In this document: positions 1 through 64,000 of the stretch, piece by piece
Layout of the letters: each line of letters starts with the position of its first letter
Numbering within the stretch: position 1 is the stretch's first letter
DNA from: Sulfurimonas sp.
GTDB lineage: Bacteria > Campylobacterota > Campylobacteria > Campylobacterales > Sulfurimonadaceae
Length of the DNA: 64,000 nucleotides
Reading direction: 5' to 3'
Assembly: GCA_041654255.1 (NCBI GenBank)
Contig: JBAZDX010000008.1
Location: 7,210-71,209 of the forward strand
Program-made: the position numbers and the translations under genes
Notes under the pieces: model-generated
The model's database searches: none
Told to the model about the DNA's origin: nothing
Seen by the model: the letters and a program-made list of their open reading frames with translations, nothing else

Positions 1-1
1 G

Positions 2-703
2 CTTACCCAAGATGAACTCATAGTTTTAAATCTGGCACTTAGCCAGTTTGATGAAGTGGAAGATATACACAAAATCAAAGAGAGTATTTTCAAAAAAGTT
101 ATAACACAGCCGTTTTACTCTCCTTACTACATTAAACAGGATGATTTTGAAGATATTGACATGGACGCACCTATTGTCCAAATAATTGAAAACTCCATCA
201 AAGAGAAAGAACTTGTAGAGTTGAGAATCGAAGAGGTTTCGTTACATGTCGAAACATATAAGATAACCGCATATGATGGCATCTGGTACCTTTTTGCTAG
301 AACGATAGAAGATAAAAAAATCAAAATATTTCGACTTAAAAAGATAAAGAAGATAACACCGCTTGGAAAATACCATAGAACAGACTTGGAAAAAATGGAC
401 AAGCTTTTGGAAAAAACTCACTCGCCGTTTTTCCAAGACGGCACATCATATGAAGTAGTTATCAAAGTTGATGCTCTTGTCGCACACTACTTTGAAGCAA
501 AAGAGTTTTTAGAGTCGCAAAAAATCATAAAAAAACATAAAGACGGCTCGCTTGAGGTTAGCTTTGAGATAAGCCACGACGAAGACATTGACAACATGAT
601 AAAGTCATGGCTGCCGCATGTAGAGATCTTAAAACCTCAAAGATATAGAGAAAAAGTAACAAATGAGTTAAAAGAGTATATAAAAAGAGTGGAAGCGAAA
701 TGA
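2..703 (+). CDS. WYL-domain transcriptional regulator, C-terminal part (5' end lies outside the window)
   Basis: The frame is open from nt 2, so the listed GTG at 56 is probably internal. 'DGIWYLFARTIEDKKIKIFRLKKI' is a WYL-domain signature. The C-terminal 'IKSWLPHVEILKP' matches the WYL paralog at 37636-38559. Confidence 0.75.
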   Translation, partial: LTQDELIVLNLALSQFDEVEDIHKIKESIFKKVITQPFYSPYYIKQDDFEDIDMDAPIVQIIENSIKEKELVELRIEEVSLHVETYKITAYDGIWYLFARTIEDKKIKIFRLKKIKKITPLGKYHRTDLEKMDKLLEKTHSPFFQDGTSYEVVIKVDALVAHYFEAKEFLESQKIIKKHKDGSLEVSFEISHDEDIDNMIKSWLPHVEILKPQRYREKVTNELKEYIKRVEAK

Positions 704-734
704 TATGTTCGCTCTGTTTGTTTAAGGTTTTAGT

Positions 735-2846
735 ATGAAAAAAGGAGAAAATTTGGAACTATTTTTACTAGGCGGACATGATCTTGAAATGGTTGAAATC
801 ATAAAAATATTAGAACAAAACTGTAAAAAGTTTGAAGATAAAAAACTAAAGTGGGGTGCCAAACTGAGCGACTATAAAGAGTTTTTAAACTTTGAAGGAA
901 CTATTTATGGCATTGAGCTAGAAGAGGACATAACTTCTCCAAGCAACTATGTAGAGATTGACCATCACGGCAAAAATGACCATAAAAAATCATCACTAGA
1001 ACAGGTGGCAGAGATTTTAGGCGTCAAACTTGGTGATGACCAAAGGCTTATAGCTGCGAATGATTCTAGATACATAAGCGGTATGAAATCGCTCTGCGCA
1101 AAAGAAGAAGAGATAGATGAAATAAGAAAAAAAGATAGAGAATCTCAAGGTGTGACAAAAGAGGATGAAGAGTTAGCTTTGCAATCTTTCAATATCGCAT
1201 TTTGCGATAAAACAAATTTTATCTTTTCTAAAACCTCATATTTTAGTGCTGTAAGTGATTTGGCTTTTTATGAGTTTGATAACTACATCATCTACAACGA
1301 TTCAAAAATAGTTTTCTATGGCTACAAAAGAGAAAATATAGTTGAGTTTTTCAAAGAGCAAAATATCCAAGATGGCAGCTATTACTACGGCGGTGGTGAG
1401 TTTGGATTTGTTGGTATTAAAGATAATGTTTTAACTAAAGATGGAATCAAAAAATTGATAGACGAGTTGACAAAAATGAAAAAAGACGAGTTGTATAGTT
1501 ATCATACTTTTATGTTACCATTTAAATATAAAGGTAAAGAGAGTGTAATAGAGAATTGGTGTAAATTAGATGATGCTAAAGTTGATTATAATCAACAAGC
1601 ATACTTCCATAAATTTTTTATAAAAAGCATGTTTGATAATTGTGAAATATATGAAAATATAAAATATAAAACTTTCACACTAAAAACAAAAGATTTAAAA
1701 AAATATGGTAGTGATGAAATTAGACGACACTCAAAAATATATAAACTTGGTATTGAAAAATTATCGTTAAGAATTTTTGATGATTTTAAAGTAGGGATAC
1801 TCTCTTTTCATCTTGAAAATAAAATTTATAAAGATAAAGAAGAAATTTTAGAGATAAATGAGTATGGAAGAAGAATATACCCTGAGTATTTAGATGACGC
1901 CAATAATTGCAATTTAGTAGCAGAATATATAAAATTAGATGATATATCTGAAACTTTTAATAGCAAAAATGAGAACAATACTCCAATAATATCTCAAATT
2001 ATCACTAAGCTTATTGGAGATATTCAACCAGCAGTTGATGACAGAATGTTTACCATTAGCTACTTGAATAATCCAAAATTTGCAAATGAAGTAAAAGAAA
2101 ACTATTTATGCAATGATAAGTGGTATGAATATGTTTTTATAGATGGCGATGGCAAAACGGTTCAAAGCCAAACTATGCAGGAAGAATTAATCAAAAAAAC
2201 CACTTATGATAGATGGAAAGATTATGGAACTATGTATGGTCTAAGCAGATACTCTTTTGTGTGTTTGGCAAATAGTGATTTTCCATTACCACATATGAAA
2301 ACTATGTATTTTAGTATGTTTAGTTTGCTTTTGATGGTAAGAGCCACTTTACTTAAATTTGCAGATGATGTTAGTGAAATTGCTAAAGATATAGATACAA
2401 AAGATATATCAGGTCAAGTGAATGATACTTACAGGGATTACATAAAATTTATAAACAAATACTATTTTAGAGAGATTACAGCCAAAGATCAAGGACTTGA
2501 ACTTTATGAAAAAGCATTAGATATTTTAAAAATAGAAAGAGATGTAAAGGATTTGGATGCTGAGATAGAGGAATTGCATAGATATGTAGATTTACTAGAA
2601 GAAAAAGAAAGAACAGAATCTATGAACAAAATCTCAAAACTAGGAAGTTATCTTTTGTTACCGGCACTTATTTCAAGCTTTTTAGGGATGAATATCATTG
2701 ATTTTGGTAAATATAAAAATTGTATAGTTTCAGAAGAAGTAACAATCGCAGTTGTAATTGGCACTGTTTTCATATCTGCCTTTATCATGCCACTATTTTT
2801 AAAAAGTAAATCATACAATAAGAGTGGTAAAAAAAATGGAAACTAA
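735..2846 (+). CDS. CRISPR-associated CorA-like membrane effector fused to an N-terminal DHH/DHHA1-like (NrN-like) phosphodiesterase domain
   Basis: The N-terminal ~250 aa carry 'VEIDHHG' (DHH motif) and 'YYGGGEFGFVG' (like the DHHA1 GGGH motif). The C-terminus has 'FLGMNIIDFG' (CorA GMN signature) between two hydrophobic helices. The gene sits directly upstream of the cmr operon. Confidence 0.7.
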   Translation: MKKGENLELFLLGGHDLEMVEIIKILEQNCKKFEDKKLKWGAKLSDYKEFLNFEGTIYGIELEEDITSPSNYVEIDHHGKNDHKKSSLEQVAEILGVKLGDDQRLIAANDSRYISGMKSLCAKEEEIDEIRKKDRESQGVTKEDEELALQSFNIAFCDKTNFIFSKTSYFSAVSDLAFYEFDNYIIYNDSKIVFYGYKRENIVEFFKEQNIQDGSYYYGGGEFGFVGIKDNVLTKDGIKKLIDELTKMKKDELYSYHTFMLPFKYKGKESVIENWCKLDDAKVDYNQQAYFHKFFIKSMFDNCEIYENIKYKTFTLKTKDLKKYGSDEIRRHSKIYKLGIEKLSLRIFDDFKVGILSFHLENKIYKDKEEILEINEYGRRIYPEYLDDANNCNLVAEYIKLDDISETFNSKNENNTPIISQIITKLIGDIQPAVDDRMFTISYLNNPKFANEVKENYLCNDKWYEYVFIDGDGKTVQSQTMQEELIKKTTYDRWKDYGTMYGLSRYSFVCLANSDFPLPHMKTMYFSMFSLLLMVRATLLKFADDVSEIAKDIDTKDISGQVNDTYRDYIKFINKYYFREITAKDQGLELYEKALDILKIERDVKDLDAEIEELHRYVDLLEEKERTESMNKISKLGSYLLLPALISSFLGMNIIDFGKYKNCIVSEEVTIAVVIGTVFISAFIMPLFLKSKSYNKSGKKNGN

Positions 2847-3816
2847 GATTGAAATTTATAAAACCAAAGATGGCAAAAGTGAACTTGAGATTAATTTTGA
2901 CGGAGATTCTTTTTGGCTTCGTCAAAATCAAATAGCTGAAATTTTTGAAAAAGATAGAACAGTTATCACAAAACATATCAATAAAATTTTGAAAGATAAT
3001 GAAGTTGATGAAAAAAGCAATGTGCAAAAAATGCACATTGCAAATTCTGATAAACCCGTAATCTTTTATAGTCTTGATATTGTTTTGGCTGTAGGCTATC
3101 GAACAAATTCCCAAAAAGCGATAGATTTTAGAAAATGGGCAACATCAGTTCTTAAAAAATACCTCACTGACGGTTATGCCATAAATGAATCAAAAATCAC
3201 CCGGACGAAAGCAATCCTAAACAATCTCAAACAAACCATAGAGTTTCTCAGCACCAAACAAATCGGAGAAGAAAAAGAGATACTGTCACTGCTTCAAAAC
3301 TACACCAAAACACTCTCTCTTCTTGAGGGCTATGATAAATCAAGCATAGAGGATTTTGATGGACGAACAGCATCTTACGAACTTACATGCGATGAAGTTA
3401 AAAAAGTCATATCTCAACTAAAAATGAACCTCATAGCCAAAAAAGAGGCAAGCGAACTTTTTGGAAATGAAAAAGATGACCAGTTATTTGGAATCATCGG
3501 CAATCTTTACCAAACTTTTGGCGGAGTGGAACTCTACCCAAGTATTGAAGATAAAGCTACACATCTTCTCTATTTTATCATCAAAGACCACCCGTTCAAC
3601 GATGGGAACAAGCGAACAGCGAGCTTTTTATTTGTATATTTTCTTGATAAGTGCGACTATCTTTACAAAGAAAATGGAGAAAAAAAGATAAACGATAACG
3701 CTTTGACAACATTAACACTGCTTGTTGCATCAAGCCAACCAAAGGAGAAAGAGATTTTGATAAAACTTATAAAACATTTAATTTTTGAAGGAGGAAATAC
3801 AAGTGAGCAATTATAA
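2824..3816 (+). CDS. RhuM-family N-terminal domain fused to a Fic/Doc domain (Doc-type motif)
   Basis: The N-terminus 'FWLRQNQIAEIFEKDRTVITKHI...VGYRTNSQKAIDFRKWAT' is typical of the RhuM family. The C-terminal 'HPFNDGNKRTA' fits the Doc variant (HxFx[D/N][A/G]NKR) of the Fic motif. The gene overlaps the corA-like gene by 23 nt and cmr1 by 14 nt. Confidence 0.75.
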   Translation: MVKKMETKIEIYKTKDGKSELEINFDGDSFWLRQNQIAEIFEKDRTVITKHINKILKDNEVDEKSNVQKMHIANSDKPVIFYSLDIVLAVGYRTNSQKAIDFRKWATSVLKKYLTDGYAINESKITRTKAILNNLKQTIEFLSTKQIGEEKEILSLLQNYTKTLSLLEGYDKSSIEDFDGRTASYELTCDEVKKVISQLKMNLIAKKEASELFGNEKDDQLFGIIGNLYQTFGGVELYPSIEDKATHLLYFIIKDHPFNDGNKRTASFLFVYFLDKCDYLYKENGEKKINDNALTTLTLLVASSQPKEKEILIKLIKHLIFEGGNTSEQL

Positions 3817-4918
3817 AGTCGAGTTTACACTCAAACAACACACACCCATCATCCACTTTCAAAGTGACCAAAGCGGGGCGACGTTAAGGGCAACGGAGTT
3901 GAAACCTAAGTTGGATAGGTTTTTAATAAAGCTTGTCTTTAAAAATGATGAGTCACAATATAAAAAATATTTAATTGATAAGGAAAAAGATGCTTTAAAT
4001 TATCAAGTTAAAATAGAAGCAATAGACAATAAAATTTCGACAATTGAAACCCTTGATTATCGGGGTAAAGAACAGAGCGACCCTCTATTTTTCGGAAATA
4101 TGGGTGATGGAGAAAAGAAAAAGTTTGCTTTAGCAAAAGGGTTAAAAATAGAATTTATAAGTTTTATACCCGAAGTTACAAAAGTAATTAAAGGAAATTT
4201 TGAAGCTTTTTTAGCTCAAACTAATTTTGGAACGCGTCAAAGTAAAGGTTTTGGAAGTTTTTATCTTGATAAATCTTTTGACAAATCACTTATTCCATAT
4301 AAAGTTTATAGCTTTAGTAGCGATAAATGGAAAATTGACATTAAGCTTTTATACTCTTTTTTAAGACAGGGAATAAACTTACCAAGAGGTAAAGAGGTTT
4401 TTTATGCAAAACCTGCAATTTTTACATATGCAGTAAGTAAAAATATGACTTGGGACAAAAAAGCGATAAAGCAACATTTTTTTGCAAATGAGTTGAGAGC
4501 AGATGAGCAAAAATACGATAGCAACTCGCCTGTAAATTTTACCGGACAGAATAGTTACTTACTGAGAGACCTTTTCGGACTTTCAAGTGAACAATCATGG
4601 ATGAGTTATCGAGCAACAATCAAAAAAGAGAATAATGAGATTAGTAGATTTAAATCCCCATTGACTTTTAAAATTGTAAATAATCAAGTGTTTTTTTGGG
4701 CTGACAAGAGTGTTCAAAAAGTCCTTAATAAAACATTTAAAATTATTTCAAAAGGAAATAAGCCACTTGAATTAACTACCCCAAAAGAGTTTAATTTTGA
4801 TGATTTTTTTGAGTACACTAAAACAATAGATTTATCAAAACATATAAATCAACAGTTCCATAATACGAGCACATTTAAAGATTTAACAAGAATTCTAAAT
4901 GGTATAAAGGAGAGTTAA
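3803..4918 (+). CDS. cmr1: Type III-B RAMP protein Cmr1
   Basis: It has a RAMP N-terminus 'FTLKQHTPIIHFQ' and a G-rich loop 'FGTRQSKGFGSF', and it is first in the cmr gene order. I prefer the GTG at 3803 (GGAGG lies 8 nt upstream) over the TTG at 3785. Confidence 0.75.
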   Translation: MSNYKVEFTLKQHTPIIHFQSDQSGATLRATELKPKLDRFLIKLVFKNDESQYKKYLIDKEKDALNYQVKIEAIDNKISTIETLDYRGKEQSDPLFFGNMGDGEKKKFALAKGLKIEFISFIPEVTKVIKGNFEAFLAQTNFGTRQSKGFGSFYLDKSFDKSLIPYKVYSFSSDKWKIDIKLLYSFLRQGINLPRGKEVFYAKPAIFTYAVSKNMTWDKKAIKQHFFANELRADEQKYDSNSPVNFTGQNSYLLRDLFGLSSEQSWMSYRATIKKENNEISRFKSPLTFKIVNNQVFFWADKSVQKVLNKTFKIISKGNKPLELTTPKEFNFDDFFEYTKTIDLSKHINQQFHNTSTFKDLTRILNGIKES

Positions 4919-6261
4919 TGAACTACATAGCTTACACAATCGGACCAATCTATGACACTATTTTCTATACGCTCAAAGGCGACAACAAAACCAAAAAACT
5001 CAAAGCTGGAAGCTATTTTTTTTCACTTTTTATGAAAAAACTTCTCAACAATATCAAAGAAGATTTTGACATTTTAGTCCCATATATTGGTGCAAATGCA
5101 CTCACCCATGAGCATAAAATGGGACTATTCCATGATAGATTTATCGCTCAAAGTGATAAGTCAAAGGATGAAATAAGAGATATTTTTGTTGCTAAAGTAG
5201 AGCTTACTTTTAAAGAATTGGCAGAAATAATTCAAGATGAAACAAAAGCGTATGAGCTTATGGAGAACATGACAAACCACACTATCATAGCTTCACAAGA
5301 TGAGCTCAAAAATGTAGATGAAAACATCATTTTTGCACTCAATAAAATTCTCGATAGCAAAGAGTTACAGAGAAGTTTTACTTTTCACATGCCAAAAACA
5401 AACTGGATTCAAATGTATCAAAACAATGCAGCTCAAAAGAGCAAAGTAAAAACCATTGAAGATATGTCAGAAACATTAGGCTTCAAATATTACGCCGTAA
5501 TTACAGCAGATGGCGATAAAATGGGTGCTAAAATCAAGGAAGAAGCAACCGATAATCCTGCAAAAATTAAAGATTTATCACAAAAACTTTTTACCTTTTT
5601 TACCGCTGAAAATGACATCTATACTATTACAAATAGAGAGTTTGGCGGAGAACTTATCTATGCCGGAGGTGATGATATTTTGGCTTTTTTACCTGTAAAA
5701 TTTGAAGATAAAACATTTTTAGACTACATCAAAGTTTTAGATGAGAGGTTTAAAAAATATGTTGGAGCAGATGTAAGCCTTAGTTTCGGAGTAAACATTG
5801 CTTATTACAAATACCCACTTAGGAATGCGATAAATAGTGCTTTTGATTTGCTCCACGAAGCAAAATCGGATGCAAATATCAAAAATAGAGTAAGTCTCAA
5901 AATTACAAAACACTCAGGACAATATTTTGGTACCACTCTAGCTCTTCAAGACGCAAGATATGAAAAATATAAAAAGCTAGTAGATGGCATTTTAAACAAT
6001 GAAGTGTCACTTCCACACTCACTCCACCACTCACTCAAACGCTATGAAGAGGCTATTTTGGCAACTTATGGATACGAAGATAGCTCAGTCAAGGCAATGT
6101 TTGCAACAGTTTTTAATGATGCAAAATCCGACACAGATACAAATGGCTTAGAGATAGTAAGAGAGTATCTTGATATTTGCAGACCAAAAACAAATATTGA
6201 ATTTGATGCTATTTTTTCCGAGCTGAGTATCATCAAATTTTTACGAGGAGATAGAGAATGA
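4918..6261 (+). CDS. cas10: Cas10/Cmr2, minimal form (cyclase/Palm with GGDD; no HD domain)
   Basis: 'ITADGDKMG' and 'YAGGDDILAFLP' form the GGDD Palm motif. The gene lies between cmr1 and cmr3. It is only 447 aa, with no N-terminal HD motif and almost no cysteines. Confidence 0.8.
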   Translation: MNYIAYTIGPIYDTIFYTLKGDNKTKKLKAGSYFFSLFMKKLLNNIKEDFDILVPYIGANALTHEHKMGLFHDRFIAQSDKSKDEIRDIFVAKVELTFKELAEIIQDETKAYELMENMTNHTIIASQDELKNVDENIIFALNKILDSKELQRSFTFHMPKTNWIQMYQNNAAQKSKVKTIEDMSETLGFKYYAVITADGDKMGAKIKEEATDNPAKIKDLSQKLFTFFTAENDIYTITNREFGGELIYAGGDDILAFLPVKFEDKTFLDYIKVLDERFKKYVGADVSLSFGVNIAYYKYPLRNAINSAFDLLHEAKSDANIKNRVSLKITKHSGQYFGTTLALQDARYEKYKKLVDGILNNEVSLPHSLHHSLKRYEEAILATYGYEDSSVKAMFATVFNDAKSDTDTNGLEIVREYLDICRPKTNIEFDAIFSELSIIKFLRGDRE

Positions 6262-7409
6262 AGTATCTTTTGACATTTAAACCGCTCAAAAATTTCTTTT
6301 TTGGTAATGACAGAACTTTTAGTGATGATTATTTGGCGATTTCTGAGTATTTTCCACAAAATACACAACTTTTAGGAGCATTGCGACTCTTTATCGCGGA
6401 GCAAAATAAGCTGATGCATGTACACAAAAACGGCAAATACTCAAATGAACCGGAGAAGTTAAAAAGACTCATAGGTACGGCAAGCAGTAAAGATTTTAGC
6501 ACAAATTCAGATTTAGGAAAAATTCAAAATATTTCACAAATGTTTTTAGTTAGCAGCTCGCTTGATGATGCTTATTTTCCTACACCTTTTGATATAGAGA
6601 TAACAGAAGACAGGGTGCAATATTATGAACTTGCCCATATCGAAAATGACTATTTTTTACAAAATTACGATGTTAAAAAAGCATCTTCTCAAAAACTCGG
6701 GAATGCCAAATTTTGGAAAAATTACACTCATAAACAAGAATTATCCAAAGAACATTTTGAAGATATGAGTGAGATTTTTATAACGCATTCTCAAGTAGGA
6801 ATTGGCTTAGAAAATAAAAAAACAATCGAAGGTGCTTTTTATTCCAAAACAGATTATCAGCTGAAAAACGGCTTTTTATTTGCTTGTTTGATAGAGTTAG
6901 ATGAAAAGACTTCTTCTGTAGCTTCACAGAAGAAGTCTTTTTTTGACTTTTTATTTGGTCGTTTGATAAAGTTAAATGAAGAGATTATTTCAGATGGCAT
7001 TATCCAAATCGGGGCAGAAAATTCACTGTTTGAACTCAAAATTATACCCTATGAAAACACACAACTTACATCCCATCCAATCGTTTCACAACTTTTTACA
7101 CAACCGCAAAAAGGGGACAAAGCAGTTGCAATAAGTGATGTAATTTTACAAAGTACAGAAGAGTTTCATGCGTACTTTACCATTGTGCCATTTTACAAAA
7201 ATTTTGCAATGCTAAAATCAGAAAATGAAAGCTTCCAAGGCAAATCTAAAGAGAAAAGTTTTGCAAAATTTGAGGGTAAAACAGATCAAAAACGACTCAT
7301 TCCAACAGGAACAGTCTCTTACATCAAAGAACAAGTCATGCCACACAACCAAACATTAGGTGCCTATGCAAAGATGGGCTACAATCAATTCATAACAGCA
7401 AAAATTTAA
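6258..7409 (+). CDS. cmr3: Type III-B Cmr3
   Basis: The N-terminus 'LTFKPLKNFFFGNDRTF...LLGALR' is Cmr3-like. The start forms an ATGA overlap with cas10, and the gene is in the expected position. Confidence 0.7.
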   Translation: MKYLLTFKPLKNFFFGNDRTFSDDYLAISEYFPQNTQLLGALRLFIAEQNKLMHVHKNGKYSNEPEKLKRLIGTASSKDFSTNSDLGKIQNISQMFLVSSSLDDAYFPTPFDIEITEDRVQYYELAHIENDYFLQNYDVKKASSQKLGNAKFWKNYTHKQELSKEHFEDMSEIFITHSQVGIGLENKKTIEGAFYSKTDYQLKNGFLFACLIELDEKTSSVASQKKSFFDFLFGRLIKLNEEIISDGIIQIGAENSLFELKIIPYENTQLTSHPIVSQLFTQPQKGDKAVAISDVILQSTEEFHAYFTIVPFYKNFAMLKSENESFQGKSKEKSFAKFEGKTDQKRLIPTGTVSYIKEQVMPHNQTLGAYAKMGYNQFITAKI

Positions 7410-7420
7410 GGAGAAACACA

Positions 7421-8323
7421 ATGTACACAAACAAAGCCTATATCATCAAAACAAAAACAAATCTGCATGCAGGAAGCGGAGATACAAACTTCGGCATAGT
7501 TGACAATGAAGTCCAAAGAGACACTGTTACAAATCTTCCAGTTATAAACTCCAGTAGTCTCAAAGGTGCCGTACGCGACCATTTTAGCGATTTATTAAGC
7601 TCTCAAAACGATTTGCCACTTGGAAGTGATTTTGTAAAACCTTTTGTATTTAATACAATCTTTGGGGATGAACAAAAAAATCTTGATGATGAGGATAAAA
7701 AAACATACAGCAAACTCCCAAAACAGGGACTAGTAAAGTTTATCGATGCGAAACTTCTTTTTTTACCGCTTAGAAGTAACAAAAAGCCATTTTTTCATGT
7801 GACTTCACTTGCTACTTTACAAGAAGCCAAGAGCTTTTTAGAGAGTTTTGGTATCTCTCTTGAACTTGATGCTATCCAAACAGAAAAAAGTGTAGTCGTA
7901 GGCGCAGAAGGTGCAACGGTCGAAGATGTGGAGTGCCAACCGCTCCAAGCAGATTTTTCAAAAATGAAAAAACTCTTTGGCATAGAAAATTTAGCCATTT
8001 TTAACGATGAAGATTTTAATGATGCAGTTTCAAATCTTCCTGTAATCGCTAGAAACGCACTTGAGAATGGTAAAAGTGTCAATCTTTGGTACGAAGAAGT
8101 AGTGCCAAGAGAATCTATTTTTTACACCGTGTTTTGCTACTACAAGAACCTCGATGATAGCACTCCAGATGCAAAAGGCAAAACTGATAAGAAAAAATTT
8201 GAGATGGCATACAGACTCTTTGAAGAAAAGCTCCTCAAAGACTCTATCCAAATCGGTGCAAACGCAAGTATTGGTTACGGCATTACAAATTTTTCAAAAT
8301 TAGGAGAGAGTCATGAACAATAG
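7421..8323 (+). CDS. cmr4: Type III-B Cmr4 (backbone RAMP)
   Basis: 'LHAGSGDTNFGIVDNEVQRDTVTNLPVINSSSLKGAVRD' is the classic Cmr4/Csm3 N-terminal signature. Confidence 0.85.
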   Translation: MYTNKAYIIKTKTNLHAGSGDTNFGIVDNEVQRDTVTNLPVINSSSLKGAVRDHFSDLLSSQNDLPLGSDFVKPFVFNTIFGDEQKNLDDEDKKTYSKLPKQGLVKFIDAKLLFLPLRSNKKPFFHVTSLATLQEAKSFLESFGISLELDAIQTEKSVVVGAEGATVEDVECQPLQADFSKMKKLFGIENLAIFNDEDFNDAVSNLPVIARNALENGKSVNLWYEEVVPRESIFYTVFCYYKNLDDSTPDAKGKTDKKKFEMAYRLFEEKLLKDSIQIGANASIGYGITNFSKLGESHEQ

Positions 8324-8663
8324 AAATATAGAAAAATTAATATCACAAGCAATCAAAAAATTACATATTCTTGTAGATAAAGATGGGAAAATAGATAAAA
8401 AAAATCAAGGATATTTAGCATCTTTTGGACCAACTGTAATTTATAGTGGAATTATAAGAACAGTTGCAATTTATGGTGATAAAAGTGACTCAAACAAAAA
8501 AAGAAGAGAAATTTTAAAAATTATGTTTAGTCTGATAAATCTTGATGTTGATAGTTTTATTGCCAATGAACAATCAAGTACAAACTACAATCTCAAAAAT
8601 AAAATACTTGAAGCAAACATCGCTTGTAAATTGGCTATTCGTACTTTTGAGTTAAAGGATTAG
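8313..8663 (+). CDS. cmr5: Type III-B small subunit Cmr5
   Basis: It is a 116 aa helical-looking protein between cmr4 and cmr6. The call rests on size and position only. Confidence 0.6.
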   Translation: MNNRNIEKLISQAIKKLHILVDKDGKIDKKNQGYLASFGPTVIYSGIIRTVAIYGDKSDSNKKRREILKIMFSLINLDVDSFIANEQSSTNYNLKNKILEANIACKLAIRTFELKD

Positions 8664-8665
8664 AG

Positions 8666-9598
8666 ATGGCTTTTTTTATGCTATTTAATGTTCCAAAAGA
8701 ATTTGAATACAATCAATTTAAAAAAGAGTTATCTAATTATGGGACAATTATTTCTTTCAAATTGAATGATGATAAGAACAATAAAGATTCTAAATTTGGG
8801 CAACTTGATTATAGTGTTATAGTTAACAAAAATGATTTATTAGATTTTTTAAAATCTCATAAAATAAAAGCCATTGAAAAAGAATCAAAGCAAAATAATG
8901 AGACTAATCAATCTCAACCAATCCAAAAACCATACGAATCCAAATCGCCACAACCAAACAACGCAACGACTGCAACCATCGCAAACCCATCTTTTCATTT
9001 TTACAAAGACAAAGCTTATGGAAAAGGAATTGAGAATTTTCAACTTGTACAAAATTATCAAAATATTTTTGAAATAGATGGAGCAGAGACTTTTACACTT
9101 ACTACAATTTATCCAGGACTTTTGGTAGGAAGTGGTTATAACCATCCAAAGTTAAAAGAGAGTAATGAAGATTTTCAGCTAGGTTTCTTTTTTGACCACA
9201 CTACAGGGCTTCCTATCATCAGCGGAAGCAGTATAAAAGGGCTTTTAAAAAGTGTATGTGAAAAAACAGACTTTATGCAAGATGTGTATGGCAAAATAGT
9301 TAGTTTAGATATCTTTGAAGACGGCGAAACGATCTTTTACGATGCCTATATTATCGAAACAAAAAACAAAGACAAAAAGATCTTTGGAAGCGACTATATT
9401 ACAAGTCACTACAGCAACGAAGAAAATGGTATGTTCAAAGAGCCAAATCCAGTCAAGTTTCTAAAAGTTTTACCAGAAGTTACTTTCAAGTTTCAGTTTA
9501 AGGCTTCAAAAGAGTATGTGGAACTTTTCAAAGCCATCATCTTAGATTTCGGTTTGGGTGCAAAAACTAATGTTGGTTATGGTAAATTTATAGAGTAA
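8666..9598 (+). CDS. cmr6: Type III-B Cmr6 with a ~105 aa N-terminal extension
   Basis: The RAMP motifs 'GLPIISGSSIKGLLKS' and the terminal G-rich loop 'GAKTNVGYGKF' are present. The first ~105 aa are extra and end in a Q/N/P-rich linker. Confidence 0.8.
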   Translation: MAFFMLFNVPKEFEYNQFKKELSNYGTIISFKLNDDKNNKDSKFGQLDYSVIVNKNDLLDFLKSHKIKAIEKESKQNNETNQSQPIQKPYESKSPQPNNATTATIANPSFHFYKDKAYGKGIENFQLVQNYQNIFEIDGAETFTLTTIYPGLLVGSGYNHPKLKESNEDFQLGFFFDHTTGLPIISGSSIKGLLKSVCEKTDFMQDVYGKIVSLDIFEDGETIFYDAYIIETKNKDKKIFGSDYITSHYSNEENGMFKEPNPVKFLKVLPEVTFKFQFKASKEYVELFKAIILDFGLGAKTNVGYGKFIE

Positions 9599-9612
9599 GC
9601 AAAGGCTAGAAA

Positions 9613-9834
9613 ATGGAATGGTACATATACATCATCTATGGCTTTGTAGCTCTAGTAATTATCAAAGCTATTTTTGGAAATAATGGTTATTCAGATGATT
9701 GTGATGATATGTTTGACCCAGACTGCTATGATTACTGGCTGTATGGACCGGGTTCTTGGGGAGAAGATGATAAGCCGTATGACGACACATGGAACAGTTC
9801 TGATGATTTATACAAAGATGACGATAAGTATTGA
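9613..9834 (+). CDS. Small membrane-anchored, highly acidic/aromatic protein (hypothetical)
   Basis: It has one N-terminal hydrophobic helix 'IYIIYGFVALVIIKAIF' followed by a D/Y/W-rich tail. It is packed tightly between cmr6 and RT-cas1 and overlaps the RT-cas1 start region. Confidence 0.45.
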   Translation: MEWYIYIIYGFVALVIIKAIFGNNGYSDDCDDMFDPDCYDYWLYGPGSWGEDDKPYDDTWNSSDDLYKDDDKY

Positions 9835-12068
9835 ACATGTACACAGTAGCACTCGAACACATTTTCACAAAAGAGAACTTTAAAAACGCTTTTAGCGAAA
9901 TCTCTTCAACGTCCAATGGGCTTGATGATATCTCTTATGCAGAGTTTAAAAGCGACTTTTCTAAAAATATAGACGGGCTTATAGACTTTATCCTCAAAGG
10001 CACATTTACACCTGAACCGCTAAAAAAGATAGAGATAGACAAAGACGGTAGCGATGAAAAACGCCCCATCGCGCTAAGCGCCATCAAAGACAAGCTTATA
10101 CAAAAAGTGCTTTACAAAGAGCTAAATCCATACTTCGACAAAGAGTTTTCAGACAAATCTTATGCTTACAGACCGGACAAATCAACCCTAAAAGCCATAA
10201 ACCGTGTCACACAGTTTTTAAACGAAAAAAATCTCATAGTCGTAAAAACAGATATTGACAACTTTTTTGAGTCCATTGACCACGATGTTTTGCTTGAGAC
10301 ACTCAGCAATCATATCTCGGACAAACGCATCATACGGCTTATTTCGCTTTTTATGCAAACGGGTGGATTTAAAAATTTTAACTACGCAGACCATGACCAA
10401 GGAGTACATCAAGGCGACATTCTCTCTCCGCTTCTCTCAAACATCTATCTCGATGTTATGGACAAATACCTAGAAACGCATGACGTGCCGTTTGTCCGTT
10501 ACGCAGATGACTTTGTGATGTTATTTAAAAAAGAGAGTGACGCAAAAGAGAGACTTGAGAAGCTAAAAACATATCTTTCATCTATAAACTTAAAGCTCGA
10601 AGAGACCAAAACTTACATATCACATATCGGGGATGGTTTTACATTTTTAGGAGTTCGCTTTGAGGGAAGAGGGCGAAATGTTGAGAACGAAAGACTTCAA
10701 AAAAGCATCTCAAAAATCCATACATTAGCCAAAGACAAATCGGGCTTTATAAAGTACATAAAAGAGCTAAACATCTACCTTTTTGCACTTCAAAACTACT
10801 ACTTAAAGATAGTTACGAAAAATTCTACGCAGCACCAGCTTCTACAAAACGCACTTATAGAGAGCATTGCACACAAAGTCCACCTCTCAAAGGAGTCAAA
10901 AGCCGTCACGACAAAAAAAGAGTTCAAGATACTCTTGGCGCAGATAGAATTCTCCATCCTTTTTGAAGATGAACAGCTAGATGACAAAAAAGAGCTTATC
11001 ATCGCCAAAGGTTATGAAAAGTATCTTGCAAACAAATCCTACAAAGACACATCCTCAAAGATAGATAAAAAGAAAAACCAATACGCAAAAAAGTTCGCAA
11101 ACGACTCGACACTTCACATAAACACCCACGGGCTTATGCTTGGCATCTCAAAAAACAAGTTTGTCATCAAAGAGTACGGCAAGGTAAAGAGCAGTTGTCC
11201 GTTTGACAAAGTAACACGCATAATCTTTGAGGGCAAAGGCTTTAGTATAAGCAGCGATGTTTTAAAAAAGTGTGCGGACAACGCCATTACTGTTGATTTT
11301 ATAGACAGCGATGCCATGCCTTACGCTTCGCTCATCACCTACCGCTCTAGCATATCTCAAAATGTTCACAAACAAGCGATGGTTTTAAACACCTCAAAAC
11401 AGCTGGAACTCGCATGTGGATTTATAAAAGGCAAAGCAAAAAACCAGATAAACTACCTAAAATATCTCAACAAATACCACAACCTCCTAGACAAGCAGAT
11501 AGACTCCATGGAGCTAAACTACATCAAGATAAAGAGTGCCTCCGATGTAGCGCAACTCATGGGCATAGAGGGGAGCATCTCTGCGTCGTACTGGAGTGCC
11601 GTGAAACTCATTTTAGAAGTTCCTTTTGAGGGTCGCATAACGCATGGAGCAAAAGACATAGTAAACTCTTCGCTCAACTATGCTTATGCCATTTTATACG
11701 GCAAAGTGCAACACTCGCTTGTTCATGCGGGGCTTAGTCTTAGCATCTCGTTTTTACATGCACTTGACGATAAAAAGCCGACACTCACTTTTGACATGAT
11801 AGAGGAGTTTAGAACTTTCATAGTTGACAGAACCGTCATAGCCATGTTAAACAAAGATGAACCCATAAAGCTTGGCAATGATGGACTACTGACAAAACCG
11901 AGCCGCCAGCTCATAGCCAAAAATATCAAAGAGAAGCTAGGTTCTTACACCATGTGGAAAAAAGAGTCCAGAAAGCTTGAAAACATCATACAAACACAAT
12001 GTTTCAACCTAGCCAAAACCGTAAACGGTGAGAGTGCAAAGTACAGAGCATTCATTGGAAAATACTAA
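9831..12068 (+). CDS. cas1: Reverse transcriptase-Cas1 fusion (no Cas6 domain)
   Basis: The RT motifs 'RPIALSAIKDKLIQKVL' and 'RYADDFVMLF' (YADD) are in the N-terminal half. The Cas1-like C-terminal half has 'GIEGSISASYW', 'NSSLNYAYAILYG' and 'FDMIEEFR'. The ATG at 9837 is an alternative start. Confidence 0.9.
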   Translation: MNMYTVALEHIFTKENFKNAFSEISSTSNGLDDISYAEFKSDFSKNIDGLIDFILKGTFTPEPLKKIEIDKDGSDEKRPIALSAIKDKLIQKVLYKELNPYFDKEFSDKSYAYRPDKSTLKAINRVTQFLNEKNLIVVKTDIDNFFESIDHDVLLETLSNHISDKRIIRLISLFMQTGGFKNFNYADHDQGVHQGDILSPLLSNIYLDVMDKYLETHDVPFVRYADDFVMLFKKESDAKERLEKLKTYLSSINLKLEETKTYISHIGDGFTFLGVRFEGRGRNVENERLQKSISKIHTLAKDKSGFIKYIKELNIYLFALQNYYLKIVTKNSTQHQLLQNALIESIAHKVHLSKESKAVTTKKEFKILLAQIEFSILFEDEQLDDKKELIIAKGYEKYLANKSYKDTSSKIDKKKNQYAKKFANDSTLHINTHGLMLGISKNKFVIKEYGKVKSSCPFDKVTRIIFEGKGFSISSDVLKKCADNAITVDFIDSDAMPYASLITYRSSISQNVHKQAMVLNTSKQLELACGFIKGKAKNQINYLKYLNKYHNLLDKQIDSMELNYIKIKSASDVAQLMGIEGSISASYWSAVKLILEVPFEGRITHGAKDIVNSSLNYAYAILYGKVQHSLVHAGLSLSISFLHALDDKKPTLTFDMIEEFRTFIVDRTVIAMLNKDEPIKLGNDGLLTKPSRQLIAKNIKEKLGSYTMWKKESRKLENIIQTQCFNLAKTVNGESAKYRAFIGKY

Positions 12069-12350
12069 ATGTTTTATCTCATAGCGTACGACATCACAAA
12101 CGACAAACGCCGAAAAAAGCTCTCAGACCTTTTGGAGAAGTACGGCACAAGAGTAAACTACTCCGTCTTTGAAGTAGAGATAAACGAGACCAAACTTGAA
12201 CATCTCGTTTATGAGATAGAACTCCAAAAACTCATCAACAAAAAGTATGACTCGCTACGTTTCTACCATGTCTGCCAAAACTGCACTCCGAAGTGTTTCG
12301 AACTCTCAAACTCCCCAGATCCATTCGCTCCAAAAGAGCTTTTTATATAA
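12069..12350 (+). CDS. cas2: Cas2
   Basis: 'MFYLIAYDITNDKRRKKL...YGTRVNYSVFEVEI' is the canonical Cas2 N-terminus. The gene starts immediately after the RT-cas1 stop codon. Confidence 0.9.
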   Translation: MFYLIAYDITNDKRRKKLSDLLEKYGTRVNYSVFEVEINETKLEHLVYEIELQKLINKKYDSLRFYHVCQNCTPKCFELSNSPDPFAPKELFI

Positions 12351-12756
12351 AAAACAATTCTCGAACTTTTTTTTCTCAAAAACAGCCTATTTTGGCTAAA
12401 ATCTTATTTTAATAGTTAGCAAAACCGGCATATCCGTTTTTATAGTTTTTAGATTTGCGAACTTTTAGTTCTGTTTAATTTTTAAACTCCCTATTATAGG
12501 TGCTTTGTAAACTTATAAAAGATTTAAAGTTAGAAAATCTCAACTTTTAGAAAAATATAGAGTAGGTTTGCGAACTTTTTTTAAGTGCGAAAACCCTAAA
12601 AATAGGCATTATTTGAAATTTTACTGTCAAAAGCATGGAGTTGCATTTTGAAATATGGCATAGTTTTGCGAACTTTTTATGCAAAACACGCTCACTGTGG
12701 GAAAATATAAGTTTTAAGTGGATACCATACTGTTCTACATAGCCGTAATCTTGGCT
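12351..12756 (+). promoter_or_regulatory. CRISPR leader with a reiterated TTTGCGAACTTTT box
   Basis: This is an AT-rich non-coding stretch between cas2 and the first repeat. The 13-nt box occurs at 12454, 12567 and 12665, with a degenerate copy TTCTCGAACTTTT at 12358. Confidence 0.7.
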
Positions 12757-13733
12757 ATTTCGCCCCGAATTTTCGGGGCAGTTATTTTGAGACTCCTTTT
12801 GACAAAAGAGCTTAGGCTCAATTGTAAATTTCGCCCCGAATTTTCGGGGCAGTTATTTTGAGACTTGTCTGACTTTTTGTCAGTATATTTGTTATAGGTA
12901 TTTCGCCCCGAATTTTCGGGGCAGTTATTTTGAGACCACCTTAGATCAACTGTTGAAAAACGGCTGAATAAATTTCGCCCCGAATTTTCGGGGCAGTTAT
13001 TTTGAGACTCTCCTATGTTTAATTTCACTTTCCTCATTCTATTTCGCCCCGAATTTTCGGGGCAGTTATTTTGAGACACGTGACTTTTAATCGAGCTTAG
13101 AGTTTGATTAAATTTCGCCCCGAATTTTCGGGGCAGTTATTTTGAGACGTAATAATCAATACCGTCTATCTCACCATCTCTTTTGGATTTCGCCCCGAAT
13201 TTTCGGGGCAGTTATTTTGAGACAAGAACGAAGCGCTCTCCATACGCTCCGTTTAACTTTATTTCGCCCCGAATTTTCGGGGCAGTTATTTTGAGACCAT
13301 CGTAGCCCTTGTTCATTAACGAAGGAATTAGTATTTCGCCCCGAATTTTCGGGGCAGTTATTTTGAGACTTTCGCTAAAACAGATCGAGCTGTTAAAGAC
13401 TTTTATTTCGCCCCGAATTTTCGGGGCAGTTATTTTGAGACATGTTTAAATACCATTGAGCTACTATAAAATATGCCATTTCATTTCGCCCCGAATTTTC
13501 GGGGCAGTTATTTTGAGACACGAACTGCAGAAGTTTCCTTCTTACTTCCAAAGATTTCGCCCCGAATTTTCGGGGCAGTTATTTTGAGACAAGACAAGGC
13601 TCCATCAAAAATCTTCTTAGCTTGATTTCGCCCCGAATTTTCGGGGCAGTTATTTTGAGACCTTTCCAATATTTCTCTCTCTGTAAACAACATACTATTT
13701 CGCCCCGAATTTTCGGGGCAGTTATTCTTTTAT
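12757..13733 (+). CRISPR. CRISPR array with 14 repeats (the last is degenerate) and 13 spacers
   Basis: The 37-nt repeat is ATTTCGCCCCGAATTTTCGGGGCAGTTATTTTGAGAC, with an internal hairpin GCCCCGAA/TTCGGGGC. Repeat starts are 12757, 12828, 12900, 12972, 13041, 13112, 13187, 13261, 13333, 13405, 13483, 13554, 13625 and 13697. Spacers are 32-41 nt. The last repeat diverges after ...CAGTTATT. The GAGAC 3' end and the cas2-proximal leader indicate + strand transcription. Confidence 0.97.
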
Positions 13734-13740
13734 AAATACA

Positions 13741-13854
13741 AAACAAGAGATAATCAGAACTAAACTAAAAATTTTTGGTTCGTTTTCAAAAGATGAGCAG
13801 AGTGAGAAGAGTGATATCGATTTGCTTGTTGTAAAAATAAAAAAAAAGAATTAG
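13741..13854 (+). pseudogene. Fragment of a nucleotidyltransferase (MNT-type, HEPN/MNT toxin-antitoxin family) gene
   Basis: It translates to '...IIRTKLKIFGSFSKDEQSEKSDIDLLVVKIKKKN*', matching the MNT core pattern 'FGS...SDIDLLV'. There is no start codon and the frame runs straight out of the terminal repeat. Confidence 0.5.
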
Positions 13855-13940
13855 AATTGGAGTTGAAAAAGAGATGATTTATGTCTAAAAGAGTTTATGA
13901 ACTTTAGAAAATCAAGTAGTAGTTGACCTTAAAAATCTAT

Positions 13941-14564
13941 TTATTCATCATTTACATCGGGCTTAAAGTAACTTTTTCCGCCATCGTCTGTTTGAAGTCT
14001 GCCCCCGCAGCCGTTACATATATATTTCGCCTCGTTGGCATTGCTTGAAAATGAGTATTGGTGCATTTTGTGATTGCAAAAGTCGCAGGTTGGTCGTTGT
14101 TCGCTTTTTTGAAACATCTCATAGTATGGTGTTTTGTTTACTTCGCAGTAGTGCTTCCACAATAACTCTCTTGCTTCTTTGTCAAATAAAATAGGGTAAA
14201 CAGTGTCGCCACCATAGTAGATAACCGCATCAGGGATTTTTATCTCAAGCCACTCGGCTACATTTTTATAGAGCGGAAAATTTCCTCTCTCATACCCAAT
14301 GTTGTAAAAAGCGTCGTTAAATGAAACCCTTACAAATGTCTCATCTTCTTTGGGTGTTATCTCCGTTATATTTTCATCGGATAGTATTCCTATGGCCTCT
14401 ACCGCCTCAAGAGCTCTGTACTCTGGGCTTGACTCATCCTCTTTTCTTAACATAAAAAAGTTCTCGTATCCAAAAGCGCATGAGAGCTGGTACGAGAGAT
14501 CAACTATCTGCTCATTCGTGAATTTATTTTTTGTTACGGCAAACATTTCAACAGATATTCCCAT
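13941..14564 (-). CDS. Hypothetical protein with a C-terminal Cys4 zinc-ribbon-like motif
   Basis: It is a 207 aa ORF with 'CDFCNHK...CNGCGG' near the C-terminus. I recognise no family. Confidence 0.5.
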   Translation of the reverse strand: MGISVEMFAVTKNKFTNEQIVDLSYQLSCAFGYENFFMLRKEDESSPEYRALEAVEAIGILSDENITEITPKEDETFVRVSFNDAFYNIGYERGNFPLYKNVAEWLEIKIPDAVIYYGGDTVYPILFDKEARELLWKHYCEVNKTPYYEMFQKSEQRPTCDFCNHKMHQYSFSSNANEAKYICNGCGGRLQTDDGGKSYFKPDVNDE

Positions 14565-14714
14565 CTTTAAGCCCTTTTATTTAAACATATTATTTTATTT
14601 TTTATTATAACTTCAATTGATTTAAAAAAATTTATAATCTAAATTTTTAAAACGAAATAGTATGTTCGTTTGGCTTTAGTACAATTTTTCATTCGATATA
14701 ACAAAGGGAAAAAA

Positions 14715-15035
14715 ATGGAACAAAGAGATTTAACTGTTGAGAGCCAAGAGGGATCATTTATGAGTTTTTACGGCGCTATGTTTGGTATTGTATTTTTAAC
14801 AACACTTATTTTAACGATATTAGCACTTCGGGTGCATGAGTATTTTGCGTTAATTAAAATAGCTGTAATAGTTGTTTTTATTTTTTTAGCTATCAAAAGA
14901 GCAATTAAAATACATAGCAATGTCATAAAAAAGATACTGGGCTCGTCATTGGCATTTTTTATTACGTTGTTTGTTAGCGGAATTTCCGAGAGTATTGCCA
15001 TAAAACTTGCTTCTGCAATGTTAAAGGTATGGTAA
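14715..15035 (+). CDS. Small integral membrane protein (hypothetical)
   Basis: It has three hydrophobic segments. The ATG at 14715 is preceded by AAGGGA and is preferred over the TTG at 14670. Confidence 0.45.
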   Translation: MEQRDLTVESQEGSFMSFYGAMFGIVFLTTLILTILALRVHEYFALIKIAVIVVFIFLAIKRAIKIHSNVIKKILGSSLAFFITLFVSGISESIAIKLASAMLKVW

Positions 15036-15038
15036 AAG

Positions 15039-15569
15039 ATGAAAAAATCAAAATACATAACGGCTGCTTTACTATCTTTAGCGCTATTTGGCGGTTGTTC
15101 TTCAAACAGTGTAAGCTGTGATGATGATGCAGTTTTAAAGTTGGTAAAAGAAAATACATATGAATATGCCAAAAATGCAACTTTGTTGAATATGGTGTAT
15201 CAGTTGCAGATGAGCAAAAATATAGAAGAGGGCAAAAGTGTTGATACGTCATCTATGATGTCAAATATGTATGTAGATCCCAACTCCGCAATTGGGCTGG
15301 GAATGTTAATGATGAAAGATAATGAAGACCTGCCGTTTAAAGCAATGTTTGTGATTGCTGAGATTTTATTAAAAGATGCAAAATATCTTATAGAAGACAT
15401 TAGAACGGTTAAAAAAGATGGCAGTTTAAATCAAGTAGAGTGCAAAGGCGTTGTTAAATATTTTAAAGAGGATAACTCTGAAGTTGGATATAACTTTGAT
15501 TTGGACTATACCGCTCAATCATCTGAGGGCAAAGTTTTTGTTGAAATTATAGATATCGCTGTACAATAA
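15039..15569 (+). CDS. Putative lipoprotein (hypothetical)
   Basis: It has a signal peptide with the lipobox 'LALFGGCSS'. Confidence 0.55.
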   Translation: MKKSKYITAALLSLALFGGCSSNSVSCDDDAVLKLVKENTYEYAKNATLLNMVYQLQMSKNIEEGKSVDTSSMMSNMYVDPNSAIGLGMLMMKDNEDLPFKAMFVIAEILLKDAKYLIEDIRTVKKDGSLNQVECKGVVKYFKEDNSEVGYNFDLDYTAQSSEGKVFVEIIDIAVQ

Positions 15570-15588
15570 AAAAATAAAAGAGGAAAAC

Positions 15589-15852
15589 ATGCAAGAGATA
15601 GATGAAAATAGCAGTGATGAAAAAAAGTCATTTTTAGGCATAAACACGCCGATTTTATTTGCCGTCATGGAAGTTGTAGAGACTTGTGTAATGCTGCTTT
15701 TTTTCGCCTATACTTTTATACATCTGCTTGGGTTTTACAACAATCTGACAAATCAAAATTTCTTTATAGATAGCAGTGCTGTAGTAAATCTGCTGCTTGA
15801 GGCTTTTGTCGGCTTAATAAAATATTTTGAAAATATATATTCGCTGAGCTAA
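15589..15852 (+). CDS. Small membrane protein (hypothetical)
   Basis: It is an 87 aa ORF with hydrophobic helices and an AGAGGAAAA RBS-like sequence upstream. Confidence 0.4.
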   Translation: MQEIDENSSDEKKSFLGINTPILFAVMEVVETCVMLLFFAYTFIHLLGFYNNLTNQNFFIDSSAVVNLLLEAFVGLIKYFENIYSLS

Positions 15853-15904
15853 GCTTGAGAACTGCCGTTGAAGTTAGCCATATTTTGTCTTTTTTTAAAA
15901 AAAA

Positions 15905-17107
15905 TTATAAAAACATCCCAAAAGGAAGCGCTACTAAACTTTCTTCAAACTCCACAACCATCTCACCATTGTAAAACACTATGCCCAAGCACTTTTGCTC
16001 ACATCTGTTTTGAAAATCGATGATATGTTTGAAATCATCTTTTTTGACACTGCTGCTCTGTTTTACCTCAATGGCAAGTATCTCATTATCAACTTCGATT
16101 ATAAAATCTATCTCTTTTTTGTCATTTGTTCTGTAGTGGTAGAGTGTAGCACTTTTTTGCATGTAAGAGATGTGCTTTTGGAGTTCGCAAAAGATATAAG
16201 TCTCGTAAACTTGCCCGCTATATGGTGAGCTAAGCAGCTTCTCTTTCGAGTCGATTCTAAGTAGAGAGCAAAGCACTCCCGTGTCATTGAAAAAAACTTT
16301 TGGAGACTTTGTAAACTGTTTGCCGATGTTTGCAAAATATGGTTTAAGAAGTGTCGCTTGATAAATACGGCATATAACAGAGAGATAGTTTTCCGTAGTG
16401 ACATCTTTTATGCCTATGTCACTGCTTAGGCTTGATTTGTTAAGCAGTGTGCCGCTTCTTGAAGCCAACACATTTACAAACTTTATAAAGCTGTCAATAT
16501 CTCGTATATCTGCCAAATCTCTTGCATCTCGTTCTATGTAGGTTGATATGTAAGACTTAAACCATAAATCTCTTTGTAATCCCTCAAGTGTTAAGATTTC
16601 AGGATATCCGCCGTCGATAATGTGTTTGATGGTCTCATCGCTATAATCTTTTTTGGCAAGCTTAAACTCTCTTTTTAAAAGTTTTTCTATCACATTTTCA
16701 TGCGGTTTGTCGTTTTTTTCTTTTGAACTGAGTGGGTGAAGTCTTAATTCGCAAAGTCTGCCTGCGAGTGTATCTTTTGCATCTTTATGGTCAAGCACAT
16801 TTGAACTGCCTGTAAGTAAAAAACTTCCATTGACTCGCTCTTTGTCTATCTGCATTTTCATATACTCAAGAAGCGTGGGAACTTTTTGTATCTCATCTAG
16901 GCAGATTGGGAGTTCAAGATTTTTAAGAAATGCCTTTGGATTCTCTTTTGCGTATAGTCTTAGTTCTCCATCATCAAAAGTGAGGTAATTTTGAAAATTT
17001 TCTAACGCAAGTGTCGATTTTCCTACTTGTCTTGCTCCATTTAAAAGCACTATGGGGAAAGTTTCAAGTGCAATTTTTAGAATTGTTTCAAGTGTTCTTT
17101 CTTTCAT
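15905..17107 (-). CDS. AAA-family ATPase with a DUF4143-type C-terminal domain
   Basis: It has the Walker A motif 'LNGARQVGKST'. Length and layout are typical of AAA_14/DUF4143 ATP-binding proteins. Confidence 0.75.
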   Translation of the reverse strand: MKERTLETILKIALETFPIVLLNGARQVGKSTLALENFQNYLTFDDGELRLYAKENPKAFLKNLELPICLDEIQKVPTLLEYMKMQIDKERVNGSFLLTGSSNVLDHKDAKDTLAGRLCELRLHPLSSKEKNDKPHENVIEKLLKREFKLAKKDYSDETIKHIIDGGYPEILTLEGLQRDLWFKSYISTYIERDARDLADIRDIDSFIKFVNVLASRSGTLLNKSSLSSDIGIKDVTTENYLSVICRIYQATLLKPYFANIGKQFTKSPKVFFNDTGVLCSLLRIDSKEKLLSSPYSGQVYETYIFCELQKHISYMQKSATLYHYRTNDKKEIDFIIEVDNEILAIEVKQSSSVKKDDFKHIIDFQNRCEQKCLGIVFYNGEMVVEFEESLVALPFGMFL

Positions 17108-17172
17108 ATTTACACCTTATGATGGTAGATTTTTCACCATTATACTGTATAATTTTATGAATTTTCTTAAAT

Positions 17173-17925
17173 CTACTTTTCAAAACTTGGAACTATCCTG
17201 TAACCAATTCCGTAAATACTCTCAATACAGTTTTCAGGCAATTTTTTTCTCAGTTTTGAAACAAGCTTTCTTATGTTGACGATATCTAAACATTCACTAA
17301 GTGAACTGTAATAAGCGGTAATGTCTTCATTTGAGTATATTTTACCGATATTATCGCTTAGGAGCTGCAAAAATAGTATCTCATATTTTGTCAAAGTAAC
17401 CATCGATCCATGAACTTGTAAAATATTTGTCTCTTTATTGAATGTAGCCGAGCCGTTTAGTTTTATTAATGTTGAGCTGTTGTGATTATTGTTTTCGCTA
17501 TTTTGAAGTGTCACTTTTTTTGATGCTCTTAGCAGTACTTTTAGTAAATCTTGGTAATCAATAGGTTTTTTTATAAATTGTTCAATTCCTAAATTAATCA
17601 GAGGGAGTAGATACTTCGCGTCATCGTGTGCAGATAGAATTATAACAATCTGTTCAGGATTTAGGTTGTAAATACTTTCTACCATTTCAACACCGTTAAG
17701 TCGCGGCATCTGTATGTCTGAGAGAATAATGTCATAATACTTAGACTCTTTTGCGTAAAACTCTTTATATTTTCTAATTGCTTCTTCGCCGTTGTTTGCG
17801 CTATCAACCTGATGGAAAAATGTTTTCAATATCTCTCTTGTGTTTTCTCTGAGATCATCATAATCTTCAACAAAAAGAATGGATAACTTTTTAGTGTGAA
17901 TTAACAATTCTTTGGAATTCAGCAT
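17173..17925 (-). CDS. Response regulator with an OmpR-like winged-helix output domain
   Basis: It has the receiver motifs 'ILFVEDYDD' and 'IILSDIQMP', and a C-terminal 'IESIYGIGYRIV' wing. Confidence 0.8.
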   Translation of the reverse strand: MLNSKELLIHTKKLSILFVEDYDDLRENTREILKTFFHQVDSANNGEEAIRKYKEFYAKESKYYDIILSDIQMPRLNGVEMVESIYNLNPEQIVIILSAHDDAKYLLPLINLGIEQFIKKPIDYQDLLKVLLRASKKVTLQNSENNNHNSSTLIKLNGSATFNKETNILQVHGSMVTLTKYEILFLQLLSDNIGKIYSNEDITAYYSSLSECLDIVNIRKLVSKLRKKLPENCIESIYGIGYRIVPSFEK

Positions 17926-18021
17926 ACCGACTATCCTTTGTGATTATTTTATCAAATGATTATATCCATTATTGATTCTATATTCAAGAAAATAAGATAT
18001 TATTACAATAAAAGAGAATAA

Positions 18022-18222
18022 ATGAAACTTATAATTAATGGTGAAACAAAAGAGTTTAATGAAAATATTACTCTAGAAAAAGCACTCGAAGAGTTAGGTT
18101 TGAGCGGCAAGGTTATGGCAGCTGCTGTTAATATGGAAATTGTAAAACAAGATAAGTGGAGTGTCCATATACTTTGTGATATGGATAAATTAGAGTTGCT
18201 TGATTTTGTCGGGGGAGGCTGA
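18022..18222 (+). CDS. thiS: Sulfur-carrier protein ThiS
   Basis: It is 66 aa, starts 'MKLIINGE', and ends in the GG terminus. Confidence 0.8.
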   Translation: MKLIINGETKEFNENITLEKALEELGLSGKVMAAAVNMEIVKQDKWSVHILCDMDKLELLDFVGGG

Positions 18223-18564
18223 TTCGACTACTACAACCGCTATTGCATAATCCCCATCATGTGTAATAGAAAGACTGGAATCTAATATATTAAAATTATT
18301 TAGCAGCTTTTCTGATAACTTTAGCTTTGGCGCTCCGTATGATGTTTTATAAATTACAATATCGCCAAAGTTGCACTCGTGACCTATGCCAACACCAAGA
18401 GCTTTTGAGCAAGCCTCTTTAGCTGCCCAAAATCCAGAAGCGGTTTTGTAGTTTTTAACAAGAAGTATCTCATCCGGAGACAAGAATTTTTGAAGTGCCC
18501 TCTCACCAAACCGCTCAATTAAGCGATTCATGCGAGATGTTTTAATGAGGTCTATACCAATCAT
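18190..18564 (-). CDS. acpS: Holo-ACP synthase
   Basis: 'MIGIDLIKTSR...' and 'ITHDGDYAIAVV' are AcpS signatures. Confidence 0.85.
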   Translation of the reverse strand: MIGIDLIKTSRMNRLIERFGERALQKFLSPDEILLVKNYKTASGFWAAKEACSKALGVGIGHECNFGDIVIYKTSYGAPKLKLSEKLLNNFNILDSSLSITHDGDYAIAVVVVESASPDKIKQL

Positions 18565-19128
18565 CTACTGTATAACAAATTCCGTAAAATAGATACCTTT
18601 TATGCTGCCATCAGCAATCATAGCATTTAGTGTATCAATAATCTGCTCTGAAATTTTTTGCTTCCCTTTTTTTGAAGATATCTCTTCCAATGTTTTAGAG
18701 GTTAAAATTCTTATAATTCTATCTCTTATAACAGGAGCCTTTTTGTCAAGTTCCATGCTTAACTCTTGACCGTTTAACTCTAGTGAAATAGTAGCTTTTA
18801 GGTAGCGACGTCCGGCGTCACTTTTAAGGTTAACAGTAAAAGTGTCAAGTGGGTAGAGAATTCCTATATCGCTTAATTTTCTAGTGTCCATTTCGTCTGA
18901 ATCTTCTCTAGATCTGCTTGATGAAGCTTTTTGGTGAGCTGGAGGAGCGCTTTGTTCTACGACAGGCGCAGGTGCAGGTGCATGCTCTTCTTCATTCATT
19001 AAAATAAAAGCGACTGCTGCTCCACCAACTATTATAAGCACCAAAACAGCAATTATAATTATCATTAATTTACTGCTTGATTTTTTAGTTTCTGTAGTTG
19101 CCTCTTCTTTTGTCTCTTTACTAGACAT
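18565..19128 (-). CDS. fliL: Flagellar basal-body-associated protein FliL
   Basis: It has a TM helix followed by 'FTVNLKSDAGRRYLKATISLEL'. Confidence 0.8.
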   Translation of the reverse strand: MSSKETKEEATTETKKSSSKLMIIIIAVLVLIIVGGAAVAFILMNEEEHAPAPAPVVEQSAPPAHQKASSSRSREDSDEMDTRKLSDIGILYPLDTFTVNLKSDAGRRYLKATISLELNGQELSMELDKKAPVIRDRIIRILTSKTLEEISSKKGKQKISEQIIDTLNAMIADGSIKGIYFTEFVIQ

Positions 19129-19195
19129 TATTCATCCTTGAGTTTAGTTTTGTTAGTATATCGAAATTTATACCGGTTTATAAAATTGCGACTCT

Positions 19196-19453
19196 CTAGT
19201 CACATTTTGTTATATTTAAAGTTCTTATAATTTCTTCAAATATTACACCGGCTTCACGGTTTATATCGTCTTGATATTCAATGACTACAACATCTTTTTC
19301 ATTAGATATTTTACAAGTATATGTTTCAGGTTTTATTTGATATTTGGAAGTAATTTTGTCAATAGTAGAGCATACATACTCACCTTCCTCTTTTCCTTCA
19401 TATGATATAGATATTTTGGAAAACTTCTCTTCACTTCTTACTTGGGCATCCAT
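19196..19453 (-). CDS. Hypothetical protein
   Basis: It is an 85 aa ORF in the operon context upstream of fliL. Confidence 0.4.
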   Translation of the reverse strand: MDAQVRSEEKFSKISISYEGKEEGEYVCSTIDKITSKYQIKPETYTCKISNEKDVVVIEYQDDINREAGVIFEEIIRTLNITKCD

Positions 19454-19532
19454 ACGGCGACTTCCTTTGAAAATATTTAAATTCGCAGATTATACTATTA
19501 ATAGAGTAAAACAGATTTTAATGTTTCTCAAA

Positions 19533-20879
19533 TTAGTACCATTCTAAAAGTTTTGTAACTTCATCGACAATAAAAGTCTTAATATTTGATTTTTCCAATG
19601 GTTTTTTACAAACAAGAGCTTTTGAGATATTTTGCATACTCGCCTCTCTTAGCCTGACATCCATTCCAAAAACCTCTCTTACGTCGCCTACAAGAGAAAC
19701 TTCACCTATAAAAATTGTTTTTTTTGAAATAGCACGATTACGAAAACTGCTGATAATTGCCGCCAAAACAGCTAAATCGGCTGATGTTTCGGTTATTTTA
19801 ATTCCACCCGTTATGTTAATAAACACATCATATCCAGAGAGTGGAATTTCAAGCTTTCTCTCCAGCAGAGCTAGCAACATGTTCAATCTATTTGTATCAA
19901 AACCGGTAGCCTGCCTCTTTGAGTTTGCGGTGTGTGATTCTGATACAAGTGCCTGAACCTCAAGTATTATAGGGCGGGAACCCTCCATAATAACGGTAAG
20001 CGCAGAACCTGCCTGTTCAGAATCACGGTTAAAAAATCTTGAGCCTACATCGGTTGCAGAGACCAACCCGTCGCTTCTCATCTCAAAAACACCTATTTCG
20101 CTTGTTGGTCCAAAACGGTTTTTAAATCCTCTTAAAATTCTTAACTCTTGTGACGAATCGCCCTCAAAATAGAGCACTGTATCCACCATATGCTCCAAAA
20201 CTCTAGGACCTGCTATTGAGCCCTCTTTTGTGATATGCCCTATAATAAAAATTGCTATATTTTTATCTTTTGCTATTCGCATCAGCTCAAAGGTAATTTG
20301 TCTTACCTGAGTTACCGAGCCTGGTGCCGAGGAAATATTTTGGGAGTAGAGAGTTTGAATGGAGTCAATAATTATAAAATCGTAGTTACGATGTTCAAGT
20401 TCAATTAGAACCTGCTCAAGTCTTATCTCGCTAAGCAGATATAGAGAGTCATGATTTGCATTTAGGCGGTTTGCACGAAGTTTTATCTGTCCGCTCGACT
20501 CCTCTCCGGTTACATAAAGAACATTTTGCCCTCTAGAAGCTATGTCGCCGCCGACTTTTAAGAGCAGAGTTGATTTTCCGACACCGGGACTTCCGCCAAT
20601 TAGCGTAAGTGAACCGGGAACAACTCCCCCGCCGAGTACAGTGTCTAACTCTTTGCTTCCTGAGCTAAATCTAAATACCTCTTCCTCTTTTATGTCATTT
20701 ATACTTAGCGCTTTTGCGGATGAACCGGATGTTGACTTTGTCTGCTTTACAACCTCTTGCTGATGTTCGCTGAGTTCTACAAAAGAGTCCCACGCTCCGC
20801 AATTTGTGCATTTTCCCATCCATCTTGGAGTTGTTAAACCACAGTGCTGACACTCAAAAAGAATCTTTTTTTTGGACAT
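19533..20879 (-). CDS. radA: DNA repair protein RadA
   Basis: It has the N-terminal zinc finger 'CQHCG...CTNCGAW', Walker A 'GGSPGVGKST', and a Lon-like C-terminus. Confidence 0.95.
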   Translation of the reverse strand: MSKKKILFECQHCGLTTPRWMGKCTNCGAWDSFVELSEHQQEVVKQTKSTSGSSAKALSINDIKEEEVFRFSSGSKELDTVLGGGVVPGSLTLIGGSPGVGKSTLLLKVGGDIASRGQNVLYVTGEESSGQIKLRANRLNANHDSLYLLSEIRLEQVLIELEHRNYDFIIIDSIQTLYSQNISSAPGSVTQVRQITFELMRIAKDKNIAIFIIGHITKEGSIAGPRVLEHMVDTVLYFEGDSSQELRILRGFKNRFGPTSEIGVFEMRSDGLVSATDVGSRFFNRDSEQAGSALTVIMEGSRPIILEVQALVSESHTANSKRQATGFDTNRLNMLLALLERKLEIPLSGYDVFINITGGIKITETSADLAVLAAIISSFRNRAISKKTIFIGEVSLVGDVREVFGMDVRLREASMQNISKALVCKKPLEKSNIKTFIVDEVTKLLEWY

Positions 20880-21235
20880 ATTTTTAGCCTTTTAGGAGGA
20901 TTTGAAGAATTATACACTTATAGAATCTGAGATGTTTAAAATATGGCAAATTGACATATGTAATGTAATGATTTTGTAATAATTGAGATATACAATTCAA
21001 CAACAAAATAACAGAAGGTAATAAAAATGAATAGTTTAATAACAAGACTAGAGACTCCGCAGGTAGTTTACACACTCTCTTTTATATGGTTGGCGATAAT
21101 AACAACCAATATAGTTATATCTTCTATTCTTCTTGCTGAGTTGGTTTAGTTTTTTTTACATTTAGCAATATGTAATAGTCAAGTAATAATTGACGTATAC
21201 AATTTGGCAATAAAAAAATAACTAGGACTATATGG

Positions 21236-23281
21236 ATGAAAAAAATCTCCATAAAAACACAAATTCTTATTCTTACAACAATATCTCTAACGCTGCTTGC
21301 GATAATAGCCACTTATATATCAAGCTCAAAAAGCAGAGATGCTTTAATGAGTAATGGTTATGCTAACTTAACTACAATTAGAGATATGAAAAAAAATCAG
21401 ATAGAAGGTTTGTTTAAAAAGTGTGTTGTGGACATTGATGTCTTGGCAAACAGTGACAATCTTCAAAGCATTACGTGGGATATGCTTAGTCTTTATGATG
21501 AACTTGAAGTTGGCGAGAGCGAGCCGTTTCCGGTAAAAGAGTCCTCCGCAAAAGAGATGAGGCTTCCGCATGAGGTCTATTTTCAAAAATATTTAAAAGA
21601 GTATGGATACAGCGATATATATGTTATTTCTGCAAAGCATGGACATGTTATGTACAGTGCGGCAAAAAAATCTGATTACGGCACAAATCTTACATATGGT
21701 TCATTAAAAGATAGCGGGCTTGGTGAAATTTATAGAAAAACTCTCCAAAACAAAAGACCAACATTCGTTGATATGAAACCGTATGTGGCAGATAGTAACG
21801 CTCCATCCATTTTTATTGGAACGCCTATCATTGTAGCTGCAGAGATAAAAGGCGTGCTAGTATTTAAAATAGATAACACGTTGATTAAAAAAATTATGCA
21901 GTACAGAGGCGGTTACGGAGAGTCCCAAGAGGATTATCTTGTAGGCGGCGACAAATTAATGAGAAGCGATAGTTATCTTGATCCAAAAGGTCACTCTCTT
22001 CAAGCCTCTTTTGCAAATCCTACGACAGGTTCTGTTGACACTGAGGCGTCTCGTGATGCGTTGGCGGGCAAAAGTGAGACTAAAATAGTAATTGATTACA
22101 ACGGCAATCCTGTACTCTCCTCTTTTTCTACGGTCAATGTCGGTGAAGATTTTAAGTGGGCGATACTCTCAGAGATAGATGAAGCAGAGGTTCTTAAAGT
22201 TCCAAACAGTATCAGAAATACTCTTATTATTGACTCTCTAATTCTGCTTGTTATTATTGTTGCTATTGCTATTTTCTTAGTAAACAGAAGCCTTATTAAA
22301 CCAATCGAGCGTTTCAAAGAGACGCTAACAAATATAGGAAACAATAAAAATCTAACATTAAGCGTAGATGAAAACGCTCCGCTTGAACTCTCACAAATGG
22401 CTAAAAGCTTCAATGATTTAATAAAAGCATTAAAAGATTTGATAGAGACCTCCAAACAGTCCTCAAGCGAAAACGCTTCCATATCACATGAGCTCTCAAC
22501 AACAGCCATGGGTGTCGGAGAGAATGTTGAGAAGTCTGTTGTTGTTATTGATGAAGCTACCAAAAAAGCAAACAGCATCAAAGATGAAATAAAAAATGCT
22601 ATTTATGATGCCGGGGAGAGCAAAAAAGATATTATCAGAGCAAATGATAACCTTGACCTTGCAAGAGATGAGATAGTTAAGTTGACACACAAAGTTCAAA
22701 GCTCTGCAGAGCTTGAGATTGAACTCTCACAAAGAATGCAGACACTCTCTCAAGAAGCAAACGAGGTTAAAAATGTGTTAGAGATTATCTCAGACATTGC
22801 AGACCAGACAAACCTGCTTGCACTTAACGCTGCCATAGAAGCTGCTCGTGCCGGTGAACACGGAAGAGGATTTGCCGTTGTTGCAGATGAAGTAAGAAAA
22901 CTTGCAGAGAGAACGCAAAGAAGCTTAACAGAGATAAATGCTACTATCAATGTCATAGTTCAATCTATTATAGAGGTAAGCACACAGATGAACTCTAACT
23001 CGGAGGAGATTCAGGAGTTATCAGAGAGCGCAACAGACGTTGAGAGAAAAATAAACGAGAGTGTCACTATCGTAAAAGATGCTGTAAAAGCAAGTGACAA
23101 AACTGTAAGTGACTTTGAGAAGACGGGAAGAGATGTTGAGTTTATTGTCTCTCAAGTTACTCAGATAAATGAGATATCTTCTAAAAATGCAAGAAACGTT
23201 GAAGAGATTGCTGCGGCGGCAGAGCATCTAAACTCAATGACGGATGAGTTGCACGCGAAGTTGGAGACTTTTAGAACTTAA
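21236..23281 (+). CDS. Methyl-accepting chemotaxis protein (Cache-type sensor)
   Basis: It has two TM helices flanking a periplasmic domain, and the highly conserved signalling hairpin '[36 protein letters not shown]'. Confidence 0.9.
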
Positions 23282-23283
23282 TC

Positions 23284-24165
23284 CTAGCTCTCTTCTTCAA
23301 CATAAATAGCGTCGAGCAAGCCATCAACAAACTCATATTTGTCAAACGGTGTCAGATTTTCAGGCTGTTCGCCTGTCCCCACATAAAGTATAGGCAGTCT
23401 GAGCGCATAAGCGATACTGAAAATACTGCCGCCTTTTGCTGTTCCGTCTAGCTTAGTGATGATAATGCCGTCGATTCCTATCATCTCATTAAAGGCTTTT
23501 GCTTGAGCTATGGCAGAGTTGCCTTGCGTTCCATCTATGATTAGTATGGTTCTATGAGGTGCGCCGCTGTGAGCTTTGCCACAAATTCTATGAATTTTTT
23601 TAAGCTCATTCGCCAGATTTGTTTGGGTATGAAGTCTTCCTGCCGTATCAATAATAACGTTGTCAAAACCTTTTGATTTTGCAGAATCAATTGTATCGTA
23701 GGCAACAGCAGAGCTGTCATGTCCCTGTTTTGAAGCTATTATCGGAATATCTAGTTTTTTTGCCCAAAGGGTCAGCTGCTCTATTGCAGCTGCGCGAAAA
23801 GTGTCTCCTGCGCCAAGAATAACCTTTTTGCCATCATTTTTATAGCGGGCTGCAAGTTTTGAGATTGTAGTTGTTTTTCCTGCACCGTTGACTCCGACTA
23901 TCAGCTCAACAAACGGAGCCGTAAACTCAGGCTCTTTGTATGTACTATCAGCAAGTGTAGCGAGCAGCTTTGAGCGAAGAATATCGCGGGTTACTTTGCT
24001 TTGGTATATCTCGTTTAAAATTATCTCAACAAGTGCATACTCGACATCAGCTTCTAGTAGAATAGTTTCAATTTCATCTTTTGAAAATGATATTTTCCTT
24101 TTTGGAACTACTGATTTTATGGCCTCAGCAGTTTTGCTGAGAGATTTTTTTATGAATCCAAACAT
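23284..24165 (-). CDS. ftsY: Signal recognition particle receptor FtsY
   Basis: It has '[15 protein letters not shown]', 'DTAGR' and '[10 protein letters not shown]'. Confidence 0.95.
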
Positions 24166-24713
24166 TAGTTGCCTAAAGCATTTCTAATATCACTATCTAT
24201 AAACTCTTCTTCCGTTGCGCCGACGTAATGGTTGATTAATTTTCCGTTTTTGTACATTGCCATAGTAGGAATAGGGAATCTCTCTCCGAGTTTCAACTCT
24301 TTTACAATCGCACTGCTTAGACGGCGATTTTGTTCTGAGTTTACTAAGATATATTTGGCACCGTATGTAGTTGCAAACTCTTTAAGTTTTTCATCTAAGA
24401 TATTCTCTTCAATTGTTATACCAATAATAATAAGTTTATCTTTGTATTTCTCTTTGAGGGAGCTTAGATGCGGTGCCGCAGCACGACAAGGAGGACACCA
24501 AGTTGCAAAAATATCAAAAATTACTACTTTATCCTCCGCACCCTCAAGCATAAAACCATTGGCAACTTTTTTTACGATATACTCTTTTTTGTCAAGAGCA
24601 CTCAATTTGTACTCATCTGTTGATATCATATCATTACCGTTTGATTTATCGGAACAACCTTGAAATAGAAGTGTTAAGAGTATAGATAGAAGAAAAATAG
24701 ACTTTTTAAACAT
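24165..24713 (-). CDS. TlpA-like thiol:disulfide oxidoreductase lipoprotein
   Basis: It has the lipobox 'LFQGCS' and the thioredoxin motif 'WCPPC'. Confidence 0.8.
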
Positions 24714-24776
24714 TTGCTTACCTTGTTTTCTGTTTTTGGAGTAAAATTATCGAAATTATAGCCACAAAGATTTTAT

Positions 24777-25349
24777 ATGCCTCTTACAAAATCAATTTTT
24801 AGACAAAATTGTTTGGATAAAATAAAAAATAGCCCGAAACATAACCGCATATATAAAAATGCAAAGATAAATCAAGTGCTGATAAAAGAGCTGAAAAAAT
24901 TTAAAAATTTAAAAATACTTTTTTACACATCTCTGCCTTTTGAGGCAAATACGGCAAAATCAATACAAATTTTGAGAAAAAAATATGAAATTTTTGTGCC
25001 GTTTATGGAAGGCGAAAGTTTTAAGATGGTACCATTTAGGTTACCGCTTAAGAAAAAAAAATTTGGTATTTATGAAGCGGGAAACAGTTTAAGAAAAATT
25101 AAAAAAATAGATGTGGCCATAGTACCAGTTGTCGGTGTAGATGGAAATTTACAAAGAGTTGGTTTTGGAAAAGGGATGTATGATCGTTTCTTTGCAAAGT
25201 TAAAAAAGAGACCGTACACGATTTTTATACAATCAGAATTTTGTTATACAAAAGAGCTCATTTGTGATGATTATGACATTACATGTGATTTGATAATTAC
25301 GCCGCACGTTAAAGTGCAAAATAAAAATATGGCTATAAACAGGAAATAG
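24777..25349 (+). CDS. 5-formyltetrahydrofolate cyclo-ligase
   Basis: The size and 'VPVVGVDGNLQRVGFGKGMYDRF' fit the family. Confidence 0.7.
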   Translation: MPLTKSIFRQNCLDKIKNSPKHNRIYKNAKINQVLIKELKKFKNLKILFYTSLPFEANTAKSIQILRKKYEIFVPFMEGESFKMVPFRLPLKKKKFGIYEAGNSLRKIKKIDVAIVPVVGVDGNLQRVGFGKGMYDRFFAKLKKRPYTIFIQSEFCYTKELICDDYDITCDLIITPHVKVQNKNMAINRK

Positions 25350-25350
25350 G

Positions 25351-26919
25351 ATGTTAAACGAGATACTAATCGGCGGCTCCATAGCCTCCGTTAGTGGGCT
25401 TGTTGGATTTTTCATCTCTAAAAAAATAACTAATGCTAATTTTGATATATATGTCGAAAAAGCTAAAGCTCAAGCCGGTGCAATTGAAAATGAAGCACAG
25501 ATGCTTTTGTATAAAGCTAATATTAAATCTCAAGAGATAGAGCTAGAAGCTACAAAGTTGTATGAAAATGCAAAAGAGAGAGCTAAAGCAGACCTTAGTC
25601 AAAGAGAAGACGATATTATAAAAAAAGAGCAGAGCTTTAAACGCTATAAACAAAATGAAGATAGAAGACTTCAAGATGAAGTAGCTACTTTAAAAGCTAG
25701 ACAAGTTGATTTAAAAAGAAATGAAAAATCTCTAAACTCACTGAAAAAAAGATATGAAGAGAAGATAGATGAAGCACTAAATGCTATTGAGCATTATGCA
25801 GGTATGACAAAAGATGAGGCTAAGACTGTTTTGCTTGAAAAAGTAGAGGAAAAGTCGCGCGCTGAGATAGCACATGTCGTCAGACGTTATGAAAACGAGG
25901 CGAAGGTAGAAGCTAAGAAAAAGGCAAACTACATCTTGGCTCAGGCAACAAGCCGTTTTGCCGGAGAGTTTGCCGCGGAGCGACTTACAAATTTGGTTCA
26001 TCTCTTTGATGATGAATTAAAAGGTCGCATAATTGGCAAAGAGGGTAGAAATATTAAAACCCTTGAGAATCTTTTGGGTGTGGATATTATAATTGATGAC
26101 ACTCCAAATACAATTTTGGTAAGCAGTTTCAATCTTTACAGGCGTGCAATTGCAACAAAAACTTTAGAGCTGCTGATACAAGACGGTCGTATTCAGCCTG
26201 CGCGCATTGAAGAGATTTACGGCAAAGTTTGCGAAGAGTTTGAAGCTAGCATTTTGACTGAGGGCGAAGATATAGTAATAAACCTTGATATCGGCATTAT
26301 GCATCCAGAACTTATAAAGCTCATTGGCAAGCTTCGCTACCGTGCAAGCTATGGGCAAAACGCTCTCGCGCATACTCTTGAAGTTGCACATCTGGCTGGA
26401 ATTATGGCTGCTGAGATGGGTGGAGATGCTAGGCTTGCAAAGAGAGCAGGGCTACTGCATGATATTGGCAAGGCACTTACTCATGAACATGAGGGAAGCC
26501 ACGTCGACTTGGGCGTACAAATCTGTAACCGTTATAATGAACATAGTGTGGTTATAAATGCTATCTATGCTCATCACGGGCACGAGGAGATTAACTCTAT
26601 AGAGTGCGGTGCAGTTTGTGCCGCAGATGCGCTCTCAGCTGCAAGGCCTGGTGCCAGACGCGAAGTGTTAGAGAGCTTTTTGAAAAGAGTTACTGCAATA
26701 GAAGAGATAGCGTCTGAGCATACGGGCGTTAAACAGGCTTATGCGATTAATGCAGGTCGGGAGGTCAGAGTAATCGTAAACGCTTCTCTTGTAAATGACG
26801 ATGAATCTATTTTGATGGCTAAAGAGATAGCCAAAGAGATAGAGGAGAAAGTTCAATATCCAGGTGAAATAAAAGTAAACGTAATCCGCGAGAGCAGGGC
26901 AGTGGAGTTTGCGAAGTAA
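25351..26919 (+). CDS. rny: Ribonuclease Y
   Basis: It has an N-terminal TM helix, a coiled coil, the KH region 'GRIIGKEGRNIK', and the HD region 'LLHDIGKA'. Confidence 0.95.
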   Translation: MLNEILIGGSIASVSGLVGFFISKKITNANFDIYVEKAKAQAGAIENEAQMLLYKANIKSQEIELEATKLYENAKERAKADLSQREDDIIKKEQSFKRYKQNEDRRLQDEVATLKARQVDLKRNEKSLNSLKKRYEEKIDEALNAIEHYAGMTKDEAKTVLLEKVEEKSRAEIAHVVRRYENEAKVEAKKKANYILAQATSRFAGEFAAERLTNLVHLFDDELKGRIIGKEGRNIKTLENLLGVDIIIDDTPNTILVSSFNLYRRAIATKTLELLIQDGRIQPARIEEIYGKVCEEFEASILTEGEDIVINLDIGIMHPELIKLIGKLRYRASYGQNALAHTLEVAHLAGIMAAEMGGDARLAKRAGLLHDIGKALTHEHEGSHVDLGVQICNRYNEHSVVINAIYAHHGHEEINSIECGAVCAADALSAARPGARREVLESFLKRVTAIEEIASEHTGVKQAYAINAGREVRVIVNASLVNDDESILMAKEIAKEIEEKVQYPGEIKVNVIRESRAVEFAK

Positions 26920-26924
26920 TAAAA

Positions 26925-26960
26925 ACCAGACATAAAGCTGTCAAAACTCTTCTCTATACT
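26925..26960 (+). promoter_or_regulatory. Island box copy 1 (ACCAGACATAAAGCTGTC-N12-TATACT)
   Basis: The box is a perfect copy. It starts 5 nt after the rny stop codon, and the ATG at 26991 lies 30 nt after the hexamer. Confidence 0.5.
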
Positions 26961-26990
26961 TCTCCTATAACTATTTTATAGGAGCTTACA

Positions 26991-27197
26991 ATGCCAAAAC
27001 AAACATCCTCTTTTACTACAAATTATAAACCAACCGACTTCATTGACGCGGAGTTAGTTGATAAGGCTTCGTTGTGGATACTGCGTATTATTGTGAAAAC
27101 ACATGGATATAGAGAGTTTCTGGATGAAAAAGGCAACTTTGAGTATGTCAAACGAACTCTAAAATTGGGCACAAAAACTTCAAGCAAAAATCTATGA
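26991..27197 (+). pseudogene. N-terminal remnant of the downstream AAA+ ATPase gene (frameshift/deletion)
   Basis: This 68 aa ORF overlaps the open upstream extension (from 27163) of the AAA+ frame. The extension reads 'AKIYEVS...', which resembles the segment that normally follows a Walker A. No intact Walker A for AAA domain 1 is present. Confidence 0.45.
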
Positions 27198-27264
27198 AGT
27201 TAGCTATACAAACAGTGAAGAAGAGTCTATTGATGGAAATCAGCGTTTAAAAGCCTATAAAAGC

Positions 27265-28440
27265 GTGCAAGCACTCTTGAGTAATGAGAATACATTACTC
27301 ATGTATGATGAAGCTGAAGATATTTTTGAGAGTAGTGGTGGCTCTTTTTTTGCACCGCGTCAAAGACAAAAAGACAAAGCGTGGATAAACCGTATATTAG
27401 AATCTAACACTATCCCTACGATTTGGATTACAAACAACGTTGAGAGCGTAGACAGCGCTATTGTTAGGCGCTTTGATATGAGCATAGAGGTTCCCATCCC
27501 TCCTAAAAAAACAAGAGTTGAGATTATTAAAAAATATAGCGAAAATATGTTGGATGAAAAAACACTCCAGATGCTGGCGGCAAATGAAAATATCTCTCCT
27601 GCGGTCATCTCAAGCGCGACAAAGGTAGTGGGCAGTTTACAAAATGCTAATCAAGCGGAAGCATTTACGCACCTGCTTAACAACACGCTAAAAGCGCAAG
27701 GATATAGTGAGATCAATAAAAACAGCGGTGTATTGCTTCCAAGTAACTACAATCCTGCATTTATTAACACTACTACAGACCTAAATGCACTGGCATCTGG
27801 CATAAAAGAGAACAAAAATGCGCGTCTATGTCTTTATGGACCTGCGGGAACAGGTAAGAGTGCATTTGGCAAATATATAGCAGAGGTAATTGAGCAGCCT
27901 ATTCTTTTAAAAAAAGGTAGTGACTTGATCTCTAAATGGGTGGGTCAAACTGAGCAAAATATAGCAAGAGCGTTTCAAGAGGCAAAAGATGAAAAAGCAG
28001 TGCTTGTTTTTGATGAAGTAGATACTTTTTTAGCCGATAGAGAGAGTGCAAAAGCAAGTTGGGAGATAACGCAGGTTAATGAGATGCTTGTACAGATGGA
28101 AAACTTTGATGGGGTGTTTATTGCCACGACAAACCTGATGGACAATCTCGACCGTGCTAGCCTAAGACGCTTTGACCTAAAACTTGAGTTTGGGTACCTG
28201 CAACCAAAACAGGCATGGGAGATGTTCTGCTCTTATGCAAAAGAACTGGGACTTGCTAAACCTCACATGAGTTTTCAAAGCCAAATAGGTTATTTGAGTT
28301 ATCTCACTCCAGGTGATTTTGCGGCGGTGATGCGTCAAAACAGATTTAGACCCATAAAAGATGTGGGAAGTTTTGTAGAGAGACTTAAAGAGGAGGTTGC
28401 CGTTAAAAATACGGTTGGGAAGAAGATGGGGTTTTTGTAA
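27265..28440 (+). CDS. AAA+ ATPase with domain 1 truncated and domain 2 intact
   Basis: It begins at the Walker B of domain 1, 'LLMYDEAEDIF'. Domain 2 is complete, with 'LYGPAGTGKS', 'VLVFDEVD' and 'ATTNLMDNLDRASLRRFD'. Confidence 0.8.
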   Translation: MQALLSNENTLLMYDEAEDIFESSGGSFFAPRQRQKDKAWINRILESNTIPTIWITNNVESVDSAIVRRFDMSIEVPIPPKKTRVEIIKKYSENMLDEKTLQMLAANENISPAVISSATKVVGSLQNANQAEAFTHLLNNTLKAQGYSEINKNSGVLLPSNYNPAFINTTTDLNALASGIKENKNARLCLYGPAGTGKSAFGKYIAEVIEQPILLKKGSDLISKWVGQTEQNIARAFQEAKDEKAVLVFDEVDTFLADRESAKASWEITQVNEMLVQMENFDGVFIATTNLMDNLDRASLRRFDLKLEFGYLQPKQAWEMFCSYAKELGLAKPHMSFQSQIGYLSYLTPGDFAAVMRQNRFRPIKDVGSFVERLKEEVAVKNTVGKKMGFL

Positions 28441-28453
28441 GATGGACAGTAAA

Positions 28454-28489
28454 ACAAGACATAAAGTTGTCGCATGTATGAAGTAGACT
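28454..28489 (+). promoter_or_regulatory. Island box copy 2 (variant ACAAGACATAAAGTTGTC-N12-TAGACT)
   Basis: The box has 2 mismatches and starts 13 nt after the AAA+ stop codon. The ATG at 28515 lies 25 nt after the hexamer. Confidence 0.45.
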
Positions 28490-28514
28490 ATCATTAAAAT
28501 ATAAAGGATAGTTT

Positions 28515-29180
28515 ATGGAAAGAAGAAACTTTTTTAAATTTGTTGTTGCAATATATGGACTGTTTGGCATAAGTGCAAATGCTAAAGAAGCCAAGCAAGT
28601 TAAGCACATAAATTCACCAACAATGGATAAGTTATGTATTATTGGAATTGGTGGAGGAGGCACTAACATTGTAAAAGAGATATTAAAACTAGATAATACA
28701 CATATACCCATCTATCTTAGCAGTGACTATGACTTACTTAATCAAAAAAAGTCTAAACATCAGATTATGTTGGGTTGGAAAGAAAAATCAGGGCTAGGTT
28801 GTGGAGGTAACGCGGAATATGGAAAAAGTCTAGTAAATAATGACATAAAAAACAAACTTAACGAACTGACCAAATCCATGGAGACAGTTTATGTCATATC
28901 GTCGCTGGGAGGTGGAATTGGAAGTGGAGTCACTCCAGAAATTGTAGAGCACTTAAAAACCTTGAATAAAAAAGTTATAGCGTTTGTAACCATTCCCTTT
29001 AGTTTTGAAGGAAAGAAACGAATGGCTGTAGCAAATAATTCAATGATAAAAATAAAAGAATATTCAGATACTCTTGTTATTTTTAATAACGATTCTTTAC
29101 TTAGTGATGCTAAAGGCAGAGGTGTTAAAGATACTTTTAAATTAACATCGGGAACATTTTATAGAATGATGAAGTCTTAA
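28515..29180 (+). CDS. FtsZ/tubulin-like GTP-binding domain protein with an N-terminal twin-arginine-type signal sequence
   Basis: 'IGIGGGGTN', 'GLGCGGNAEYG', 'SLGGGIGSGVTP' and 'TIPFSFEGKKR' parallel the FtsZ G-box, T4 signature and H5-S6 motifs. The protein ends before the T7 loop and C-terminal domain. The N-terminus is 'MERRNFFKFVVAIYGLFGISANA'. Confidence 0.7.
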   Translation: MERRNFFKFVVAIYGLFGISANAKEAKQVKHINSPTMDKLCIIGIGGGGTNIVKEILKLDNTHIPIYLSSDYDLLNQKKSKHQIMLGWKEKSGLGCGGNAEYGKSLVNNDIKNKLNELTKSMETVYVISSLGGGIGSGVTPEIVEHLKTLNKKVIAFVTIPFSFEGKKRMAVANNSMIKIKEYSDTLVIFNNDSLLSDAKGRGVKDTFKLTSGTFYRMMKS

Positions 29181-29183
29181 AAG

Positions 29184-30410
29184 ATGAATGAAGAAGATAT
29201 ATTAAACGAGATTATTAACAATCCGTTTATAACAGAAGAAGGTGATGAACGATATCTAACAGACAAAGATTTTATGTTTTACGCTTGCAAAAAATATAGT
29301 TGGGTATTTGAATATGCAGGCGCGGAATTAAAAGCCGATAAAGAGTTCTTGCTTGAAGTTATGAAATATTCTTCTTCTTGTTTTCGGTGGATAAATAGAG
29401 TGTTAAAAAGAGATAGACAATTTGTGCTTAAAGCAGTAAGAACAAATGGTTTGATTTTAGAATACACTCTTAAAAAATCAAAAATGGATAGAGAGATTGT
29501 ACTTGAAGCAGTTAAAGAAAATGGTAACGCTTTACTGTTTGCTCACAAAAAATTTTTATCTGATAAGGAAATAGTTCTAGAGGCGGTAAAAAATACTATT
29601 AGTTCCTACTACTGCTTAGATAAAGCATCCTGTTCAAGCGTCACAGGTTCATATGTAAAGTATTCTCAATCGTTAGGTGTAGCTTGTGAAAAGTTGAGAG
29701 CTGATAAAGATGTCGTGTTGGAAGCTGTCAAAAGTAATGCTTGCGCTTTAGAATATGCCAGTGATGCATTAAGAGATGATATGGAAATTGTATTTGAAGC
29801 CGTTAAGAAAGATGGCAGCGCTTTGGAATATGCCAGCGATAGATTAAAGGCTAATAAAGAGATTGTCTTTGAAGCAGTACAAAACGACATATACTCTTTA
29901 ACGCACGCAAGTATAGCATTGTTGCTTGATCAAGAGTTTATTTTTAAAGTAAGTGAAACAATTGGGATTGGTGTAGAGTTTCTAAGTAGTGGGTCCATAG
30001 AAGATTTAAACGATGCAGAGGCTATGCTCGAATCAGCTAAAAATAGTGGCACTGATATATATACTGCTAGCAAAGAGTTGAAAGATGATAAAGCATTTGT
30101 GCTCATGGCCGTCACAAACGACGCTTGCTCTTTAGAATACGCAAGCGAGTACATAAGAGCTGACAAGGAAATAGTATTGGCAGCTATATCTAATAATGGC
30201 TTAGCTTTACAATACGCTAGCGAAGCATTGAAAGTGGATAAAGAAGTAGTACTAAAAGCTGTCAAAAACAATGGTCTGGCTTTACAATATGCAAGTAAAA
30301 TATTACGGGTTGACAAAGATATTATCTATATAGCCGTTAAAAATAATATATTAGCAAAACGATTTATTTTTGGTATGTCACCTATACAAGCAAAAAATAA
30401 AATGCAATAG
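29184..30410 (+). CDS. DUF4116 repeat protein
   Basis: It has about 10 tandem ~33 aa units of the form 'DKEIVLEAVK.NG.AL.YAS..L..'. Confidence 0.75.
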   Translation: MNEEDILNEIINNPFITEEGDERYLTDKDFMFYACKKYSWVFEYAGAELKADKEFLLEVMKYSSSCFRWINRVLKRDRQFVLKAVRTNGLILEYTLKKSKMDREIVLEAVKENGNALLFAHKKFLSDKEIVLEAVKNTISSYYCLDKASCSSVTGSYVKYSQSLGVACEKLRADKDVVLEAVKSNACALEYASDALRDDMEIVFEAVKKDGSALEYASDRLKANKEIVFEAVQNDIYSLTHASIALLLDQEFIFKVSETIGIGVEFLSSGSIEDLNDAEAMLESAKNSGTDIYTASKELKDDKAFVLMAVTNDACSLEYASEYIRADKEIVLAAISNNGLALQYASEALKVDKEVVLKAVKNNGLALQYASKILRVDKDIIYIAVKNNILAKRFIFGMSPIQAKNKMQ

Positions 30411-30455
30411 TACATATTAGATATAATAAAAAATAAACTTTAAGGAACTCTATAA

Positions 30456-31238
30456 ATGCAAGCAAAAAAAGAAATTATTTTGCAAAACAGTCTTGATGAA
30501 CTGTATGTAAATGTACTAAATAAAGAAAAGCTAAATAAAGAATTTGGAGACGATACTAGTGTGCTTTCTGCTCCATTCTTAATTAATGTGCCACAAACAT
30601 ATGCTACGGCAAACAAAAAGGTTTTATATATTGGTAAAGAAACTAATATTTGGTGGGGCAAATTAAAGCATTTTATTGATTATGATGACTCAATTGATAT
30701 TTTAAAACAAAGATATACTGCTGAATTTGAAGGAGGGTCTGTAACGCAGTCAAAAGATCCTCTTGGAAAACCAAAAGAGTATATAGGAGAGGATTGGAAA
30801 AATAATGCATTTTTTTCTAAATATAAATACTTTCGAGAGAATATAATCGGGGCTTCAGTCCTTTGGACAAATCTTTTAAAAATGGACGATGGAGGCAAAG
30901 GCTATGCAAAAAACTCAATTCATAACCAAAAAGTAAAAGAATATTCAAAAAATATTCTTTTGCAGGAGATAGAAATTTTAAAACCTGATATTATAATTTT
31001 TGTAACAGCGACCTCTACAAATTTAAAAAAGTATGACGATGCAATAAAAAATACATTTGATAATAATTTTCAAAAGTCAAAGGTTTGTGAACCAAAACAA
31101 TTGTGGATTTTTGAATATGATGGCATAAAATGTTATAGAACACTCCATCCGCTCAGTCATCAATTTAGAAAACTAGAACGAGATTATTATAAAGAGATAG
31201 CGGAAGATATTAACAATGGATTTCCTCTGTTTAAATAA
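30456..31238 (+). CDS. Hypothetical protein (weak resemblance to the uracil-DNA glycosylase superfamily)
   Basis: 'VLYIGKETN' and the late 'TLHPLSH' loosely resemble UDG motifs A and B. The family assignment is low confidence. Confidence 0.45.
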   Translation: MQAKKEIILQNSLDELYVNVLNKEKLNKEFGDDTSVLSAPFLINVPQTYATANKKVLYIGKETNIWWGKLKHFIDYDDSIDILKQRYTAEFEGGSVTQSKDPLGKPKEYIGEDWKNNAFFSKYKYFRENIIGASVLWTNLLKMDDGGKGYAKNSIHNQKVKEYSKNILLQEIEILKPDIIIFVTATSTNLKKYDDAIKNTFDNNFQKSKVCEPKQLWIFEYDGIKCYRTLHPLSHQFRKLERDYYKEIAEDINNGFPLFK

Positions 31239-31314
31239 AAAACTATAAGTGATGAGGAGTAACTAATATTAAAGTTTGGTATAAATATTTTGAAGAAAGG
31301 CTAAATAAATATAA

Positions 31315-31911
31315 ATGAAAATACTCCACACTACTGATTTACATTTCAATAAACATTGGTTTGATTGGATAGCTACTCAACAAAACAGCTATGATATTTT
31401 TTGTATTACCGGTGATTTTTTGGAAAGCTTAAAAGAAGAAATTTTAGGTGAGCAAATAGCGTGGATAACAGAGTGGATGAAAAATTTTCAAAAACCTCTT
31501 TTTGTGTGCAGTGGGAATCACGACATAGAGGAGCTTGATAATGAAGATTGGCTATCAAAAATCTCAAATGTTTATAGTGACAATACTATCAAAACCATAA
31601 ATGGCATTAAGTTTGGATGTGTACCTTATATAGCGCCTGATTTTATAGATTTTGATGAATGTGAAGTTATTTTGTGTCATTTGCCACCGGCATTGTCAAA
31701 AACTGCTTTGCACTGCACAACAAAAGCCGATTGGGGAGACAAAGAGATAGCAAGACTACTTCAAAAAGAGATATTAAGACCAAAAGTACTTTTATGCGGA
31801 CATATGCATTACCCACAAGCAACTACAGACTGGATAAAAAATACCATTATCTATAATCCTGGGGTTGATAAGACAAAAACAGTTCCTCTTCATCATATTA
31901 TAGAAATTTGA
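31315..31911 (+). CDS. Calcineurin-like metallophosphoesterase
   Basis: It has 'ILHTTDLHF', 'ITGDF', 'CSGNHD' and 'LCGHMH'. Confidence 0.8.
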   Translation: MKILHTTDLHFNKHWFDWIATQQNSYDIFCITGDFLESLKEEILGEQIAWITEWMKNFQKPLFVCSGNHDIEELDNEDWLSKISNVYSDNTIKTINGIKFGCVPYIAPDFIDFDECEVILCHLPPALSKTALHCTTKADWGDKEIARLLQKEILRPKVLLCGHMHYPQATTDWIKNTIIYNPGVDKTKTVPLHHIIEI

Positions 31912-31920
31912 GTAAACTTA

Positions 31921-31956
31921 ACCAGACATAAAGCTGTCCATATAAACTATTATACT
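31921..31956 (+). promoter_or_regulatory. Island box copy 3 (perfect box-N12-TATACT)
   Basis: It starts 9 nt after the preceding stop codon. AGGAG and the ATG at 31981 lie 24 nt after the hexamer. Confidence 0.5.
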
Positions 31957-31980
31957 TCTAAATAAACTTAGGAGTCAAAA

Positions 31981-32697
31981 ATGAATAAAGTTAAAATAAA
32001 AGATATAGCGGATGAGCTAGGAGTAAGCACTAAAGAGGTGTTACATAGAGCTGTTTTGATGTCTATAGATGTTAAATCTATAAGAAGCACTGTTTCACTT
32101 GAAAATGCACAAAAAATATTTGATGCAATAATATATAATCAACAACCTGGCGCAGATAATCTAGATAGTTTGTTTTATAAAAGCAAAAATCTTAATATTT
32201 ACCTATCTGAAAATAGTGTTGATATGATTTTTTTAAATAATATATCATTGCCATACATCGACCAAGGTATGGACAACTTTTTGCTATTTAGTTACAACTT
32301 TTCTGACGATAGACTTCAAGAACTATACTCTATGTCGCTGGATAAATTGAATATTGAAAAGTATTTAAAAAAGAAATTTGACGACAGTGATTTTAAAAAC
32401 TTAGCAGAAAGTGTTAAAAGCTTTTCTAATGATTTTGATATAAGTTTCATAGATAATAAACCGCTTGATAATCTAAAACTATATTGTAGAAAATTTAAGC
32501 CTCAATTAATATCTATAGAAGGAATAGATTTTTCATTTATTGAAAACAACAACTTTGAAATTTTTAATACTATCAAAGAAATGACGCTATTTGGTATAAA
32601 GTTTGAATTGGGCATAGTTAATGTAAGTATAAATAAAAAAGACATATTTAGAAATAAACTTAATAATCTTTTTGAGACCGTTTGTTCACCTCGTTAA
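31981..32697 (+). CDS. Hypothetical protein with an IF2_N-like N-terminal helix motif
   Basis: 'KIKDIADELGVSTKEVLHRAV' resembles the IF-2 N-terminal motif. The rest of the protein is unassigned. Confidence 0.5.
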   Translation: MNKVKIKDIADELGVSTKEVLHRAVLMSIDVKSIRSTVSLENAQKIFDAIIYNQQPGADNLDSLFYKSKNLNIYLSENSVDMIFLNNISLPYIDQGMDNFLLFSYNFSDDRLQELYSMSLDKLNIEKYLKKKFDDSDFKNLAESVKSFSNDFDISFIDNKPLDNLKLYCRKFKPQLISIEGIDFSFIENNNFEIFNTIKEMTLFGIKFELGIVNVSINKKDIFRNKLNNLFETVCSPR

Positions 32698-32791
32698 AAA
32701 TAGCTTAAATTAATCAGCTCAGAGGTATCAATGAAAAAGAAGCAGTAATGGATTTGGCAACATCCTAAGTATCCAAAATTTTTCCACCAAA

Positions 32792-32827
32792 ACCAGACAT
32801 AAAGCTGTCAATGAAATATTTTATACT
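32792..32827 (+). promoter_or_regulatory. Island box copy 4 (perfect box-N12-TATACT)
   Basis: The listed ATG at 32811 lies inside the box-to-hexamer spacer. By analogy with the other copies, the real start is the ATG at 32853. Confidence 0.5.
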
Positions 32828-32852
32828 ACCTATATCAAAACAAAGGGCGCAT

Positions 32853-33542
32853 ATGTTATTTGATGAAATCGTATTTATAGTAGAGACTATTTTACATGAA
32901 GGTCTTGAGCAGACAAAGCAAACAAGAAAGGCAGGATATCTATATCAAAACAAGTACATGTGCCGTGCAGGTTATGATTTGTATCTTGTTATTGAGTCTA
33001 TCTATGGTGCTATGAAACTTTCGTTAAAACACTATTTTCCTCATAATTATGAAGTTCTGTGTGAGGGAACGAAGAGCTTTTCGTCGCCAAAAGAGAAGTG
33101 GGAATATTTTACTAATGAAGATTTCAGCTACCTTACAAAAGTGATGATAAAGTTTTTAAAAATAGCACAGAGTTATCATAATTCATTTATCTCAATTAGT
33201 TATGGAGGAAATTTGGAAGAATTTTTTGGATGTAAAAACCAGTGGCAAGAGCTTTTTTCTAAAACATATTGTTCCGGTAAAATAGAGAACGATATGTTAA
33301 AAGTAAGTTATTTGCTATGGGCAAAACCGCTAGAGAGAAAGGAGTGGGATAGTAGAGCGATACACCAAGAGCCTGTCTTCATTGTTTATGATATCTCAAG
33401 CTTAGAAAAACGCAAAGAGATAGAGAAGCTTGCACAGCAAAATATACAAAAAATTCAAATCATTATGCGAGAGCTAAAAGATTTTATGCTTAAACACTGC
33501 ACACTTCAAGAGATGCTTGAAAACAGAGAGCTACAGCGATAA
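32853..33542 (+). CDS. Hypothetical protein
   Basis: The ORF has been re-started at Met15 (32853), which is preceded by AAGGG. I recognise no family. Confidence 0.5.
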   Translation: MLFDEIVFIVETILHEGLEQTKQTRKAGYLYQNKYMCRAGYDLYLVIESIYGAMKLSLKHYFPHNYEVLCEGTKSFSSPKEKWEYFTNEDFSYLTKVMIKFLKIAQSYHNSFISISYGGNLEEFFGCKNQWQELFSKTYCSGKIENDMLKVSYLLWAKPLERKEWDSRAIHQEPVFIVYDISSLEKRKEIEKLAQQNIQKIQIIMRELKDFMLKHCTLQEMLENRELQR

Positions 33543-33559
33543 AAGAGAGGAAGATAGAG

Positions 33560-34387
33560 ATGATAGAAGAAGCAAAAAAAATCATTGACGCAGCAGATGC
33601 TATTCTCATCACTGCTGGTGCCGGAATGGGTGTGGATAGCGGCTTGCCTGATTTTAGAGGAAAAGAGGGCTTTTGGAGGGCATATCCTGCTGCTAGAGAG
33701 CTAGGAATTAGTTTTTCTCAGATGGCAAACCCCAGCTGGTTTAAGAGTGACCCAAAGCTAGCATGGGCATTTTACGGACATAGGTTGCATCTCTACCGCG
33801 ATACGAATCCTCATATTGGATTTGCGATATTGCAAGAACTGGTTCAAGCTAAAAATCAAAACTATTTTATCAATACTTCCAATGTTGATGGACAATTTCA
33901 AAAGGCAGGCTTTGATGAAAAAAAGATTGTTGAAGTGCATGGAAGCATTCACTTTGTTCAATGCAGTGGACACTGCAAGGGGATAGAGAGTGCTGAATAT
34001 ATCGAAGTTGCTATAGATATGCAAAAATTTGAAGCACTGAGCATCCCTTTGTGTCCACGATGCAGCGAAGTGATGCGTCCAAATATTTTAATGTTTGGAG
34101 ATTGGACTTGGTGGCAGAACCGTACAGATGCTCAAGAGCAAAGGTATAAAAAATGGCTCAAAGAGAATTTTTCAAAAAAAATAGCTGTTATTGAACTAGG
34201 GGCTGGCACAAATATTTCTACAATTAGGCTAGAAGGAGAGAGGATTGTTAAGAAATTTCCTGATGCAACTTTGATTCGAATAAATCCTAATGATTATGAG
34301 ATAGAAAGTACCAATGGTGTTAGCATGCCATACGGCGCAAAACATGCTTTAGAGTTGATTTTTAAAAAAACAGTGATTTTGAGATAA
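33560..34387 (+). CDS. SIR2-family NAD-dependent protein deacylase (sirtuin)
   Basis: It has 'ITAGAGMGVDSGLPDFRG', 'NVDG', 'HGS' and the Zn-ribbon cysteines 'CSGHC...CPRC'. Confidence 0.85.
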   Translation: MIEEAKKIIDAADAILITAGAGMGVDSGLPDFRGKEGFWRAYPAARELGISFSQMANPSWFKSDPKLAWAFYGHRLHLYRDTNPHIGFAILQELVQAKNQNYFINTSNVDGQFQKAGFDEKKIVEVHGSIHFVQCSGHCKGIESAEYIEVAIDMQKFEALSIPLCPRCSEVMRPNILMFGDWTWWQNRTDAQEQRYKKWLKENFSKKIAVIELGAGTNISTIRLEGERIVKKFPDATLIRINPNDYEIESTNGVSMPYGAKHALELIFKKTVILR

Positions 34388-34403
34388 GGATAAGGGAAGA
34401 AAA

Positions 34404-34862
34404 ATGGGTTATATATACTATGATTATGAATTTAAAACTGATGAGTTTAAAAAAAAGTATCTATATTTTTTGCAACATATAGATGAAGAGATACGTCTTT
34501 TTTATCGTAAAAATGCATCAATGCTACAAATATTAATAACATACAAAAAACTATTTGGTATGACACCCATCTCTTTAAGAAGTAGAAGTGACAAAGAAGC
34601 GATAGAACATAGAAATTTTGTTTTATATCTGTTAGTGTATTTCTCTAAAGAATCATTTACAAGCATTACAGAATATTTCAATGTTAGTGAAGAGTTTTTG
34701 CAAAAAATGAGAGACGATGATAGTTTGCATACAATATATGAAGAGAAAACAAAACTATTTTTTGACCTTCATAGAGAAGAATATATACTTAACAAAAAAG
34801 CCCAAATTGCATTAGCGGAAGAAATAAGTATGACATTGCGTATTGAATGCAAAAAAAAGTAA
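34404..34862 (+). CDS. Hypothetical protein (possible DnaA-C-like HTH)
   Basis: 'SRSDKEAIEHRNFVLYLLVYFSKESFTSITEYF' loosely resembles the DnaA domain IV pattern. Confidence in this resemblance is low. Confidence 0.45.
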   Translation: MGYIYYDYEFKTDEFKKKYLYFLQHIDEEIRLFYRKNASMLQILITYKKLFGMTPISLRSRSDKEAIEHRNFVLYLLVYFSKESFTSITEYFNVSEEFLQKMRDDDSLHTIYEEKTKLFFDLHREEYILNKKAQIALAEEISMTLRIECKKK

Positions 34863-34898
34863 ACCAGACATAAAGCTGTCTAAAGCACTTCTTATACT
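34863..34898 (+). promoter_or_regulatory. Island box copy 5 (perfect box-N12-TATACT)
   Basis: The box abuts the TAA stop at 34860-34862. The ATG at 34931 lies 32 nt after the hexamer. Confidence 0.5.
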
Positions 34899-34930
34899 TC
34901 TACATATTAGAAGAAAAGGATTTTATTTAC

Positions 34931-35389
34931 ATGTTAACAACTCCGGAAAAAACACTGCAACTTTGGAAACTGAGCGATGAGCAAATAGCCAAAATTAAAT
35001 CTATCGCACAGAGATTCTTGGAACTTGAAAATATTATTAGACAAGAAAGCCAAAAGATAAAAAGCGCCTTGGATATAAGAGTATTAGACCAAGATGATTG
35101 GGTACAAGATTTTGAGATAGAAGCTACTATGACATGCTATATCAGTGAAAGTGATATTGATTATGATGTAGATGAAGATAATATCTTGTGTGTTGTTCCG
35201 GACTATAACATCAAGAACCAAAGAGATTGGAACGAGCAACTAGACTCAAGATTTGTTGGTAATTTTCACTGCGGAAGCTTTTGGTGGCTTTATAGTGCCA
35301 TGCAAATTTCATGGGAAAATATCTTGAGAATAGACTCTATTTATTTAGATCTAAATGTTGTGTATCAAAAAAATTTAAAAATACTATAA
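34931..35389 (+). CDS. Hypothetical protein
   Basis: It is a 152 aa ORF and the first gene after box 5. Confidence 0.45.
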   Translation: MLTTPEKTLQLWKLSDEQIAKIKSIAQRFLELENIIRQESQKIKSALDIRVLDQDDWVQDFEIEATMTCYISESDIDYDVDEDNILCVVPDYNIKNQRDWNEQLDSRFVGNFHCGSFWWLYSAMQISWENILRIDSIYLDLNVVYQKNLKIL

Positions 35390-35400
35390 AAGGACAATCG

Positions 35401-35763
35401 ATGCAGAAAATACTTAAAAATGTAGTTTTACTATCAGGCAGACCCGCAAGTGGAAAGACGCAGATATTGATAGCTTATGCAAACTATTATCCAGAGACGA
35501 CATTGTTTATCTCGAATGAAACTACAAGAGAACAACTTACGCAAAGAGGTTTAGATAAAAAGATTGCATACTGTACCGCCTTTGATAAAATTGATATAGC
35601 AAAGTTTGAGACAATTTGTATCGACTATTTAGAGTTGTTTGATAAGGATGCAATTATGCAGTTTATAACAAAAGCTCTCGAGAGTAACATAAGAGTTGTT
35701 GTTGCAACACAAATGAAACGAAATGGTGCAACAAATAATATATTTGAAAACATATCAGAGTGA
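35401..35763 (+). CDS. Small P-loop NTPase (RecA/DnaB-superfamily-like core)
   Basis: It has Walker A 'GRPASGKT' and a Walker B-like 'ICIDYLE'. The ATG at 35401 has AAAGGA upstream and is preferred over 35311, which overlaps the previous gene. Confidence 0.55.
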   Translation: MQKILKNVVLLSGRPASGKTQILIAYANYYPETTLFISNETTREQLTQRGLDKKIAYCTAFDKIDIAKFETICIDYLELFDKDAIMQFITKALESNIRVVVATQMKRNGATNNIFENISE

Positions 35764-35782
35764 AAAGAAGTGTTTCTTTGCA

Positions 35783-35836
35783 GTGCTGATGCGTCAAAAT
35801 AGATTTAGAGCGATTAAAAATGTGATGAGCTACTAA
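35783..35836 (+). pseudogene. 3'-end remnant of a second copy of the island AAA+ ATPase gene
   Basis: It translates to 'VLMRQNRFRAIKNVMSY*', which parallels 'AVMRQNRFRPIKDVGSF' at 28326-28376. The nucleotide similarity is visible by eye. Confidence 0.5.
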
Positions 35837-35968
35837 TAATTATTAAATAGCTCATATAGTGATACGATTACCATATGTAGCCCTATAGAAAAATAAATAT
35901 GCTATAATCTATCTTTTAAAATAGATAAAATATATTTAAACGGCTTAATTTATCTAAAAGGATATATT

Positions 35969-36283
35969 ATGATAGAGCTTATGAGTCCACATGAGATAGC
36001 TTCAGAGTTTGTACAAATCATAGAAAAAGAGCGTATCAGGCAGGATCTGAGACAAAAAGACCTCTTTGATGCAGCGGGCATCTCATCTTCTGCCTATGCA
36101 AAGTTTTTGAAAAATAAAAACACATCGTTTGAAAATATCATCAAACTTCTTGTGGCACTTGGGATGCACGCCAACATTCAAGGGCTTCTTTTTAGTCAAA
36201 AGTTTGCTTCAATAGAAGAGATTAGAGAGGCTAAAGCAAAAAAACGCAAACTTAGAGTAAAAAAGGCAAAAGATGCAAACTAA
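35969..36283 (+). CDS. HTH (XRE-type) antitoxin, HipB-like
   Basis: It has the HTH segment 'LRQKDLFDAAGISSSAYAKFLKN' and overlaps the hipA-like gene by 11 nt. Confidence 0.7.
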   Translation: MIELMSPHEIASEFVQIIEKERIRQDLRQKDLFDAAGISSSAYAKFLKNKNTSFENIIKLLVALGMHANIQGLLFSQKFASIEEIREAKAKKRKLRVKKAKDAN

Positions 36284-37556
36284 ACTTACAGAGATTGATG
36301 CGTTTATATATGGTCAAAAAATTGGAACGCTTATCTACCATCAAGGCGCTATCTACTTTGAGTATGATGCAGCGTTTAAAAAATCTTCTTTAGAGATTTC
36401 GCCGCTAAAACTTCCTCTTGCTAAAACAACAGGTGTTTATATAAACCCAGATAATTTTTATCTTTATGGCGGATTGGCGGGCGTGTTTTTTGATTCGCTT
36501 CCTGACAAGCATGGCATGGCTTTTATAGATACTTATTTTTCAAAAAAAGGTCTTAAGCAAAACCAGATTACACTTTTGCACAAACTGGCATTTATAGGCG
36601 ACAGAGGGATGGGAGCCATAGAGTACCGCCCTAAAGAGCATGAAGAAAATCAAAGTGTTTTAGATGTGTTGGATGCAAAAAATGCCTATGAGAGCATGAA
36701 GAAAATTTTAAACGAGAAAGACGAGATAAGCTCCATAGAGAGTTTTATGAACATTATCGATAGCGTCTCTCCGCTTGGCGGCGGCAGACCAAAAATGCTC
36801 ATCACCTACAACCCCCAAACTAAAACGCTAAGATTTAACACAAAAGCTATACCTCATGGATATAAAAGAGCGATTATTAAATTTGATGAAATCTACTATG
36901 AAAAAGAGAGCCTCAATTTTACAAAACTTGAGTATATTTATATGCTTATGGCAAAAGAGTGTGGGATTATAGTGCCACCTATTTACTTGCATGAAGAAAA
37001 TGGGGAGCATCACCTTATAATAGAGCGGTTTGACAGAGATTCTAATGATGAGAAGTTGCATATCGCTACCGCATCGGCTCTTATGCACATAGACATCTCA
37101 GTGCCTCAAAGCAGTTCGTACGAGCAGCTATTTGCGCTTACAAGAGTGCTTTGTAACAACCAACTTGAACTTGAGCAGCTTTTTCGTCGCATGCTCTTTA
37201 ATGCGCTTGCTTATAACTTTGACGACCATGCAAAAAATTTCTCCTTTATCATGGATAGATTTGGCAAATGGAAACTCACCCCCGCCTATGACATAACCTA
37301 CTCTAAAGGGTTGGCTACGCAGCACATCACCACTATCAACGGCAAAGGGCTAGATTTTACTATGGATAATTTTTACGCTATAGCACAAAACCATAGCATC
37401 AAAAAAAGCAGAGTAGATGCTATGCTTAGAGAAGTTTTAAAAGCGTTAGAGTCATTTCAAGAGAGAGCACAGGCGATAGGGATAGATGCTAAAACCATCA
37501 AAGAGTGTAGCCAAGATTTGCAAAGACAAAGAGAGTTTTTAGATTTTTCTCATTGA
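36273..37556 (+). CDS. HipA-family serine/threonine kinase toxin
   Basis: The N-terminal coupling domain has 'IGTLIY...IYFEYD'. 'GGGRPKMLI' and 'FDDHAKNFSF' are HipA kinase motifs. Confidence 0.85.
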   Translation: MQTKLTEIDAFIYGQKIGTLIYHQGAIYFEYDAAFKKSSLEISPLKLPLAKTTGVYINPDNFYLYGGLAGVFFDSLPDKHGMAFIDTYFSKKGLKQNQITLLHKLAFIGDRGMGAIEYRPKEHEENQSVLDVLDAKNAYESMKKILNEKDEISSIESFMNIIDSVSPLGGGRPKMLITYNPQTKTLRFNTKAIPHGYKRAIIKFDEIYYEKESLNFTKLEYIYMLMAKECGIIVPPIYLHEENGEHHLIIERFDRDSNDEKLHIATASALMHIDISVPQSSSYEQLFALTRVLCNNQLELEQLFRRMLFNALAYNFDDHAKNFSFIMDRFGKWKLTPAYDITYSKGLATQHITTINGKGLDFTMDNFYAIAQNHSIKKSRVDAMLREVLKALESFQERAQAIGIDAKTIKECSQDLQRQREFLDFSH

Positions 37557-37592
37557 TGCAGACATAAAGATGTCAACAAAGCATTATAAAGT
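37557..37592 (+). promoter_or_regulatory. Island box copy 6 (variant tgCAGACATAAAGATGTC-N12-TAAAGT; TATAAT follows at 37593)
   Basis: The box abuts the hipA stop codon and precedes the WYL regulator gene, whose ATG is at 37636. Confidence 0.45.
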
Positions 37593-37635
37593 TATAATCA
37601 GTTTATTTTAAACAATTTCCACACAAAGAGCAAAC

Positions 37636-38559
37636 ATGGCATACAAACACGACTACGACAAGATACTTACAAGGCTCTCGTATATCCTCTCAAGACTAAA
37701 TGACGGAGAGGCTCTTTCAGTCAAAGACCTCGCAAAAGAGTTCAACACCAGTGAGAGAACCGTGCAGAGAGATTTTAACGAGCGACTTGTCTCTTTTCCA
37801 ATACTACAAGAGGGTAAAAAGTGGAAGATGCAAGATGGTTACAGGGTTGAGAAAACCAAGTCATTGGAAGATGAGATAGTTTTAGACATCATAGAGAAGA
37901 TCACCGAGAGCATAGGCGGCAAGTTTGCATTAAAATCCCATAAGCTGCTCTCAAAAATAAAAAATCAAGATTTCAATCCCATCTATGCAAAGCTTAACAT
38001 CGAAGACATCAGCGACAAGTTCGGCGAGATACAGATTATAGAGGGTGCCATAAAAGCAAAAAAAGAGATAGAGTGCTCTTATGATGATGAGAGGCATGAT
38101 ATTTTCAAGGTAACACTTCAGCCCCTAAAAATTGTAAATTTTGAGGGGTTCTGGTATCTGGCTGCACTCCAAGATGAAGTGCTTAAGAAGTACTACTTAA
38201 AAAATATATCCAATGTAAAAGCGACTGATACGGCTTTTTTGACTGATGCAAAGCTTGAAAATCTGCTTGATAGCTCCATATCTGTATGGTTCCAAAAAGA
38301 TGTAGAACCGTTTGAAGTTAAGATTTATGCCAACAAGATTGCCACAAAGTACTTTCAAAGAAGACCGCTTCCGACACAGAGCATAGAGTCGCTCCACAAA
38401 GACGGAACAATGGAGTTTGTCATAAAGATAACGCATGAGATGGAGATACTTCCCATCATCAAGTATTGGCTGCCACATATGAGAGTCATAGAGCCCGAGT
38501 GGGTACAGGAGATGATAGACGAGGATTTAAAGGGTTATTTGGAGATGAGAATAAAATGA
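37636..38559 (+). CDS. HTH-WYL-domain transcriptional regulator
   Basis: It has the N-terminal HTH 'LSVKDLAKEFNTSERTVQRDF', the WYL motif 'FEGFWYLAALQ', and the C-terminal 'IKYWLPHMRVIEP'. Confidence 0.85.
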   Translation: MAYKHDYDKILTRLSYILSRLNDGEALSVKDLAKEFNTSERTVQRDFNERLVSFPILQEGKKWKMQDGYRVEKTKSLEDEIVLDIIEKITESIGGKFALKSHKLLSKIKNQDFNPIYAKLNIEDISDKFGEIQIIEGAIKAKKEIECSYDDERHDIFKVTLQPLKIVNFEGFWYLAALQDEVLKKYYLKNISNVKATDTAFLTDAKLENLLDSSISVWFQKDVEPFEVKIYANKIATKYFQRRPLPTQSIESLHKDGTMEFVIKITHEMEILPIIKYWLPHMRVIEPEWVQEMIDEDLKGYLEMRIK

Positions 38560-40034
38560 GACTATCCAAATCGCTCTACATAAGAGGACTTCAATGCACA
38601 AAATCTCTTTGGCTTAAAAAGTATAAAAAAGATGTTCTGACTCCGCCTGATGGCTCTGTGGAGGCTATATTTGAAACAGGAAACGAAGTTGGCGCTTTGG
38701 CATGTCAGCTTTTTCCTGAGGGTAAGGAAGTGCCTTATGAGAACACAAGCTTTGAGGAAAAAACAGCGCTTACAAAAAAGTGGATAGATGAAAGTGCAAC
38801 AAACATCTACGAGGCGACATTTGCGTATGATGACATAGTTGTGATGGTTGACATACTTCACATCAACAGCGACGGCACGCTTGAAATATATGAGGTCAAA
38901 AGCTCAACTGAGGTAAAGCCAGTCTATCTTGATGATGTCTCCATCCAGCAGTATGTCTTAAACGGTTTGGGCTACACTGTCAAGAGCGCAAATGTAGTCC
39001 ACATCAACAACAAGTATGTAAGAGGCGATGAGCTTGAAGTCGAAAAACTCTTTAGTGTTGTAGATGTGAGCGATGAAGTTTTGGAATGCCAACACAACAT
39101 CCCAAGCTACCTAAAGCTTTTTAAAACAGAGTTGAGTGATAGCGAAAATATGCCTGAAATTGACATTGGCACGCACTGCACAAACCCTTATGAGTGTGAC
39201 GCTATGAGTTACTGTTGGAGTCATGTTGCGAGTTACAGCATTTTTGACATCTCAAGACTAAAGAGCGATACCAAGTTTTCTCTCTACAAACAGGGCATCG
39301 TAAATTTTAGTGACATTGCAGATATATCGAGTTTTTCGCTCTCACAGCAGATACAGATAAACTCTGAACTTGAGAACAGAGAGATCATCAACCGTGAAGC
39401 GATAAAAGAGTTTGTAGATAGTTTAACTTACCCGCTTTATCATCTTGACTTTGAGACATTTCAACAAGCAGTGCCGCAGTGGAAGGGCGTTAACCCCTTT
39501 ATGCAGATACCGTTTCAATACTCTTTGCATGTAGAAGAAAAAAACGGAGATTTGAAGCATTACGAGTTTTTGGCAGAGGACGGCAAAGACCCGCGATATG
39601 AACTAGCAAAAAGACTGGTAAACGACATACCTGCCAATGTAACTGTTTTGGCTTATAGCATGGGTTTTGAAAAAGGAGTGATACGCAAACTGGCAGAACA
39701 GTTTGAAGAGTTCGCGCCAAAGCTTCTTGCCATTCATGACAACATAAAAGATTTGATGACACCGTTTCAAAAGAAAGATTATTATACTCCAAATATGAAA
39801 GGAAGTTATTCAATCAAAAAGGTACTTCCTGCACTTGTGCCTGAGATGGAGATGGCGTATAAAGAGTTGTCACTTGTACACAACGGCGGCGAGGCAATGC
39901 AGACATTTGCAAAGCTCTCAAAGATGGATGATGCAACAAAAGAGCAGTACAGAGAAGCTCTGCTACAATACTGCAAGCTCGATACACTGGCGATGGTGAA
40001 AGTTTTAAAAAAATTAAGGGAGAGTGTGGGATGA
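38556..40034 (+). CDS. DUF2779-type protein with a Cas4/RecB-like PD-(D/E)xK nuclease domain and a DEDD-like C-terminal domain
   Basis: Its start forms an ATGA overlap with the WYL stop codon. It has 'VDILH...LEIYEVKSS' (D..ExK), Cys residues in 'LQCTKS' and '[15 protein letters not shown]', and 'YHLDFETF'. Confidence 0.75.
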
Positions 40035-40339
40035 GTGATGTATTAAAATTAAAATCGATATATGAATTATTATACAATGAAGAAGGCAAGCCTGAAAGTT
40101 TTTTTATTCCATCATATCAAAGAGGTTATAGATGGACAAAACAACAAGTGGTGGAGTTGTTAGAAGATATTTTCTAATTTGACAAAGATGTCCAATTAGA
40201 AAAAAATAAAGGATTTTATTGTTTACAACCAATCGTTGTTAAAAAAAGCAAAAACCAAGAGTATAGATGGGATGTTATAGATGGACAACAAAGGTTAACT
40301 ACAATATTTATTATTTTAAAAACAGCAGATCTTGGATGA
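40031..40339 (+). pseudogene. DUF262 (GmrSD/ParB-like nuclease N-domain) gene with an in-frame stop, truncated after ~100 codons
   Basis: '[12 protein letters not shown]...LLEDIF*FDK...[19 protein letters not shown]' carries the DUF262 signature motifs. An in-frame TAA lies at 40175-40177 and the frame ends at 40339. The start forms an ATGA overlap with the upstream stop codon. Confidence 0.7.
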
Positions 40340-40763
40340 CATAAAAAATTTTCAAATTCAAATAGTTTCTGATGATGAAATTTATTTAAATAAAGGAAAA
40401 ACAAGTGTAACAAGTTGGGAATGGTCAAGAGTTGCAGAACTTAGAAGCTTTTATGTCTATAGGATGCTGAAACTAAAAGATGATAGTGTTCACTACTATT
40501 CAACAAGCGAAGTAAGAGATGTTTGTTTATATTTTGATATAAAGCACAATAATAAAGACTTGGCTTTGGATGTAAAATATGATACAAAAGAGGAAAATTT
40601 TACATCTAAATTATTTTATAGAGATGGGAGTGATTTACCTGAAGATTTAAAAAATAAAAAATTAGAAGAAATTATGTTGTGTGGCGAAAACAATAATATT
40701 GAAACATCAGTAAATAGTATTATAGAGTTTAAAAGCAATATTAACAAAGAGTCTTGCCAATGA
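40332..40763 (+). CDS. Hypothetical protein
   Basis: It is a 143 aa ORF with a TTG start. It occupies the position where the rest of the DUF262 gene would be expected. Confidence 0.35.
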
Positions 40764-40940
40764 CCATGTCTAAATCTAAATATGAAGCGTTAAAAATTCA
40801 GTGTCAATCAGATAAAACAAAATTTATAGTCGATGGTATAGATTTATCTGGGAAGTTGGAAGCAAAAAATGATAAACCAAAATTTCATGAAATAGCCGAA
40901 ATATAAAAAGCATTTATTGGAAGGATTAGAGAATTTACAA

Positions 40941-40976
40941 ACCAGACATAAAGCTGTCAAAACACTCCTGTAAGAT
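40941..40976 (+). promoter_or_regulatory. Island box copy 7 (perfect box-N12-TAAGAT)
   Basis: It is followed by AAGGAG and the ATG at 41005, but only a 21-codon ORF and non-coding debris lie downstream. Confidence 0.45.
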
Positions 40977-41226
40977 TACACTAAATCAATAAAGGAGCTG
41001 CAAAATGCAAACACAAACAATCAAAGTACGACTTAACATAAACGGATACGAGGCTCATATTGGGTATTAATTTTTAGAAGGTATTACAAGAAATTTGCCT
41101 GATATTTCCAAAAATCAAACTATATTTGAGCAATTGGCATATTCAGACAATCCAGAAGTTAGAGTATACTGCCACCAATAATTCAGACAACATATAGAAG
41201 AACGTGAAGCAAGCTAAATGTGATTT

Positions 41227-42147
41227 TTAATACAAATCTTCTGCTTCATTAATCTCTGAATCATCGTACGGGTCCATATGTATAAGTACATGCACCTTTT
41301 TATTTTCAAAAAGTTTTTTTAGTTTAGCTTCTAATTTGTCAGATATAAGATGTGCGTCATAGAGTGATATACTAACATTAAAAACAACATGAACAGAGAT
41401 AAAGATATGCGAGCCCGACTCTCTGGTTTGAAGATGGTGATAGTTTGTAGTAGTTGCATCATTTTCTATAATATCTTTGATTTTTTGTATATCCTCTTCT
41501 GATAATGCGGCATCGAGGAGCATTAAAACACCCTCTTTGATGATAGGCATAGCAGAATAGATCATGTAAATACCAATACCGATGCCAAGAACGGAGTCAA
41601 TTAGATTCTCACCCGTAAAAAATACAAGCCCAAGCGCCAAAAGAACTGCGCCGTTTGAAAAAAGATCTGTTTTGTAATGAAGCGCATCGGCTTTTATGAC
41701 CATATTGCCTGTTTTTTTGGCAACACCGTTTAAAAATAAAACTAACAAAGATGTAATTATTATAGAGATGAGCATAACAAAAATAGATACACCCATGTAT
41801 TCCATCTCTCTCGGATGAACAATCTTAACAAGCGCTTCGTAGAGGATAAAGAGTGCCGACAGTGAGATTATGGTTCCCTCTATAACTGCTGCAAGAGGTT
41901 CTATCTTACTTCTTCCATGGTGGAATTTATCATCCGGATCTTTTTCAGAATTATGAAGAGCAAAGTAGTTAAAGAGAGATACTGTTAAATCCAGAAGAGA
42001 GTCTATGGCTGATGCTAAAACGGCTATTGAACCGCTTAAAATACCGACTGTCATTTTTATAACGACAAGCAGCGCAGCGACGGACGTTGATATGACAGTC
42101 GCTCTTTTTTCTATTCTCATTTTAGTCCTCTGTGTTTTAGGGTACAA
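41227..42147 (-). CDS. Cation diffusion facilitator family transporter
   Basis: It has six TM helices, 'SAIDSLLD' and 'HYKTD', and a C-terminal cytoplasmic domain. Confidence 0.85.
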   Translation of the reverse strand: MYPKTQRTKMRIEKRATVISTSVAALLVVIKMTVGILSGSIAVLASAIDSLLDLTVSLFNYFALHNSEKDPDDKFHHGRSKIEPLAAVIEGTIISLSALFILYEALVKIVHPREMEYMGVSIFVMLISIIITSLLVLFLNGVAKKTGNMVIKADALHYKTDLFSNGAVLLALGLVFFTGENLIDSVLGIGIGIYMIYSAMPIIKEGVLMLLDAALSEEDIQKIKDIIENDATTTNYHHLQTRESGSHIFISVHVVFNVSISLYDAHLISDKLEAKLKKLFENKKVHVLIHMDPYDDSEINEAEDLY

Positions 42148-42196
42148 TTATAATAAATTTAACATATTATAGTAATTAAACAAGGTGAATTGATAA

Positions 42197-43087
42197 ATGA
42201 ATCTGCAAGAGTTAAAACTAGAGAGACAAAAATGGCTCAGTTGGAAAAATATAGCTCCGCTTAGAGAGGCTCTGAAGAGCTTGGAAGAGGGTTCTTGGGA
42301 AGTTGAGCTCGGCGATGCAGTTACGGTTAGCGGAAGTGCTCCAAAAAATGTCGAAGAGATTGCCAGACTGATGATGCCTTGGAGAAAAGGACCGTTCAAG
42401 CTTTTTGACACATATATAGACTCTGAGTGGAGAAGCAACATAAAATATAACTTTTTGCGAAAACATTTTAATTTAAAAGATAAAAGAGTTGCCGATATAG
42501 GGTGTAACAATGGATATTATCTTTTTAGGATGCAGGAGGATTCTCCGAAGTCTCTTATCGGTTTTGATCCATCGCCGCTCTATAAAACACAATTTGATTT
42601 TATAAACCATTTTGTAAAAAGCAGTATTGTTTATGAGCTTTTGGGTGTTGAACATCTGGAGTTTTATGAAGAGAAGTTTGATACTATCTTTTGTCTTGGC
42701 GTTCTTTATCATAGAAGCGACCCGATAGGGATGCTGAAGTCACTCTATAAAGGTTTGGATAAAGAGGGTGAAGTTATTTTGGATACTTTTTATATTGAGG
42801 GTGATGATGAGATGTGCCTCTGCCCTGAGTCTTCCTACTCTAAGATACCAAACATCTACTTCGTACCGACTATAAAAGCTTTAAGAAACTGGTGTTTAAG
42901 AGCTGGATTTGACAGTTTTGAAGTTTTGGAAACTTCTAAAACAAAGAGCAGCGAGCAGAGAAAAACTTCTTGGATAGAGGGGCAGTCGCTGGAAGATTTT
43001 TTGGATGAACATGACAGCAGTAAAACAGTTGAGGGGTATCCGGCACCTGCTAGAGTATATGTAAAATTGACTAAGGAAAAAAGATGA
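42197..43087 (+). CDS. cmoB: tRNA U34 carboxymethyltransferase CmoB
   Basis: It has 'PWRKGPF' and '[11 protein letters not shown]...[11 protein letters not shown]'. Confidence 0.85.
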
Positions 43088-43575
43088 GCGAGAGAAAAGA
43101 AGAGATTTTAGATGATGATGAAGAGTTGCAGATAGATGAATATAGAAGTAAAAATGATGTTATTTTAAAAACCCATGAAAATATAAATCAAGATTTATGC
43201 GGAGAGATAGAGAAGCTTGAAAACGGATATGTGCAATTAAAATTAGTAACAACTCATGAAATGATTGTTGATTCTAAATACTTGATCCACAGCGGGTTTA
43301 TATTTAGTGCTGCTGATTTTGCTGCTATGGCTGCGGTAAATGAAAGAAATGTTGTTTTAGTTGCAAGTGATTGTCAATTTCTTTCTCCTGTTAAATTTGG
43401 CGATATAGTAAATTTTATTGCTAAAGTTCGCCATAAAGAGGGCAGAAAAAGAAATATACATGTAACGGGGTATGTTTTAGATATCAAAGTTTTTGAGGGT
43501 GAGTTTAAAACGGTTGTAACTGAAAGACATGTTTTAAAATTAAAGTTAAGCAGCGAAGAAGATAACGAAGAGTAG
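43084..43575 (+). CDS. Hotdog-fold thioesterase family protein
   Basis: The size and '[18 protein letters not shown]' fit the PaaI-type pattern. Confidence 0.55.
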
Positions 43576-43583
43576 CAAATCAG

Positions 43584-44177
43584 TTACAGATTTGCTATCC
43601 AGTAGTCGCTGTATTGCTGCTCCTGCTTGATGGTTGTGGCTCCGCCATGTCCCGGGTATATGGTCTTATCATACGTGAGTTTTTTAAATCTATCAAGAGA
43701 CTCTCTCATTGCTTCAGGTGAAGAGTATGGAAAATCCGTTCGTCCGATAGAGCGTTCAAATATAAAATCCCCGCTAAACATAGCATCTTCTATCTCTATG
43801 ACAGAGCATCCGGGCGTGTGCCCAGGAAAATGGCTAAATTTTACTTTTACACCGTTAAAATCAAACTCTTGATTCGGCTCTACTTCAATATCCGGCTTTG
43901 AAGGCGGCAAATCTGGGCTCCAGCTGCTTCCTTGAAGAAACATGACATCGCCCTTTGGCGTATAAAGAGGGACTTTTAGCTTCTCTTGGAGCTCGGCATT
44001 GCTCCAGACATGGTCAAAATGGCCGTGCGTGTTTAGTATGGCGACCGGATTTGTGACATTTTGGACAACCCATGCAGTAGCGCCGATGCCAGGGTCTATA
44101 ATAAAATCCATCCCATTAATGGTTACTATATAACAGTTGGTTTGATATTCGCCCATAGCTCTTGCTTTTATTTTCAT
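43584..44177 (-). CDS. MBL-fold metallo-hydrolase
   Basis: It has the 'THGHFDH' motif. The start at Met29 (44177) is preferred because it leaves a normal divergent intergenic region. Confidence 0.8.
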   Translation of the reverse strand: MKIKARAMGEYQTNCYIVTINGMDFIIDPGIGATAWVVQNVTNPVAILNTHGHFDHVWSNAELQEKLKVPLYTPKGDVMFLQGSSWSPDLPPSKPDIEVEPNQEFDFNGVKVKFSHFPGHTPGCSVIEIEDAMFSGDFIFERSIGRTDFPYSSPEAMRESLDRFKKLTYDKTIYPGHGGATTIKQEQQYSDYWIANL

Positions 44178-44305
44178 ACTTAAAACTTCTCTTTTTTTAA
44201 GAAATTGTAACCTAGTAATATAAATAGATGTAAATAGCAATGTTTTACGCATAGTTACCAAACTTTGATATAATCTTATTTGTTAAAGTTCCTTAAAGGT
44301 TAGCG

Positions 44306-45112
44306 ATGAAAAAGTATGAGCAGATTACAGAGTATCTGCAACATTTCTTAAGTGACGAAGTCCGAAAAACAGGTATGCAAAACGTTGTTTTAGGTCTTAG
44401 CGGCGGGATAGATTCTGCCGTGGTCGCTCTGCTTGCCCAAAGAGTCTTTAAAGATAATTTGCTGTGTGTGAAGATGCCATCGCAATACTCTTCACAAAGT
44501 TCTCTTGATGATGCCGATGAGCTTTGCCGTGATTTTGGACTAAATGTTATTACGGCTTCGATTGAACCGATGCTTAGAGCTTATGAAGAGTTAAATCCGG
44601 ATATGGACAATCTAAGAAGAGGGAACCTTTCAGCGCGTCTTAGAATGAGTACTATTTTTGACATTTCCGCAAAACAGAGAGCTTTGGTTTTGGGAACAAG
44701 CAACAAGAGCGAGCTTATGCTTGGGTATGGAACCCTTTACGGCGACCTCTCAAGCGCACTCAATCCCATAGGTGATCTGTATAAGAGTGAAGTTTACGAG
44801 TTGGCGGAGTATTTGGGCGTAACTAAAAGTATTATAAAAAAAGCTCCTTCTGCCGATTTGTGGAGCGGGCAGAGCGATGAGGCTGATTTGGGCTACACGT
44901 ACGCAGAGCTTGATAAGGCTTTGAAGCTCTATGTTGAAGATAGATTGAGCAAAGAAGAGATAGTTGAGATGGGATGTGACAGAGATATGCTCGATATGAT
45001 AATAGAGCGAATATTTCGCAATCAGTTTAAGAGAAAGATGCCTCTTATCGCTAAACTGACATCCAGAACGATAAACCACGATTTTAACTACCCAAGAGAT
45101 ATAAAACTATAA
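44306..45112 (+). CDS. nadE: NH3-dependent NAD+ synthetase
   Basis: It has the PP-loop 'GLSGGIDSAV'. Confidence 0.9.
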   Translation: MKKYEQITEYLQHFLSDEVRKTGMQNVVLGLSGGIDSAVVALLAQRVFKDNLLCVKMPSQYSSQSSLDDADELCRDFGLNVITASIEPMLRAYEELNPDMDNLRRGNLSARLRMSTIFDISAKQRALVLGTSNKSELMLGYGTLYGDLSSALNPIGDLYKSEVYELAEYLGVTKSIIKKAPSADLWSGQSDEADLGYTYAELDKALKLYVEDRLSKEEIVEMGCDRDMLDMIIERIFRNQFKRKMPLIAKLTSRTINHDFNYPRDIKL

Positions 45113-45122
45113 GGAAGAAGCA

Positions 45123-46244
45123 ATGAAAGTTGAATTTTGTAAGTATGAGAGCAGCAGAGAAGCGCATTCAAACGTAAGTGACGTTTTAGACGGAGAAGAT
45201 ATTGATCAGGTAAAAGAGCTAGAGGAGGAGTTTATCTCATATATAGGCTCAGAGTATGCGCTTGCTACTTCGCACGGGACTTCTGCGCTTCATTTGGCGA
45301 TGTTGGCACTGGACTTAAAACGCGGTGATAAAGTAGTCTGTTCTGTAAATGCGCATCCAAAAGTTCCGGAGGTTGTTCGCCACTTTGATGCGGAGCCTGT
45401 TTTTATAGATATTGATTCCCAGACTTACAATATAAACCTTGATAAACTAGAAACATATCTAGAAGATAACAAAGCTAAAAAATTAAAAGCTGTTATAGTC
45501 ACTCACGTAGCAGGGCAGTGTACGGATCTAAACAGATTGTACAACATGGCGAAAATCTATGATGTAAAAATCGTAGAGGATGCAAGCGAAGCTTTGGGTG
45601 CAACATATCAAGGTAAAAAGATAGGCTCGACAGGAGCTGATATTACATGTTTTAACTTCTCTTCTCACCTGAAAAAAGATGTTTGTAACGGCGGTATGAT
45701 TGTCTCAGACAGCGAGGAGATAATAGAGAGTGCTAAGCTTTTAAGTTCTCATGGAATGACAAGAGACAAAGATTCGCTTGATTATGTTTATGACGTTGTC
45801 GATATCGGATTTGACTATTCAATGAGCCAATTAGATGCCGCATATATAAGAGCAAAGGTTAAAGAACAGGATAAAAACCTAAAGAGGATTAAAGAGATAG
45901 CGCAAATGTATAACAAGGCTCTTGATGGTGTCGCTCACGTAACAATACCAAAGCCAAATAGCGATGAACATCCATACTCTCTCTACATAATTAAAGTGGA
46001 TAAAAACAGGGACTCTTTCGCGCTTGAACTTAAAAAACACGGTATTGAGGTCGGTCTGCACTACATACCGCTTCACTTTTTATCGTACTACAAAAATAAA
46101 TATGCGCTAAAAGTAAATAATTTTCCAGTCGCGCTTACGACTTATCAACAGGTTATGTCTCTTCCGATACATGCGAGCATGCAGGATAAAGAGGTGCAGT
46201 TCGTTATAGATAAAATTAAATTAGTTGCTTCGACAAGAGTTTAA
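45123..46244 (+). CDS. DegT/DnrJ/EryC1/StrS-family aminotransferase
   Basis: 'ATSHGTSALHLAMLAL' and 'VEDASEALGA' fit the family. Confidence 0.8.
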   Translation: MKVEFCKYESSREAHSNVSDVLDGEDIDQVKELEEEFISYIGSEYALATSHGTSALHLAMLALDLKRGDKVVCSVNAHPKVPEVVRHFDAEPVFIDIDSQTYNINLDKLETYLEDNKAKKLKAVIVTHVAGQCTDLNRLYNMAKIYDVKIVEDASEALGATYQGKKIGSTGADITCFNFSSHLKKDVCNGGMIVSDSEEIIESAKLLSSHGMTRDKDSLDYVYDVVDIGFDYSMSQLDAAYIRAKVKEQDKNLKRIKEIAQMYNKALDGVAHVTIPKPNSDEHPYSLYIIKVDKNRDSFALELKKHGIEVGLHYIPLHFLSYYKNKYALKVNNFPVALTTYQQVMSLPIHASMQDKEVQFVIDKIKLVASTRV

Positions 46245-46327
46245 GTTTATGCTAGACAATCTGCCGCTTTATGCGGCTAGCTTCAGTGCCAGAGCGGCTA
46301 GCGTAGCATTAACGGACTTGTTCGTTA

Positions 46328-47251
46328 ATGCGTAAAAAGGTCGTTTTTTGGGTTGAAGAGTACTTCTACAACCCAAATCCCATCCAAAAATCAATCTCCA
46401 TTTTACTTTTGCCGCTTAGCTGGCTCTACTGTTTTTACATGCACCTGAGATTTAAGAGCTTCAAGAGCAGAGATTTCGGCATAAATATTATCAGCATCGG
46501 AAATTTAAGTGTCGGCGGGAGCGGTAAAACGCCTCTTGTGACTGCTCTTGCTTCAAGATACAAGGATGCGGCGATAATTCTTCGCGGATATGGACGTAAA
46601 AGCAGTGGTCTTGTGGTTGTAAGTGATGGCAATAAGATTTTATGCGATGTAAAAATAAGCGGTGATGAAGCTATGATTTATGCGCACAAACTCCCTGGCG
46701 CAAAGGTAATAGTTAGTGAAAACCGAAACGAAGGTGTTTTAAAAGCCAAAGAAATTGGTGCAAAAATTCTATTTTTGGATGATGCCTATTCAAAACACGA
46801 CATAAAAAAACTTGACATCATTATAGACGTGCAAAGCAAAAACTCATCTTGTCTGCCATCAGGACCATTTAGAGAGAGGCTGTGGAGCACAAAAGAGGCT
46901 GTTATCGTAAAAGAGGGAATTGATTTTAAAAGAGTGGTTGAACTTAAAAATAAAAGTGATAAAATGTCACTCGTAACTGCTATAGCCAGACCGCAGCGCT
47001 TAAATGATTATCTGCCTGAGGTTGTGAGCAAAAACTACTTTGAAGACCACCACCCGTTTGTCAGAAATGAGGTTTTGGGTATTCTTCAAAGAGACGGCTC
47101 AAACTCGATTTTGGTAACATACAAAGATTTTGTAAAACTCCAAGAGTTCGACATACCGCTCTCACTTTTGGATTTACATGTAGAAGTTAATGAAAGTATT
47201 TTTAAAATTATAGATAATTATATAGAGGGTAAAAATGCAAAAAAAGATTGA
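46328..47251 (+). CDS. lpxK: Tetraacyldisaccharide 4'-kinase
   Basis: It has 'GNLSVGGSGKTP'. Confidence 0.85.
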   Translation: MRKKVVFWVEEYFYNPNPIQKSISILLLPLSWLYCFYMHLRFKSFKSRDFGINIISIGNLSVGGSGKTPLVTALASRYKDAAIILRGYGRKSSGLVVVSDGNKILCDVKISGDEAMIYAHKLPGAKVIVSENRNEGVLKAKEIGAKILFLDDAYSKHDIKKLDIIIDVQSKNSSCLPSGPFRERLWSTKEAVIVKEGIDFKRVVELKNKSDKMSLVTAIARPQRLNDYLPEVVSKNYFEDHHPFVRNEVLGILQRDGSNSILVTYKDFVKLQEFDIPLSLLDLHVEVNESIFKIIDNYIEGKNAKKD

Positions 47252-48086
47252 AACGGTTCAGACGCTTCTTGAAGCTCTGCCGTTTATAAAAGAGTTTAGA
47301 GGCAAGACGATAGTTATAAAATACGGCGGCTCGGCTCAGGAGTCACCGCAGTTAAAAGAGAAGTTTGCAGAGGACATTTTGCTTATGTATCTTGTTGGCA
47401 TTAAGCCTGTTATTGTTCATGGCGGCGGCAGACAGATAAACGAGATGCTTGATGCGCTCAAAATTGATACCAAGTTCATTGACGGTCAGCGTGTGACTTC
47501 AAAAGAGGTTATGCGAATCGTTGAGATGGTTTTAAGCGGAGAGATAAACAAAGAGATAGTTTCTCTTTTAAATTCTCACGGTGCGAAAGCGATAGGTATT
47601 AGCGGAAAAGATGCTCATTTCATCTCTGCAAAAGCAAAAGACTTTGCAAAATGGGGACTTACAGGAAATATTACTGACGTAAAATCTGAGGTTATAGAAA
47701 ATTTAATAACTGAGAAATTTATTCCGGTAATTGCTCCTATTGCAGCTGGGAGCGAGATGGGTCACCCTGGATTTAACATCAATGCCGATTTGTGCGCTTC
47801 ATATGTTGCAAAGGCTATCGGGGCCAGCAAAATTATATTTTTGACAGACACGGCAGGTGTTTTAAACAAAGATAAAGAGCTTTTCAGTACGCTTACAAAA
47901 GATGAGATTGATGCTCTAAAGGCTGATGGAACGATTCACGGCGGAATGGTGCCAAAAGTCGATGCTTGTCTTGAAGCGGTTGAGGGCGGTGTCCAAAAAG
48001 CTCATATAATTGACGGAAGAATAGAGCACTCGATGCTTTTGGAGCTATTTACCTCTGCCGGAGTTGGAACGCAGATAGTTCAATAA
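47235..48086 (+). CDS. argB: Acetylglutamate kinase
   Basis: It has 'IVIKYGGSA' and 'VHGGG'. Confidence 0.95.
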   Translation: MQKKIETVQTLLEALPFIKEFRGKTIVIKYGGSAQESPQLKEKFAEDILLMYLVGIKPVIVHGGGRQINEMLDALKIDTKFIDGQRVTSKEVMRIVEMVLSGEINKEIVSLLNSHGAKAIGISGKDAHFISAKAKDFAKWGLTGNITDVKSEVIENLITEKFIPVIAPIAAGSEMGHPGFNINADLCASYVAKAIGASKIIFLTDTAGVLNKDKELFSTLTKDEIDALKADGTIHGGMVPKVDACLEAVEGGVQKAHIIDGRIEHSMLLELFTSAGVGTQIVQ

Positions 48087-48119
48087 CTCTAAATTCTGTT
48101 TATCAAAAAGGGATTTTTT

Positions 48120-48797
48120 ATGAAAAAAAATATTAGTTTGTTGCTTCTTCCCATGCTTGTAAGTGCGCAAATGAGCATTACTACTACAGAACAGGTTTCT
48201 CAGTTGCTTACACCGGATGTGTTTCAAGGTTTGCTCGGATTTGATGAACAATATAAAAATATAAACAGTATTAAAACAGATTTTAATGCTATTATTGATG
48301 AAGTTAAAAAATTTGACCCCGCAACGCAATATTGCAATGGCGGCGGATACAATATCTCTCCAGTATATAACAGTAAAAGCCAAAAAAATGAGTTTCTTGG
48401 ATACAGCGGGCATCTGCAGTTTAATTGTGAATTTAATAGGGTTGAGCAATATAATGCACTGAATGAAAATATTAAGAAAATTATTTCAAATCGTGTCCGC
48501 ATAGCACAGGGCGCTTTATTGTGGAATGTCAGCAGTAAAACAGAGGCATCTGTTGAGCAAGAGCTGCAATTGGTTTTACTGAAAAAAGCTAAGGCACAGG
48601 CAGATAGTTTTTCAAAAGAGACACTGCTTGAATGCGAAGTTTCTACCGTAAAGTTTAATGATGATACTCAAGCTAAACCTGCGGCAAAGAAGATGAAAAC
48701 AAAGATTAAAGATATACCTGCCCAAAATCCGAGACAGAGCAATAAAGAGAGTGTTCTAAGTGCGACCGTATTATATAAATGTAGTAAAAAACAGTAG
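48120..48797 (+). CDS. Secreted hypothetical protein
   Basis: It has the signal peptide 'LLLLPMLVSAQ'. No family could be assigned with confidence. Confidence 0.5.
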   Translation: MKKNISLLLLPMLVSAQMSITTTEQVSQLLTPDVFQGLLGFDEQYKNINSIKTDFNAIIDEVKKFDPATQYCNGGGYNISPVYNSKSQKNEFLGYSGHLQFNCEFNRVEQYNALNENIKKIISNRVRIAQGALLWNVSSKTEASVEQELQLVLLKKAKAQADSFSKETLLECEVSTVKFNDDTQAKPAAKKMKTKIKDIPAQNPRQSNKESVLSATVLYKCSKKQ

Positions 48798-49946
48798 TTA
48801 CAACTTGCTTTTTCTAGCCATTTTATAAAAAAGCTTTTCAGTTGATATCTCTTGTGGCATCGGCTCATTGTATAGAATATTTTGAGTCAGTATTTTTGCC
48901 AGATATGGTCCAAAAACAAACCCTCTTGAGCCTAGCGCATTTATGAGATACAGGTTTTGGAAATACTCCAAACTCTCAGGCGGGATTTTTGTCCCGTTTT
49001 TAATAGAGGGATACTTTTTTAGAGTGCTTTTGTGCTCAACCGCTTTGCCAATTACCGGAAAATAGCTTTTTATGGTGGCTCTAGCTCCCTTGTAGCTCTT
49101 TATAACTTCCAAATCATCAAGTTTTATAAGCTCATCTGCTTGCTTTAAAAGTGTTTTTATCTGCGCTTCATCACTATTTACATAAAAAGAGCACTTGTCG
49201 CAGGTTGTCAAGCACTCCATCATCTGGCTGTCGTGCCTCTCATGCGTTGCGCCGATGGAAATGGTTCCATCTTGTTTGTTTGTCGAGATTGAGATGGATT
49301 TGTGGATATTAAATGGAACTTTTGTAGTTGTTTTGACATCGATTCTTAGTCCAAAAATAGGTGATATTTTCATATATGGAATCTCTACCAAAGATTTGCT
49401 CACGCCTTGGGTCAGAATGACATTTTTGGCTTTTATATTTTCTAACATGTAAAAATCGTTTTCAAAAATCAACTTCTCTACATCTATTTTGTAAAAATCA
49501 CATCCCTCGGTTAGTTTATAGCAAATTTGTATCGGCTCAATTACTGCCGCATTTTTGTAAAAATAGCCTTCAATATCTCTGAAATTTTTTGAGATACTAT
49601 GGAGTTTTTTAACGTCAAAATAGTCATATTTTATGCTGTTTTGTGAGAGTTTATCTTCATCAAAATTATCATTAGCAACCCTGAGAACGCCTTTTTTGTC
49701 CACCGCTTGGGGGAGCAACTCTTGGTAAAAGTTTAAAGAGAAATCAAGGGCGGTGTTAACAAGAGAGTTGTAGAGGTTTTTTTGCCCTGGAAGCGGTGAT
49801 AAAAAGGCTCCTGCAGCTCCGCTGGCACCTCCTGCAATGCCTTCTCTGTCAACCAGAGCCACGCTTTTGCCATCTTTGTGCAAAAAGTAAGCCGCAGAAC
49901 ATCCCGCACTTCCGGCTCCGATAATTAAAAAGTCATATATTTTCAT
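48798..49946 (-). CDS. FAD-dependent oxidoreductase (DAO family)
   Basis: It has the N-terminal dinucleotide fold 'DFLIIGAGSAGCSAA'. Confidence 0.8.
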   Translation of the reverse strand: MKIYDFLIIGAGSAGCSAAYFLHKDGKSVALVDREGIAGGASGAAGAFLSPLPGQKNLYNSLVNTALDFSLNFYQELLPQAVDKKGVLRVANDNFDEDKLSQNSIKYDYFDVKKLHSISKNFRDIEGYFYKNAAVIEPIQICYKLTEGCDFYKIDVEKLIFENDFYMLENIKAKNVILTQGVSKSLVEIPYMKISPIFGLRIDVKTTTKVPFNIHKSISISTNKQDGTISIGATHERHDSQMMECLTTCDKCSFYVNSDEAQIKTLLKQADELIKLDDLEVIKSYKGARATIKSYFPVIGKAVEHKSTLKKYPSIKNGTKIPPESLEYFQNLYLINALGSRGFVFGPYLAKILTQNILYNEPMPQEISTEKLFYKMARKSKL

Positions 49947-50043
49947 TTTCGTATTATATAAAATTATGACTTAATGTCAGGCGTTAAGCGATTGTTACAA
50001 TAGTGATGTTATAATCGCCATAATATTATAAACAGGATGTGGA

Positions 50044-50325
50044 ATGTACGGACTTTTTGAAGATGAAGATGATATATTTATGGGCTCGCCTAAGAGCAAA
50101 TTGATGGATGTCATTTTTAATGCAAACAATGATGTTGTAAGATATGAGTTGCAAAAGTTTATAGACAGAACCGCAGCAATCGAGCTTATGATGGCAGATA
50201 AATTTAGCCAAGATATGGATAGAGAGATTCAAAGCTTTATGCACTCAAGGGGCGATGAAGTTGAGAATCATGCGAAAAGCTTATATATCGAATTGATGGG
50301 TGCGATTTTATCACAAAGTGAATAA
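50044..50325 (+). CDS. Hypothetical protein
   Basis: It is a 93 aa ORF immediately upstream of the next gene. Confidence 0.4.
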   Translation: MYGLFEDEDDIFMGSPKSKLMDVIFNANNDVVRYELQKFIDRTAAIELMMADKFSQDMDREIQSFMHSRGDEVENHAKSLYIELMGAILSQSE

Positions 50326-50739
50326 TTGAGAACCTTTTTACGCCTAATTGCCATTTTATCACTTGGTTTTAGTTTCATATTTGCCAGTGATTATAGAGAA
50401 ATCAAAGAAATTGTGCTAAAAAAAGATGAGCAAAAGAAAATTCTTGTAAAATACGCTGACAAAGAAAAACTTTTTCAATTAAGATGGACTCTTTACAAGA
50501 ACGGCGGACTTGTTCTCTTTAGGTCATATGATAAAATTGTTGCACAACATGTACTTTATTTGAGACATGAAAATCAGAGTTTTAGAGTTGAGTTGATGCC
50601 AAAGGGTGCTGATTATAGCAGTGCGGCATATGTGCTCGTTAAATTCAAAGAGTTTAAACAAGAGAGCAAAGAGGCCGTGTTTGAGATGATTCTCTTTGAT
50701 AGCAAAGGGCAAGTAGTGTTAGAAGATTTTAAAAAATAG
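50326..50739 (+). CDS. Secreted hypothetical protein
   Basis: It has a TTG start and the signal peptide 'LIAILSLGFSFIFA'. Confidence 0.45.
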   Translation: MRTFLRLIAILSLGFSFIFASDYREIKEIVLKKDEQKKILVKYADKEKLFQLRWTLYKNGGLVLFRSYDKIVAQHVLYLRHENQSFRVELMPKGADYSSAAYVLVKFKEFKQESKEAVFEMILFDSKGQVVLEDFKK

Positions 50740-50752
50740 ATGAAGTGAGAGT

Positions 50753-51640
50753 ATGCAAAGAGTTGAGAGCGAAATAGCAAAACTGATTAAAGAGATAAAC
50801 TATGACGAAGTGAGCCGTCTTTTTGGGATGTTATCAGGAGGAAAAAGGCTTCGTGCAAAGTTGATTTTAAAAATCGCGCCGTTAAACGAAAAAGCGCCTC
50901 TGCTCGCTGCAATAGTAGAGCTTATACACGGAGCAAGTCTACTTCACGACGATGTAATCGATGAAGCAACTCTTAGACGCGGAGTAGCTTCTGTAAATGC
51001 GACTGATGGAAGCAAAACGGCCGTAATGCTCGGCGATATACTCTACTCAAAAGCTTTTACAGAGCTTGTGGCGTTTGAGAGAGATATTGCAAGAGTAATT
51101 GCATCTTCCGTAACAGCACTTAGCAAGGGTGAGATGATGGATGTGAAGATGGCGGGTGAGTTTAACGTGGACGAAGAGAAGTATCTTGACATGCTGTATC
51201 TAAAAACCGCAACTTTAATCGAAGCTGCCGCTGAAGCTTCGGCTATTTTGGCGGGCAAAGATGCCACGTCTCATGCGCTATATGGAAGAAATCTTGGACT
51301 CTCCTTTCAAATCATAGATGATATTTTGGATATCACTAGCGATGCGCAGACCCTTGGAAAACCGTCAATGAATGATTTTGTAGAGGGCAAATGTACGCTG
51401 CCGTATATTTATCTCTATAGAATTTTAGATGATAACGACAAGCAGAAGTTACTCTCTCTGCACGCAAAAGTATTGGATGAAGAAGAGACTCTTTGGATTA
51501 GAGAAAAGATGAAAGAACATAAAACAATTGAGAAATCTTTTGAGTTGGCAGAAAAATTATCAAATGAGGCAATGAACGTAATGAAAGATGATGTTGAACT
51601 CGTAAATATTTTACAAACTATGATAAAAAGAAGTTACTAA
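50753..51640 (+). CDS. Polyprenyl diphosphate synthase (IspB-like)
   Basis: It has the two DDxxD motifs 'LLHDDVIDE' and 'IIDDILD'. Confidence 0.85.
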   Translation: MQRVESEIAKLIKEINYDEVSRLFGMLSGGKRLRAKLILKIAPLNEKAPLLAAIVELIHGASLLHDDVIDEATLRRGVASVNATDGSKTAVMLGDILYSKAFTELVAFERDIARVIASSVTALSKGEMMDVKMAGEFNVDEEKYLDMLYLKTATLIEAAAEASAILAGKDATSHALYGRNLGLSFQIIDDILDITSDAQTLGKPSMNDFVEGKCTLPYIYLYRILDDNDKQKLLSLHAKVLDEEETLWIREKMKEHKTIEKSFELAEKLSNEAMNVMKDDVELVNILQTMIKRSY

Positions 51641-52938
51641 TGCACTATTTAAACATAAGTTTTTCACATAAAAATTCGACTATGGAAGTCAGAGAGAAGC
51701 TCTCTTACAAAGATGACAACTCTAAAAGAGGGTGTCTGACAAAGCTAAACTCTAGCGAGGCGATTAACGAGTCGATTCTGATATCAACATGTAACCGCAT
51801 GGAAGTTTTTTGCAGCTGCAGTGATGTGGCTTTAGCTACACAGCATATTTTTGAGATGCTCTCTGCAAGATCCGGTATCTCCATAGATGAGCTAGAAGGA
51901 AGAGCAAATATATATGACGACAGCAGCGCTATTCATCATATTTTTTCCGTTGCTTCATCGCTTGATTCTATGGTTGTAGGCGAGACGCAGATTGCCGGGC
52001 AACTGAAAGATGCCTTTAGATTTTCATACGACAAGGGGTATTGCGGTCAAAAACTGGCTCGTGCCATGCATCACGCTTTTAAGTGTGCGGCAAAGGTCAG
52101 AAACGCTACGGATATATCTTCAAAACCGGTCTCAATCGCAAGTGTTGCCGTCGCTAAACTAAAATCAGTTCTTGATAGCGTTGAGGGCAAAAAAGCTTTG
52201 GTTATCGGCGTTGGAGAGATGTCTGAGATTACAGCAAAACACTTGATATCCAGCGGTGCAGATGTTTACATAATGAACAGAACAAAAGAAAAAGCTCAAA
52301 AACTGTCGCAGGAGTGCGGCGCTAAGGTTTTAGATATGAGCGAGCTTCCAAAAGCGGTAAATGAGTTTGAGATTCTTTTTACGGCTACATCGGCTTCTGA
52401 GCCTATAATTACGGATGAGATTATTGAGCAGTGCGATTTTGACAGATATTGGTTTGATATGGCGATGCCTCGCGACATAAACTATCACAAGGGCGAGCGA
52501 ATAAATCTCTATGTTATTGATGACTTAAAAAATATTGTGGATGAAAATATCTCTCTGCGTGAAGACAGTGCAAGAAAAGCTCACGGTATCGTAGGACGAA
52601 GCACGGTAGAGTTCTTTGAGTGGCTAAATACGCTAAATATCGAGCCTATGATTAAAGAGATATATAAAAAAGCCTTTGATGCGGCAGCTGCAGAGTGTGA
52701 TAGAGTTGTTAAAAAGGGCTATGTTCCAAAAGAGTATGAGGCTCAAATCCGCAAGATGGGCGAGCAGGTCATGAAGAGATTTCTGCATGAAATGACATCA
52801 AAAATGCGCGACGTATCTGAGGATTCAAAAGCAGATATGATAACAAGCGCTTTGCAGTTTTTAATACAAAAAGATAAGAGTGACATGCCTGACAAATACA
52901 AGTGCGAGCATGCCCTAAACATTATAGAAGGAAAATAA
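51640..52938 (+). CDS. hemA: Glutamyl-tRNA reductase
   Basis: It has 'STCNRMEV' and 'GETQIAGQ'. Confidence 0.95.
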   Translation: MHYLNISFSHKNSTMEVREKLSYKDDNSKRGCLTKLNSSEAINESILISTCNRMEVFCSCSDVALATQHIFEMLSARSGISIDELEGRANIYDDSSAIHHIFSVASSLDSMVVGETQIAGQLKDAFRFSYDKGYCGQKLARAMHHAFKCAAKVRNATDISSKPVSIASVAVAKLKSVLDSVEGKKALVIGVGEMSEITAKHLISSGADVYIMNRTKEKAQKLSQECGAKVLDMSELPKAVNEFEILFTATSASEPIITDEIIEQCDFDRYWFDMAMPRDINYHKGERINLYVIDDLKNIVDENISLREDSARKAHGIVGRSTVEFFEWLNTLNIEPMIKEIYKKAFDAAAAECDRVVKKGYVPKEYEAQIRKMGEQVMKRFLHEMTSKMRDVSEDSKADMITSALQFLIQKDKSDMPDKYKCEHALNIIEGK

Positions 52939-54243
52939 TTGAGAAGAAGTAGATCATTTATACCTACCGCAAAAGAAGCGCCGTCCGATGCAACTCTGCC
53001 GTCGCATAAATTTTTAATAAGAGGCGGTTTTATCAATCAACAGGGTGCTGGACTTTACAATTTTATGCCGCTTGGAAAGATAGTATTGGAAAAAATCAGA
53101 GCGATAGTAAAAGAGGAGCTGGACAATGCCGGCTGCTTGGAAGTGCAGCTTAGTTTTGTAACCCCTATCGGCTTATGGGAGAGAAGCGGTCGTTCTGAGG
53201 CTATGGGAAAAGAGATGCTTCGCATAAAAGACAGGCATGAAAATGAGTTCGTACTCAGCCCGACAAACGAAGAGGCTATGGTAGAGTTGGTAAAAAACAG
53301 AGCAACAAGCTATAAAGACCTGCCTCTAAATCTCTATCAGATAAATACCAAGTTTCGTGATGAAGCAAGACCTAGATATGGGCTTATGCGAGGTCGTGAA
53401 TTTCTAATGAAAGACGGATACTCTTTTCACTCTTCTGTGGAGGATATGATAAGAGAGTTTGATCTTATGGAAGAGACATATAAAAAGATTTTCACAAGAC
53501 TGGGACTTGATTTTAGAGTAGTAGCGGCTGACAGCGGAGCAATAGGCGGAGAGGGAAGCAAAGAGTTCCATGTATTGGCAAACAGCGGCGAAGACACGCT
53601 TGTCGTATGCGGGGCATGCGATTACGGTGCAAATATCGAGACAATTTTTGATGCCGAGCAAACGGATGTGCTGAATCAAAAATCTTATGACGAGCTTCAA
53701 GAGTTGAAAATCGATAAACGCTGCTCATGCGGTGCGTCACTTCACTTTAAAAAGGGGATTGAAGTCGGACATATCTTTCAGCTTGGCACAAAATACTCTG
53801 CAGCGCTAGAAGCACATTTCAGTGATGAAAACGGCAGAGCAAAACCTTTTGAGATGGCAACATTCGGCATAGGTGTAAGCAGACTTGTAGCAGCTGTTAT
53901 TGAGCAAAATCATGACGAAGATGGCTGTATCTGGACAAAAACAACTGCGCCGTATGTAGTCAATATTATGGTCTCAAACATCAAAGACGCCGCACAGATG
54001 AGCTTAGGCGAAGAGCTTTATGAGAGACTTAAAGCTTCAAAAGTGGACGTTATGCTTGACGACTCAAAAGAGAGATTCGGTTTTAAAATGAAAGATGCCG
54101 AGCTTATAGGGTTTCCATATACTATTATCATCGGTAAAGAGCTTGAAGGCGGCTTGGTTCAAATATTTGATAGAAAAACAAAAGAGAATATTCCGGTAGC
54201 CGCGGATAATATTTATAGCAAAATAATGGAATTAGTAAAATAA
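52939..54243 (+). CDS. proS: Prolyl-tRNA synthetase (short form lacking the INS editing domain)
   Basis: It has class II motifs '[17 protein letters not shown]' and 'GIGVSRL'. It is only 434 aa. Confidence 0.9.
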
Positions 54244-54668
54244 TGATCTATTTTCTTGTTTATCTATTTTTTGAGGTTCTGATTTCCGTAAACATATCAT
54301 CGGCAATCGGCGGATTGGCAACATTTTTTGAAATTATTTTAAGCGCTCTTTTTGGCATAGCTATACTTATGAATTTTAAATCAACGCTTAGGGAAAATAT
54401 TACGGCTGTTTCATACAGCTGTATAGACTTAAAACAGTTTCAGAGCCTAAATCTCTTTACTATCTTTGGAGCAGTTTTGCTTATTGCTCCTGGATTTTTA
54501 ACGGATATAGTAGGTATTTTATTACAATTTAGCGTATTTACGACTATGTTTGTTAATCGTTATAATGTAAAATCAAAATGTAAAACAGATTATGAAAAAA
54601 ACAGCAGAGAAAAGGATATTGATGTCATTGATGTTGAAATTATTAGCGATAACACTTACACTAAGTAG
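54243..54668 (+). CDS. fxsA: FxsA-family membrane protein
   Basis: It has 'LIAPGFLTDIVGILL'. Confidence 0.75.
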   Translation: MIYFLVYLFFEVLISVNISSAIGGLATFFEIILSALFGIAILMNFKSTLRENITAVSYSCIDLKQFQSLNLFTIFGAVLLIAPGFLTDIVGILLQFSVFTTMFVNRYNVKSKCKTDYEKNSREKDIDVIDVEIISDNTYTK

Positions 54669-55452
54669 TTTATTAAGAGCGGATGCTTCTAGCGCGGCGG
54701 TTGAAAAATTTTTAAAAGATACGTTTAGCGTAAACCCGAACATACTATCTATAAACGTTAAAGTTACAAATGTAACCGAGGTTAAGGGGTATAAGGATTG
54801 GAATGCGTACTATGTTGAACTGGATGCAATGCTAAAAAAAGAGAAGCGCCAAGTTGTTCAAAAAATGGTTTGGTTCTCTGACGGTAAAGTTGTAACTAAA
54901 GAGTTGTTTGATTTGGATAGCGGTAAAAACATGAGTGATTTAGTCTCTCTCCCATTTAAAAATGAGTACTATAAAAAAGAAAATTTAATCTATGGCAATC
55001 CTAATGCAAAACATAAAGTGGTAATTTTTTCAGACCCGCTCTGTCCGTTTTGCAGAACATTCGTTCCAGAAGCAGTAGAGTATATGAAAAAAGAACCGAA
55101 TAAGTTTGCCATCTATTACTACCACTTTCCGCTTGATTCGCTTCATCCGGCCGCTGTCGAGCTGGTAAAAGCCGCTATAGCGCTTGAGTTAAAGGGTAGA
55201 AAAGATGTTGTTCTTGACCTCTATAAGGTTAATGTAGATCCAAAAGAGAAGAACAATGAGGTAATTTTAAAAGAGTTTAACAAAATTATGAAATCAGATA
55301 TCAAGATGTTTGAACTTATGTCAAAAGAGGTTGTAGAGCATTTTAAAAATGATTTGGAAGTTGCTGATGCGCTTATGGTTAACGGAACTCCTACAATGTT
55401 CTTTGACGGAAATATGGATAAAACAAAAAGTAAATATAAAGAGGCAAAATAG
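54592..55452 (+). CDS. Periplasmic thiol:disulfide interchange protein (DsbA/DsbG-like)
   Basis: It has a signal peptide and the 'CPFC' thioredoxin motif. The start could be the ATG at 54622. Confidence 0.75.
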   Translation: MKKTAEKRILMSLMLKLLAITLTLSSLLRADASSAAVEKFLKDTFSVNPNILSINVKVTNVTEVKGYKDWNAYYVELDAMLKKEKRQVVQKMVWFSDGKVVTKELFDLDSGKNMSDLVSLPFKNEYYKKENLIYGNPNAKHKVVIFSDPLCPFCRTFVPEAVEYMKKEPNKFAIYYYHFPLDSLHPAAVELVKAAIALELKGRKDVVLDLYKVNVDPKEKNNEVILKEFNKIMKSDIKMFELMSKEVVEHFKNDLEVADALMVNGTPTMFFDGNMDKTKSKYKEAK

Positions 55453-56412
55453 ATGAAGAAGTTAACAATAGCAACGAGAACTTCAGATCTTGCCCTTTGG
55501 CAGGCGTATCACATTAAAGCCAGGATAGAAGCCTCTTATCCGGAGATTACGGTTGAACTGAACAAAATCGTAAGCAACGGCGATAAAGTTCTAGATAAAC
55601 CGCTGGCTCTAATCGGCGGAAAAGGTCATTTTACAAAAGAACTTGAAGATGAGATGCTAGCAGGAAATGCCGATTTGGCTGTTCATAGCTTAAAAGATGT
55701 TCCTACATATATTCCTGATGGTTTGGAATTGGTTGCAGTGACACAGAGGCAAGACCAAAGTGATGTTTTTTTGTCACACAAATATAAGTCCCTTGAGGAG
55801 TTGCCACAAGGCGCCGTGGTAGGCACTACAAGTTTAAGAAGAAGAATGCAGCTCTTAAATCGCCGTCCGGATTTGAGAGTAAAAGATTTAAGGGGTAATG
55901 TAAATACAAGACTTAGAAAACTCTCTGAGGGTCAATATGATGCGATTATTTTGGCGTTCATCGGTCTTCATAGATTGGATTTGCTAAAAAATATTCCATA
56001 TACCCAAAAATTATCGCTTGACATGATGATACCTCCGATGGGGCAGGCGGCTCTTGGAATAGAGATAGTTTGCAAAAATGAGAAGGTAAGAGAGATAGCA
56101 CTAAGCCTTAAAGATGAAAAAACATTTACATGTACAAAAATAGAGAGAGATTTTATATCAAAAATCGGAGCAGGATGTTCCGCACCGGTTGCTTGTAACG
56201 CCGTAATAGATGGTAGTATAGTTACTTTTAGAGCGATGATTGGATTCCCAGACGGTACAAATATTATGCAAGAGAAAATAGTTAGAAATCTTGAACAGAG
56301 TGACGGCTTAGGGTTTGAGATGGCTCAGGTTATGATAGACAAAGGCGCTTTGGAGTTGTTAAAAGGTGCACAAATGATAGCATTTAAAGATGAAATGCCG
56401 CAAAGATTATAA
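55453..56412 (+). CDS. hemC: Hydroxymethylbilane synthase
   Basis: It has 'IATRTSDLALWQA' and 'VGTTSLRR'. Confidence 0.95.
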   Translation: MKKLTIATRTSDLALWQAYHIKARIEASYPEITVELNKIVSNGDKVLDKPLALIGGKGHFTKELEDEMLAGNADLAVHSLKDVPTYIPDGLELVAVTQRQDQSDVFLSHKYKSLEELPQGAVVGTTSLRRRMQLLNRRPDLRVKDLRGNVNTRLRKLSEGQYDAIILAFIGLHRLDLLKNIPYTQKLSLDMMIPPMGQAALGIEIVCKNEKVREIALSLKDEKTFTCTKIERDFISKIGAGCSAPVACNAVIDGSIVTFRAMIGFPDGTNIMQEKIVRNLEQSDGLGFEMAQVMIDKGALELLKGAQMIAFKDEMPQRL

Positions 56413-56443
56413 AAAATTTATCAAATAAAATCAAAGAATAATT

Positions 56444-58258
56444 ATGAAAAGAACTATCGAGTTACTTAAAAAAAATGATGAACTAAGAGTTATTGATATA
56501 GAACTTGATATATATTTAGAAATTCCGCACCTTGCTTACGCAGAAGTAAAGAAAAAAGATGGCGGCAAGGCACTGCTCTTTACGAATGTTGTAGATAAAA
56601 AAAATGGCATAAAGTTTCAAGAGAGCGTGTTAATGAACGTTTTTGGTTCATATAAACGATGTGAACTTCTTTTTGGCAGAACAATAGAGTCTGTCGCCGA
56701 TGAGATAACCAAACTGCTCCATATGAAACCTCCTGAGGGTTTTTTAAATAAGCTCTCTATGGCAAGTGAGCTTTTTTCACTCAAAAATATATTTCCAAAA
56801 AAACTCAAAGGCGTCGGCGCTTGTCAGCAGATAAAATATTTAGAAGACAGTGTTGACCTCTATAAACTCCCTGTTCTTACTACTTGGGAGCAAGACGGCG
56901 GACCATTTATAACTATGGGGCAGGTTTATACTCAGAGTCTTGATGGCGAGATGGTAAATCTTGGAATGTACAGACTGCAAGTTTATGACAAAAATCATCT
57001 TGGCATGCACTGGCAGATTCATAAAGACTCTTCACATTTTTTTGACCAGTACCAAAAAGCAGGCAAAAAGATGCCAGTCAGCATTGCTATCGGTGGAGAC
57101 CCGCTTTACACTTGGTGCGCGACCGCTCCTCTTCCTTATGGTGTTAATGAACTTTTGATGTACGGACTTATAAAAAAAGAGCCTGCAAAACTTGTAAAAT
57201 CATTAACAACTCCGCTCTATATCCCGCATGATGTTGATTATGTTATTGAGGGCTGGGTGGATACTGCAGAGATGAGAGTTGAGGGACCGTTTGGAGATCA
57301 TACAGGTTACTATACTTTAGAAGAGCCATATCCTGTTATGGAAGTCAGTGCTATCACAATGAAAAAAGAGCGCACGTTTTTGGCTACGGTTGTCGGTAAA
57401 CCGCCACTTGAAGACAAATATATGGGATGGGCTACCGGAAAGATATTTTTTCCACTCCTAAAAACAACGGCTCCTGATTTGCTTGATTACCATATGCCTG
57501 AAAATGCAGGTTTTCATAATCTTATTCTTGCAAAGATGCAGCCGCATTATAAAGGACACGCAAAACAGTTTATGCACGCTTTTTGGGGTGCGGGGCAGAT
57601 GAGCTTTGTCAAACATGCAATATTTTTAGATGAAAAAGCTCCTAAACTAGATAGCTATGAGGCTGTAACTGCATATATCCTTGATAGATTTACGCCAAAA
57701 TCTCTCTTTATAACAGAGGGGATTTTAGACGCGCTTGACCACTCATCTCCTGAGTCGCTAGTTGGCGGAAAACTAGGAATAGACGCAACTGCAGCACATA
57801 AGGTAGAAGCTCCAGAACTGCTTGGCGATGAAGAGCTGCTTATAAGAGTTAAAAAAATTATTCCAGATGCGCTTAATCTTCATCAATTTATGAGAAGAAC
57901 AAATAATCCCATCACAGTAATATCTGTAAACAAAACAAAAAATGTAAAAGAGTATTTTGACGCACTTGTAGAATTAAGTATGTATATCAGGATTGTTGTT
58001 TTTGTGGATGCAGCTAAAAATGATATATTTAATGACTACATGTTAGTTTGGAGAGTTACAAATAATATAGATGCTCTTAGAGATATTTTTATCTCAGGAT
58101 TAATGGTCGCAGTTGATGGAACAAATAAAAATATATTAGACAATTTCAGCAGAAGATGGCCCGATGATGTAGATTGTACTTTAAGTGTTGTAGAGTCGCT
58201 AAAGAGCAAAGGAGTTTGGGATTTAAGTGAAAAATTGTATGAAAAGTTTCAATTGTGA
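56444..58258 (+). CDS. UbiD-family decarboxylase (menaquinone biosynthesis type)
   Basis: The family pattern 'GGPFITMGQV...GMYRLQV' is present, and the protein is ~600 aa. Confidence 0.85.
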   Translation: MKRTIELLKKNDELRVIDIELDIYLEIPHLAYAEVKKKDGGKALLFTNVVDKKNGIKFQESVLMNVFGSYKRCELLFGRTIESVADEITKLLHMKPPEGFLNKLSMASELFSLKNIFPKKLKGVGACQQIKYLEDSVDLYKLPVLTTWEQDGGPFITMGQVYTQSLDGEMVNLGMYRLQVYDKNHLGMHWQIHKDSSHFFDQYQKAGKKMPVSIAIGGDPLYTWCATAPLPYGVNELLMYGLIKKEPAKLVKSLTTPLYIPHDVDYVIEGWVDTAEMRVEGPFGDHTGYYTLEEPYPVMEVSAITMKKERTFLATVVGKPPLEDKYMGWATGKIFFPLLKTTAPDLLDYHMPENAGFHNLILAKMQPHYKGHAKQFMHAFWGAGQMSFVKHAIFLDEKAPKLDSYEAVTAYILDRFTPKSLFITEGILDALDHSSPESLVGGKLGIDATAAHKVEAPELLGDEELLIRVKKIIPDALNLHQFMRRTNNPITVISVNKTKNVKEYFDALVELSMYIRIVVFVDAAKNDIFNDYMLVWRVTNNIDALRDIFISGLMVAVDGTNKNILDNFSRRWPDDVDCTLSVVESLKSKGVWDLSEKLYEKFQL

Positions 58259-58343
58259 TAATTTTATATATTTTTTATTGACTATAAGGTTAATATAATA
58301 AATAGTGATGTAACATAAACCATTATTATAAGGGATTCTGCGC

Positions 58344-58685
58344 ATGAATAAGTTTTTAATTTCCATCTTGTCTATATTTATATTTTCCTCACTGACTGTG
58401 GATGCGGCGGTGTATAAAGGGCAGAGTGAATATGTAAAAAAATGTGTTAAATGTCATAAGGCTGGGCAAGCTTTTGTTGCAACAAAGAAAAAGAGAGAGT
58501 GGAGTGTCCTTATGAAAGATAAAGGTCAAAAATTGGCCGAAATTCATCTGGAGAGTGAGGTAAAGGGTGTGGAAGATTCCCATGAATATTTCGAAAGCAA
58601 AATTTATAGTAAAAATTCAAAGCATTTGCAAGATTTTTTATTTGAGTATGCGAGCGATAGCGGCAACGTACCCGCTTGTAATTAA
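58344..58685 (+). CDS. Monohaem cytochrome c
   Basis: It has a signal peptide and the 'CVKCH' haem-binding motif. Confidence 0.75.
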   Translation: MNKFLISILSIFIFSSLTVDAAVYKGQSEYVKKCVKCHKAGQAFVATKKKREWSVLMKDKGQKLAEIHLESEVKGVEDSHEYFESKIYSKNSKHLQDFLFEYASDSGNVPACN

Positions 58686-58703
58686 TCCCTCTTTTTTTAT
58701 AAT

Positions 58704-58729
58704 TTCAAGATAGAAAAATCTATCTTGAA
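58704..58729 (+). terminator. Hairpin downstream of the cytochrome c gene
   Basis: It is a 10-bp perfect inverted repeat, TTCAAGATAG-AAAAAT-CTATCTTGAA. It has no clear trailing T-tract. Confidence 0.35.
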
Positions 58730-58820
58730 TTACTATCTTCACTTTGTAAAATCATTTAATTTAGCTAAAATACCAAACTTTTTAAATAACTTTTTATAAA
58801 ATAAAATCAAGGGAACTATT

Positions 58821-60200
58821 ATGAACAAAATGTGGTCAGGTCGTTTTTCTGCGAGTGCATCAAGCCTTTTAGATCAATTTAACGCTTCTATTATGTTTGA
58901 CAGAAAACTATATCGCGAAGATATTGAAGGTTCTATTGCACATGCTGCAATGCTTGCTAAACAGGGCATTTTAACTGCCGATGAACTATCTCAGATAACA
59001 AAAGGGCTCTCTCAAGTAAAAGAGGAGATAGAGTCAGGCGTGTTTGAGTGGAAAATATCGGATGAAGACCTCCACATGGGGATTGAGAAGCGATTAACTG
59101 CTATTATCGGTGACGCCGGCAAGAAGCTCCATACGGCAAGAAGCAGAAACGACCAAGTTGCGGTCGATTTTCGCCGTTATGTTCTTCGTAAAAATTTAGA
59201 GATAGCGGGTGCACTTAAACTTTTAATGCATGAGATATTAGTTATAGCTTCAAAGCACACAAAAACTCTTGTTCCGGGAATGACGCATCTTCAGCATGCA
59301 CAACCGATTAATTTTGCTTTTCATCTAAGCGCTTATTTAGCGATGTTTAAAAGAGATATTGAGAGATTTGAGAGCTCACATGAGAGAAATAACGTCTCTC
59401 CGCTTGGATGCGCGGCACTTGCAGGAACACCGCATAAAATAGACAGAGATATGACGGCGGAGCTTTTAGGATTTGAGAGCGTGAGCGTAAATTGTCTCGA
59501 TACCGTGAGTGACAGAGATTTTGCGTTAGAGATTTTGTTTAACATCTCAACCATGATGATGCATATTTCACGTCTTAGCGAAGAGCTTGTTATGTGGTCT
59601 AGTTATGAGTTTAGATTTATTGAACTTAGCGATGAGTACTCGACAGGTTCATCAATTATGCCGCAAAAGAAAAATCCGGATGTTCCGGAGCTTCTTCGCG
59701 GTAAAACAGGTCGGGTTTATGGTTCTTTAATGGGGCTTTTAACCGTTATGAAAGGTCTTCCGCTTGCTTACAACAAAGATACGCAGGAAGATAAAGAGGG
59801 CGTCTTTGATGCGGTTGAGACTGCTGAAATTTCACTGGAAATACTAAAAGAGGCTCTTAAGAGTATGCAGGTTAAGGCTCACAATATGAGTAATGCTTGT
59901 AAAATGGGGCATCTGAGTGCTACTGATTTGGCAGATTATCTTGTTCAAAAGTGTGATATTCCCTTCAGAGAGGCTCACTTTATCACCGGAAAAGCGGTAG
60001 CAAAAAGTGAAGAGCTAAAAATTGATTTGAGCGATATTGAGCTAAAATATCTCCAAGAGATTGATAGCAGAATCGGCGAAGATGTTTTGGCATTTTTGTC
60101 AATTGAAAACTCTATGAATGCAAGAACTTCAGCAGGCGGAACGTCTACGCAAAGAACAGAAGAACAGATCTCTTATTTTAAAAACTTTTTGGAGAAATAA
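58821..60200 (+). CDS. argH: Argininosuccinate lyase
   Basis: It has 'MWSGRF' and '[12 protein letters not shown]'. Confidence 0.95.
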
Positions 60201-60202
60201 TT

Positions 60203-60667
60203 TTGAAAGTAGTTGTATCACATTTGAACGAGATGAAGTTTGAGGCAAAAACAGATAAAAGCAGCTTTATAATCGATGCTCCGCAAATATCTCCGCTGGA
60301 GTATTTTTTATCTGGAATCATCTCATGCAGCGCTACGGATATGGTTTTGCTTCCTAAAAATCAAGGCAAAACCGTTTCAAATCTTGTTATAAGTGGAGAT
60401 GCCACCAGAAACGAGGATTTTCCAAAAAAGTTTAACACTCTTCATCTTGATTACAGTTTTGATTCGGACGCGGATGATGTTGTTGCAGCAAGATGGGTTA
60501 TGGCTTCACTGGAGACATACTGCTCAACAATCAACACCATAAGAGACGGTGTTGCCATAAGTTACTCCATAACTCATAATGGCACTAAAATCAGAGAGAA
60601 CGAGAACATGATATCAGGCGGCGGAAGTAAAATAGATATGGGCAAGATAGAGAGCTGCCCATCATAA
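60203..60667 (+). CDS. OsmC-family protein
   Basis: It has a TTG start, and the size and 'LSGIISCSATD' fit the pattern. Confidence 0.6.
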   Translation: MKVVVSHLNEMKFEAKTDKSSFIIDAPQISPLEYFLSGIISCSATDMVLLPKNQGKTVSNLVISGDATRNEDFPKKFNTLHLDYSFDSDADDVVAARWVMASLETYCSTINTIRDGVAISYSITHNGTKIRENENMISGGGSKIDMGKIESCPS

Positions 60668-60675
60668 TAAATTTA

Positions 60676-61032
60676 CTAAATCATACTCTTTGGGTTCGCA
60701 TCGCTTAAGTGCGACCATGACAGTTTAGCTCCGCCAAATATATGAAAATGGAGGTGTTTTACCTCTTGGCCTCCATCTTCACCGACATTTGTGATAACCC
60801 TGTATCCACTCTTGTCAATATTCATCTCTTTTGCAATATCTTGTATAAATTTAGTCATATTTTTCATAATTTCCGGAGTTACTTCATTGAAACTATCTAC
60901 ATGTATTTTTGGGATTGCTAAGACATGAACGGGAGCTTTTGGATTTATATCGTGAAATGCCAGAAAATCCTCATTTTCTAAGATAATATTTGATGGTATT
61001 TCTTTGTTGATAATTTTACAAAATATACACAT
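60676..61032 (-). CDS. HIT-family (histidine triad) protein
   Basis: It has the 'HLHFHIFGG' histidine triad. Confidence 0.9.
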   Translation of the reverse strand: MCIFCKIINKEIPSNIILENEDFLAFHDINPKAPVHVLAIPKIHVDSFNEVTPEIMKNMTKFIQDIAKEMNIDKSGYRVITNVGEDGGQEVKHLHFHIFGGAKLSWSHLSDANPKSMI

Positions 61033-61147
61033 TATTAGCCTCTTTTTTTATTTATTGTAGCATATAAATTGACAAATGAAGCTGTATATAAATTATTTTT
61101 GACTATAATCATCCTAAAATTTAAGAGGGTATTTTCCTCTAGTATGG

Positions 61148-62149
61148 GTGAGTCTATTGAAAGAATGGTATGACGAAATAAAAGGGGCACAGAGTGTTGA
61201 TAGAATCGAAGAGATTCGCATATCTGTATTTGGCAAAAAGGGTGTTTTAGCAGCAGAATTTGCTAGAATGAAAGAAGCCCCAGACGAAGAGAAATCAAAA
61301 ATAGCACAAGAGCTGAATTTACACAAAAATGCGCTTATGAATGAGTTGAGCGCCAAAAAAATAACTCTTCAGACATTAGAACTGCAAGCAAATATGATGG
61401 CAGAGGCAATCGACGTTTCTATGTTTGGACAGAAGCCTGAATGCGGCGCGCTGCATCCCGTCATGGAGACAATGGATAAGATCGTAGAGTACTTCTCTTC
61501 AATGAATTTTGCAGTAAAAACCGGAACTATGGTAGAGGATGATTTTAACAATTTTGAAGCTCTAAACTTACCAAAATATCATCCTGCGCGTGACATGCAA
61601 GATACTTTTTACTTCAAAGACGAAATGCTGCTTCGTACGCACACTTCACCGGTTCAGATAAGAACTATGATGAGCACAAAACCGCCAATCCGTATGATAG
61701 CCCCGGGTGCAGTTTTTAGAAGAGATTACGATATTACTCATACACCTATGTTTCATCAGGTAGAGGGGCTTTTGGTTGACGAAGAGGGTAAGGTATCTTT
61801 TGCAAACCTAAAGTTTATTTTAGAGGATTTTCTTAAGTACATGTTCGGCGACGTAGAAGTTCGTTTTAGACCTAGTTTCTTTCCTTTTACGGAACCTTCG
61901 GCGGAGGTGGATATCTCTTGTGTATTTTGTAAAGGTAGCGGCTGCAGAGTTTGTTCAAAAACCGGATGGCTTGAAGTTTTGGGTTGCGGAATTGTAGATC
62001 CAAATGTTTTTGAAGCAGTTAAATATGAGAATGTCAGTGGATATGCTTTTGGTCTTGGAGTTGAGAGATTTGCGATGCTTATTCATCAAATAGGAGATCT
62101 TCGTTCACTCTTTGAGGGAGATATTAAGTTGCTGGAGCAGTTTCAATGA
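61148..62149 (+). CDS. pheS: Phenylalanyl-tRNA synthetase alpha subunit
   Basis: It has '[11 protein letters not shown]', '[12 protein letters not shown]' and '[11 protein letters not shown]'. Confidence 0.95.
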
Positions 62150-64000
62150 TAGTTACTAAAAGTTGGTTAAACGAGTGGATAGATTTAAGTGCGATATCTA
62201 CTGATAAATTAGTAAAAACACTAAACTCAATAGGCTTGGAAGTAGACAGCGTCTCAACTTATAAAATTCCTGAGAAAATAGTATTCGGCAGAGTAGTAGA
62301 TTGCCAAAAACATCCAGAAGCGGATAAATTAAATATTTGTCAAGTAGATATCGGAGAAAGCGTACGTCAGATAGTTTGCGGTGCCTCAAATGTCAGAGCC
62401 GGACTTGATGTTGTTGTTGCAACCTTAGGTGCTGTTATGCCCGATGGTATGGTTATTAAACCTGTAAAACTTCGCGGGGTAGAGTCTGAGGGTATGATAT
62501 GCTCTGCGAAAGAGATTGGTTTAGGAGATGTTCAGGATGGAATCATTGAACTAGACAGCAGTATCGGAAAATATAAGATAGGCGAAGAAGTTTCTACAAA
62601 TCCAATTTTTAGCGATGACATAATAGAAATAGAGTTGACTGCAAATCGCGGCGACTGCCTAAGTATTAGGGGTATTGCAAGAGATTTGAGTGCAGCTTTT
62701 GATAAGCCTCTCAGAGAGAGAAACAAAAAAGAGGATGAAGATAAAAGGGTCGGAATAGGGCGAATTTTAACGTTATCTCATGAGAACAATCTGGATGTAA
62801 ATATCAGATATAAAGCAATAGATTTAAAAAACTTAAATCTGCCGTTTGTAATAAAGCTTAGACTTGTGCAAATAGAAGAGAAGAGAGAAACAGACATAGA
62901 GTCGCTTATTCTTTATGCAACTCATAGCAGCGGCGTTATTATAAGAGCATACGGTTTTGGTTTTTTCTGTGGGCAAAATGAGACTATGGCAAAAGCGTCA
63001 CTATGCAAAGATGAGAATGGCTTTGCGTCAATTATGTCAAAAGATAAAAAAGCTTCTATCGTCGGAGTAATTCAAGCTGATGATTCTAAGGTCTCTTACA
63101 GCGAAGGTACCGTTTTAATCGAGGCTACCTATATTCCGCCGGATGTCATATCTAAAAAAATGCAAGAAAATAAGATACCTGCCGGAACTGTCTATTATAG
63201 AAGTTCAAGGGGCAGTGAGCCGGATCTGAATCAAGGTCTGGATTATTGTATCAGTATTGTTGAATCATACTCTGATTCTACAGTTTTTGGCGGTACAATT
63301 GAGCTTGGCGAGCCGCATGAAGATAAAATGATAAGCGTTAGCAAAAAAGAGATAGATGATATAATCGGTGCAAATATAGACAAAGCAAAGATAACAAAAA
63401 TACTTAAAAATTTAGGTTTTAATACAACAAAATCATCAGGCGACAGTTTTGTAATTTCTGTTCCAAAATTTAGACATGACATTGTCAATAGACAGGATAT
63501 TGTTGAGGAGATTGTTCGTTTGGTCGGGATTGACAATATTCCCTCAAAACCATTCACTTTCACAGAAGACAATAGACTCGGTGATGATTATAACAGATAC
63601 AAAAAGAGACAAACATACAGACATAAAGCGGCTTATAGCGGTTTTTTTGAGTCTGTTCATTTTGTTTTTGATGAAAAGAGAGTCTTAGAAGAGTTTGGAT
63701 TTGAGACTATTGATGAGAGTAAAGAGTTGCTAAACCCTATCGTAAATACGCTAGACACGCTGAGACCTACACTGCTTACGGGCTTGCTCAAAGCTGCATC
63801 CAATAACAGTAAAAATGGGTATTCGTCTGTAAAGCTTTTTGAAGTAGGTTCGGTATTTAACTCCCAAAGAGAAGAGTCTTTAAAGATGGCAATGCTTTTT
63901 TGCGGAGACAGAGAGCTTGATGGTCTATCTAACTCCGGAAAACCTGCTAAAGTAGATTTTGCTTTTTTTGCGCAGAAGATTTCTGACATTATAGGAGCAT
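62146..64000 (+). CDS. pheT: Phenylalanyl-tRNA synthetase beta subunit (3' end lies outside the window)
   Basis: Its start forms an ATGA overlap with the pheS stop codon. It translates to '[15 protein letters not shown]...[20 protein letters not shown]' (tRNA-binding domain). The frame stays open to the end of the window. Confidence 0.9.

What the first reader, a model, noticed from the sequence alone, without database searches (positions are those of the whole stretch)
2824..3816. RhuM-Doc/Fic gene embedded in the type III-B operon as a candidate unrecognised ancillary effector
Seen in the sequence: a 330 aa ORF overlaps the corA-like gene by 23 nt at its 5' end and cmr1 by 14 nt at its 3' end, so it is almost certainly co-transcribed and translationally coupled with them. 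Its C-terminus has 'HPFNDGNKRTA', the Lys-containing Doc variant of the Fic motif. Established knowledge: Doc phosphorylates EF-Tu and arrests translation. The N-terminus is RhuM-like. Inference: a translation-arresting Doc-type enzyme placed between the signal-responsive effector and the Cmr complex could be a second abortive-infection arm or a regulator of the system. As far as I know, RhuM/Doc proteins are not among the described type III accessory families.
Basis: partly seen in the sequence, partly recalled or inferred. Interest (0 to 1): 0.75.

Follow-up and report, generated by a model that had tools for sequence, protein, structure and literature searches.

The report
Operon-embedded RhuM-Doc toxin gene with palindrome
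The gene is real and is a Doc-type toxin-like gene wedged into a CRISPR operon, but it belongs to a huge, mobile family that wedges itself into many kinds of operons, so it is probably not a signal-controlled CRISPR effector; every family member also hides a perfect DNA palindrome inside its coding sequence, which is unexplained.

Summary
The ORF exists. Its likely start is ATG 2836 and it ends at 3816. It overlaps nrn-corA by 11 nt and cmr1 (GTG 3803) by 14 nt. It has a RhuM-type N-terminus and a Doc-type Fic domain with the motif HPFNDGNKR, and its fold matches P1 Doc.

It belongs to the very large RhuM/Fic/DOC family. PADLOC lists this family as candidate PDC-S23, and it is already known to sit inside restriction-modification operons.

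Close relatives recur inside type III operons in at least 15 loci.

However, the closest corA orthologue lacks the gene. A cmr module ~95% identical to this one carries a different gene in the same slot. Relatives at 70-81% identity sit in nuo, neuB/neuC and R-M operons.

No messenger-sensing domain matched any family model. The III-D loci encode CARF-type effectors and the III-B loci CorA, so the gene is not tied to one effector type.

Best reading: an autonomous, translationally coupled hitchhiker toxin or defence module in a variable slot.

Unexpected feature: all 85 genes examined carry a 10-17 bp palindrome at codons ~61-69 (window 3017-3041). It has 27 stem variants with full covariation.

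The parts
56..703 (+). WYL/WCX-domain putative regulator at the head of the locus. The ORF may be longer upstream than the window-side start shown.
   Evidence: Pfam WCX 8e-13 and WYL 1.8e-6.
735..2846 (+). nrn-corA fusion: a DHH phosphodiesterase fused to a CorA-like membrane effector, as in the SAM-AMP-type III-B systems.
   Evidence: PADLOC CorA 2e-106 and DHH_CorA 9.5e-64. The architecture matches that described for A. butzleri in PMC10600005.
2836..3816 (+). RhuM-Doc gene (326 aa from ATG 2836; the alternative GTG 2824 gives 330 aa).
   Evidence: PADLOC PDC-S23 matches the full length at 1.7e-114.
2836..3120 (+). N-terminal RhuM module (aa 1-95), probably a winged-helix fold. It is swapped as a unit between homologues.
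   Evidence: Identity to homologues is either 69-86% or 28-44% in this part, against 65-88% in the rest of the protein. The N-part and C-part trees disagree. AF2 gives a helix-helix-beta-hairpin with pLDDT 76-90. Fold matches to MarR-type regulators are weak.
3017..3041 (.). Perfect palindrome GCAATGTGCA-AAAAA-TGCACATTGC inside codons 61-69.
   Evidence: It is the only copy in the 64-kb window.
3373..3789 (+). Doc-type Fic domain (aa ~180-318).
   Evidence: Pfam Fic. PDB profile hit to Doc-family protein 9vzc at 8e-5. Foldseek P1 Doc probability 1.00.
3589..3621 (+). Active-site motif HPFNDGNKRTA, the Doc variant with Lys in place of the second Gly of the Fic motif.
   Evidence: Read directly from the sequence. 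Invariant in alignments A1 and A5.
3790..3805 (+). GGAGG Shine-Dalgarno sequence and GTG start of cmr1, both lying inside the last RhuM-Doc codons (…FEGGNTSEQL).
   Evidence: The same junction is found in all six corA|RhuM-Doc|cmr1 loci, whereas empty sites use ATG.
3803..4918 (+). cmr1
   Evidence: PADLOC Cmr1 6.6e-78.
4918..6261 (+). Short cas10/cmr2 (447 aa). GGDD is present and no HD-domain family was matched.
   Evidence: Pfam Cas10-Cmr2_palm2 6e-28. NCBIfam Cmr2.
6258..9598 (+). cmr3, cmr4, cmr5 and cmr6
9831..12350 (+). RT-cas1 fusion and cas2
   Evidence: Pfam RVT_1 and Cas_Cas1. The cas2 assignment rests on homology to the Cas2 genes called in L003 and L088.
12756..13662 (+). CRISPR array: about 13 repeats of 37 nt with a period of ~72 nt.
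   Evidence: The repeats are 100% identical to those of L096.

Best explanation
The ORF is an intact member of the RhuM/Fic/DOC family. It has three parts:
- an exchangeable N-terminal winged-helix-like RhuM module
- a helical linker
- a Doc-type Fic domain

It is an autonomous, horizontally mobile single-gene module, either a toxin or a candidate phage-defence gene. It has no promoter of its own. It lives inside other operons by tight translational coupling.

In this window it fills a variable accessory slot between the effector gene nrn-corA and cmr1. It is transcribed with them. Its own last codons supply the ribosome-binding site for cmr1.

By homology to P1 Doc, the catalytic domain would phosphorylate EF-Tu (or another target) and stop translation. 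This step is inferred, not shown.

Control is most likely intrinsic to the protein: the N-terminal DNA-binding module and linker, possibly together with the palindrome embedded in its own gene. It is unlikely to come from the Cas10 second messenger. Sitting in defence operons gives it co-expression and co-transfer with them, and it may add a second, independent layer of abortive infection.
For: Family and fold:
- Pfam, NCBIfam, PADLOC, PDB and Foldseek results agree.
- The catalytic motif is invariant down to 35% identity, which indicates purifying selection on activity.
- The family is huge: at least 8,000 clusters were returned, the cap, in each of two searches. It is spread across phyla at 50-87% identity, on plasmids next to Tn3 transposases, and in viral contigs.

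Contexts of close relatives differ while junctions stay tight (ATGA overlaps or gaps of a few nt, same strand):
- III-B at corA|cmr1
- III-D at cas7|csx19, csx19|cas7 and csx23|cas6
- nuoF|nuoG
- neuB|neuC, hsdS|hsdR and type IIG R-M
- diverse housekeeping neighbours in Patescibacteria

The slot is variable:
- Nucleotide homology between the window and L096 starts at 3815, essentially at the RhuM-Doc stop (3814-3816). L096 carries an FGase-family gene there instead.
- Of 64 loci with a readable corA-to-cmr1 junction, 42 are direct, 17 hold other genes and 5 hold RhuM-Doc.

Composition: GC is 0.36-0.37 with GC skew near 0 in the gene, against GC 0.27-0.31 and skew about +0.2 in the flanks. This fits a foreign origin.

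No CARF, SAVED or other messenger-sensor family was matched.

Prior literature: RhuM and RhuM-Doc genes sit in R-M operons (PMC3710099). RhuM ORFs lie between cas1 and cas9 in B. fragilis (PMC5704556).
Against: - The association with type III loci in Campylobacterota is strong: 8 of the 13 relatives I tabulated with readable context, and 7-8 of 25 Campylobacterota loci in the species-genome scan. A type III-specific role cannot be excluded.
- Within III-D the cas7|csx19 copy appears to have been kept while the cas genes diverged to 65-80% identity. This suggests more than passive hitchhiking.
- No antitoxin gene is adjacent, so how a Doc toxin is kept silent is unknown.
- The linker region modelled poorly (pLDDT below 50).
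- No experiment on any RhuM-Doc protein was found in the literature searched.
Confidence: 0.55

Rival explanations
1. First reader's model. RhuM-Doc is a type III ancillary effector or regulator. Its Doc activity is switched on by Cas10 signalling or target RNA recognition, giving a second abortive-infection arm.
For: It is recurrently embedded in type III-B and III-D operons in at least 15 loci. It is translationally coupled to effector and complex genes. It has been retained for a long time at one III-D position.
Against: No messenger-sensing domain is present. The host systems encode different effector types: CorA/NrN (SAM-AMP type, PMC10600005) against Card1/Csx1/Csx23. The gene is absent from the closest corA orthologues and from all 80 loci of the unbiased scan. 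The same clade sits in nuo, neuBC and R-M operons.
Confidence: 0.07
2. Guard or back-up toxin, analogous to PrrC in the EcoprrI R-M operon. RhuM-Doc is held inactive by the products of its host operon (Cmr/Csm complex, type I R-M enzyme). It is released when a phage inhibits that system.
For: It prefers defence operons: type III, type I and IIG R-M, and DUF2779/WYL neighbourhoods. A multi-level defence role for RhuM/Doc in R-M loci was proposed in PMC3710099.
Against: It would need a different partner in each context. Close relatives sit in nuo and sialic-acid-type operons and among housekeeping genes in Patescibacteria. No interaction data exist.
Confidence: 0.15
3. Purely selfish addiction or hitchhiker gene. 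It is kept because loss is harmful (a self-restrained toxin) or because clean excision from a coupled operon is rare. It has no defence function.
For: It is embedded in essential operons (nuo). Distribution is patchy. Composition differs from the flanks. It is associated with Tn3 transposons on plasmids.
Against: There is strong purifying selection on the catalytic motif and on the whole C-terminal 230 aa across phyla. The diversifying, exchangeable N-terminal module resembles the sensor modules of defence proteins. The gene is enriched in defence loci.
Confidence: 0.15
4. Mainly a DNA-binding regulator. The winged-helix module binds the palindrome inside its own gene and modulates read-through into the downstream genes (here cmr1-6). 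The Doc domain is a regulatory appendage.
For: The palindrome is universal at one position, behaves as a DNA-level element, and travels with the N-terminal module. In Doc-less RhuM genes the same palindrome sits right after the stop codon.
Against: No second copy of the site lies in about 1 Mb of flanks from 72 loci. DNA binding is untested. The catalytic motif is fully conserved, which argues that enzymatic activity matters.
Confidence: 0.08

Closest known systems
RhuM/Fic/DOC family proteins embedded in restriction-modification operons (Anantharaman et al. 2013, PMC3710099; NCBI name 'virulence protein RhuM/Fic/DOC family protein'; PADLOC candidate PDC-S23)
   Same: Same domain architecture, with full-length profile matches (1.7e-114). 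Same habit of sitting inside a defence operon, on the same strand and tightly coupled.
   Different: The host operon here is a type III-B CRISPR-Cas locus with NrN-CorA, and type III-D in relatives. The internal palindrome and the N-module swapping were not mentioned in the papers my literature searches returned.
Phage P1 Doc toxin of the Phd-Doc toxin-antitoxin pair
   Same: Fic fold with the HxFx(D/N)(A/G)NKR motif. The structural match has probability 1.00 and TM 0.66-0.69.
   Different: The protein is 326 aa with about 180 extra N-terminal residues. No phd-like antitoxin gene is adjacent. EF-Tu phosphorylation is untested. NCBIfam DOC_P1 scores below its cut-off (35.9 against 38.65).
PrrC anticodon nuclease inside the EcoprrI type Ic R-M operon
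   Same: A toxin gene lodged inside a defence operon, and so a possible second line of defence.
   Different: The fold and chemistry are unrelated. No evidence exists of masking by the host complex. RhuM-Doc also occurs in non-defence operons.
Type III CRISPR ancillary effectors (Csm6/Csx1, Card1, NucC, CorA)
   Same: Encoded within type III loci and co-transcribed with cas genes.
   Different: It has no CARF, SAVED or CorA-type ligand-binding domain. It is not conserved with cas10. It is found with systems that encode different effector types.
RhuM-domain ORFs between cas1 and cas9 in Bacteroides fragilis type II-C loci (PMC5704556)
   Same: A RhuM-family gene inserted between cas genes.
   Different: A different CRISPR type. 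Those ORFs were described only as RhuM-domain or DNA-binding proteins, with no Doc domain reported.

Membership tests
Fic/Doc superfamily, Doc subclass | Fic fold (helical bundle carrying the active-site loop) | tested here: met
   Pfam Fic scores 46.8 bits against a cut-off of 24. The AF2 model has pLDDT 82-92 over aa 180-290. Foldseek matches P1 Doc entries 3dd7, 3k33 and 3kh2 with probability 1.00 and TM(target) 0.66-0.69.
Fic/Doc superfamily, Doc subclass | Motif HxFx(D/N)(A/G)NKR, with Lys replacing the second Gly of HxFx(D/E)GNGRxxR | tested here: met
   HPFNDGNKR lies at aa 252-260. It is invariant in 75 homologues.
Fic/Doc superfamily, Doc subclass | NCBIfam TIGR01550 DOC_P1 above its curated cut-off | tested here: not met
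   35.9 bits against a cut-off of 38.65, E 7e-9. This is a near miss and fits a divergent, fused Doc domain.
Phd-Doc type II toxin-antitoxin system | Adjacent small antitoxin gene (phd-like) upstream of doc | tested here: not met
   The neighbours are nrn-corA and cmr1, with overlaps. No small ORF lies between them.
Phd-Doc type II toxin-antitoxin system | Phosphorylation of EF-Tu and translation arrest | not testable with these tools
   This needs a kinase assay or toxicity assay.
RhuM family (Pfam PF13310) | Match above the gathering score | tested here: met
   61.7 bits against 33.7. Only profile positions 9-75 of 252 are matched, at aa 63-129, so only the N-terminal part of RhuM is present.
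PADLOC phage-defence candidate PDC-S23 | Full-length match to the PDC-S23 profiles | tested here: met
   E 1.7e-114 over aa 1-316 of a 327-position profile. PDC systems are candidates. No validation of PDC-S23 was found.
Type III CRISPR ancillary effector | Second-messenger sensor domain (CARF, SAVED, CorA cytoplasmic domain or similar) | tested here: not met
   No such family appears in the Pfam, NCBIfam or PADLOC scans. The fold searches show only Fic/Doc hits and weak wHTH hits.
Type III CRISPR ancillary effector | Conserved co-occurrence with cas10 in orthologous loci | tested here: inconclusive
   The gene is present in at least 15 type III loci. It is absent from the nearest orthologues and from all 80 scanned CorA loci. 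It is also common outside type III loci.
Type III CRISPR ancillary effector | Activity dependent on Cas10 cyclase/synthetase and target RNA | not testable with these tools
   This needs genetics.

The most novel reading that the evidence does not exclude
RhuM-Doc is a self-contained DNA-sensing abortive-infection toxin. Its exchangeable winged-helix module recognises the palindrome written into its own coding sequence, each module variant carrying its own site. Binding to, or release from, this site gates the Doc kinase and/or read-through into the host operon. By embedding in type III, R-M and surface-glycan operons it acts as a portable guard layer for those loci. Type III CRISPR systems of Campylobacterota would then routinely carry an extra arm independent of Cas10 signalling.
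Probability: 0.15. Interest if true: 0.8.

Novelty: new variant of a known kind. Interest (0 to 1): 0.55.

Why it matters
That is probably wrong, and this saves effort. Three results remain useful.

1. A Doc-type toxin gene is a recurrent passenger of type III-B and III-D operons. It sits at four or more positions and supplies the ribosome-binding site of the next cas gene. Anyone reconstituting these systems, including the SAM-AMP/CorA type, should know that it is there and may affect phenotypes.

2. The corA|cmr1 junction is a variable slot. It can hold RhuM-Doc, an FGase-family hydrolase, small membrane proteins or Cas6. This makes it a place to look for accessory functions.

3. An abundant and uncharacterised protein family carries a perfectly maintained palindrome with different stem sequences at one codon position in every member examined here. 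This gives a concrete, testable handle on its regulation or mobility.

Tried and rejected
- **Target-site duplications or terminal repeats.** An unrestricted comparison of 5' and 3' junctions gave no signal (observed mean 7.04 against a null of 6.92). In-register similarity upstream of the two start codons is slightly raised (9.12 against 7.95, permutation p 0.005). That signal comes from related III-D loci and from shared SD-spacer-ATG architecture. I do not claim a duplication.
- **Fic inhibitory-helix motif (S/T)xxxE(G/N).** I looked for it by eye in the conserved linker and found no match. A loose resemblance of 'LSLLEGYDKSSIEDF' to the Doc-binding C-terminus of Phd rests on my memory of the Phd sequence and was not tested.
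- **First AF2 model.** It used 58 close homologues and reached mean pLDDT 58. Its fold search was uninformative. A second model used 75 more diverse sequences.
- **E. coli DinD as a distant RhuM relative.** There was no detectable similarity and no palindrome.
- **Rfam scan of 2600-4000.** Nothing meaningful was found.
- **Second copies of each gene's palindrome in its flanks.** None were found in 72 loci, and there is only one copy in the window.
- **Literature.** Searches for RhuM with CRISPR, R-M, Doc, PDC-S23 and palindrome found no experimental study of RhuM-Doc and no mention of the palindrome.
- **Promoter scan.** Matches were at chance level.
Full report
**1. What is at the coordinates**

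Window 1-13.7 kb is a type III-B CRISPR-Cas locus of the NrN-CorA (SAM-AMP) kind. The genes, in order, are:
- a WYL/WCX regulator (56-703)
- an nrn-corA fusion (735-2846)
- the ORF in question
- cmr1 and a short cas10 with GGDD, for which no HD-domain family was matched
- cmr3 to cmr6
- RT-cas1 and cas2
- a 37-nt-repeat array

This is the architecture shown for Aliarcobacter butzleri in PMC10600005. Named homologues point to Campylobacterota, near Sulfurimonas and Arcobacter.

The ORF is real. Homologue alignment puts its start at ATG 2836, so it overlaps corA by 11 nt. cmr1 most likely starts at GTG 3803, behind GGAGG at 3790-3794, which gives a 14-nt overlap. No + strand terminator-like site separates the three genes.

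**2. What the protein is**

Family matches:
- Pfam finds RhuM (aa 63-129) and Fic (aa 205-270) above threshold.
- NCBIfam finds DOC_P1 just under its cut-off.
- PADLOC's candidate system PDC-S23 matches end to end at 1.7e-114.

The motif HPFNDGNKR is invariant in 75 homologues down to 35% identity.

A second AF2 model (mean pLDDT 69.5; Doc domain 82-92) matches P1 Doc with probability 1.00 and TM 0.66-0.69. The N-terminal ~95 residues fold as helices plus a beta-hairpin (pLDDT 76-90). They give only weak matches to MarR-type winged-helix regulators. The linker (aa 113-171) is not modelled with confidence.

There is no adjacent antitoxin gene. No messenger-sensing domain is detected.

**3. How widespread it is, and what was known**

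Two protein searches each returned the cap of about 8,000 clusters. Sources name the family 'virulence protein RhuM/Fic/DOC family protein'.

The species-genome scan found 378 relatives. They occur in Campylobacterota, Patescibacteria, Ignavibacteria, Nitrospinota and others, at 50-87% identity. Relatives at ~39% identity lie on plasmids of Legionella, Aeromonas, Vibrio and Pseudomonas, twice next to Tn3 transposases.

RhuM and RhuM-Doc genes inside R-M operons were described in 2013 (PMC3710099). RhuM-domain ORFs between cas1 and cas9 of B. fragilis were described in 2017 (PMC5704556). RhuM is enriched next to invertible hsdS genes (PMC9881135).

I found no experimental work on the fusion. 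The main text of the Shmakov 2018 preprint on CRISPR-linked genes does not mention Fic, DOC or RhuM.

**4. Survey from the RhuM-Doc side**

Neighbours are very diverse, but they are mostly on the same strand, with ATGA overlaps or gaps of a few nt.

Among close relatives (at least ~60% identity, Campylobacterota) the contexts are:

| Context | Position | Loci |
|---|---|---|
| Type III-D (named by PADLOC: Cas10d, Cas7_IIId, Cas5_IIId, Csx19, Csx20, Csx23, Csx1) | cas7|csx19 | L003, L010, L016, L017, L021, L032, L210 |
| Type III-D | csx19|cas7 | L019 |
| Type III-D | csx23|cas6 | L001 (= L008), the closest homologue at 87% |
| nuo operon | nuoF|nuoG | L004-6, L011 |
| Surface-glycan operon | neuB|UDP-GlcNAc 2-epimerase | L013; L026 and L031 by upstream-gene similarity only |
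| Surface-glycan operon | after UDP-glucose dehydrogenase | L028 |
| Type I R-M | hsdS|hsdR | L020 |
| Type IIG R-M | upstream of the enzyme | L025 |
| Other | DUF2779|WYL | L009 |
| Other | Crp-family regulator|hemerythrin | L012 |

**5. Survey from the CorA side**

Using contig-length coincidences between the two protein hit lists, I found RhuM-Doc at exactly corA|cmr1 in L091, L172, L173 and L174. Their CorA is 47-59% identical to the window's. It is also at this position in L209.

All six loci share one 3' junction: …HLIF(E/V)GG… with GGAGG and a GTG start for cmr1. Empty sites use ATG.

Against conservation:
- The closest corA orthologues go directly from corA to cmr1. These are L088/L089 at 82% identity and L092 at 66%.
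- None of the 80 loci returned by the metagenome scan contains the gene.
- Of 64 loci with a readable junction, 42 are direct, 17 hold other genes and 5 hold RhuM-Doc. The other genes are an FGase-family hydrolase, small membrane proteins and Cas6.
- Four of those five RhuM-Doc loci were found by targeted look-up, so the true frequency is at most a few per cent.

The window's Cmr1 and Cas10 are 96% and 95% identical to those of L096/L097, and the nucleotide identity is ~86-90% from position 3815 onward. The corA of those loci is only 49% identical, and the slot holds the FGase-family gene. The upstream effector module, RhuM-Doc included, has therefore been exchanged as a block next to a nearly identical cmr module.

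**6. Evolution of the gene**

The C-terminal 230 aa are 65-88% identical across all these contexts. The first ~95 aa fall into discrete types that are either 69-86% or 28-44% identical to the window. Trees of the two parts disagree.

In the C-part tree, four of the five corA|cmr1 copies included (L209 was fetched later and was not in the tree) cluster together, along with one interloper. This fits mainly a single origin at this junction, followed by losses and exchanges. On the CorA tree the carriers fall in three clades.

In III-D, the copies at cas7|csx19 have diverged about as much as their cas neighbours. This suggests long residence there.

GC content and skew of the gene differ from its flanks.

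**7. The unexpected feature: an intragenic palindrome**

At nt ~180-235 of the gene (window 3017-3041) there is a perfect palindrome, GCAATGTGCA-AAAAA-TGCACATTGC. As single-stranded DNA it folds at -11.9 kcal/mol, with a z-score of -4.6.

Frequency:
- Among 85 distinct RhuM-Doc genes, 72 have a perfect stem of at least 8 bp at this position, and 56 have at least 10 bp.
- With up to 3 mismatches allowed, all 85 have it.
- In control windows elsewhere in the same genes the counts are 16 of 506 (at least 8 bp) and 2 of 506 (at least 10 bp).
- Synonymous recoding of the same peptides gives stems of at least 8 bp in 5.9% of trials and at least 10 bp in 1.2%.

The constraint is therefore on the nucleic acid and not only on the protein.

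Covariation:
- There are 27 different stems.
- On a gap-free alignment of 67 distinct 35-mers, all 12 pairs show changes on both sides.
- 232 cells are compensatory, against 85±9 in shuffles (0 of 500 shuffles reach the observed value).
- The covariation score is 0.68. Shuffles give 0.17 and slid controls give 0.07-0.22.
- Caveat: the windows were centred on the best palindrome in each gene.

Why I favour a DNA-level element:
- Mismatches show no excess of G·T wobble (6 G·T, 8 A·C, 21 other).
- The loop is always A/T-only.
- The loop occurs as A5 or T5 (or A3 or T3) on the same stem. On double-stranded DNA these are the same site in opposite orientation.

Both points favour a DNA-level element over an mRNA hairpin. 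That element could be a symmetric protein-binding site, a cruciform, or arm-to-arm conversion by template switching. This preference is an inference.

Where else the palindrome occurs:
- It is present in plasmid homologues at 39% identity. In a GC-rich Pseudomonas plasmid it even has the identical stem.
- In viral contigs, 28 exact matches were found. About 12 lie inside RhuM N-domain ORFs.
- In five of these contigs it lies one nucleotide after the stop codon of a Doc-less RhuM gene. In the one gene I checked (L188), that gene has its own, different internal palindrome.

No second copy occurs in the flanks of 72 loci. The site lies within the exchangeable N-terminal module.

**8. Reading**

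The evidence fits best an autonomous, mobile, operon-embedded Doc-type module that occupies a variable slot of this type III-B locus. The enrichment in type III (and R-M) operons is real and, as far as I could find, undescribed for type III.

Four observations argue against a Cas10-signal-controlled effector:
- the different effector repertoires of the host systems
- the absence of a sensor domain
- the patchy distribution of the gene
- its presence in nuo and glycan operons

What is shown: architecture, motif, fold, contexts, junctions and the palindrome statistics. What is inferred: co-transcription, EF-Tu phosphorylation, DNA binding by the N-module, and any defence role.

**9. Limits**

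- ORFs in fetched loci were called with a simple longest-ORF picker. They were labelled by phmmer against a few reference proteins, so divergent cas genes may be missed outside Campylobacterota.
- The 80-locus caps return the most similar sequences, not a random sample.
- The trees are neighbour-joining on small alignments without support values.

Noticed in passing
window 3017-3041 (inside the RhuM-Doc ORF); same relative position in L001-L087, L091, L172-L178, L209, L210: A perfect 10-17 bp palindrome with an A/T loop lies at codons ~61-69 in all 85 RhuM-Doc genes examined. There are 27 stem variants, full covariation, A5/T5 loop flips and no wobble excess. Selection acts at the nucleotide level.
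   Followed up: yes
L181, L188, L194, L199, L202 (viral contigs), e.g. L188 9646-9670: The GCAATGTGCA-N5-TGCACATTGC palindrome lies one nucleotide after the stop codon of a Doc-less RhuM gene, upstream of an integrase. In L188, the one gene checked, there is also a different internal palindrome (AGTGGTTGTTTCCA…). L181 and L194 have a second palindrome of another type just downstream. About 11 further exact matches in viral contigs have no RhuM gene nearby.
   Followed up: partly
window 2836-3120 versus homologues (L012, L016, L017, L091 and others): The N-terminal ~95 aa form an exchangeable module. Proteins that are 80-88% identical in the C-terminal part are only 28-44% identical in this part. 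The break lies near the conserved FRKWAT motif, about 80 nt downstream of the palindrome.
   Followed up: partly
L093 12469-13200; L096 11960-12685; L097: An N-formylglutamate amidohydrolase-family gene (Pfam FGase, 1e-45) occupies the same corA|cmr1 slot. In L096/L097 the cmr module is 95-96% identical to the window's. It may be an unrecognised accessory enzyme of CorA-type III-B systems.
   Followed up: no
L127, L129, L135, L137, L145, L147, L153, L158-L160, L166 (between corA and cmr1): Small predicted membrane proteins (103-174 aa), sometimes followed by cas6, fill the corA|cmr1 slot in more distant CorA loci.
   Followed up: no
L004-L006 10001-10984; L011 2-883: RhuM-Doc genes 76-81% identical to the window's are inserted between nuoF and nuoG of the NADH dehydrogenase operon in Sulfurimonas-like contigs, with overlapping start and stop codons.
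   Followed up: partly
window 6903-6942 (+), inside cmr3: A 17-bp inverted repeat (GAAAAGACTTCTTCTGT…ACAGAAGAAGTCTTTTT) followed by a T run lies in frame within cmr3. The alignment to L096 breaks here: 38 nt of the window are unaligned and 37 nt of the subject overlap. This suggests a small palindromic insertion or duplication.
   Followed up: no
window 9613-9834: A 73-aa ORF between cmr6 and RT-cas1 has no NCBIfam match (it was not scanned against Pfam or PADLOC). A 92-aa ORF occupies a similar place in L093.
   Followed up: no
L176 4968-6002; L177 4998-5975: On Legionella and Aeromonas plasmids the RhuM/Fic/DOC gene abuts a Tn3-family transposase (0-nt gap) or a parM fragment (8-nt overlap). 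This suggests carriage as a transposon passenger.
   Followed up: no

Follow-up and report, generated by a model that had tools for sequence, protein, structure and literature searches.

We analyzed a 64-kb stretch of Sulfurimonas DNA (hereafter, the window) in which a 14.3-kb gene array lies between rny and a CDF cation-efflux gene (Table 1). In most relatives, the CDF gene is found within 20–120 bp of the rny stop codon; since these two core genes are adjacent in close relatives, the array is an insertion, as a sequence-only reading of the same DNA had already claimed. The gene calls of that reading were largely right (AAA+, FtsZ/tubulin-like, DUF4116, metallophosphatase, SIR2, HipB/HipA, HTH-WYL-WCX, DUF2779, and a DUF262 pseudogene). 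The AAA+ gene, thought to lack its 5' part, instead has lost 671 bp from within, by comparison with intact orthologs of 702 aa, and is now split into two ORFs (26991–27197 and 27265–28440), while a second AAA+ 3' fragment, placed at 35783, was not detected in that vicinity, where ORF 35311–35763 carries a P-loop only. The last box had been said to drive only a 21-codon ORF; this ORF is indeed decayed, but it is what a frameshift and a truncation have left of the start of a gene from a conserved family of ~180 aa. Finally, the first codons of ORF 32811–33542 overlap the −10 hexamer of box 4, so that its probable start is the ATG at 32854, where a start codon with a ribosome-binding site was observed.

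Table 1. Box-led array and flanking core genes; positions refer to the 64-kb window.
Feature	Position	Strand	Basis
rny (RNase Y), core gene, left flank of the island	25351..26919	+	Pfam RNase_Y_N, KH, HD
Box 1 (exact) + 12 nt + TATACT, left end of the array	26925..26960	+	Motif scan; homology to L200 and L202 arrays begins exactly here
AAA+ ATPase pseudogene (IetA-like ATPase domain) with internal deletion	26991..28440	+	Pfam AAA; PADLOC IetA-like; intact orthologs
Box 2 (2 mismatches) + 12 nt + TAGACT	28454..28489	+	Motif scan
FtsZ/tubulin-like GTPase gene; with box 2, a single-gene module	28515..29180	+	Pfam Tubulin
DUF4116-repeat gene (29184–30410), unknown gene (30456–31238), metallophosphatase gene (31315–31911)	29184..31911	+	Pfam; homologs in L200, L016
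Box 3 (exact) + 12 nt + TATACT	31921..31956	+	Motif scan; module of box + IF2_N gene also in L200
Gene with IF2_N-like N-terminal domain	31981..32697	+	Domain match
Box 4 (exact) + 12 nt + TATACT	32792..32827	+	Motif scan
Unknown gene (32811–33542), SIR2-family gene (33560–34387), unknown gene (34404–34862)	32811..34862	+	Pfam SIR2
Box 5 (exact) + 12 nt + TATACT, beginning one base past the prior stop codon	34863..34898	+	Motif scan
Paralog of box-4 gene (34931–35389), P-loop fragment (35311–35763), hipB (35969–36283), hipA (36273–37556)	34931..37556	+	Domain/homology
Box 6 (variant TGCAGACATAAAGATGTC) + 12 nt + TAAAGT, then directly TATAAT; WYL gene promoter region	37557..37598	+	Motif scan, sigma-70 scan
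HTH-WYL-WCX transcription factor, proposed box-binding regulator	37636..38559	+	Pfam HTH_11, WYL, WCX, each above curated cut-off
DUF2779 protein, recurrent partner of the WYL gene	38562..40034	+	Pfam DUF2779; by/near WYL gene in L064, L202, L203, L205
DUF262-type pseudogene with stop codons and a frameshift	40035..40940	+	Frame translation: YQRGYRW and DGQQRLTT motifs broken by stops
Box 7 (exact) + 12 nt + TAAGAT	40941..40976	+	Motif scan
Remnant of HEAT-like gene family (~180 aa; MQTQTIK...), frameshifted and 3'-truncated; right end of the island	41005..41190	+	Intact homologs behind boxes in L043, L055, L075, L103, L112
CDF cation-efflux gene, core gene, right flank of the island	41227..42147	-	Pfam Cation_efflux, ZT_dimer; adjoins rny in relatives

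Scanning the window for the box ACCAGACATAAAGCTGTC returned five exact copies (boxes 1, 3, 4, 5, and 7) and variants with two (box 2) and three (box 6) mismatches—i.e., seven copies in 14 kb, all on the + strand, against 0.05 expected by chance, with no further copy at ≤3 mismatches elsewhere in the 64 kb. In every case, exactly 12 nt separate the box from a hexamer of the form TAnnnT (TATACT four times; TAGACT, TAAAGT, and TAAGAT once each), and six of the seven have a ribosome-binding site and an ATG within the next ~24–32 nt. Five boxes (1, 2, 3, 5, and 6) start 0–13 nt 3' of the preceding stop codon, and no terminator-like site was found between genes on the + strand of the island, where the only two candidates both lie within genes. 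On all of these points, from copy number and spacing to the lack of intervening terminators, the sequence-only reading was borne out. The conserved unit, AAC-CAGACATAAAG-M-TGTC-A, is slightly longer than 18 nt and contains an inverted repeat, GACA-N6-TGTC, whose half-sites are spaced as GAC-N8-GTC. Exactly 12 nt separate the gene-proximal GTC from the sigma-70-type −10 hexamer (TATAMT) downstream of it, and the −35 position falls at the center of the box, between the half-sites.

The box is not specific to this island: many exchangeable accessory genes throughout Campylobacterota are led by it. When reference genomes were scanned, at least 109 contigs from Campylobacterota (Sulfurimonas, Sulfurovum, Arcobacter, and others) proved to carry the box-N12-hexamer pattern, which precedes ~70 unrelated accessory gene families; contigs of this type account for 109 of the 118 genome matches to the box. 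The earlier concern that the box might be a general repeat of the genus, present at unrelated loci and in both orientations, thus holds in part, in that the box is phylum-wide and occurs at many loci; however, it always points as a promoter toward the downstream gene and is restricted to accessory arrays; 850 kb of core DNA from Sulfurimonas contained no true box. It is also nearly absent from the viral contigs of IMG/VR (one match). With the first base of the 16-nt core CAGACATAAAGNTGTC counted as 0, conservation runs from −3 to +16 and otherwise includes only the −10 hexamer; in most of 126 sites the start codon lies 20–33 nt past the hexamer. Of 53 boxes gathered without any spacing condition, 33 had TAnnnT at offset 12 and 10 had it at offset 11, with ~1.7 expected per offset. 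The −10 of the cassette promoters is near consensus, and G at −14, the signature of an extended −10, is present in only 11 of 140. Defence-like genes among the box-led cargo include an IetA-like AAA+, PDC-S01, McrBC, SIR2, and HipA; no core DNA-repair gene (recA, uvrA) was seen 3' of a box, in contrast to the regulons of PafBC, DriD, and DdaA.

Among the genes in these loci, the HTH-WYL-WCX family is the commonest. WYL homologs were present at 39 of 110 box loci but at none of 80 Sulfurimonas loci without a box, which cover 850 kb (Fisher p = 2e-11), although these controls are core genome DNA, so the enrichment may partly reflect accessory regions generally, and the WYL gene may be no more than the passenger that box arrays carry most often. 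The family is 35–94% identical across genera, with a nearly invariant recognition helix, R-T-x-Q-R. The WYL genes also carry the palindrome themselves: an exact GACA-N6-TGTC lies within ~120 nt upstream of the start in 13 of 31, against ~0.08 expected over all 31, and one more has it with a single mismatch. In a second class of WYL-gene promoter, just 8 nt separate the palindrome from a consensus TATAAT that has G at −14, an arrangement that fits autorepression. All cassette promoters share the inner TAAAG of the box, but the N8-type sites of the WYL genes differ there; something beyond the two half-sites is therefore read.

The sequence-only reading stated that no described system had this architecture. 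For the promoter, this does not hold, as a GTC site 12 nt before a normal −10 without a −35 is the published design of PafBC and DriD promoters (PMC8635444, PMC13004042). In the mycobacterial PafBC system of "sigma adaptation," the motif is tGTCgg(N10)tA(N3)T (i.e., tGTCgg-N10-tANNNT), again without a −35, and GTC is read by two arginines of PafB that are four residues apart (PMC8635444), a pair also present in the recognition helix here. Unlike the dyad described here, which reaches to ~−42, PafBC is a heterodimer on a single asymmetric −26 element, and its regulon of ~150 genes includes the core repair genes that are not seen behind the boxes.

A further parallel is with DriD of Caulobacter crescentus, a homodimeric HTH-WYL-WCX activator turned on by ssDNA, whose sites in the didA, bapE, and driD promoters form a GAC...GTC pseudo-palindrome over the −35 position at one fixed distance from the −10, with no recognizable −35. 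As we interpret the published oligonucleotide sequences, the didA promoter has GTC, 12 nt, and then the −10, and the authors' optimized −35 was set between the half-sites (PMC13004042). DriD was also the best match to our WYL family profile among solved structures (E = 2e-5, a remote match in the WYL-WCX region only), followed by PafBC (0.009) and BrxR (0.33). In contrast to the box, DriD half-sites are spaced by N7 rather than N8 and flanked as ATACGAC rather than CCAGACA, and DriD governs a few damage-response genes at fixed chromosomal positions instead of dozens of mobile accessory modules in arrays. Similarly, DdaA of Moraxellaceae, a WYL activator that acts on damage-response and anti-phage genes, with the site CGWCA-N5-TGWCG (PMC12392091), has GWCA/TGWC half-sites like those here and couples DNA damage to restriction-modification and CRISPR-Cas expression, a logic that we propose for the defence-like cargo. 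Its spacing, however, is one base shorter (GAC-N7-GTC), its authors report a promoter arrangement differing from PafBC, and its gene targets are fixed, whereas here cassettes have near-identical promoters.

We consider it probable that the cassettes have hybrid promoters in which the box is the half bound by the regulator, that this regulator is the HTH-WYL-WCX factor of the island, acting as an activator, and that the box-led units form a modular regulon. Of the two earlier suggestions, the data favor the first, in which the island WYL protein regulates the units through a common operator or an atypical −35 element. A dimer of the WYL protein would bind the box and, like DriD and PafBC, set RNA polymerase on a promoter lacking both a −35 and an extended −10. 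By analogy with the same two systems, the trigger may be single-stranded DNA arising from DNA damage or phage attack, upon which all box-led units would be switched on together. The scarcity of G at −14 in cassette promoters and the separate class of WYL-gene promoters may be signs of such dependence on activation.

It is also conceivable, though unlikely, that the WYL protein is instead a repressor of the BrxR/CapW type: it would cover the −35 region of cassette promoters that are constitutive without it, until a phage or damage signal releases it. BrxR and CapW, which repress BREX, CBASS, and other defence operons, share the HTH-WYL-WCX architecture, lie in defence islands, and have autoregulatory palindromes, and the defence-like cargo would suit such control. 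Promoters of Campylobacterota generally lack a −35 element, so a good −10 alone, such as the near-consensus hexamers here, might fire. Moreover, in the WYL gene's own promoter, the sigma-70 scan paired the end of box 6 (ATGTCA) with TATAAT at a 17-nt spacing, a layout suited to occlusion. However, repression would not call for a distance to the −10 that is held constant to 1 nt, as it is across more than 140 promoters, and the spacing is that of the activators PafBC and DriD. The depletion of the extended −10 G and a family profile closer to DriD and PafBC than to BrxR likewise argue against repression. Each BrxR or CapW protein represses one adjacent operon, and we know of no fixed site-to-(−10) geometry for them.

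Activation by the WYL protein also has to be weighed against a promoter element read by another factor, either an alternative sigma factor or some other conserved Campylobacterota regulator, which we regard as improbable. Such a host factor would suit a box identical in several genera, and no WYL gene is seen in ~2/3 of the box loci, which are short. Against this, a −35 element would not extend over 20 conserved nt with dyad symmetry, and the −10 is of the sigma-70 kind. Both the half-sites and the distance from them to the −10 agree with sites of WYL-family factors, the WYL genes have the palindrome again in their own promoters, and enrichment in box loci is not comparable for any other DNA-binding family.

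The arrays of relatives differ by entire box-led modules, with several breakpoints at the 5' edge of a box. The L200 and L202 arrays occupy other chromosomal contexts, and their homology to the window array begins exactly at box 1; in three different contexts, the AAA+ module that they share starts at the 5' edge of the box. In one relative (L120), a half-box is retained directly after rny, and 59 of 75 adjacent box pairs are co-directional. It is nonetheless very improbable, more so than any of the foregoing, that the box is primarily a recombination site that builds the array, with promoter activity secondary: other junctions (29179, 32714, 35825, and 37586) lie away from boxes, no integrase occurs in the island or among the recurrent families of 110 box loci, no attC-like site or extended inverted repeat was found at boxes (the arms are just 4 bp, and conservation stops 3 nt upstream of the core), and a fixed distance to the −10 hexamer and start codon would not be needed. 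Integron arrays likewise consist of co-oriented small modules that differ between close relatives and carry toxin–antitoxin and defence-type cargo, but the IntI integrase, attC sites, and common Pc promoter are all missing here, and each module instead carries its own, proposedly regulated, promoter at its 5' end. The integron-like cassette accretion of the sequence-only reading thus stands as a description of re-assorted modules and not as a mechanism, the box being fully explained as a promoter element.

Under the modular regulon that we favor, every unit of one to four genes would bring its own promoter copy, so that units could be gained, lost, and re-ordered yet stay in the regulon, and the window's array may be one such mosaic. 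Upstream neighbors differ for each downstream gene family (14 AAA+ copies have 12 different neighbors), and the 5' ends of alignments cluster at −13 to +1 of the box. Relative to S. crateris (L200), the window array has an extra segment, 28441–29183, with box 2 and the FtsZ/tubulin-like gene, between the stop codon of AAA+ and the start of the DUF4116 gene. Segment 32715–34837 is missing in L200 as well, while hipBA, the WYL gene, and the DUF2779 gene are colinear with L202.

The repeated 18-mer ACCAGACATAAAGCTGTC, for which 0.05 matches would be expected by chance in the window, was recovered at the five exact and two variant positions claimed by the sequence-only reading, all on the + strand (see table). 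The fixed spacing also held: in all seven copies exactly 12 nt separate the box from a TAnnnT hexamer, and in all but one of them a ribosome-binding site and an ATG lie downstream of that hexamer. Allowing up to four mismatches gave no credible further copy in the remaining 50 kb of the window, and no terminator-like site was found on the + strand between the island genes, in agreement with the earlier view that the box is confined to the island and that terminators are absent. The gene list was upheld by Pfam (AAA+, FtsZ-like, DUF4116, metallophosphatase, SIR2, HipB/HipA, HTH-WYL-WCX and DUF2779), and the DUF262 pseudogene also stands. Other decayed genes had to be redescribed. The AAA+ gene thought to lack its 5' part instead carries an internal deletion of 671 bp; for the supposed second AAA+ 3' fragment at 35783, no other piece of that gene was detected nearby; and the 21-codon ORF behind the last box is the broken start of a conserved ~180-aa gene.

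Boxes, related promoter elements and neighboring loci
Feature	Position or location	Strand	Remarks
Exact boxes	26925, 31921, 32792, 34863, 40941	+	
Variant box 2	28454	+	2 mismatches
Variant box 6	37557	+	3 mismatches
Sigma-70 site, variant box 2	28467	+	TTGTCG-16-TATCAT
Sigma-70 site, WYL gene's own promoter	37570	+	ATGTCA-17-TATAAT
Class 2 operator GACAGTYAAATGTC	Upstream of WYL genes of relatives' loci L033, L055, L094, L101, L105, L118		WYL genes only
Second WYL-WCX paralogue	56-703		Cut by window start; 33% identical to island copy
Type III-B Cmr genes	4918-9598		
RT-Cas1 fusion	9831-12068		
Small ORF	12069-12350		Without annotation
CRISPR array	12756-13662		~12.5 repeats, repeat ATTTCGCCCCGAATTTTCGGGGCAGTTATTTTGAGAC

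Scanning one genome per bacterial species with the pattern CAGACATAAAGNTGTC-N12-TANNNT returned at least 118 stretches matching the box-N12-hexamer layout; among the matches listed, 109 of 118 belong to Sulfurimonas, Sulfurovum, Sulfuricurvum, Sulfurospirillum, Arcobacteraceae and unclassified Campylobacterota, and nine are scattered chance matches in unrelated phyla. A logo of 140 non-redundant sites reads AAC-CAGACATAAAG-M-TGTC-A, 11 weakly conserved bases and TATAMT, with no conservation further upstream of the AAC-CAGACATAAAG block. Since the scan itself imposed the 12-nt spacer, we gathered 53 further boxes (other copies in the same loci and the window's seven) without a spacing condition; TAnnnT fell at offset 12 in 33 of these and at offset 11 in 10, with ~1.7 expected per offset. 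The start codon lies 20–33 nt past the hexamer in most sites, which argues that the element is a compact promoter with a short leader, always directed at a gene. Six loci (L056, L061, L079, L118, L087 and L089) carry typical boxes and Campylobacterota-like cassettes, yet derive from MAGs named Gracilibacteria, Pseudomonadota or 'bacterium'; these odd taxon names are probably binning errors.

Within the box lies a dyad, GACA-N6-TGTC. Taking the hexamer as the -10, TGTC occupies -28 to -25 and CAGACA -40 to -35. The position of the -35 hexamer reads ATAAAG, with no -35 consensus, and the -10 is a canonical TATAMT in the logo; G at -14 was present in only 11 of 140 cassette promoters. Among the sites listed in a scan for the sigma-70 consensus, only two of the seven box promoters appeared, both with variant boxes, and in both the -35-like hexamer is the box end and the -10 is a hexamer other than the one at N12.

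This is the organization published for promoters controlled by WYL activators. PafBC sites have the form tGTCgg(N10)tA(N3)T without a -35 (PMC8635444), so that GTC, 12 nt and the -10 follow in the same register as in the window boxes, and PafB reads the GTC triplet with two arginines four residues apart (PMC8635444). In the didA oligonucleotides used for DriD, as we read their sequences, 12 nt separate GTC from CAATCT, and the authors' optimised TTGACA falls between the half-sites (PMC13004042). In Moraxellaceae, DdaA recognizes CGWCA-N5-TGWCG and switches on both repair and defence genes (PMC12392091). The half-sites and their register to the -10 are therefore the same here as in WYL-activator promoters. 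The boxes have the fixed GTC-to-(-10) distance, the -10 without a -35 and the cognate HTH-WYL-WCX protein of the PafBC/DriD type; they lack its GAC-N7-GTC spacing, the sole measurable difference being GAC-N8-GTC in all copies here versus N7 in DriD and DdaA. Judged by these features, the regulatory element appears to be a WYL-factor hybrid promoter of known type, its novelty lying in a one-base-wider dyad and a new phylum.

The island protein itself scored 27.0 bits for Pfam HTH_11, 28.1 for WYL and 33.8 for WCX, each over its cut-off. When the ORFs of 110 box loci were clustered, HTH-WYL-WCX proteins formed the largest family (37 members), followed by AAA+ (20), SIR2 (19), FtsZ-like (18) and DUF2779 (16). 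By tblastn, 39 of the 110 box loci contain a WYL homologue, against 0 of 80 box-free loci (Fisher p = 2e-11), an enrichment that may partly reflect accessory regions in general, because the box-free controls are core DNA. Across genera the family shares 35–94% identity, with an almost invariant recognition helix, (R/K)-T-x-Q-R-D-F, and its profile matched DriD best among PDB sequences (E 2e-5), ahead of PafBC (0.009) and BrxR (0.33). A database search gave 1146 homologues at an E-value of at most 1e-10, and where these bear a source name, the annotation goes no further than WYL, YafY-family or transcriptional-regulator protein.

We also analyzed the sequence upstream of the WYL genes. An exact GACA-N6-TGTC lies within ~120 nt upstream of the start in 13 of 31 WYL genes (~0.08 expected in all 31), and one more has the palindrome with one mismatch. 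These sites fall into two classes: in class 1, which includes the window's WYL gene, a cassette-type box lies 12–13 nt from the hexamer, and in class 2 the operator GACAGTYAAATGTC lies 8 nt before a consensus TATAAT with G at -14. Because the class 2 site would occupy the spacer region of a strong promoter, it suggests autorepression of the WYL gene. Weak cassette promoters at the activator register, combined with a strong, self-occluded regulator promoter, would be the pattern expected of a self-limiting activator, and the WYL protein is predicted to bind the box and to activate transcription when bound to ssDNA.

Regulation of the opposite sign, with the WYL protein acting as a BrxR/CapW-like repressor, is a serious rival, given that promoters in Campylobacterota generally do not need a -35 element. 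BrxR and CapW, too, combine an HTH-WYL-WCX architecture with a palindrome in their own promoter, as found here. However, they occlude one adjacent defence operon, whereas here the site stands before seven units, plus many unrelated units elsewhere, at a fixed, activator-like register. The earlier suggestion that the box may be a shared operator, with the island-encoded WYL protein as candidate regulator, is favored by the promoter layout and the family association, activation being the preferred sign of regulation.

The genes placed behind these promoters are diverse. The 126 genes directly downstream of boxes form 70 unrelated clusters and are accessory. Recurrent cargo comprises a 700-aa AAA+ ATPase whose ATPase domain is IetA-like; SIR2, FtsZ/tubulin-like GTPase, DUF4116 and DUF2779 proteins; McrB, McrC, HipA, PcfJ-like, ADP-ribosylglycohydrolase, Macro and LRR proteins; DUF4143 (candidate defence family PDC-S01); and UvrD-nuclease, AddB-like proteins, an exonuclease and a 5'-nucleotidase. 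The arrays also hold AddAB-like, UvrD-like and exonuclease genes, and no recA or uvr gene was seen among the 126 downstream genes. PADLOC detected no complete known defence system, its domain-level matches being IetA-like, PDC-S01, GajB-like and WYL, and a pooled Pfam scan of 94 downstream proteins returned mostly P-loop families and added little. By its gene families, the cargo seems to have the flavour of defence/conflict islands, with some DNA-end processing.

In relatives whose contigs extend past rny, CDF mostly begins within ~20–120 bp of the rny stop and is followed by cmoB, which bears out the claim that the island interrupts core genes. The rny/CDF junction appears to be a general insertion hot spot, because a few relatives from other Sulfurimonas lineages hold unrelated, box-less inserts there: 6.1 kb with unknown proteins in L138 (5091-11227) and 4.3 kb with HerA-like ATPase, DUF4824 and DUF2157 proteins in L153 (1783-6094). 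In the closest relative at rny (L120), whose RNase Y is 96% identical to the window's, "taaaaaCCAGACAT" stands directly past the rny stop. Within 4115-4560 of that locus, a half-box (CCAGACAT) adjoining the rny stop is fused into a perfect palindrome, AGACAT-T-ATGTCT; a second partial box, cut after AAAGC, is joined to TATAAT at 8 nt, before an esterase-like gene. Since L120 retains these partial boxes, the rny site already held an array in the recent ancestor, and that array was rearranged afterwards.

In close relatives, arrays whose genes are ~90% identical lie at other chromosomal sites. S. crateris (L200) and L203 both carry theirs behind an HI0933-like gene, L202 behind a HIT gene, and Sulfurimonas sp. 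NW15 (L201) within an island that also holds IS elements and a phage-type integrase. In nucleotide comparisons with L200 and L202, homology of the AAA+ module starts with base 1 of the box, although the three arrays lie in different chromosomal contexts. Relative to L200, the window has an insertion between the end of the AAA+ gene and the start of DUF4116, consisting of box 2 and the FtsZ-like gene (28441-29183); the FtsZ-like gene of L200 sits elsewhere behind its own box. L200 also lacks segment 32715-34837 and carries other genes in its place. Compared with L202, the AAA+ stop and the hipB leader are separated by 7.4 kb that includes four boxes. Over all loci, the upstream neighbors differ for each downstream family, and the 5' ends of pairwise alignments concentrate at -13 to +1 of the box, part of this pile-up being expected in any case, since conservation upstream of each gene ends with the box. 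Adjacent boxes were co-oriented in 59 of 75 cases, and junctions away from boxes were located at 29179, 32714, 35825 and 37586. Comparison of the arrays across relatives thus revealed that cassette content varies, with some breakpoints exactly at a box; on these alignments, the modules behave like cassettes.

Integron-like accretion, the second mechanism put forward from the sequence, holds as a description of the cassette-like, co-oriented arrays varying between close relatives; the arrays differ from a true integron in integrase, attC sites and promoter. No IntI-type integrase was found between rny and CDF or among the recurrent families of box loci, no recombinase recurs across box loci, and a phage-type integrase lies at the island edge in one array only (L201). 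There were no attC-like sites, the conservation amounting to 20 nt with 4-bp arms at module 5' ends. Integron cassettes are promoterless and share a common promoter, whereas each module here has its own box and -10. Modules may be exchanged by homologous recombination, with the near-identical promoters as anchors. The box might even play a dual role, as WYL-factor site and as a 20–35 bp homology anchor for module exchange, insertion and deletion; we consider this rather unlikely, and it is compatible with the data because the AAA+ module starts at the box in three contexts, box 2 and the FtsZ-like gene were inserted as a unit and a half-box persists at rny in the closest relative. Under such a dual role, one alarm signal would induce every module via the box, and exchange would proceed in naturally transformable Campylobacterota, yielding an integrase-free integron analogue in which a regulated promoter is the cassette junction.

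A generic intergenic repeat, present at unrelated loci in both orientations, had been named as an outcome that would refute the earlier interpretation. A REP- or MITE-like element scattered independently of genes is contradicted by the start codons downstream and by the Sulfurimonas core DNA surrounding rny, 850 kb of which contained no true box. Phage origin of the box was rejected on an IMG/VR search that gave a single match, as was an RNA gene or tRNA origin, the window containing no Rfam family and no tRNA.

Campylobacter and Helicobacter are not known to have a LexA/SOS system, and little is known of how damage or phage is coupled to expression in their relatives. From sequence alone, the motif defines a candidate WYL-controlled regulon common to Sulfurimonas, Sulfurovum, Arcobacter and relatives, unusual in consisting almost entirely of mobile accessory/defence-type modules, each with a near-identical promoter copy. 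It may exemplify how a portable regulated promoter enrols horizontally acquired genes in an existing alarm circuit at once, and it offers a natural test of the PafBC/DriD activation mode outside Actinobacteria and Alphaproteobacteria. The box-N12-hexamer is also a simple handle for new conflict/defence genes, many of the ~70 downstream families being without annotation. Literature searches returned unrelated primers only for the box sequence and no description of this regulon for WYL with Campylobacterota genera; nor did we find described a near-verbatim promoter before many unrelated, horizontally shuffled modules, in arrays at different sites.

Several neighboring elements were also observed. 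The second WYL paralogue belongs to the adjoining type III-B CRISPR-Cas locus (56-13662), which includes a Fic/RhuM gene downstream of it; no box occurs near the paralogue. In NW15 (L201; complete genome, CP093237.1 1073696-1094628), a box heads an operon in which WYL comes fourth, after a 103-aa protein, SIR2 and 5'-nucleotidase; the accessory region has IS21- and IS3-type elements at one boundary and a phage-type tyrosine integrase at the opposite one. A 73-nt non-coding stretch before box 4 (32709-32781), without an Rfam or tRNA match, is 94.5% identical in the Sulfurimonas MAGs L068 and L054, where its orientation relative to boxes differs and neighbor genes are only ~70% identical; it may be a small RNA or tiny ORF. 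Upstream of hipB (~35823-35905), a conserved non-coding element with a perfect 8-bp inverted repeat, ATGAGCTA...TAGCTCAT, recurs at L202 4905-4990, in the L120 gap past rny and at L200 ~9790, one locus being without hipBA; the element may serve as HipB operator or terminator, or encode a small RNA. Finally, the bases just past the -10 (26961-26985, and in many loci) read ACTTCT or longer, e.g., CTCCTATAA, complementary to the Shine-Dalgarno AGGAGT / TTATAGGAG. RNAalifold on 13 AAA+ promoters returned only the invariant ACUUCU/AGGAGU pairing, with no covariation. Such a 5'-UTR hairpin, clear over the ribosome-binding site in about a quarter of sites, could hide that site in read-through transcripts and not in transcripts from the cassette promoter.
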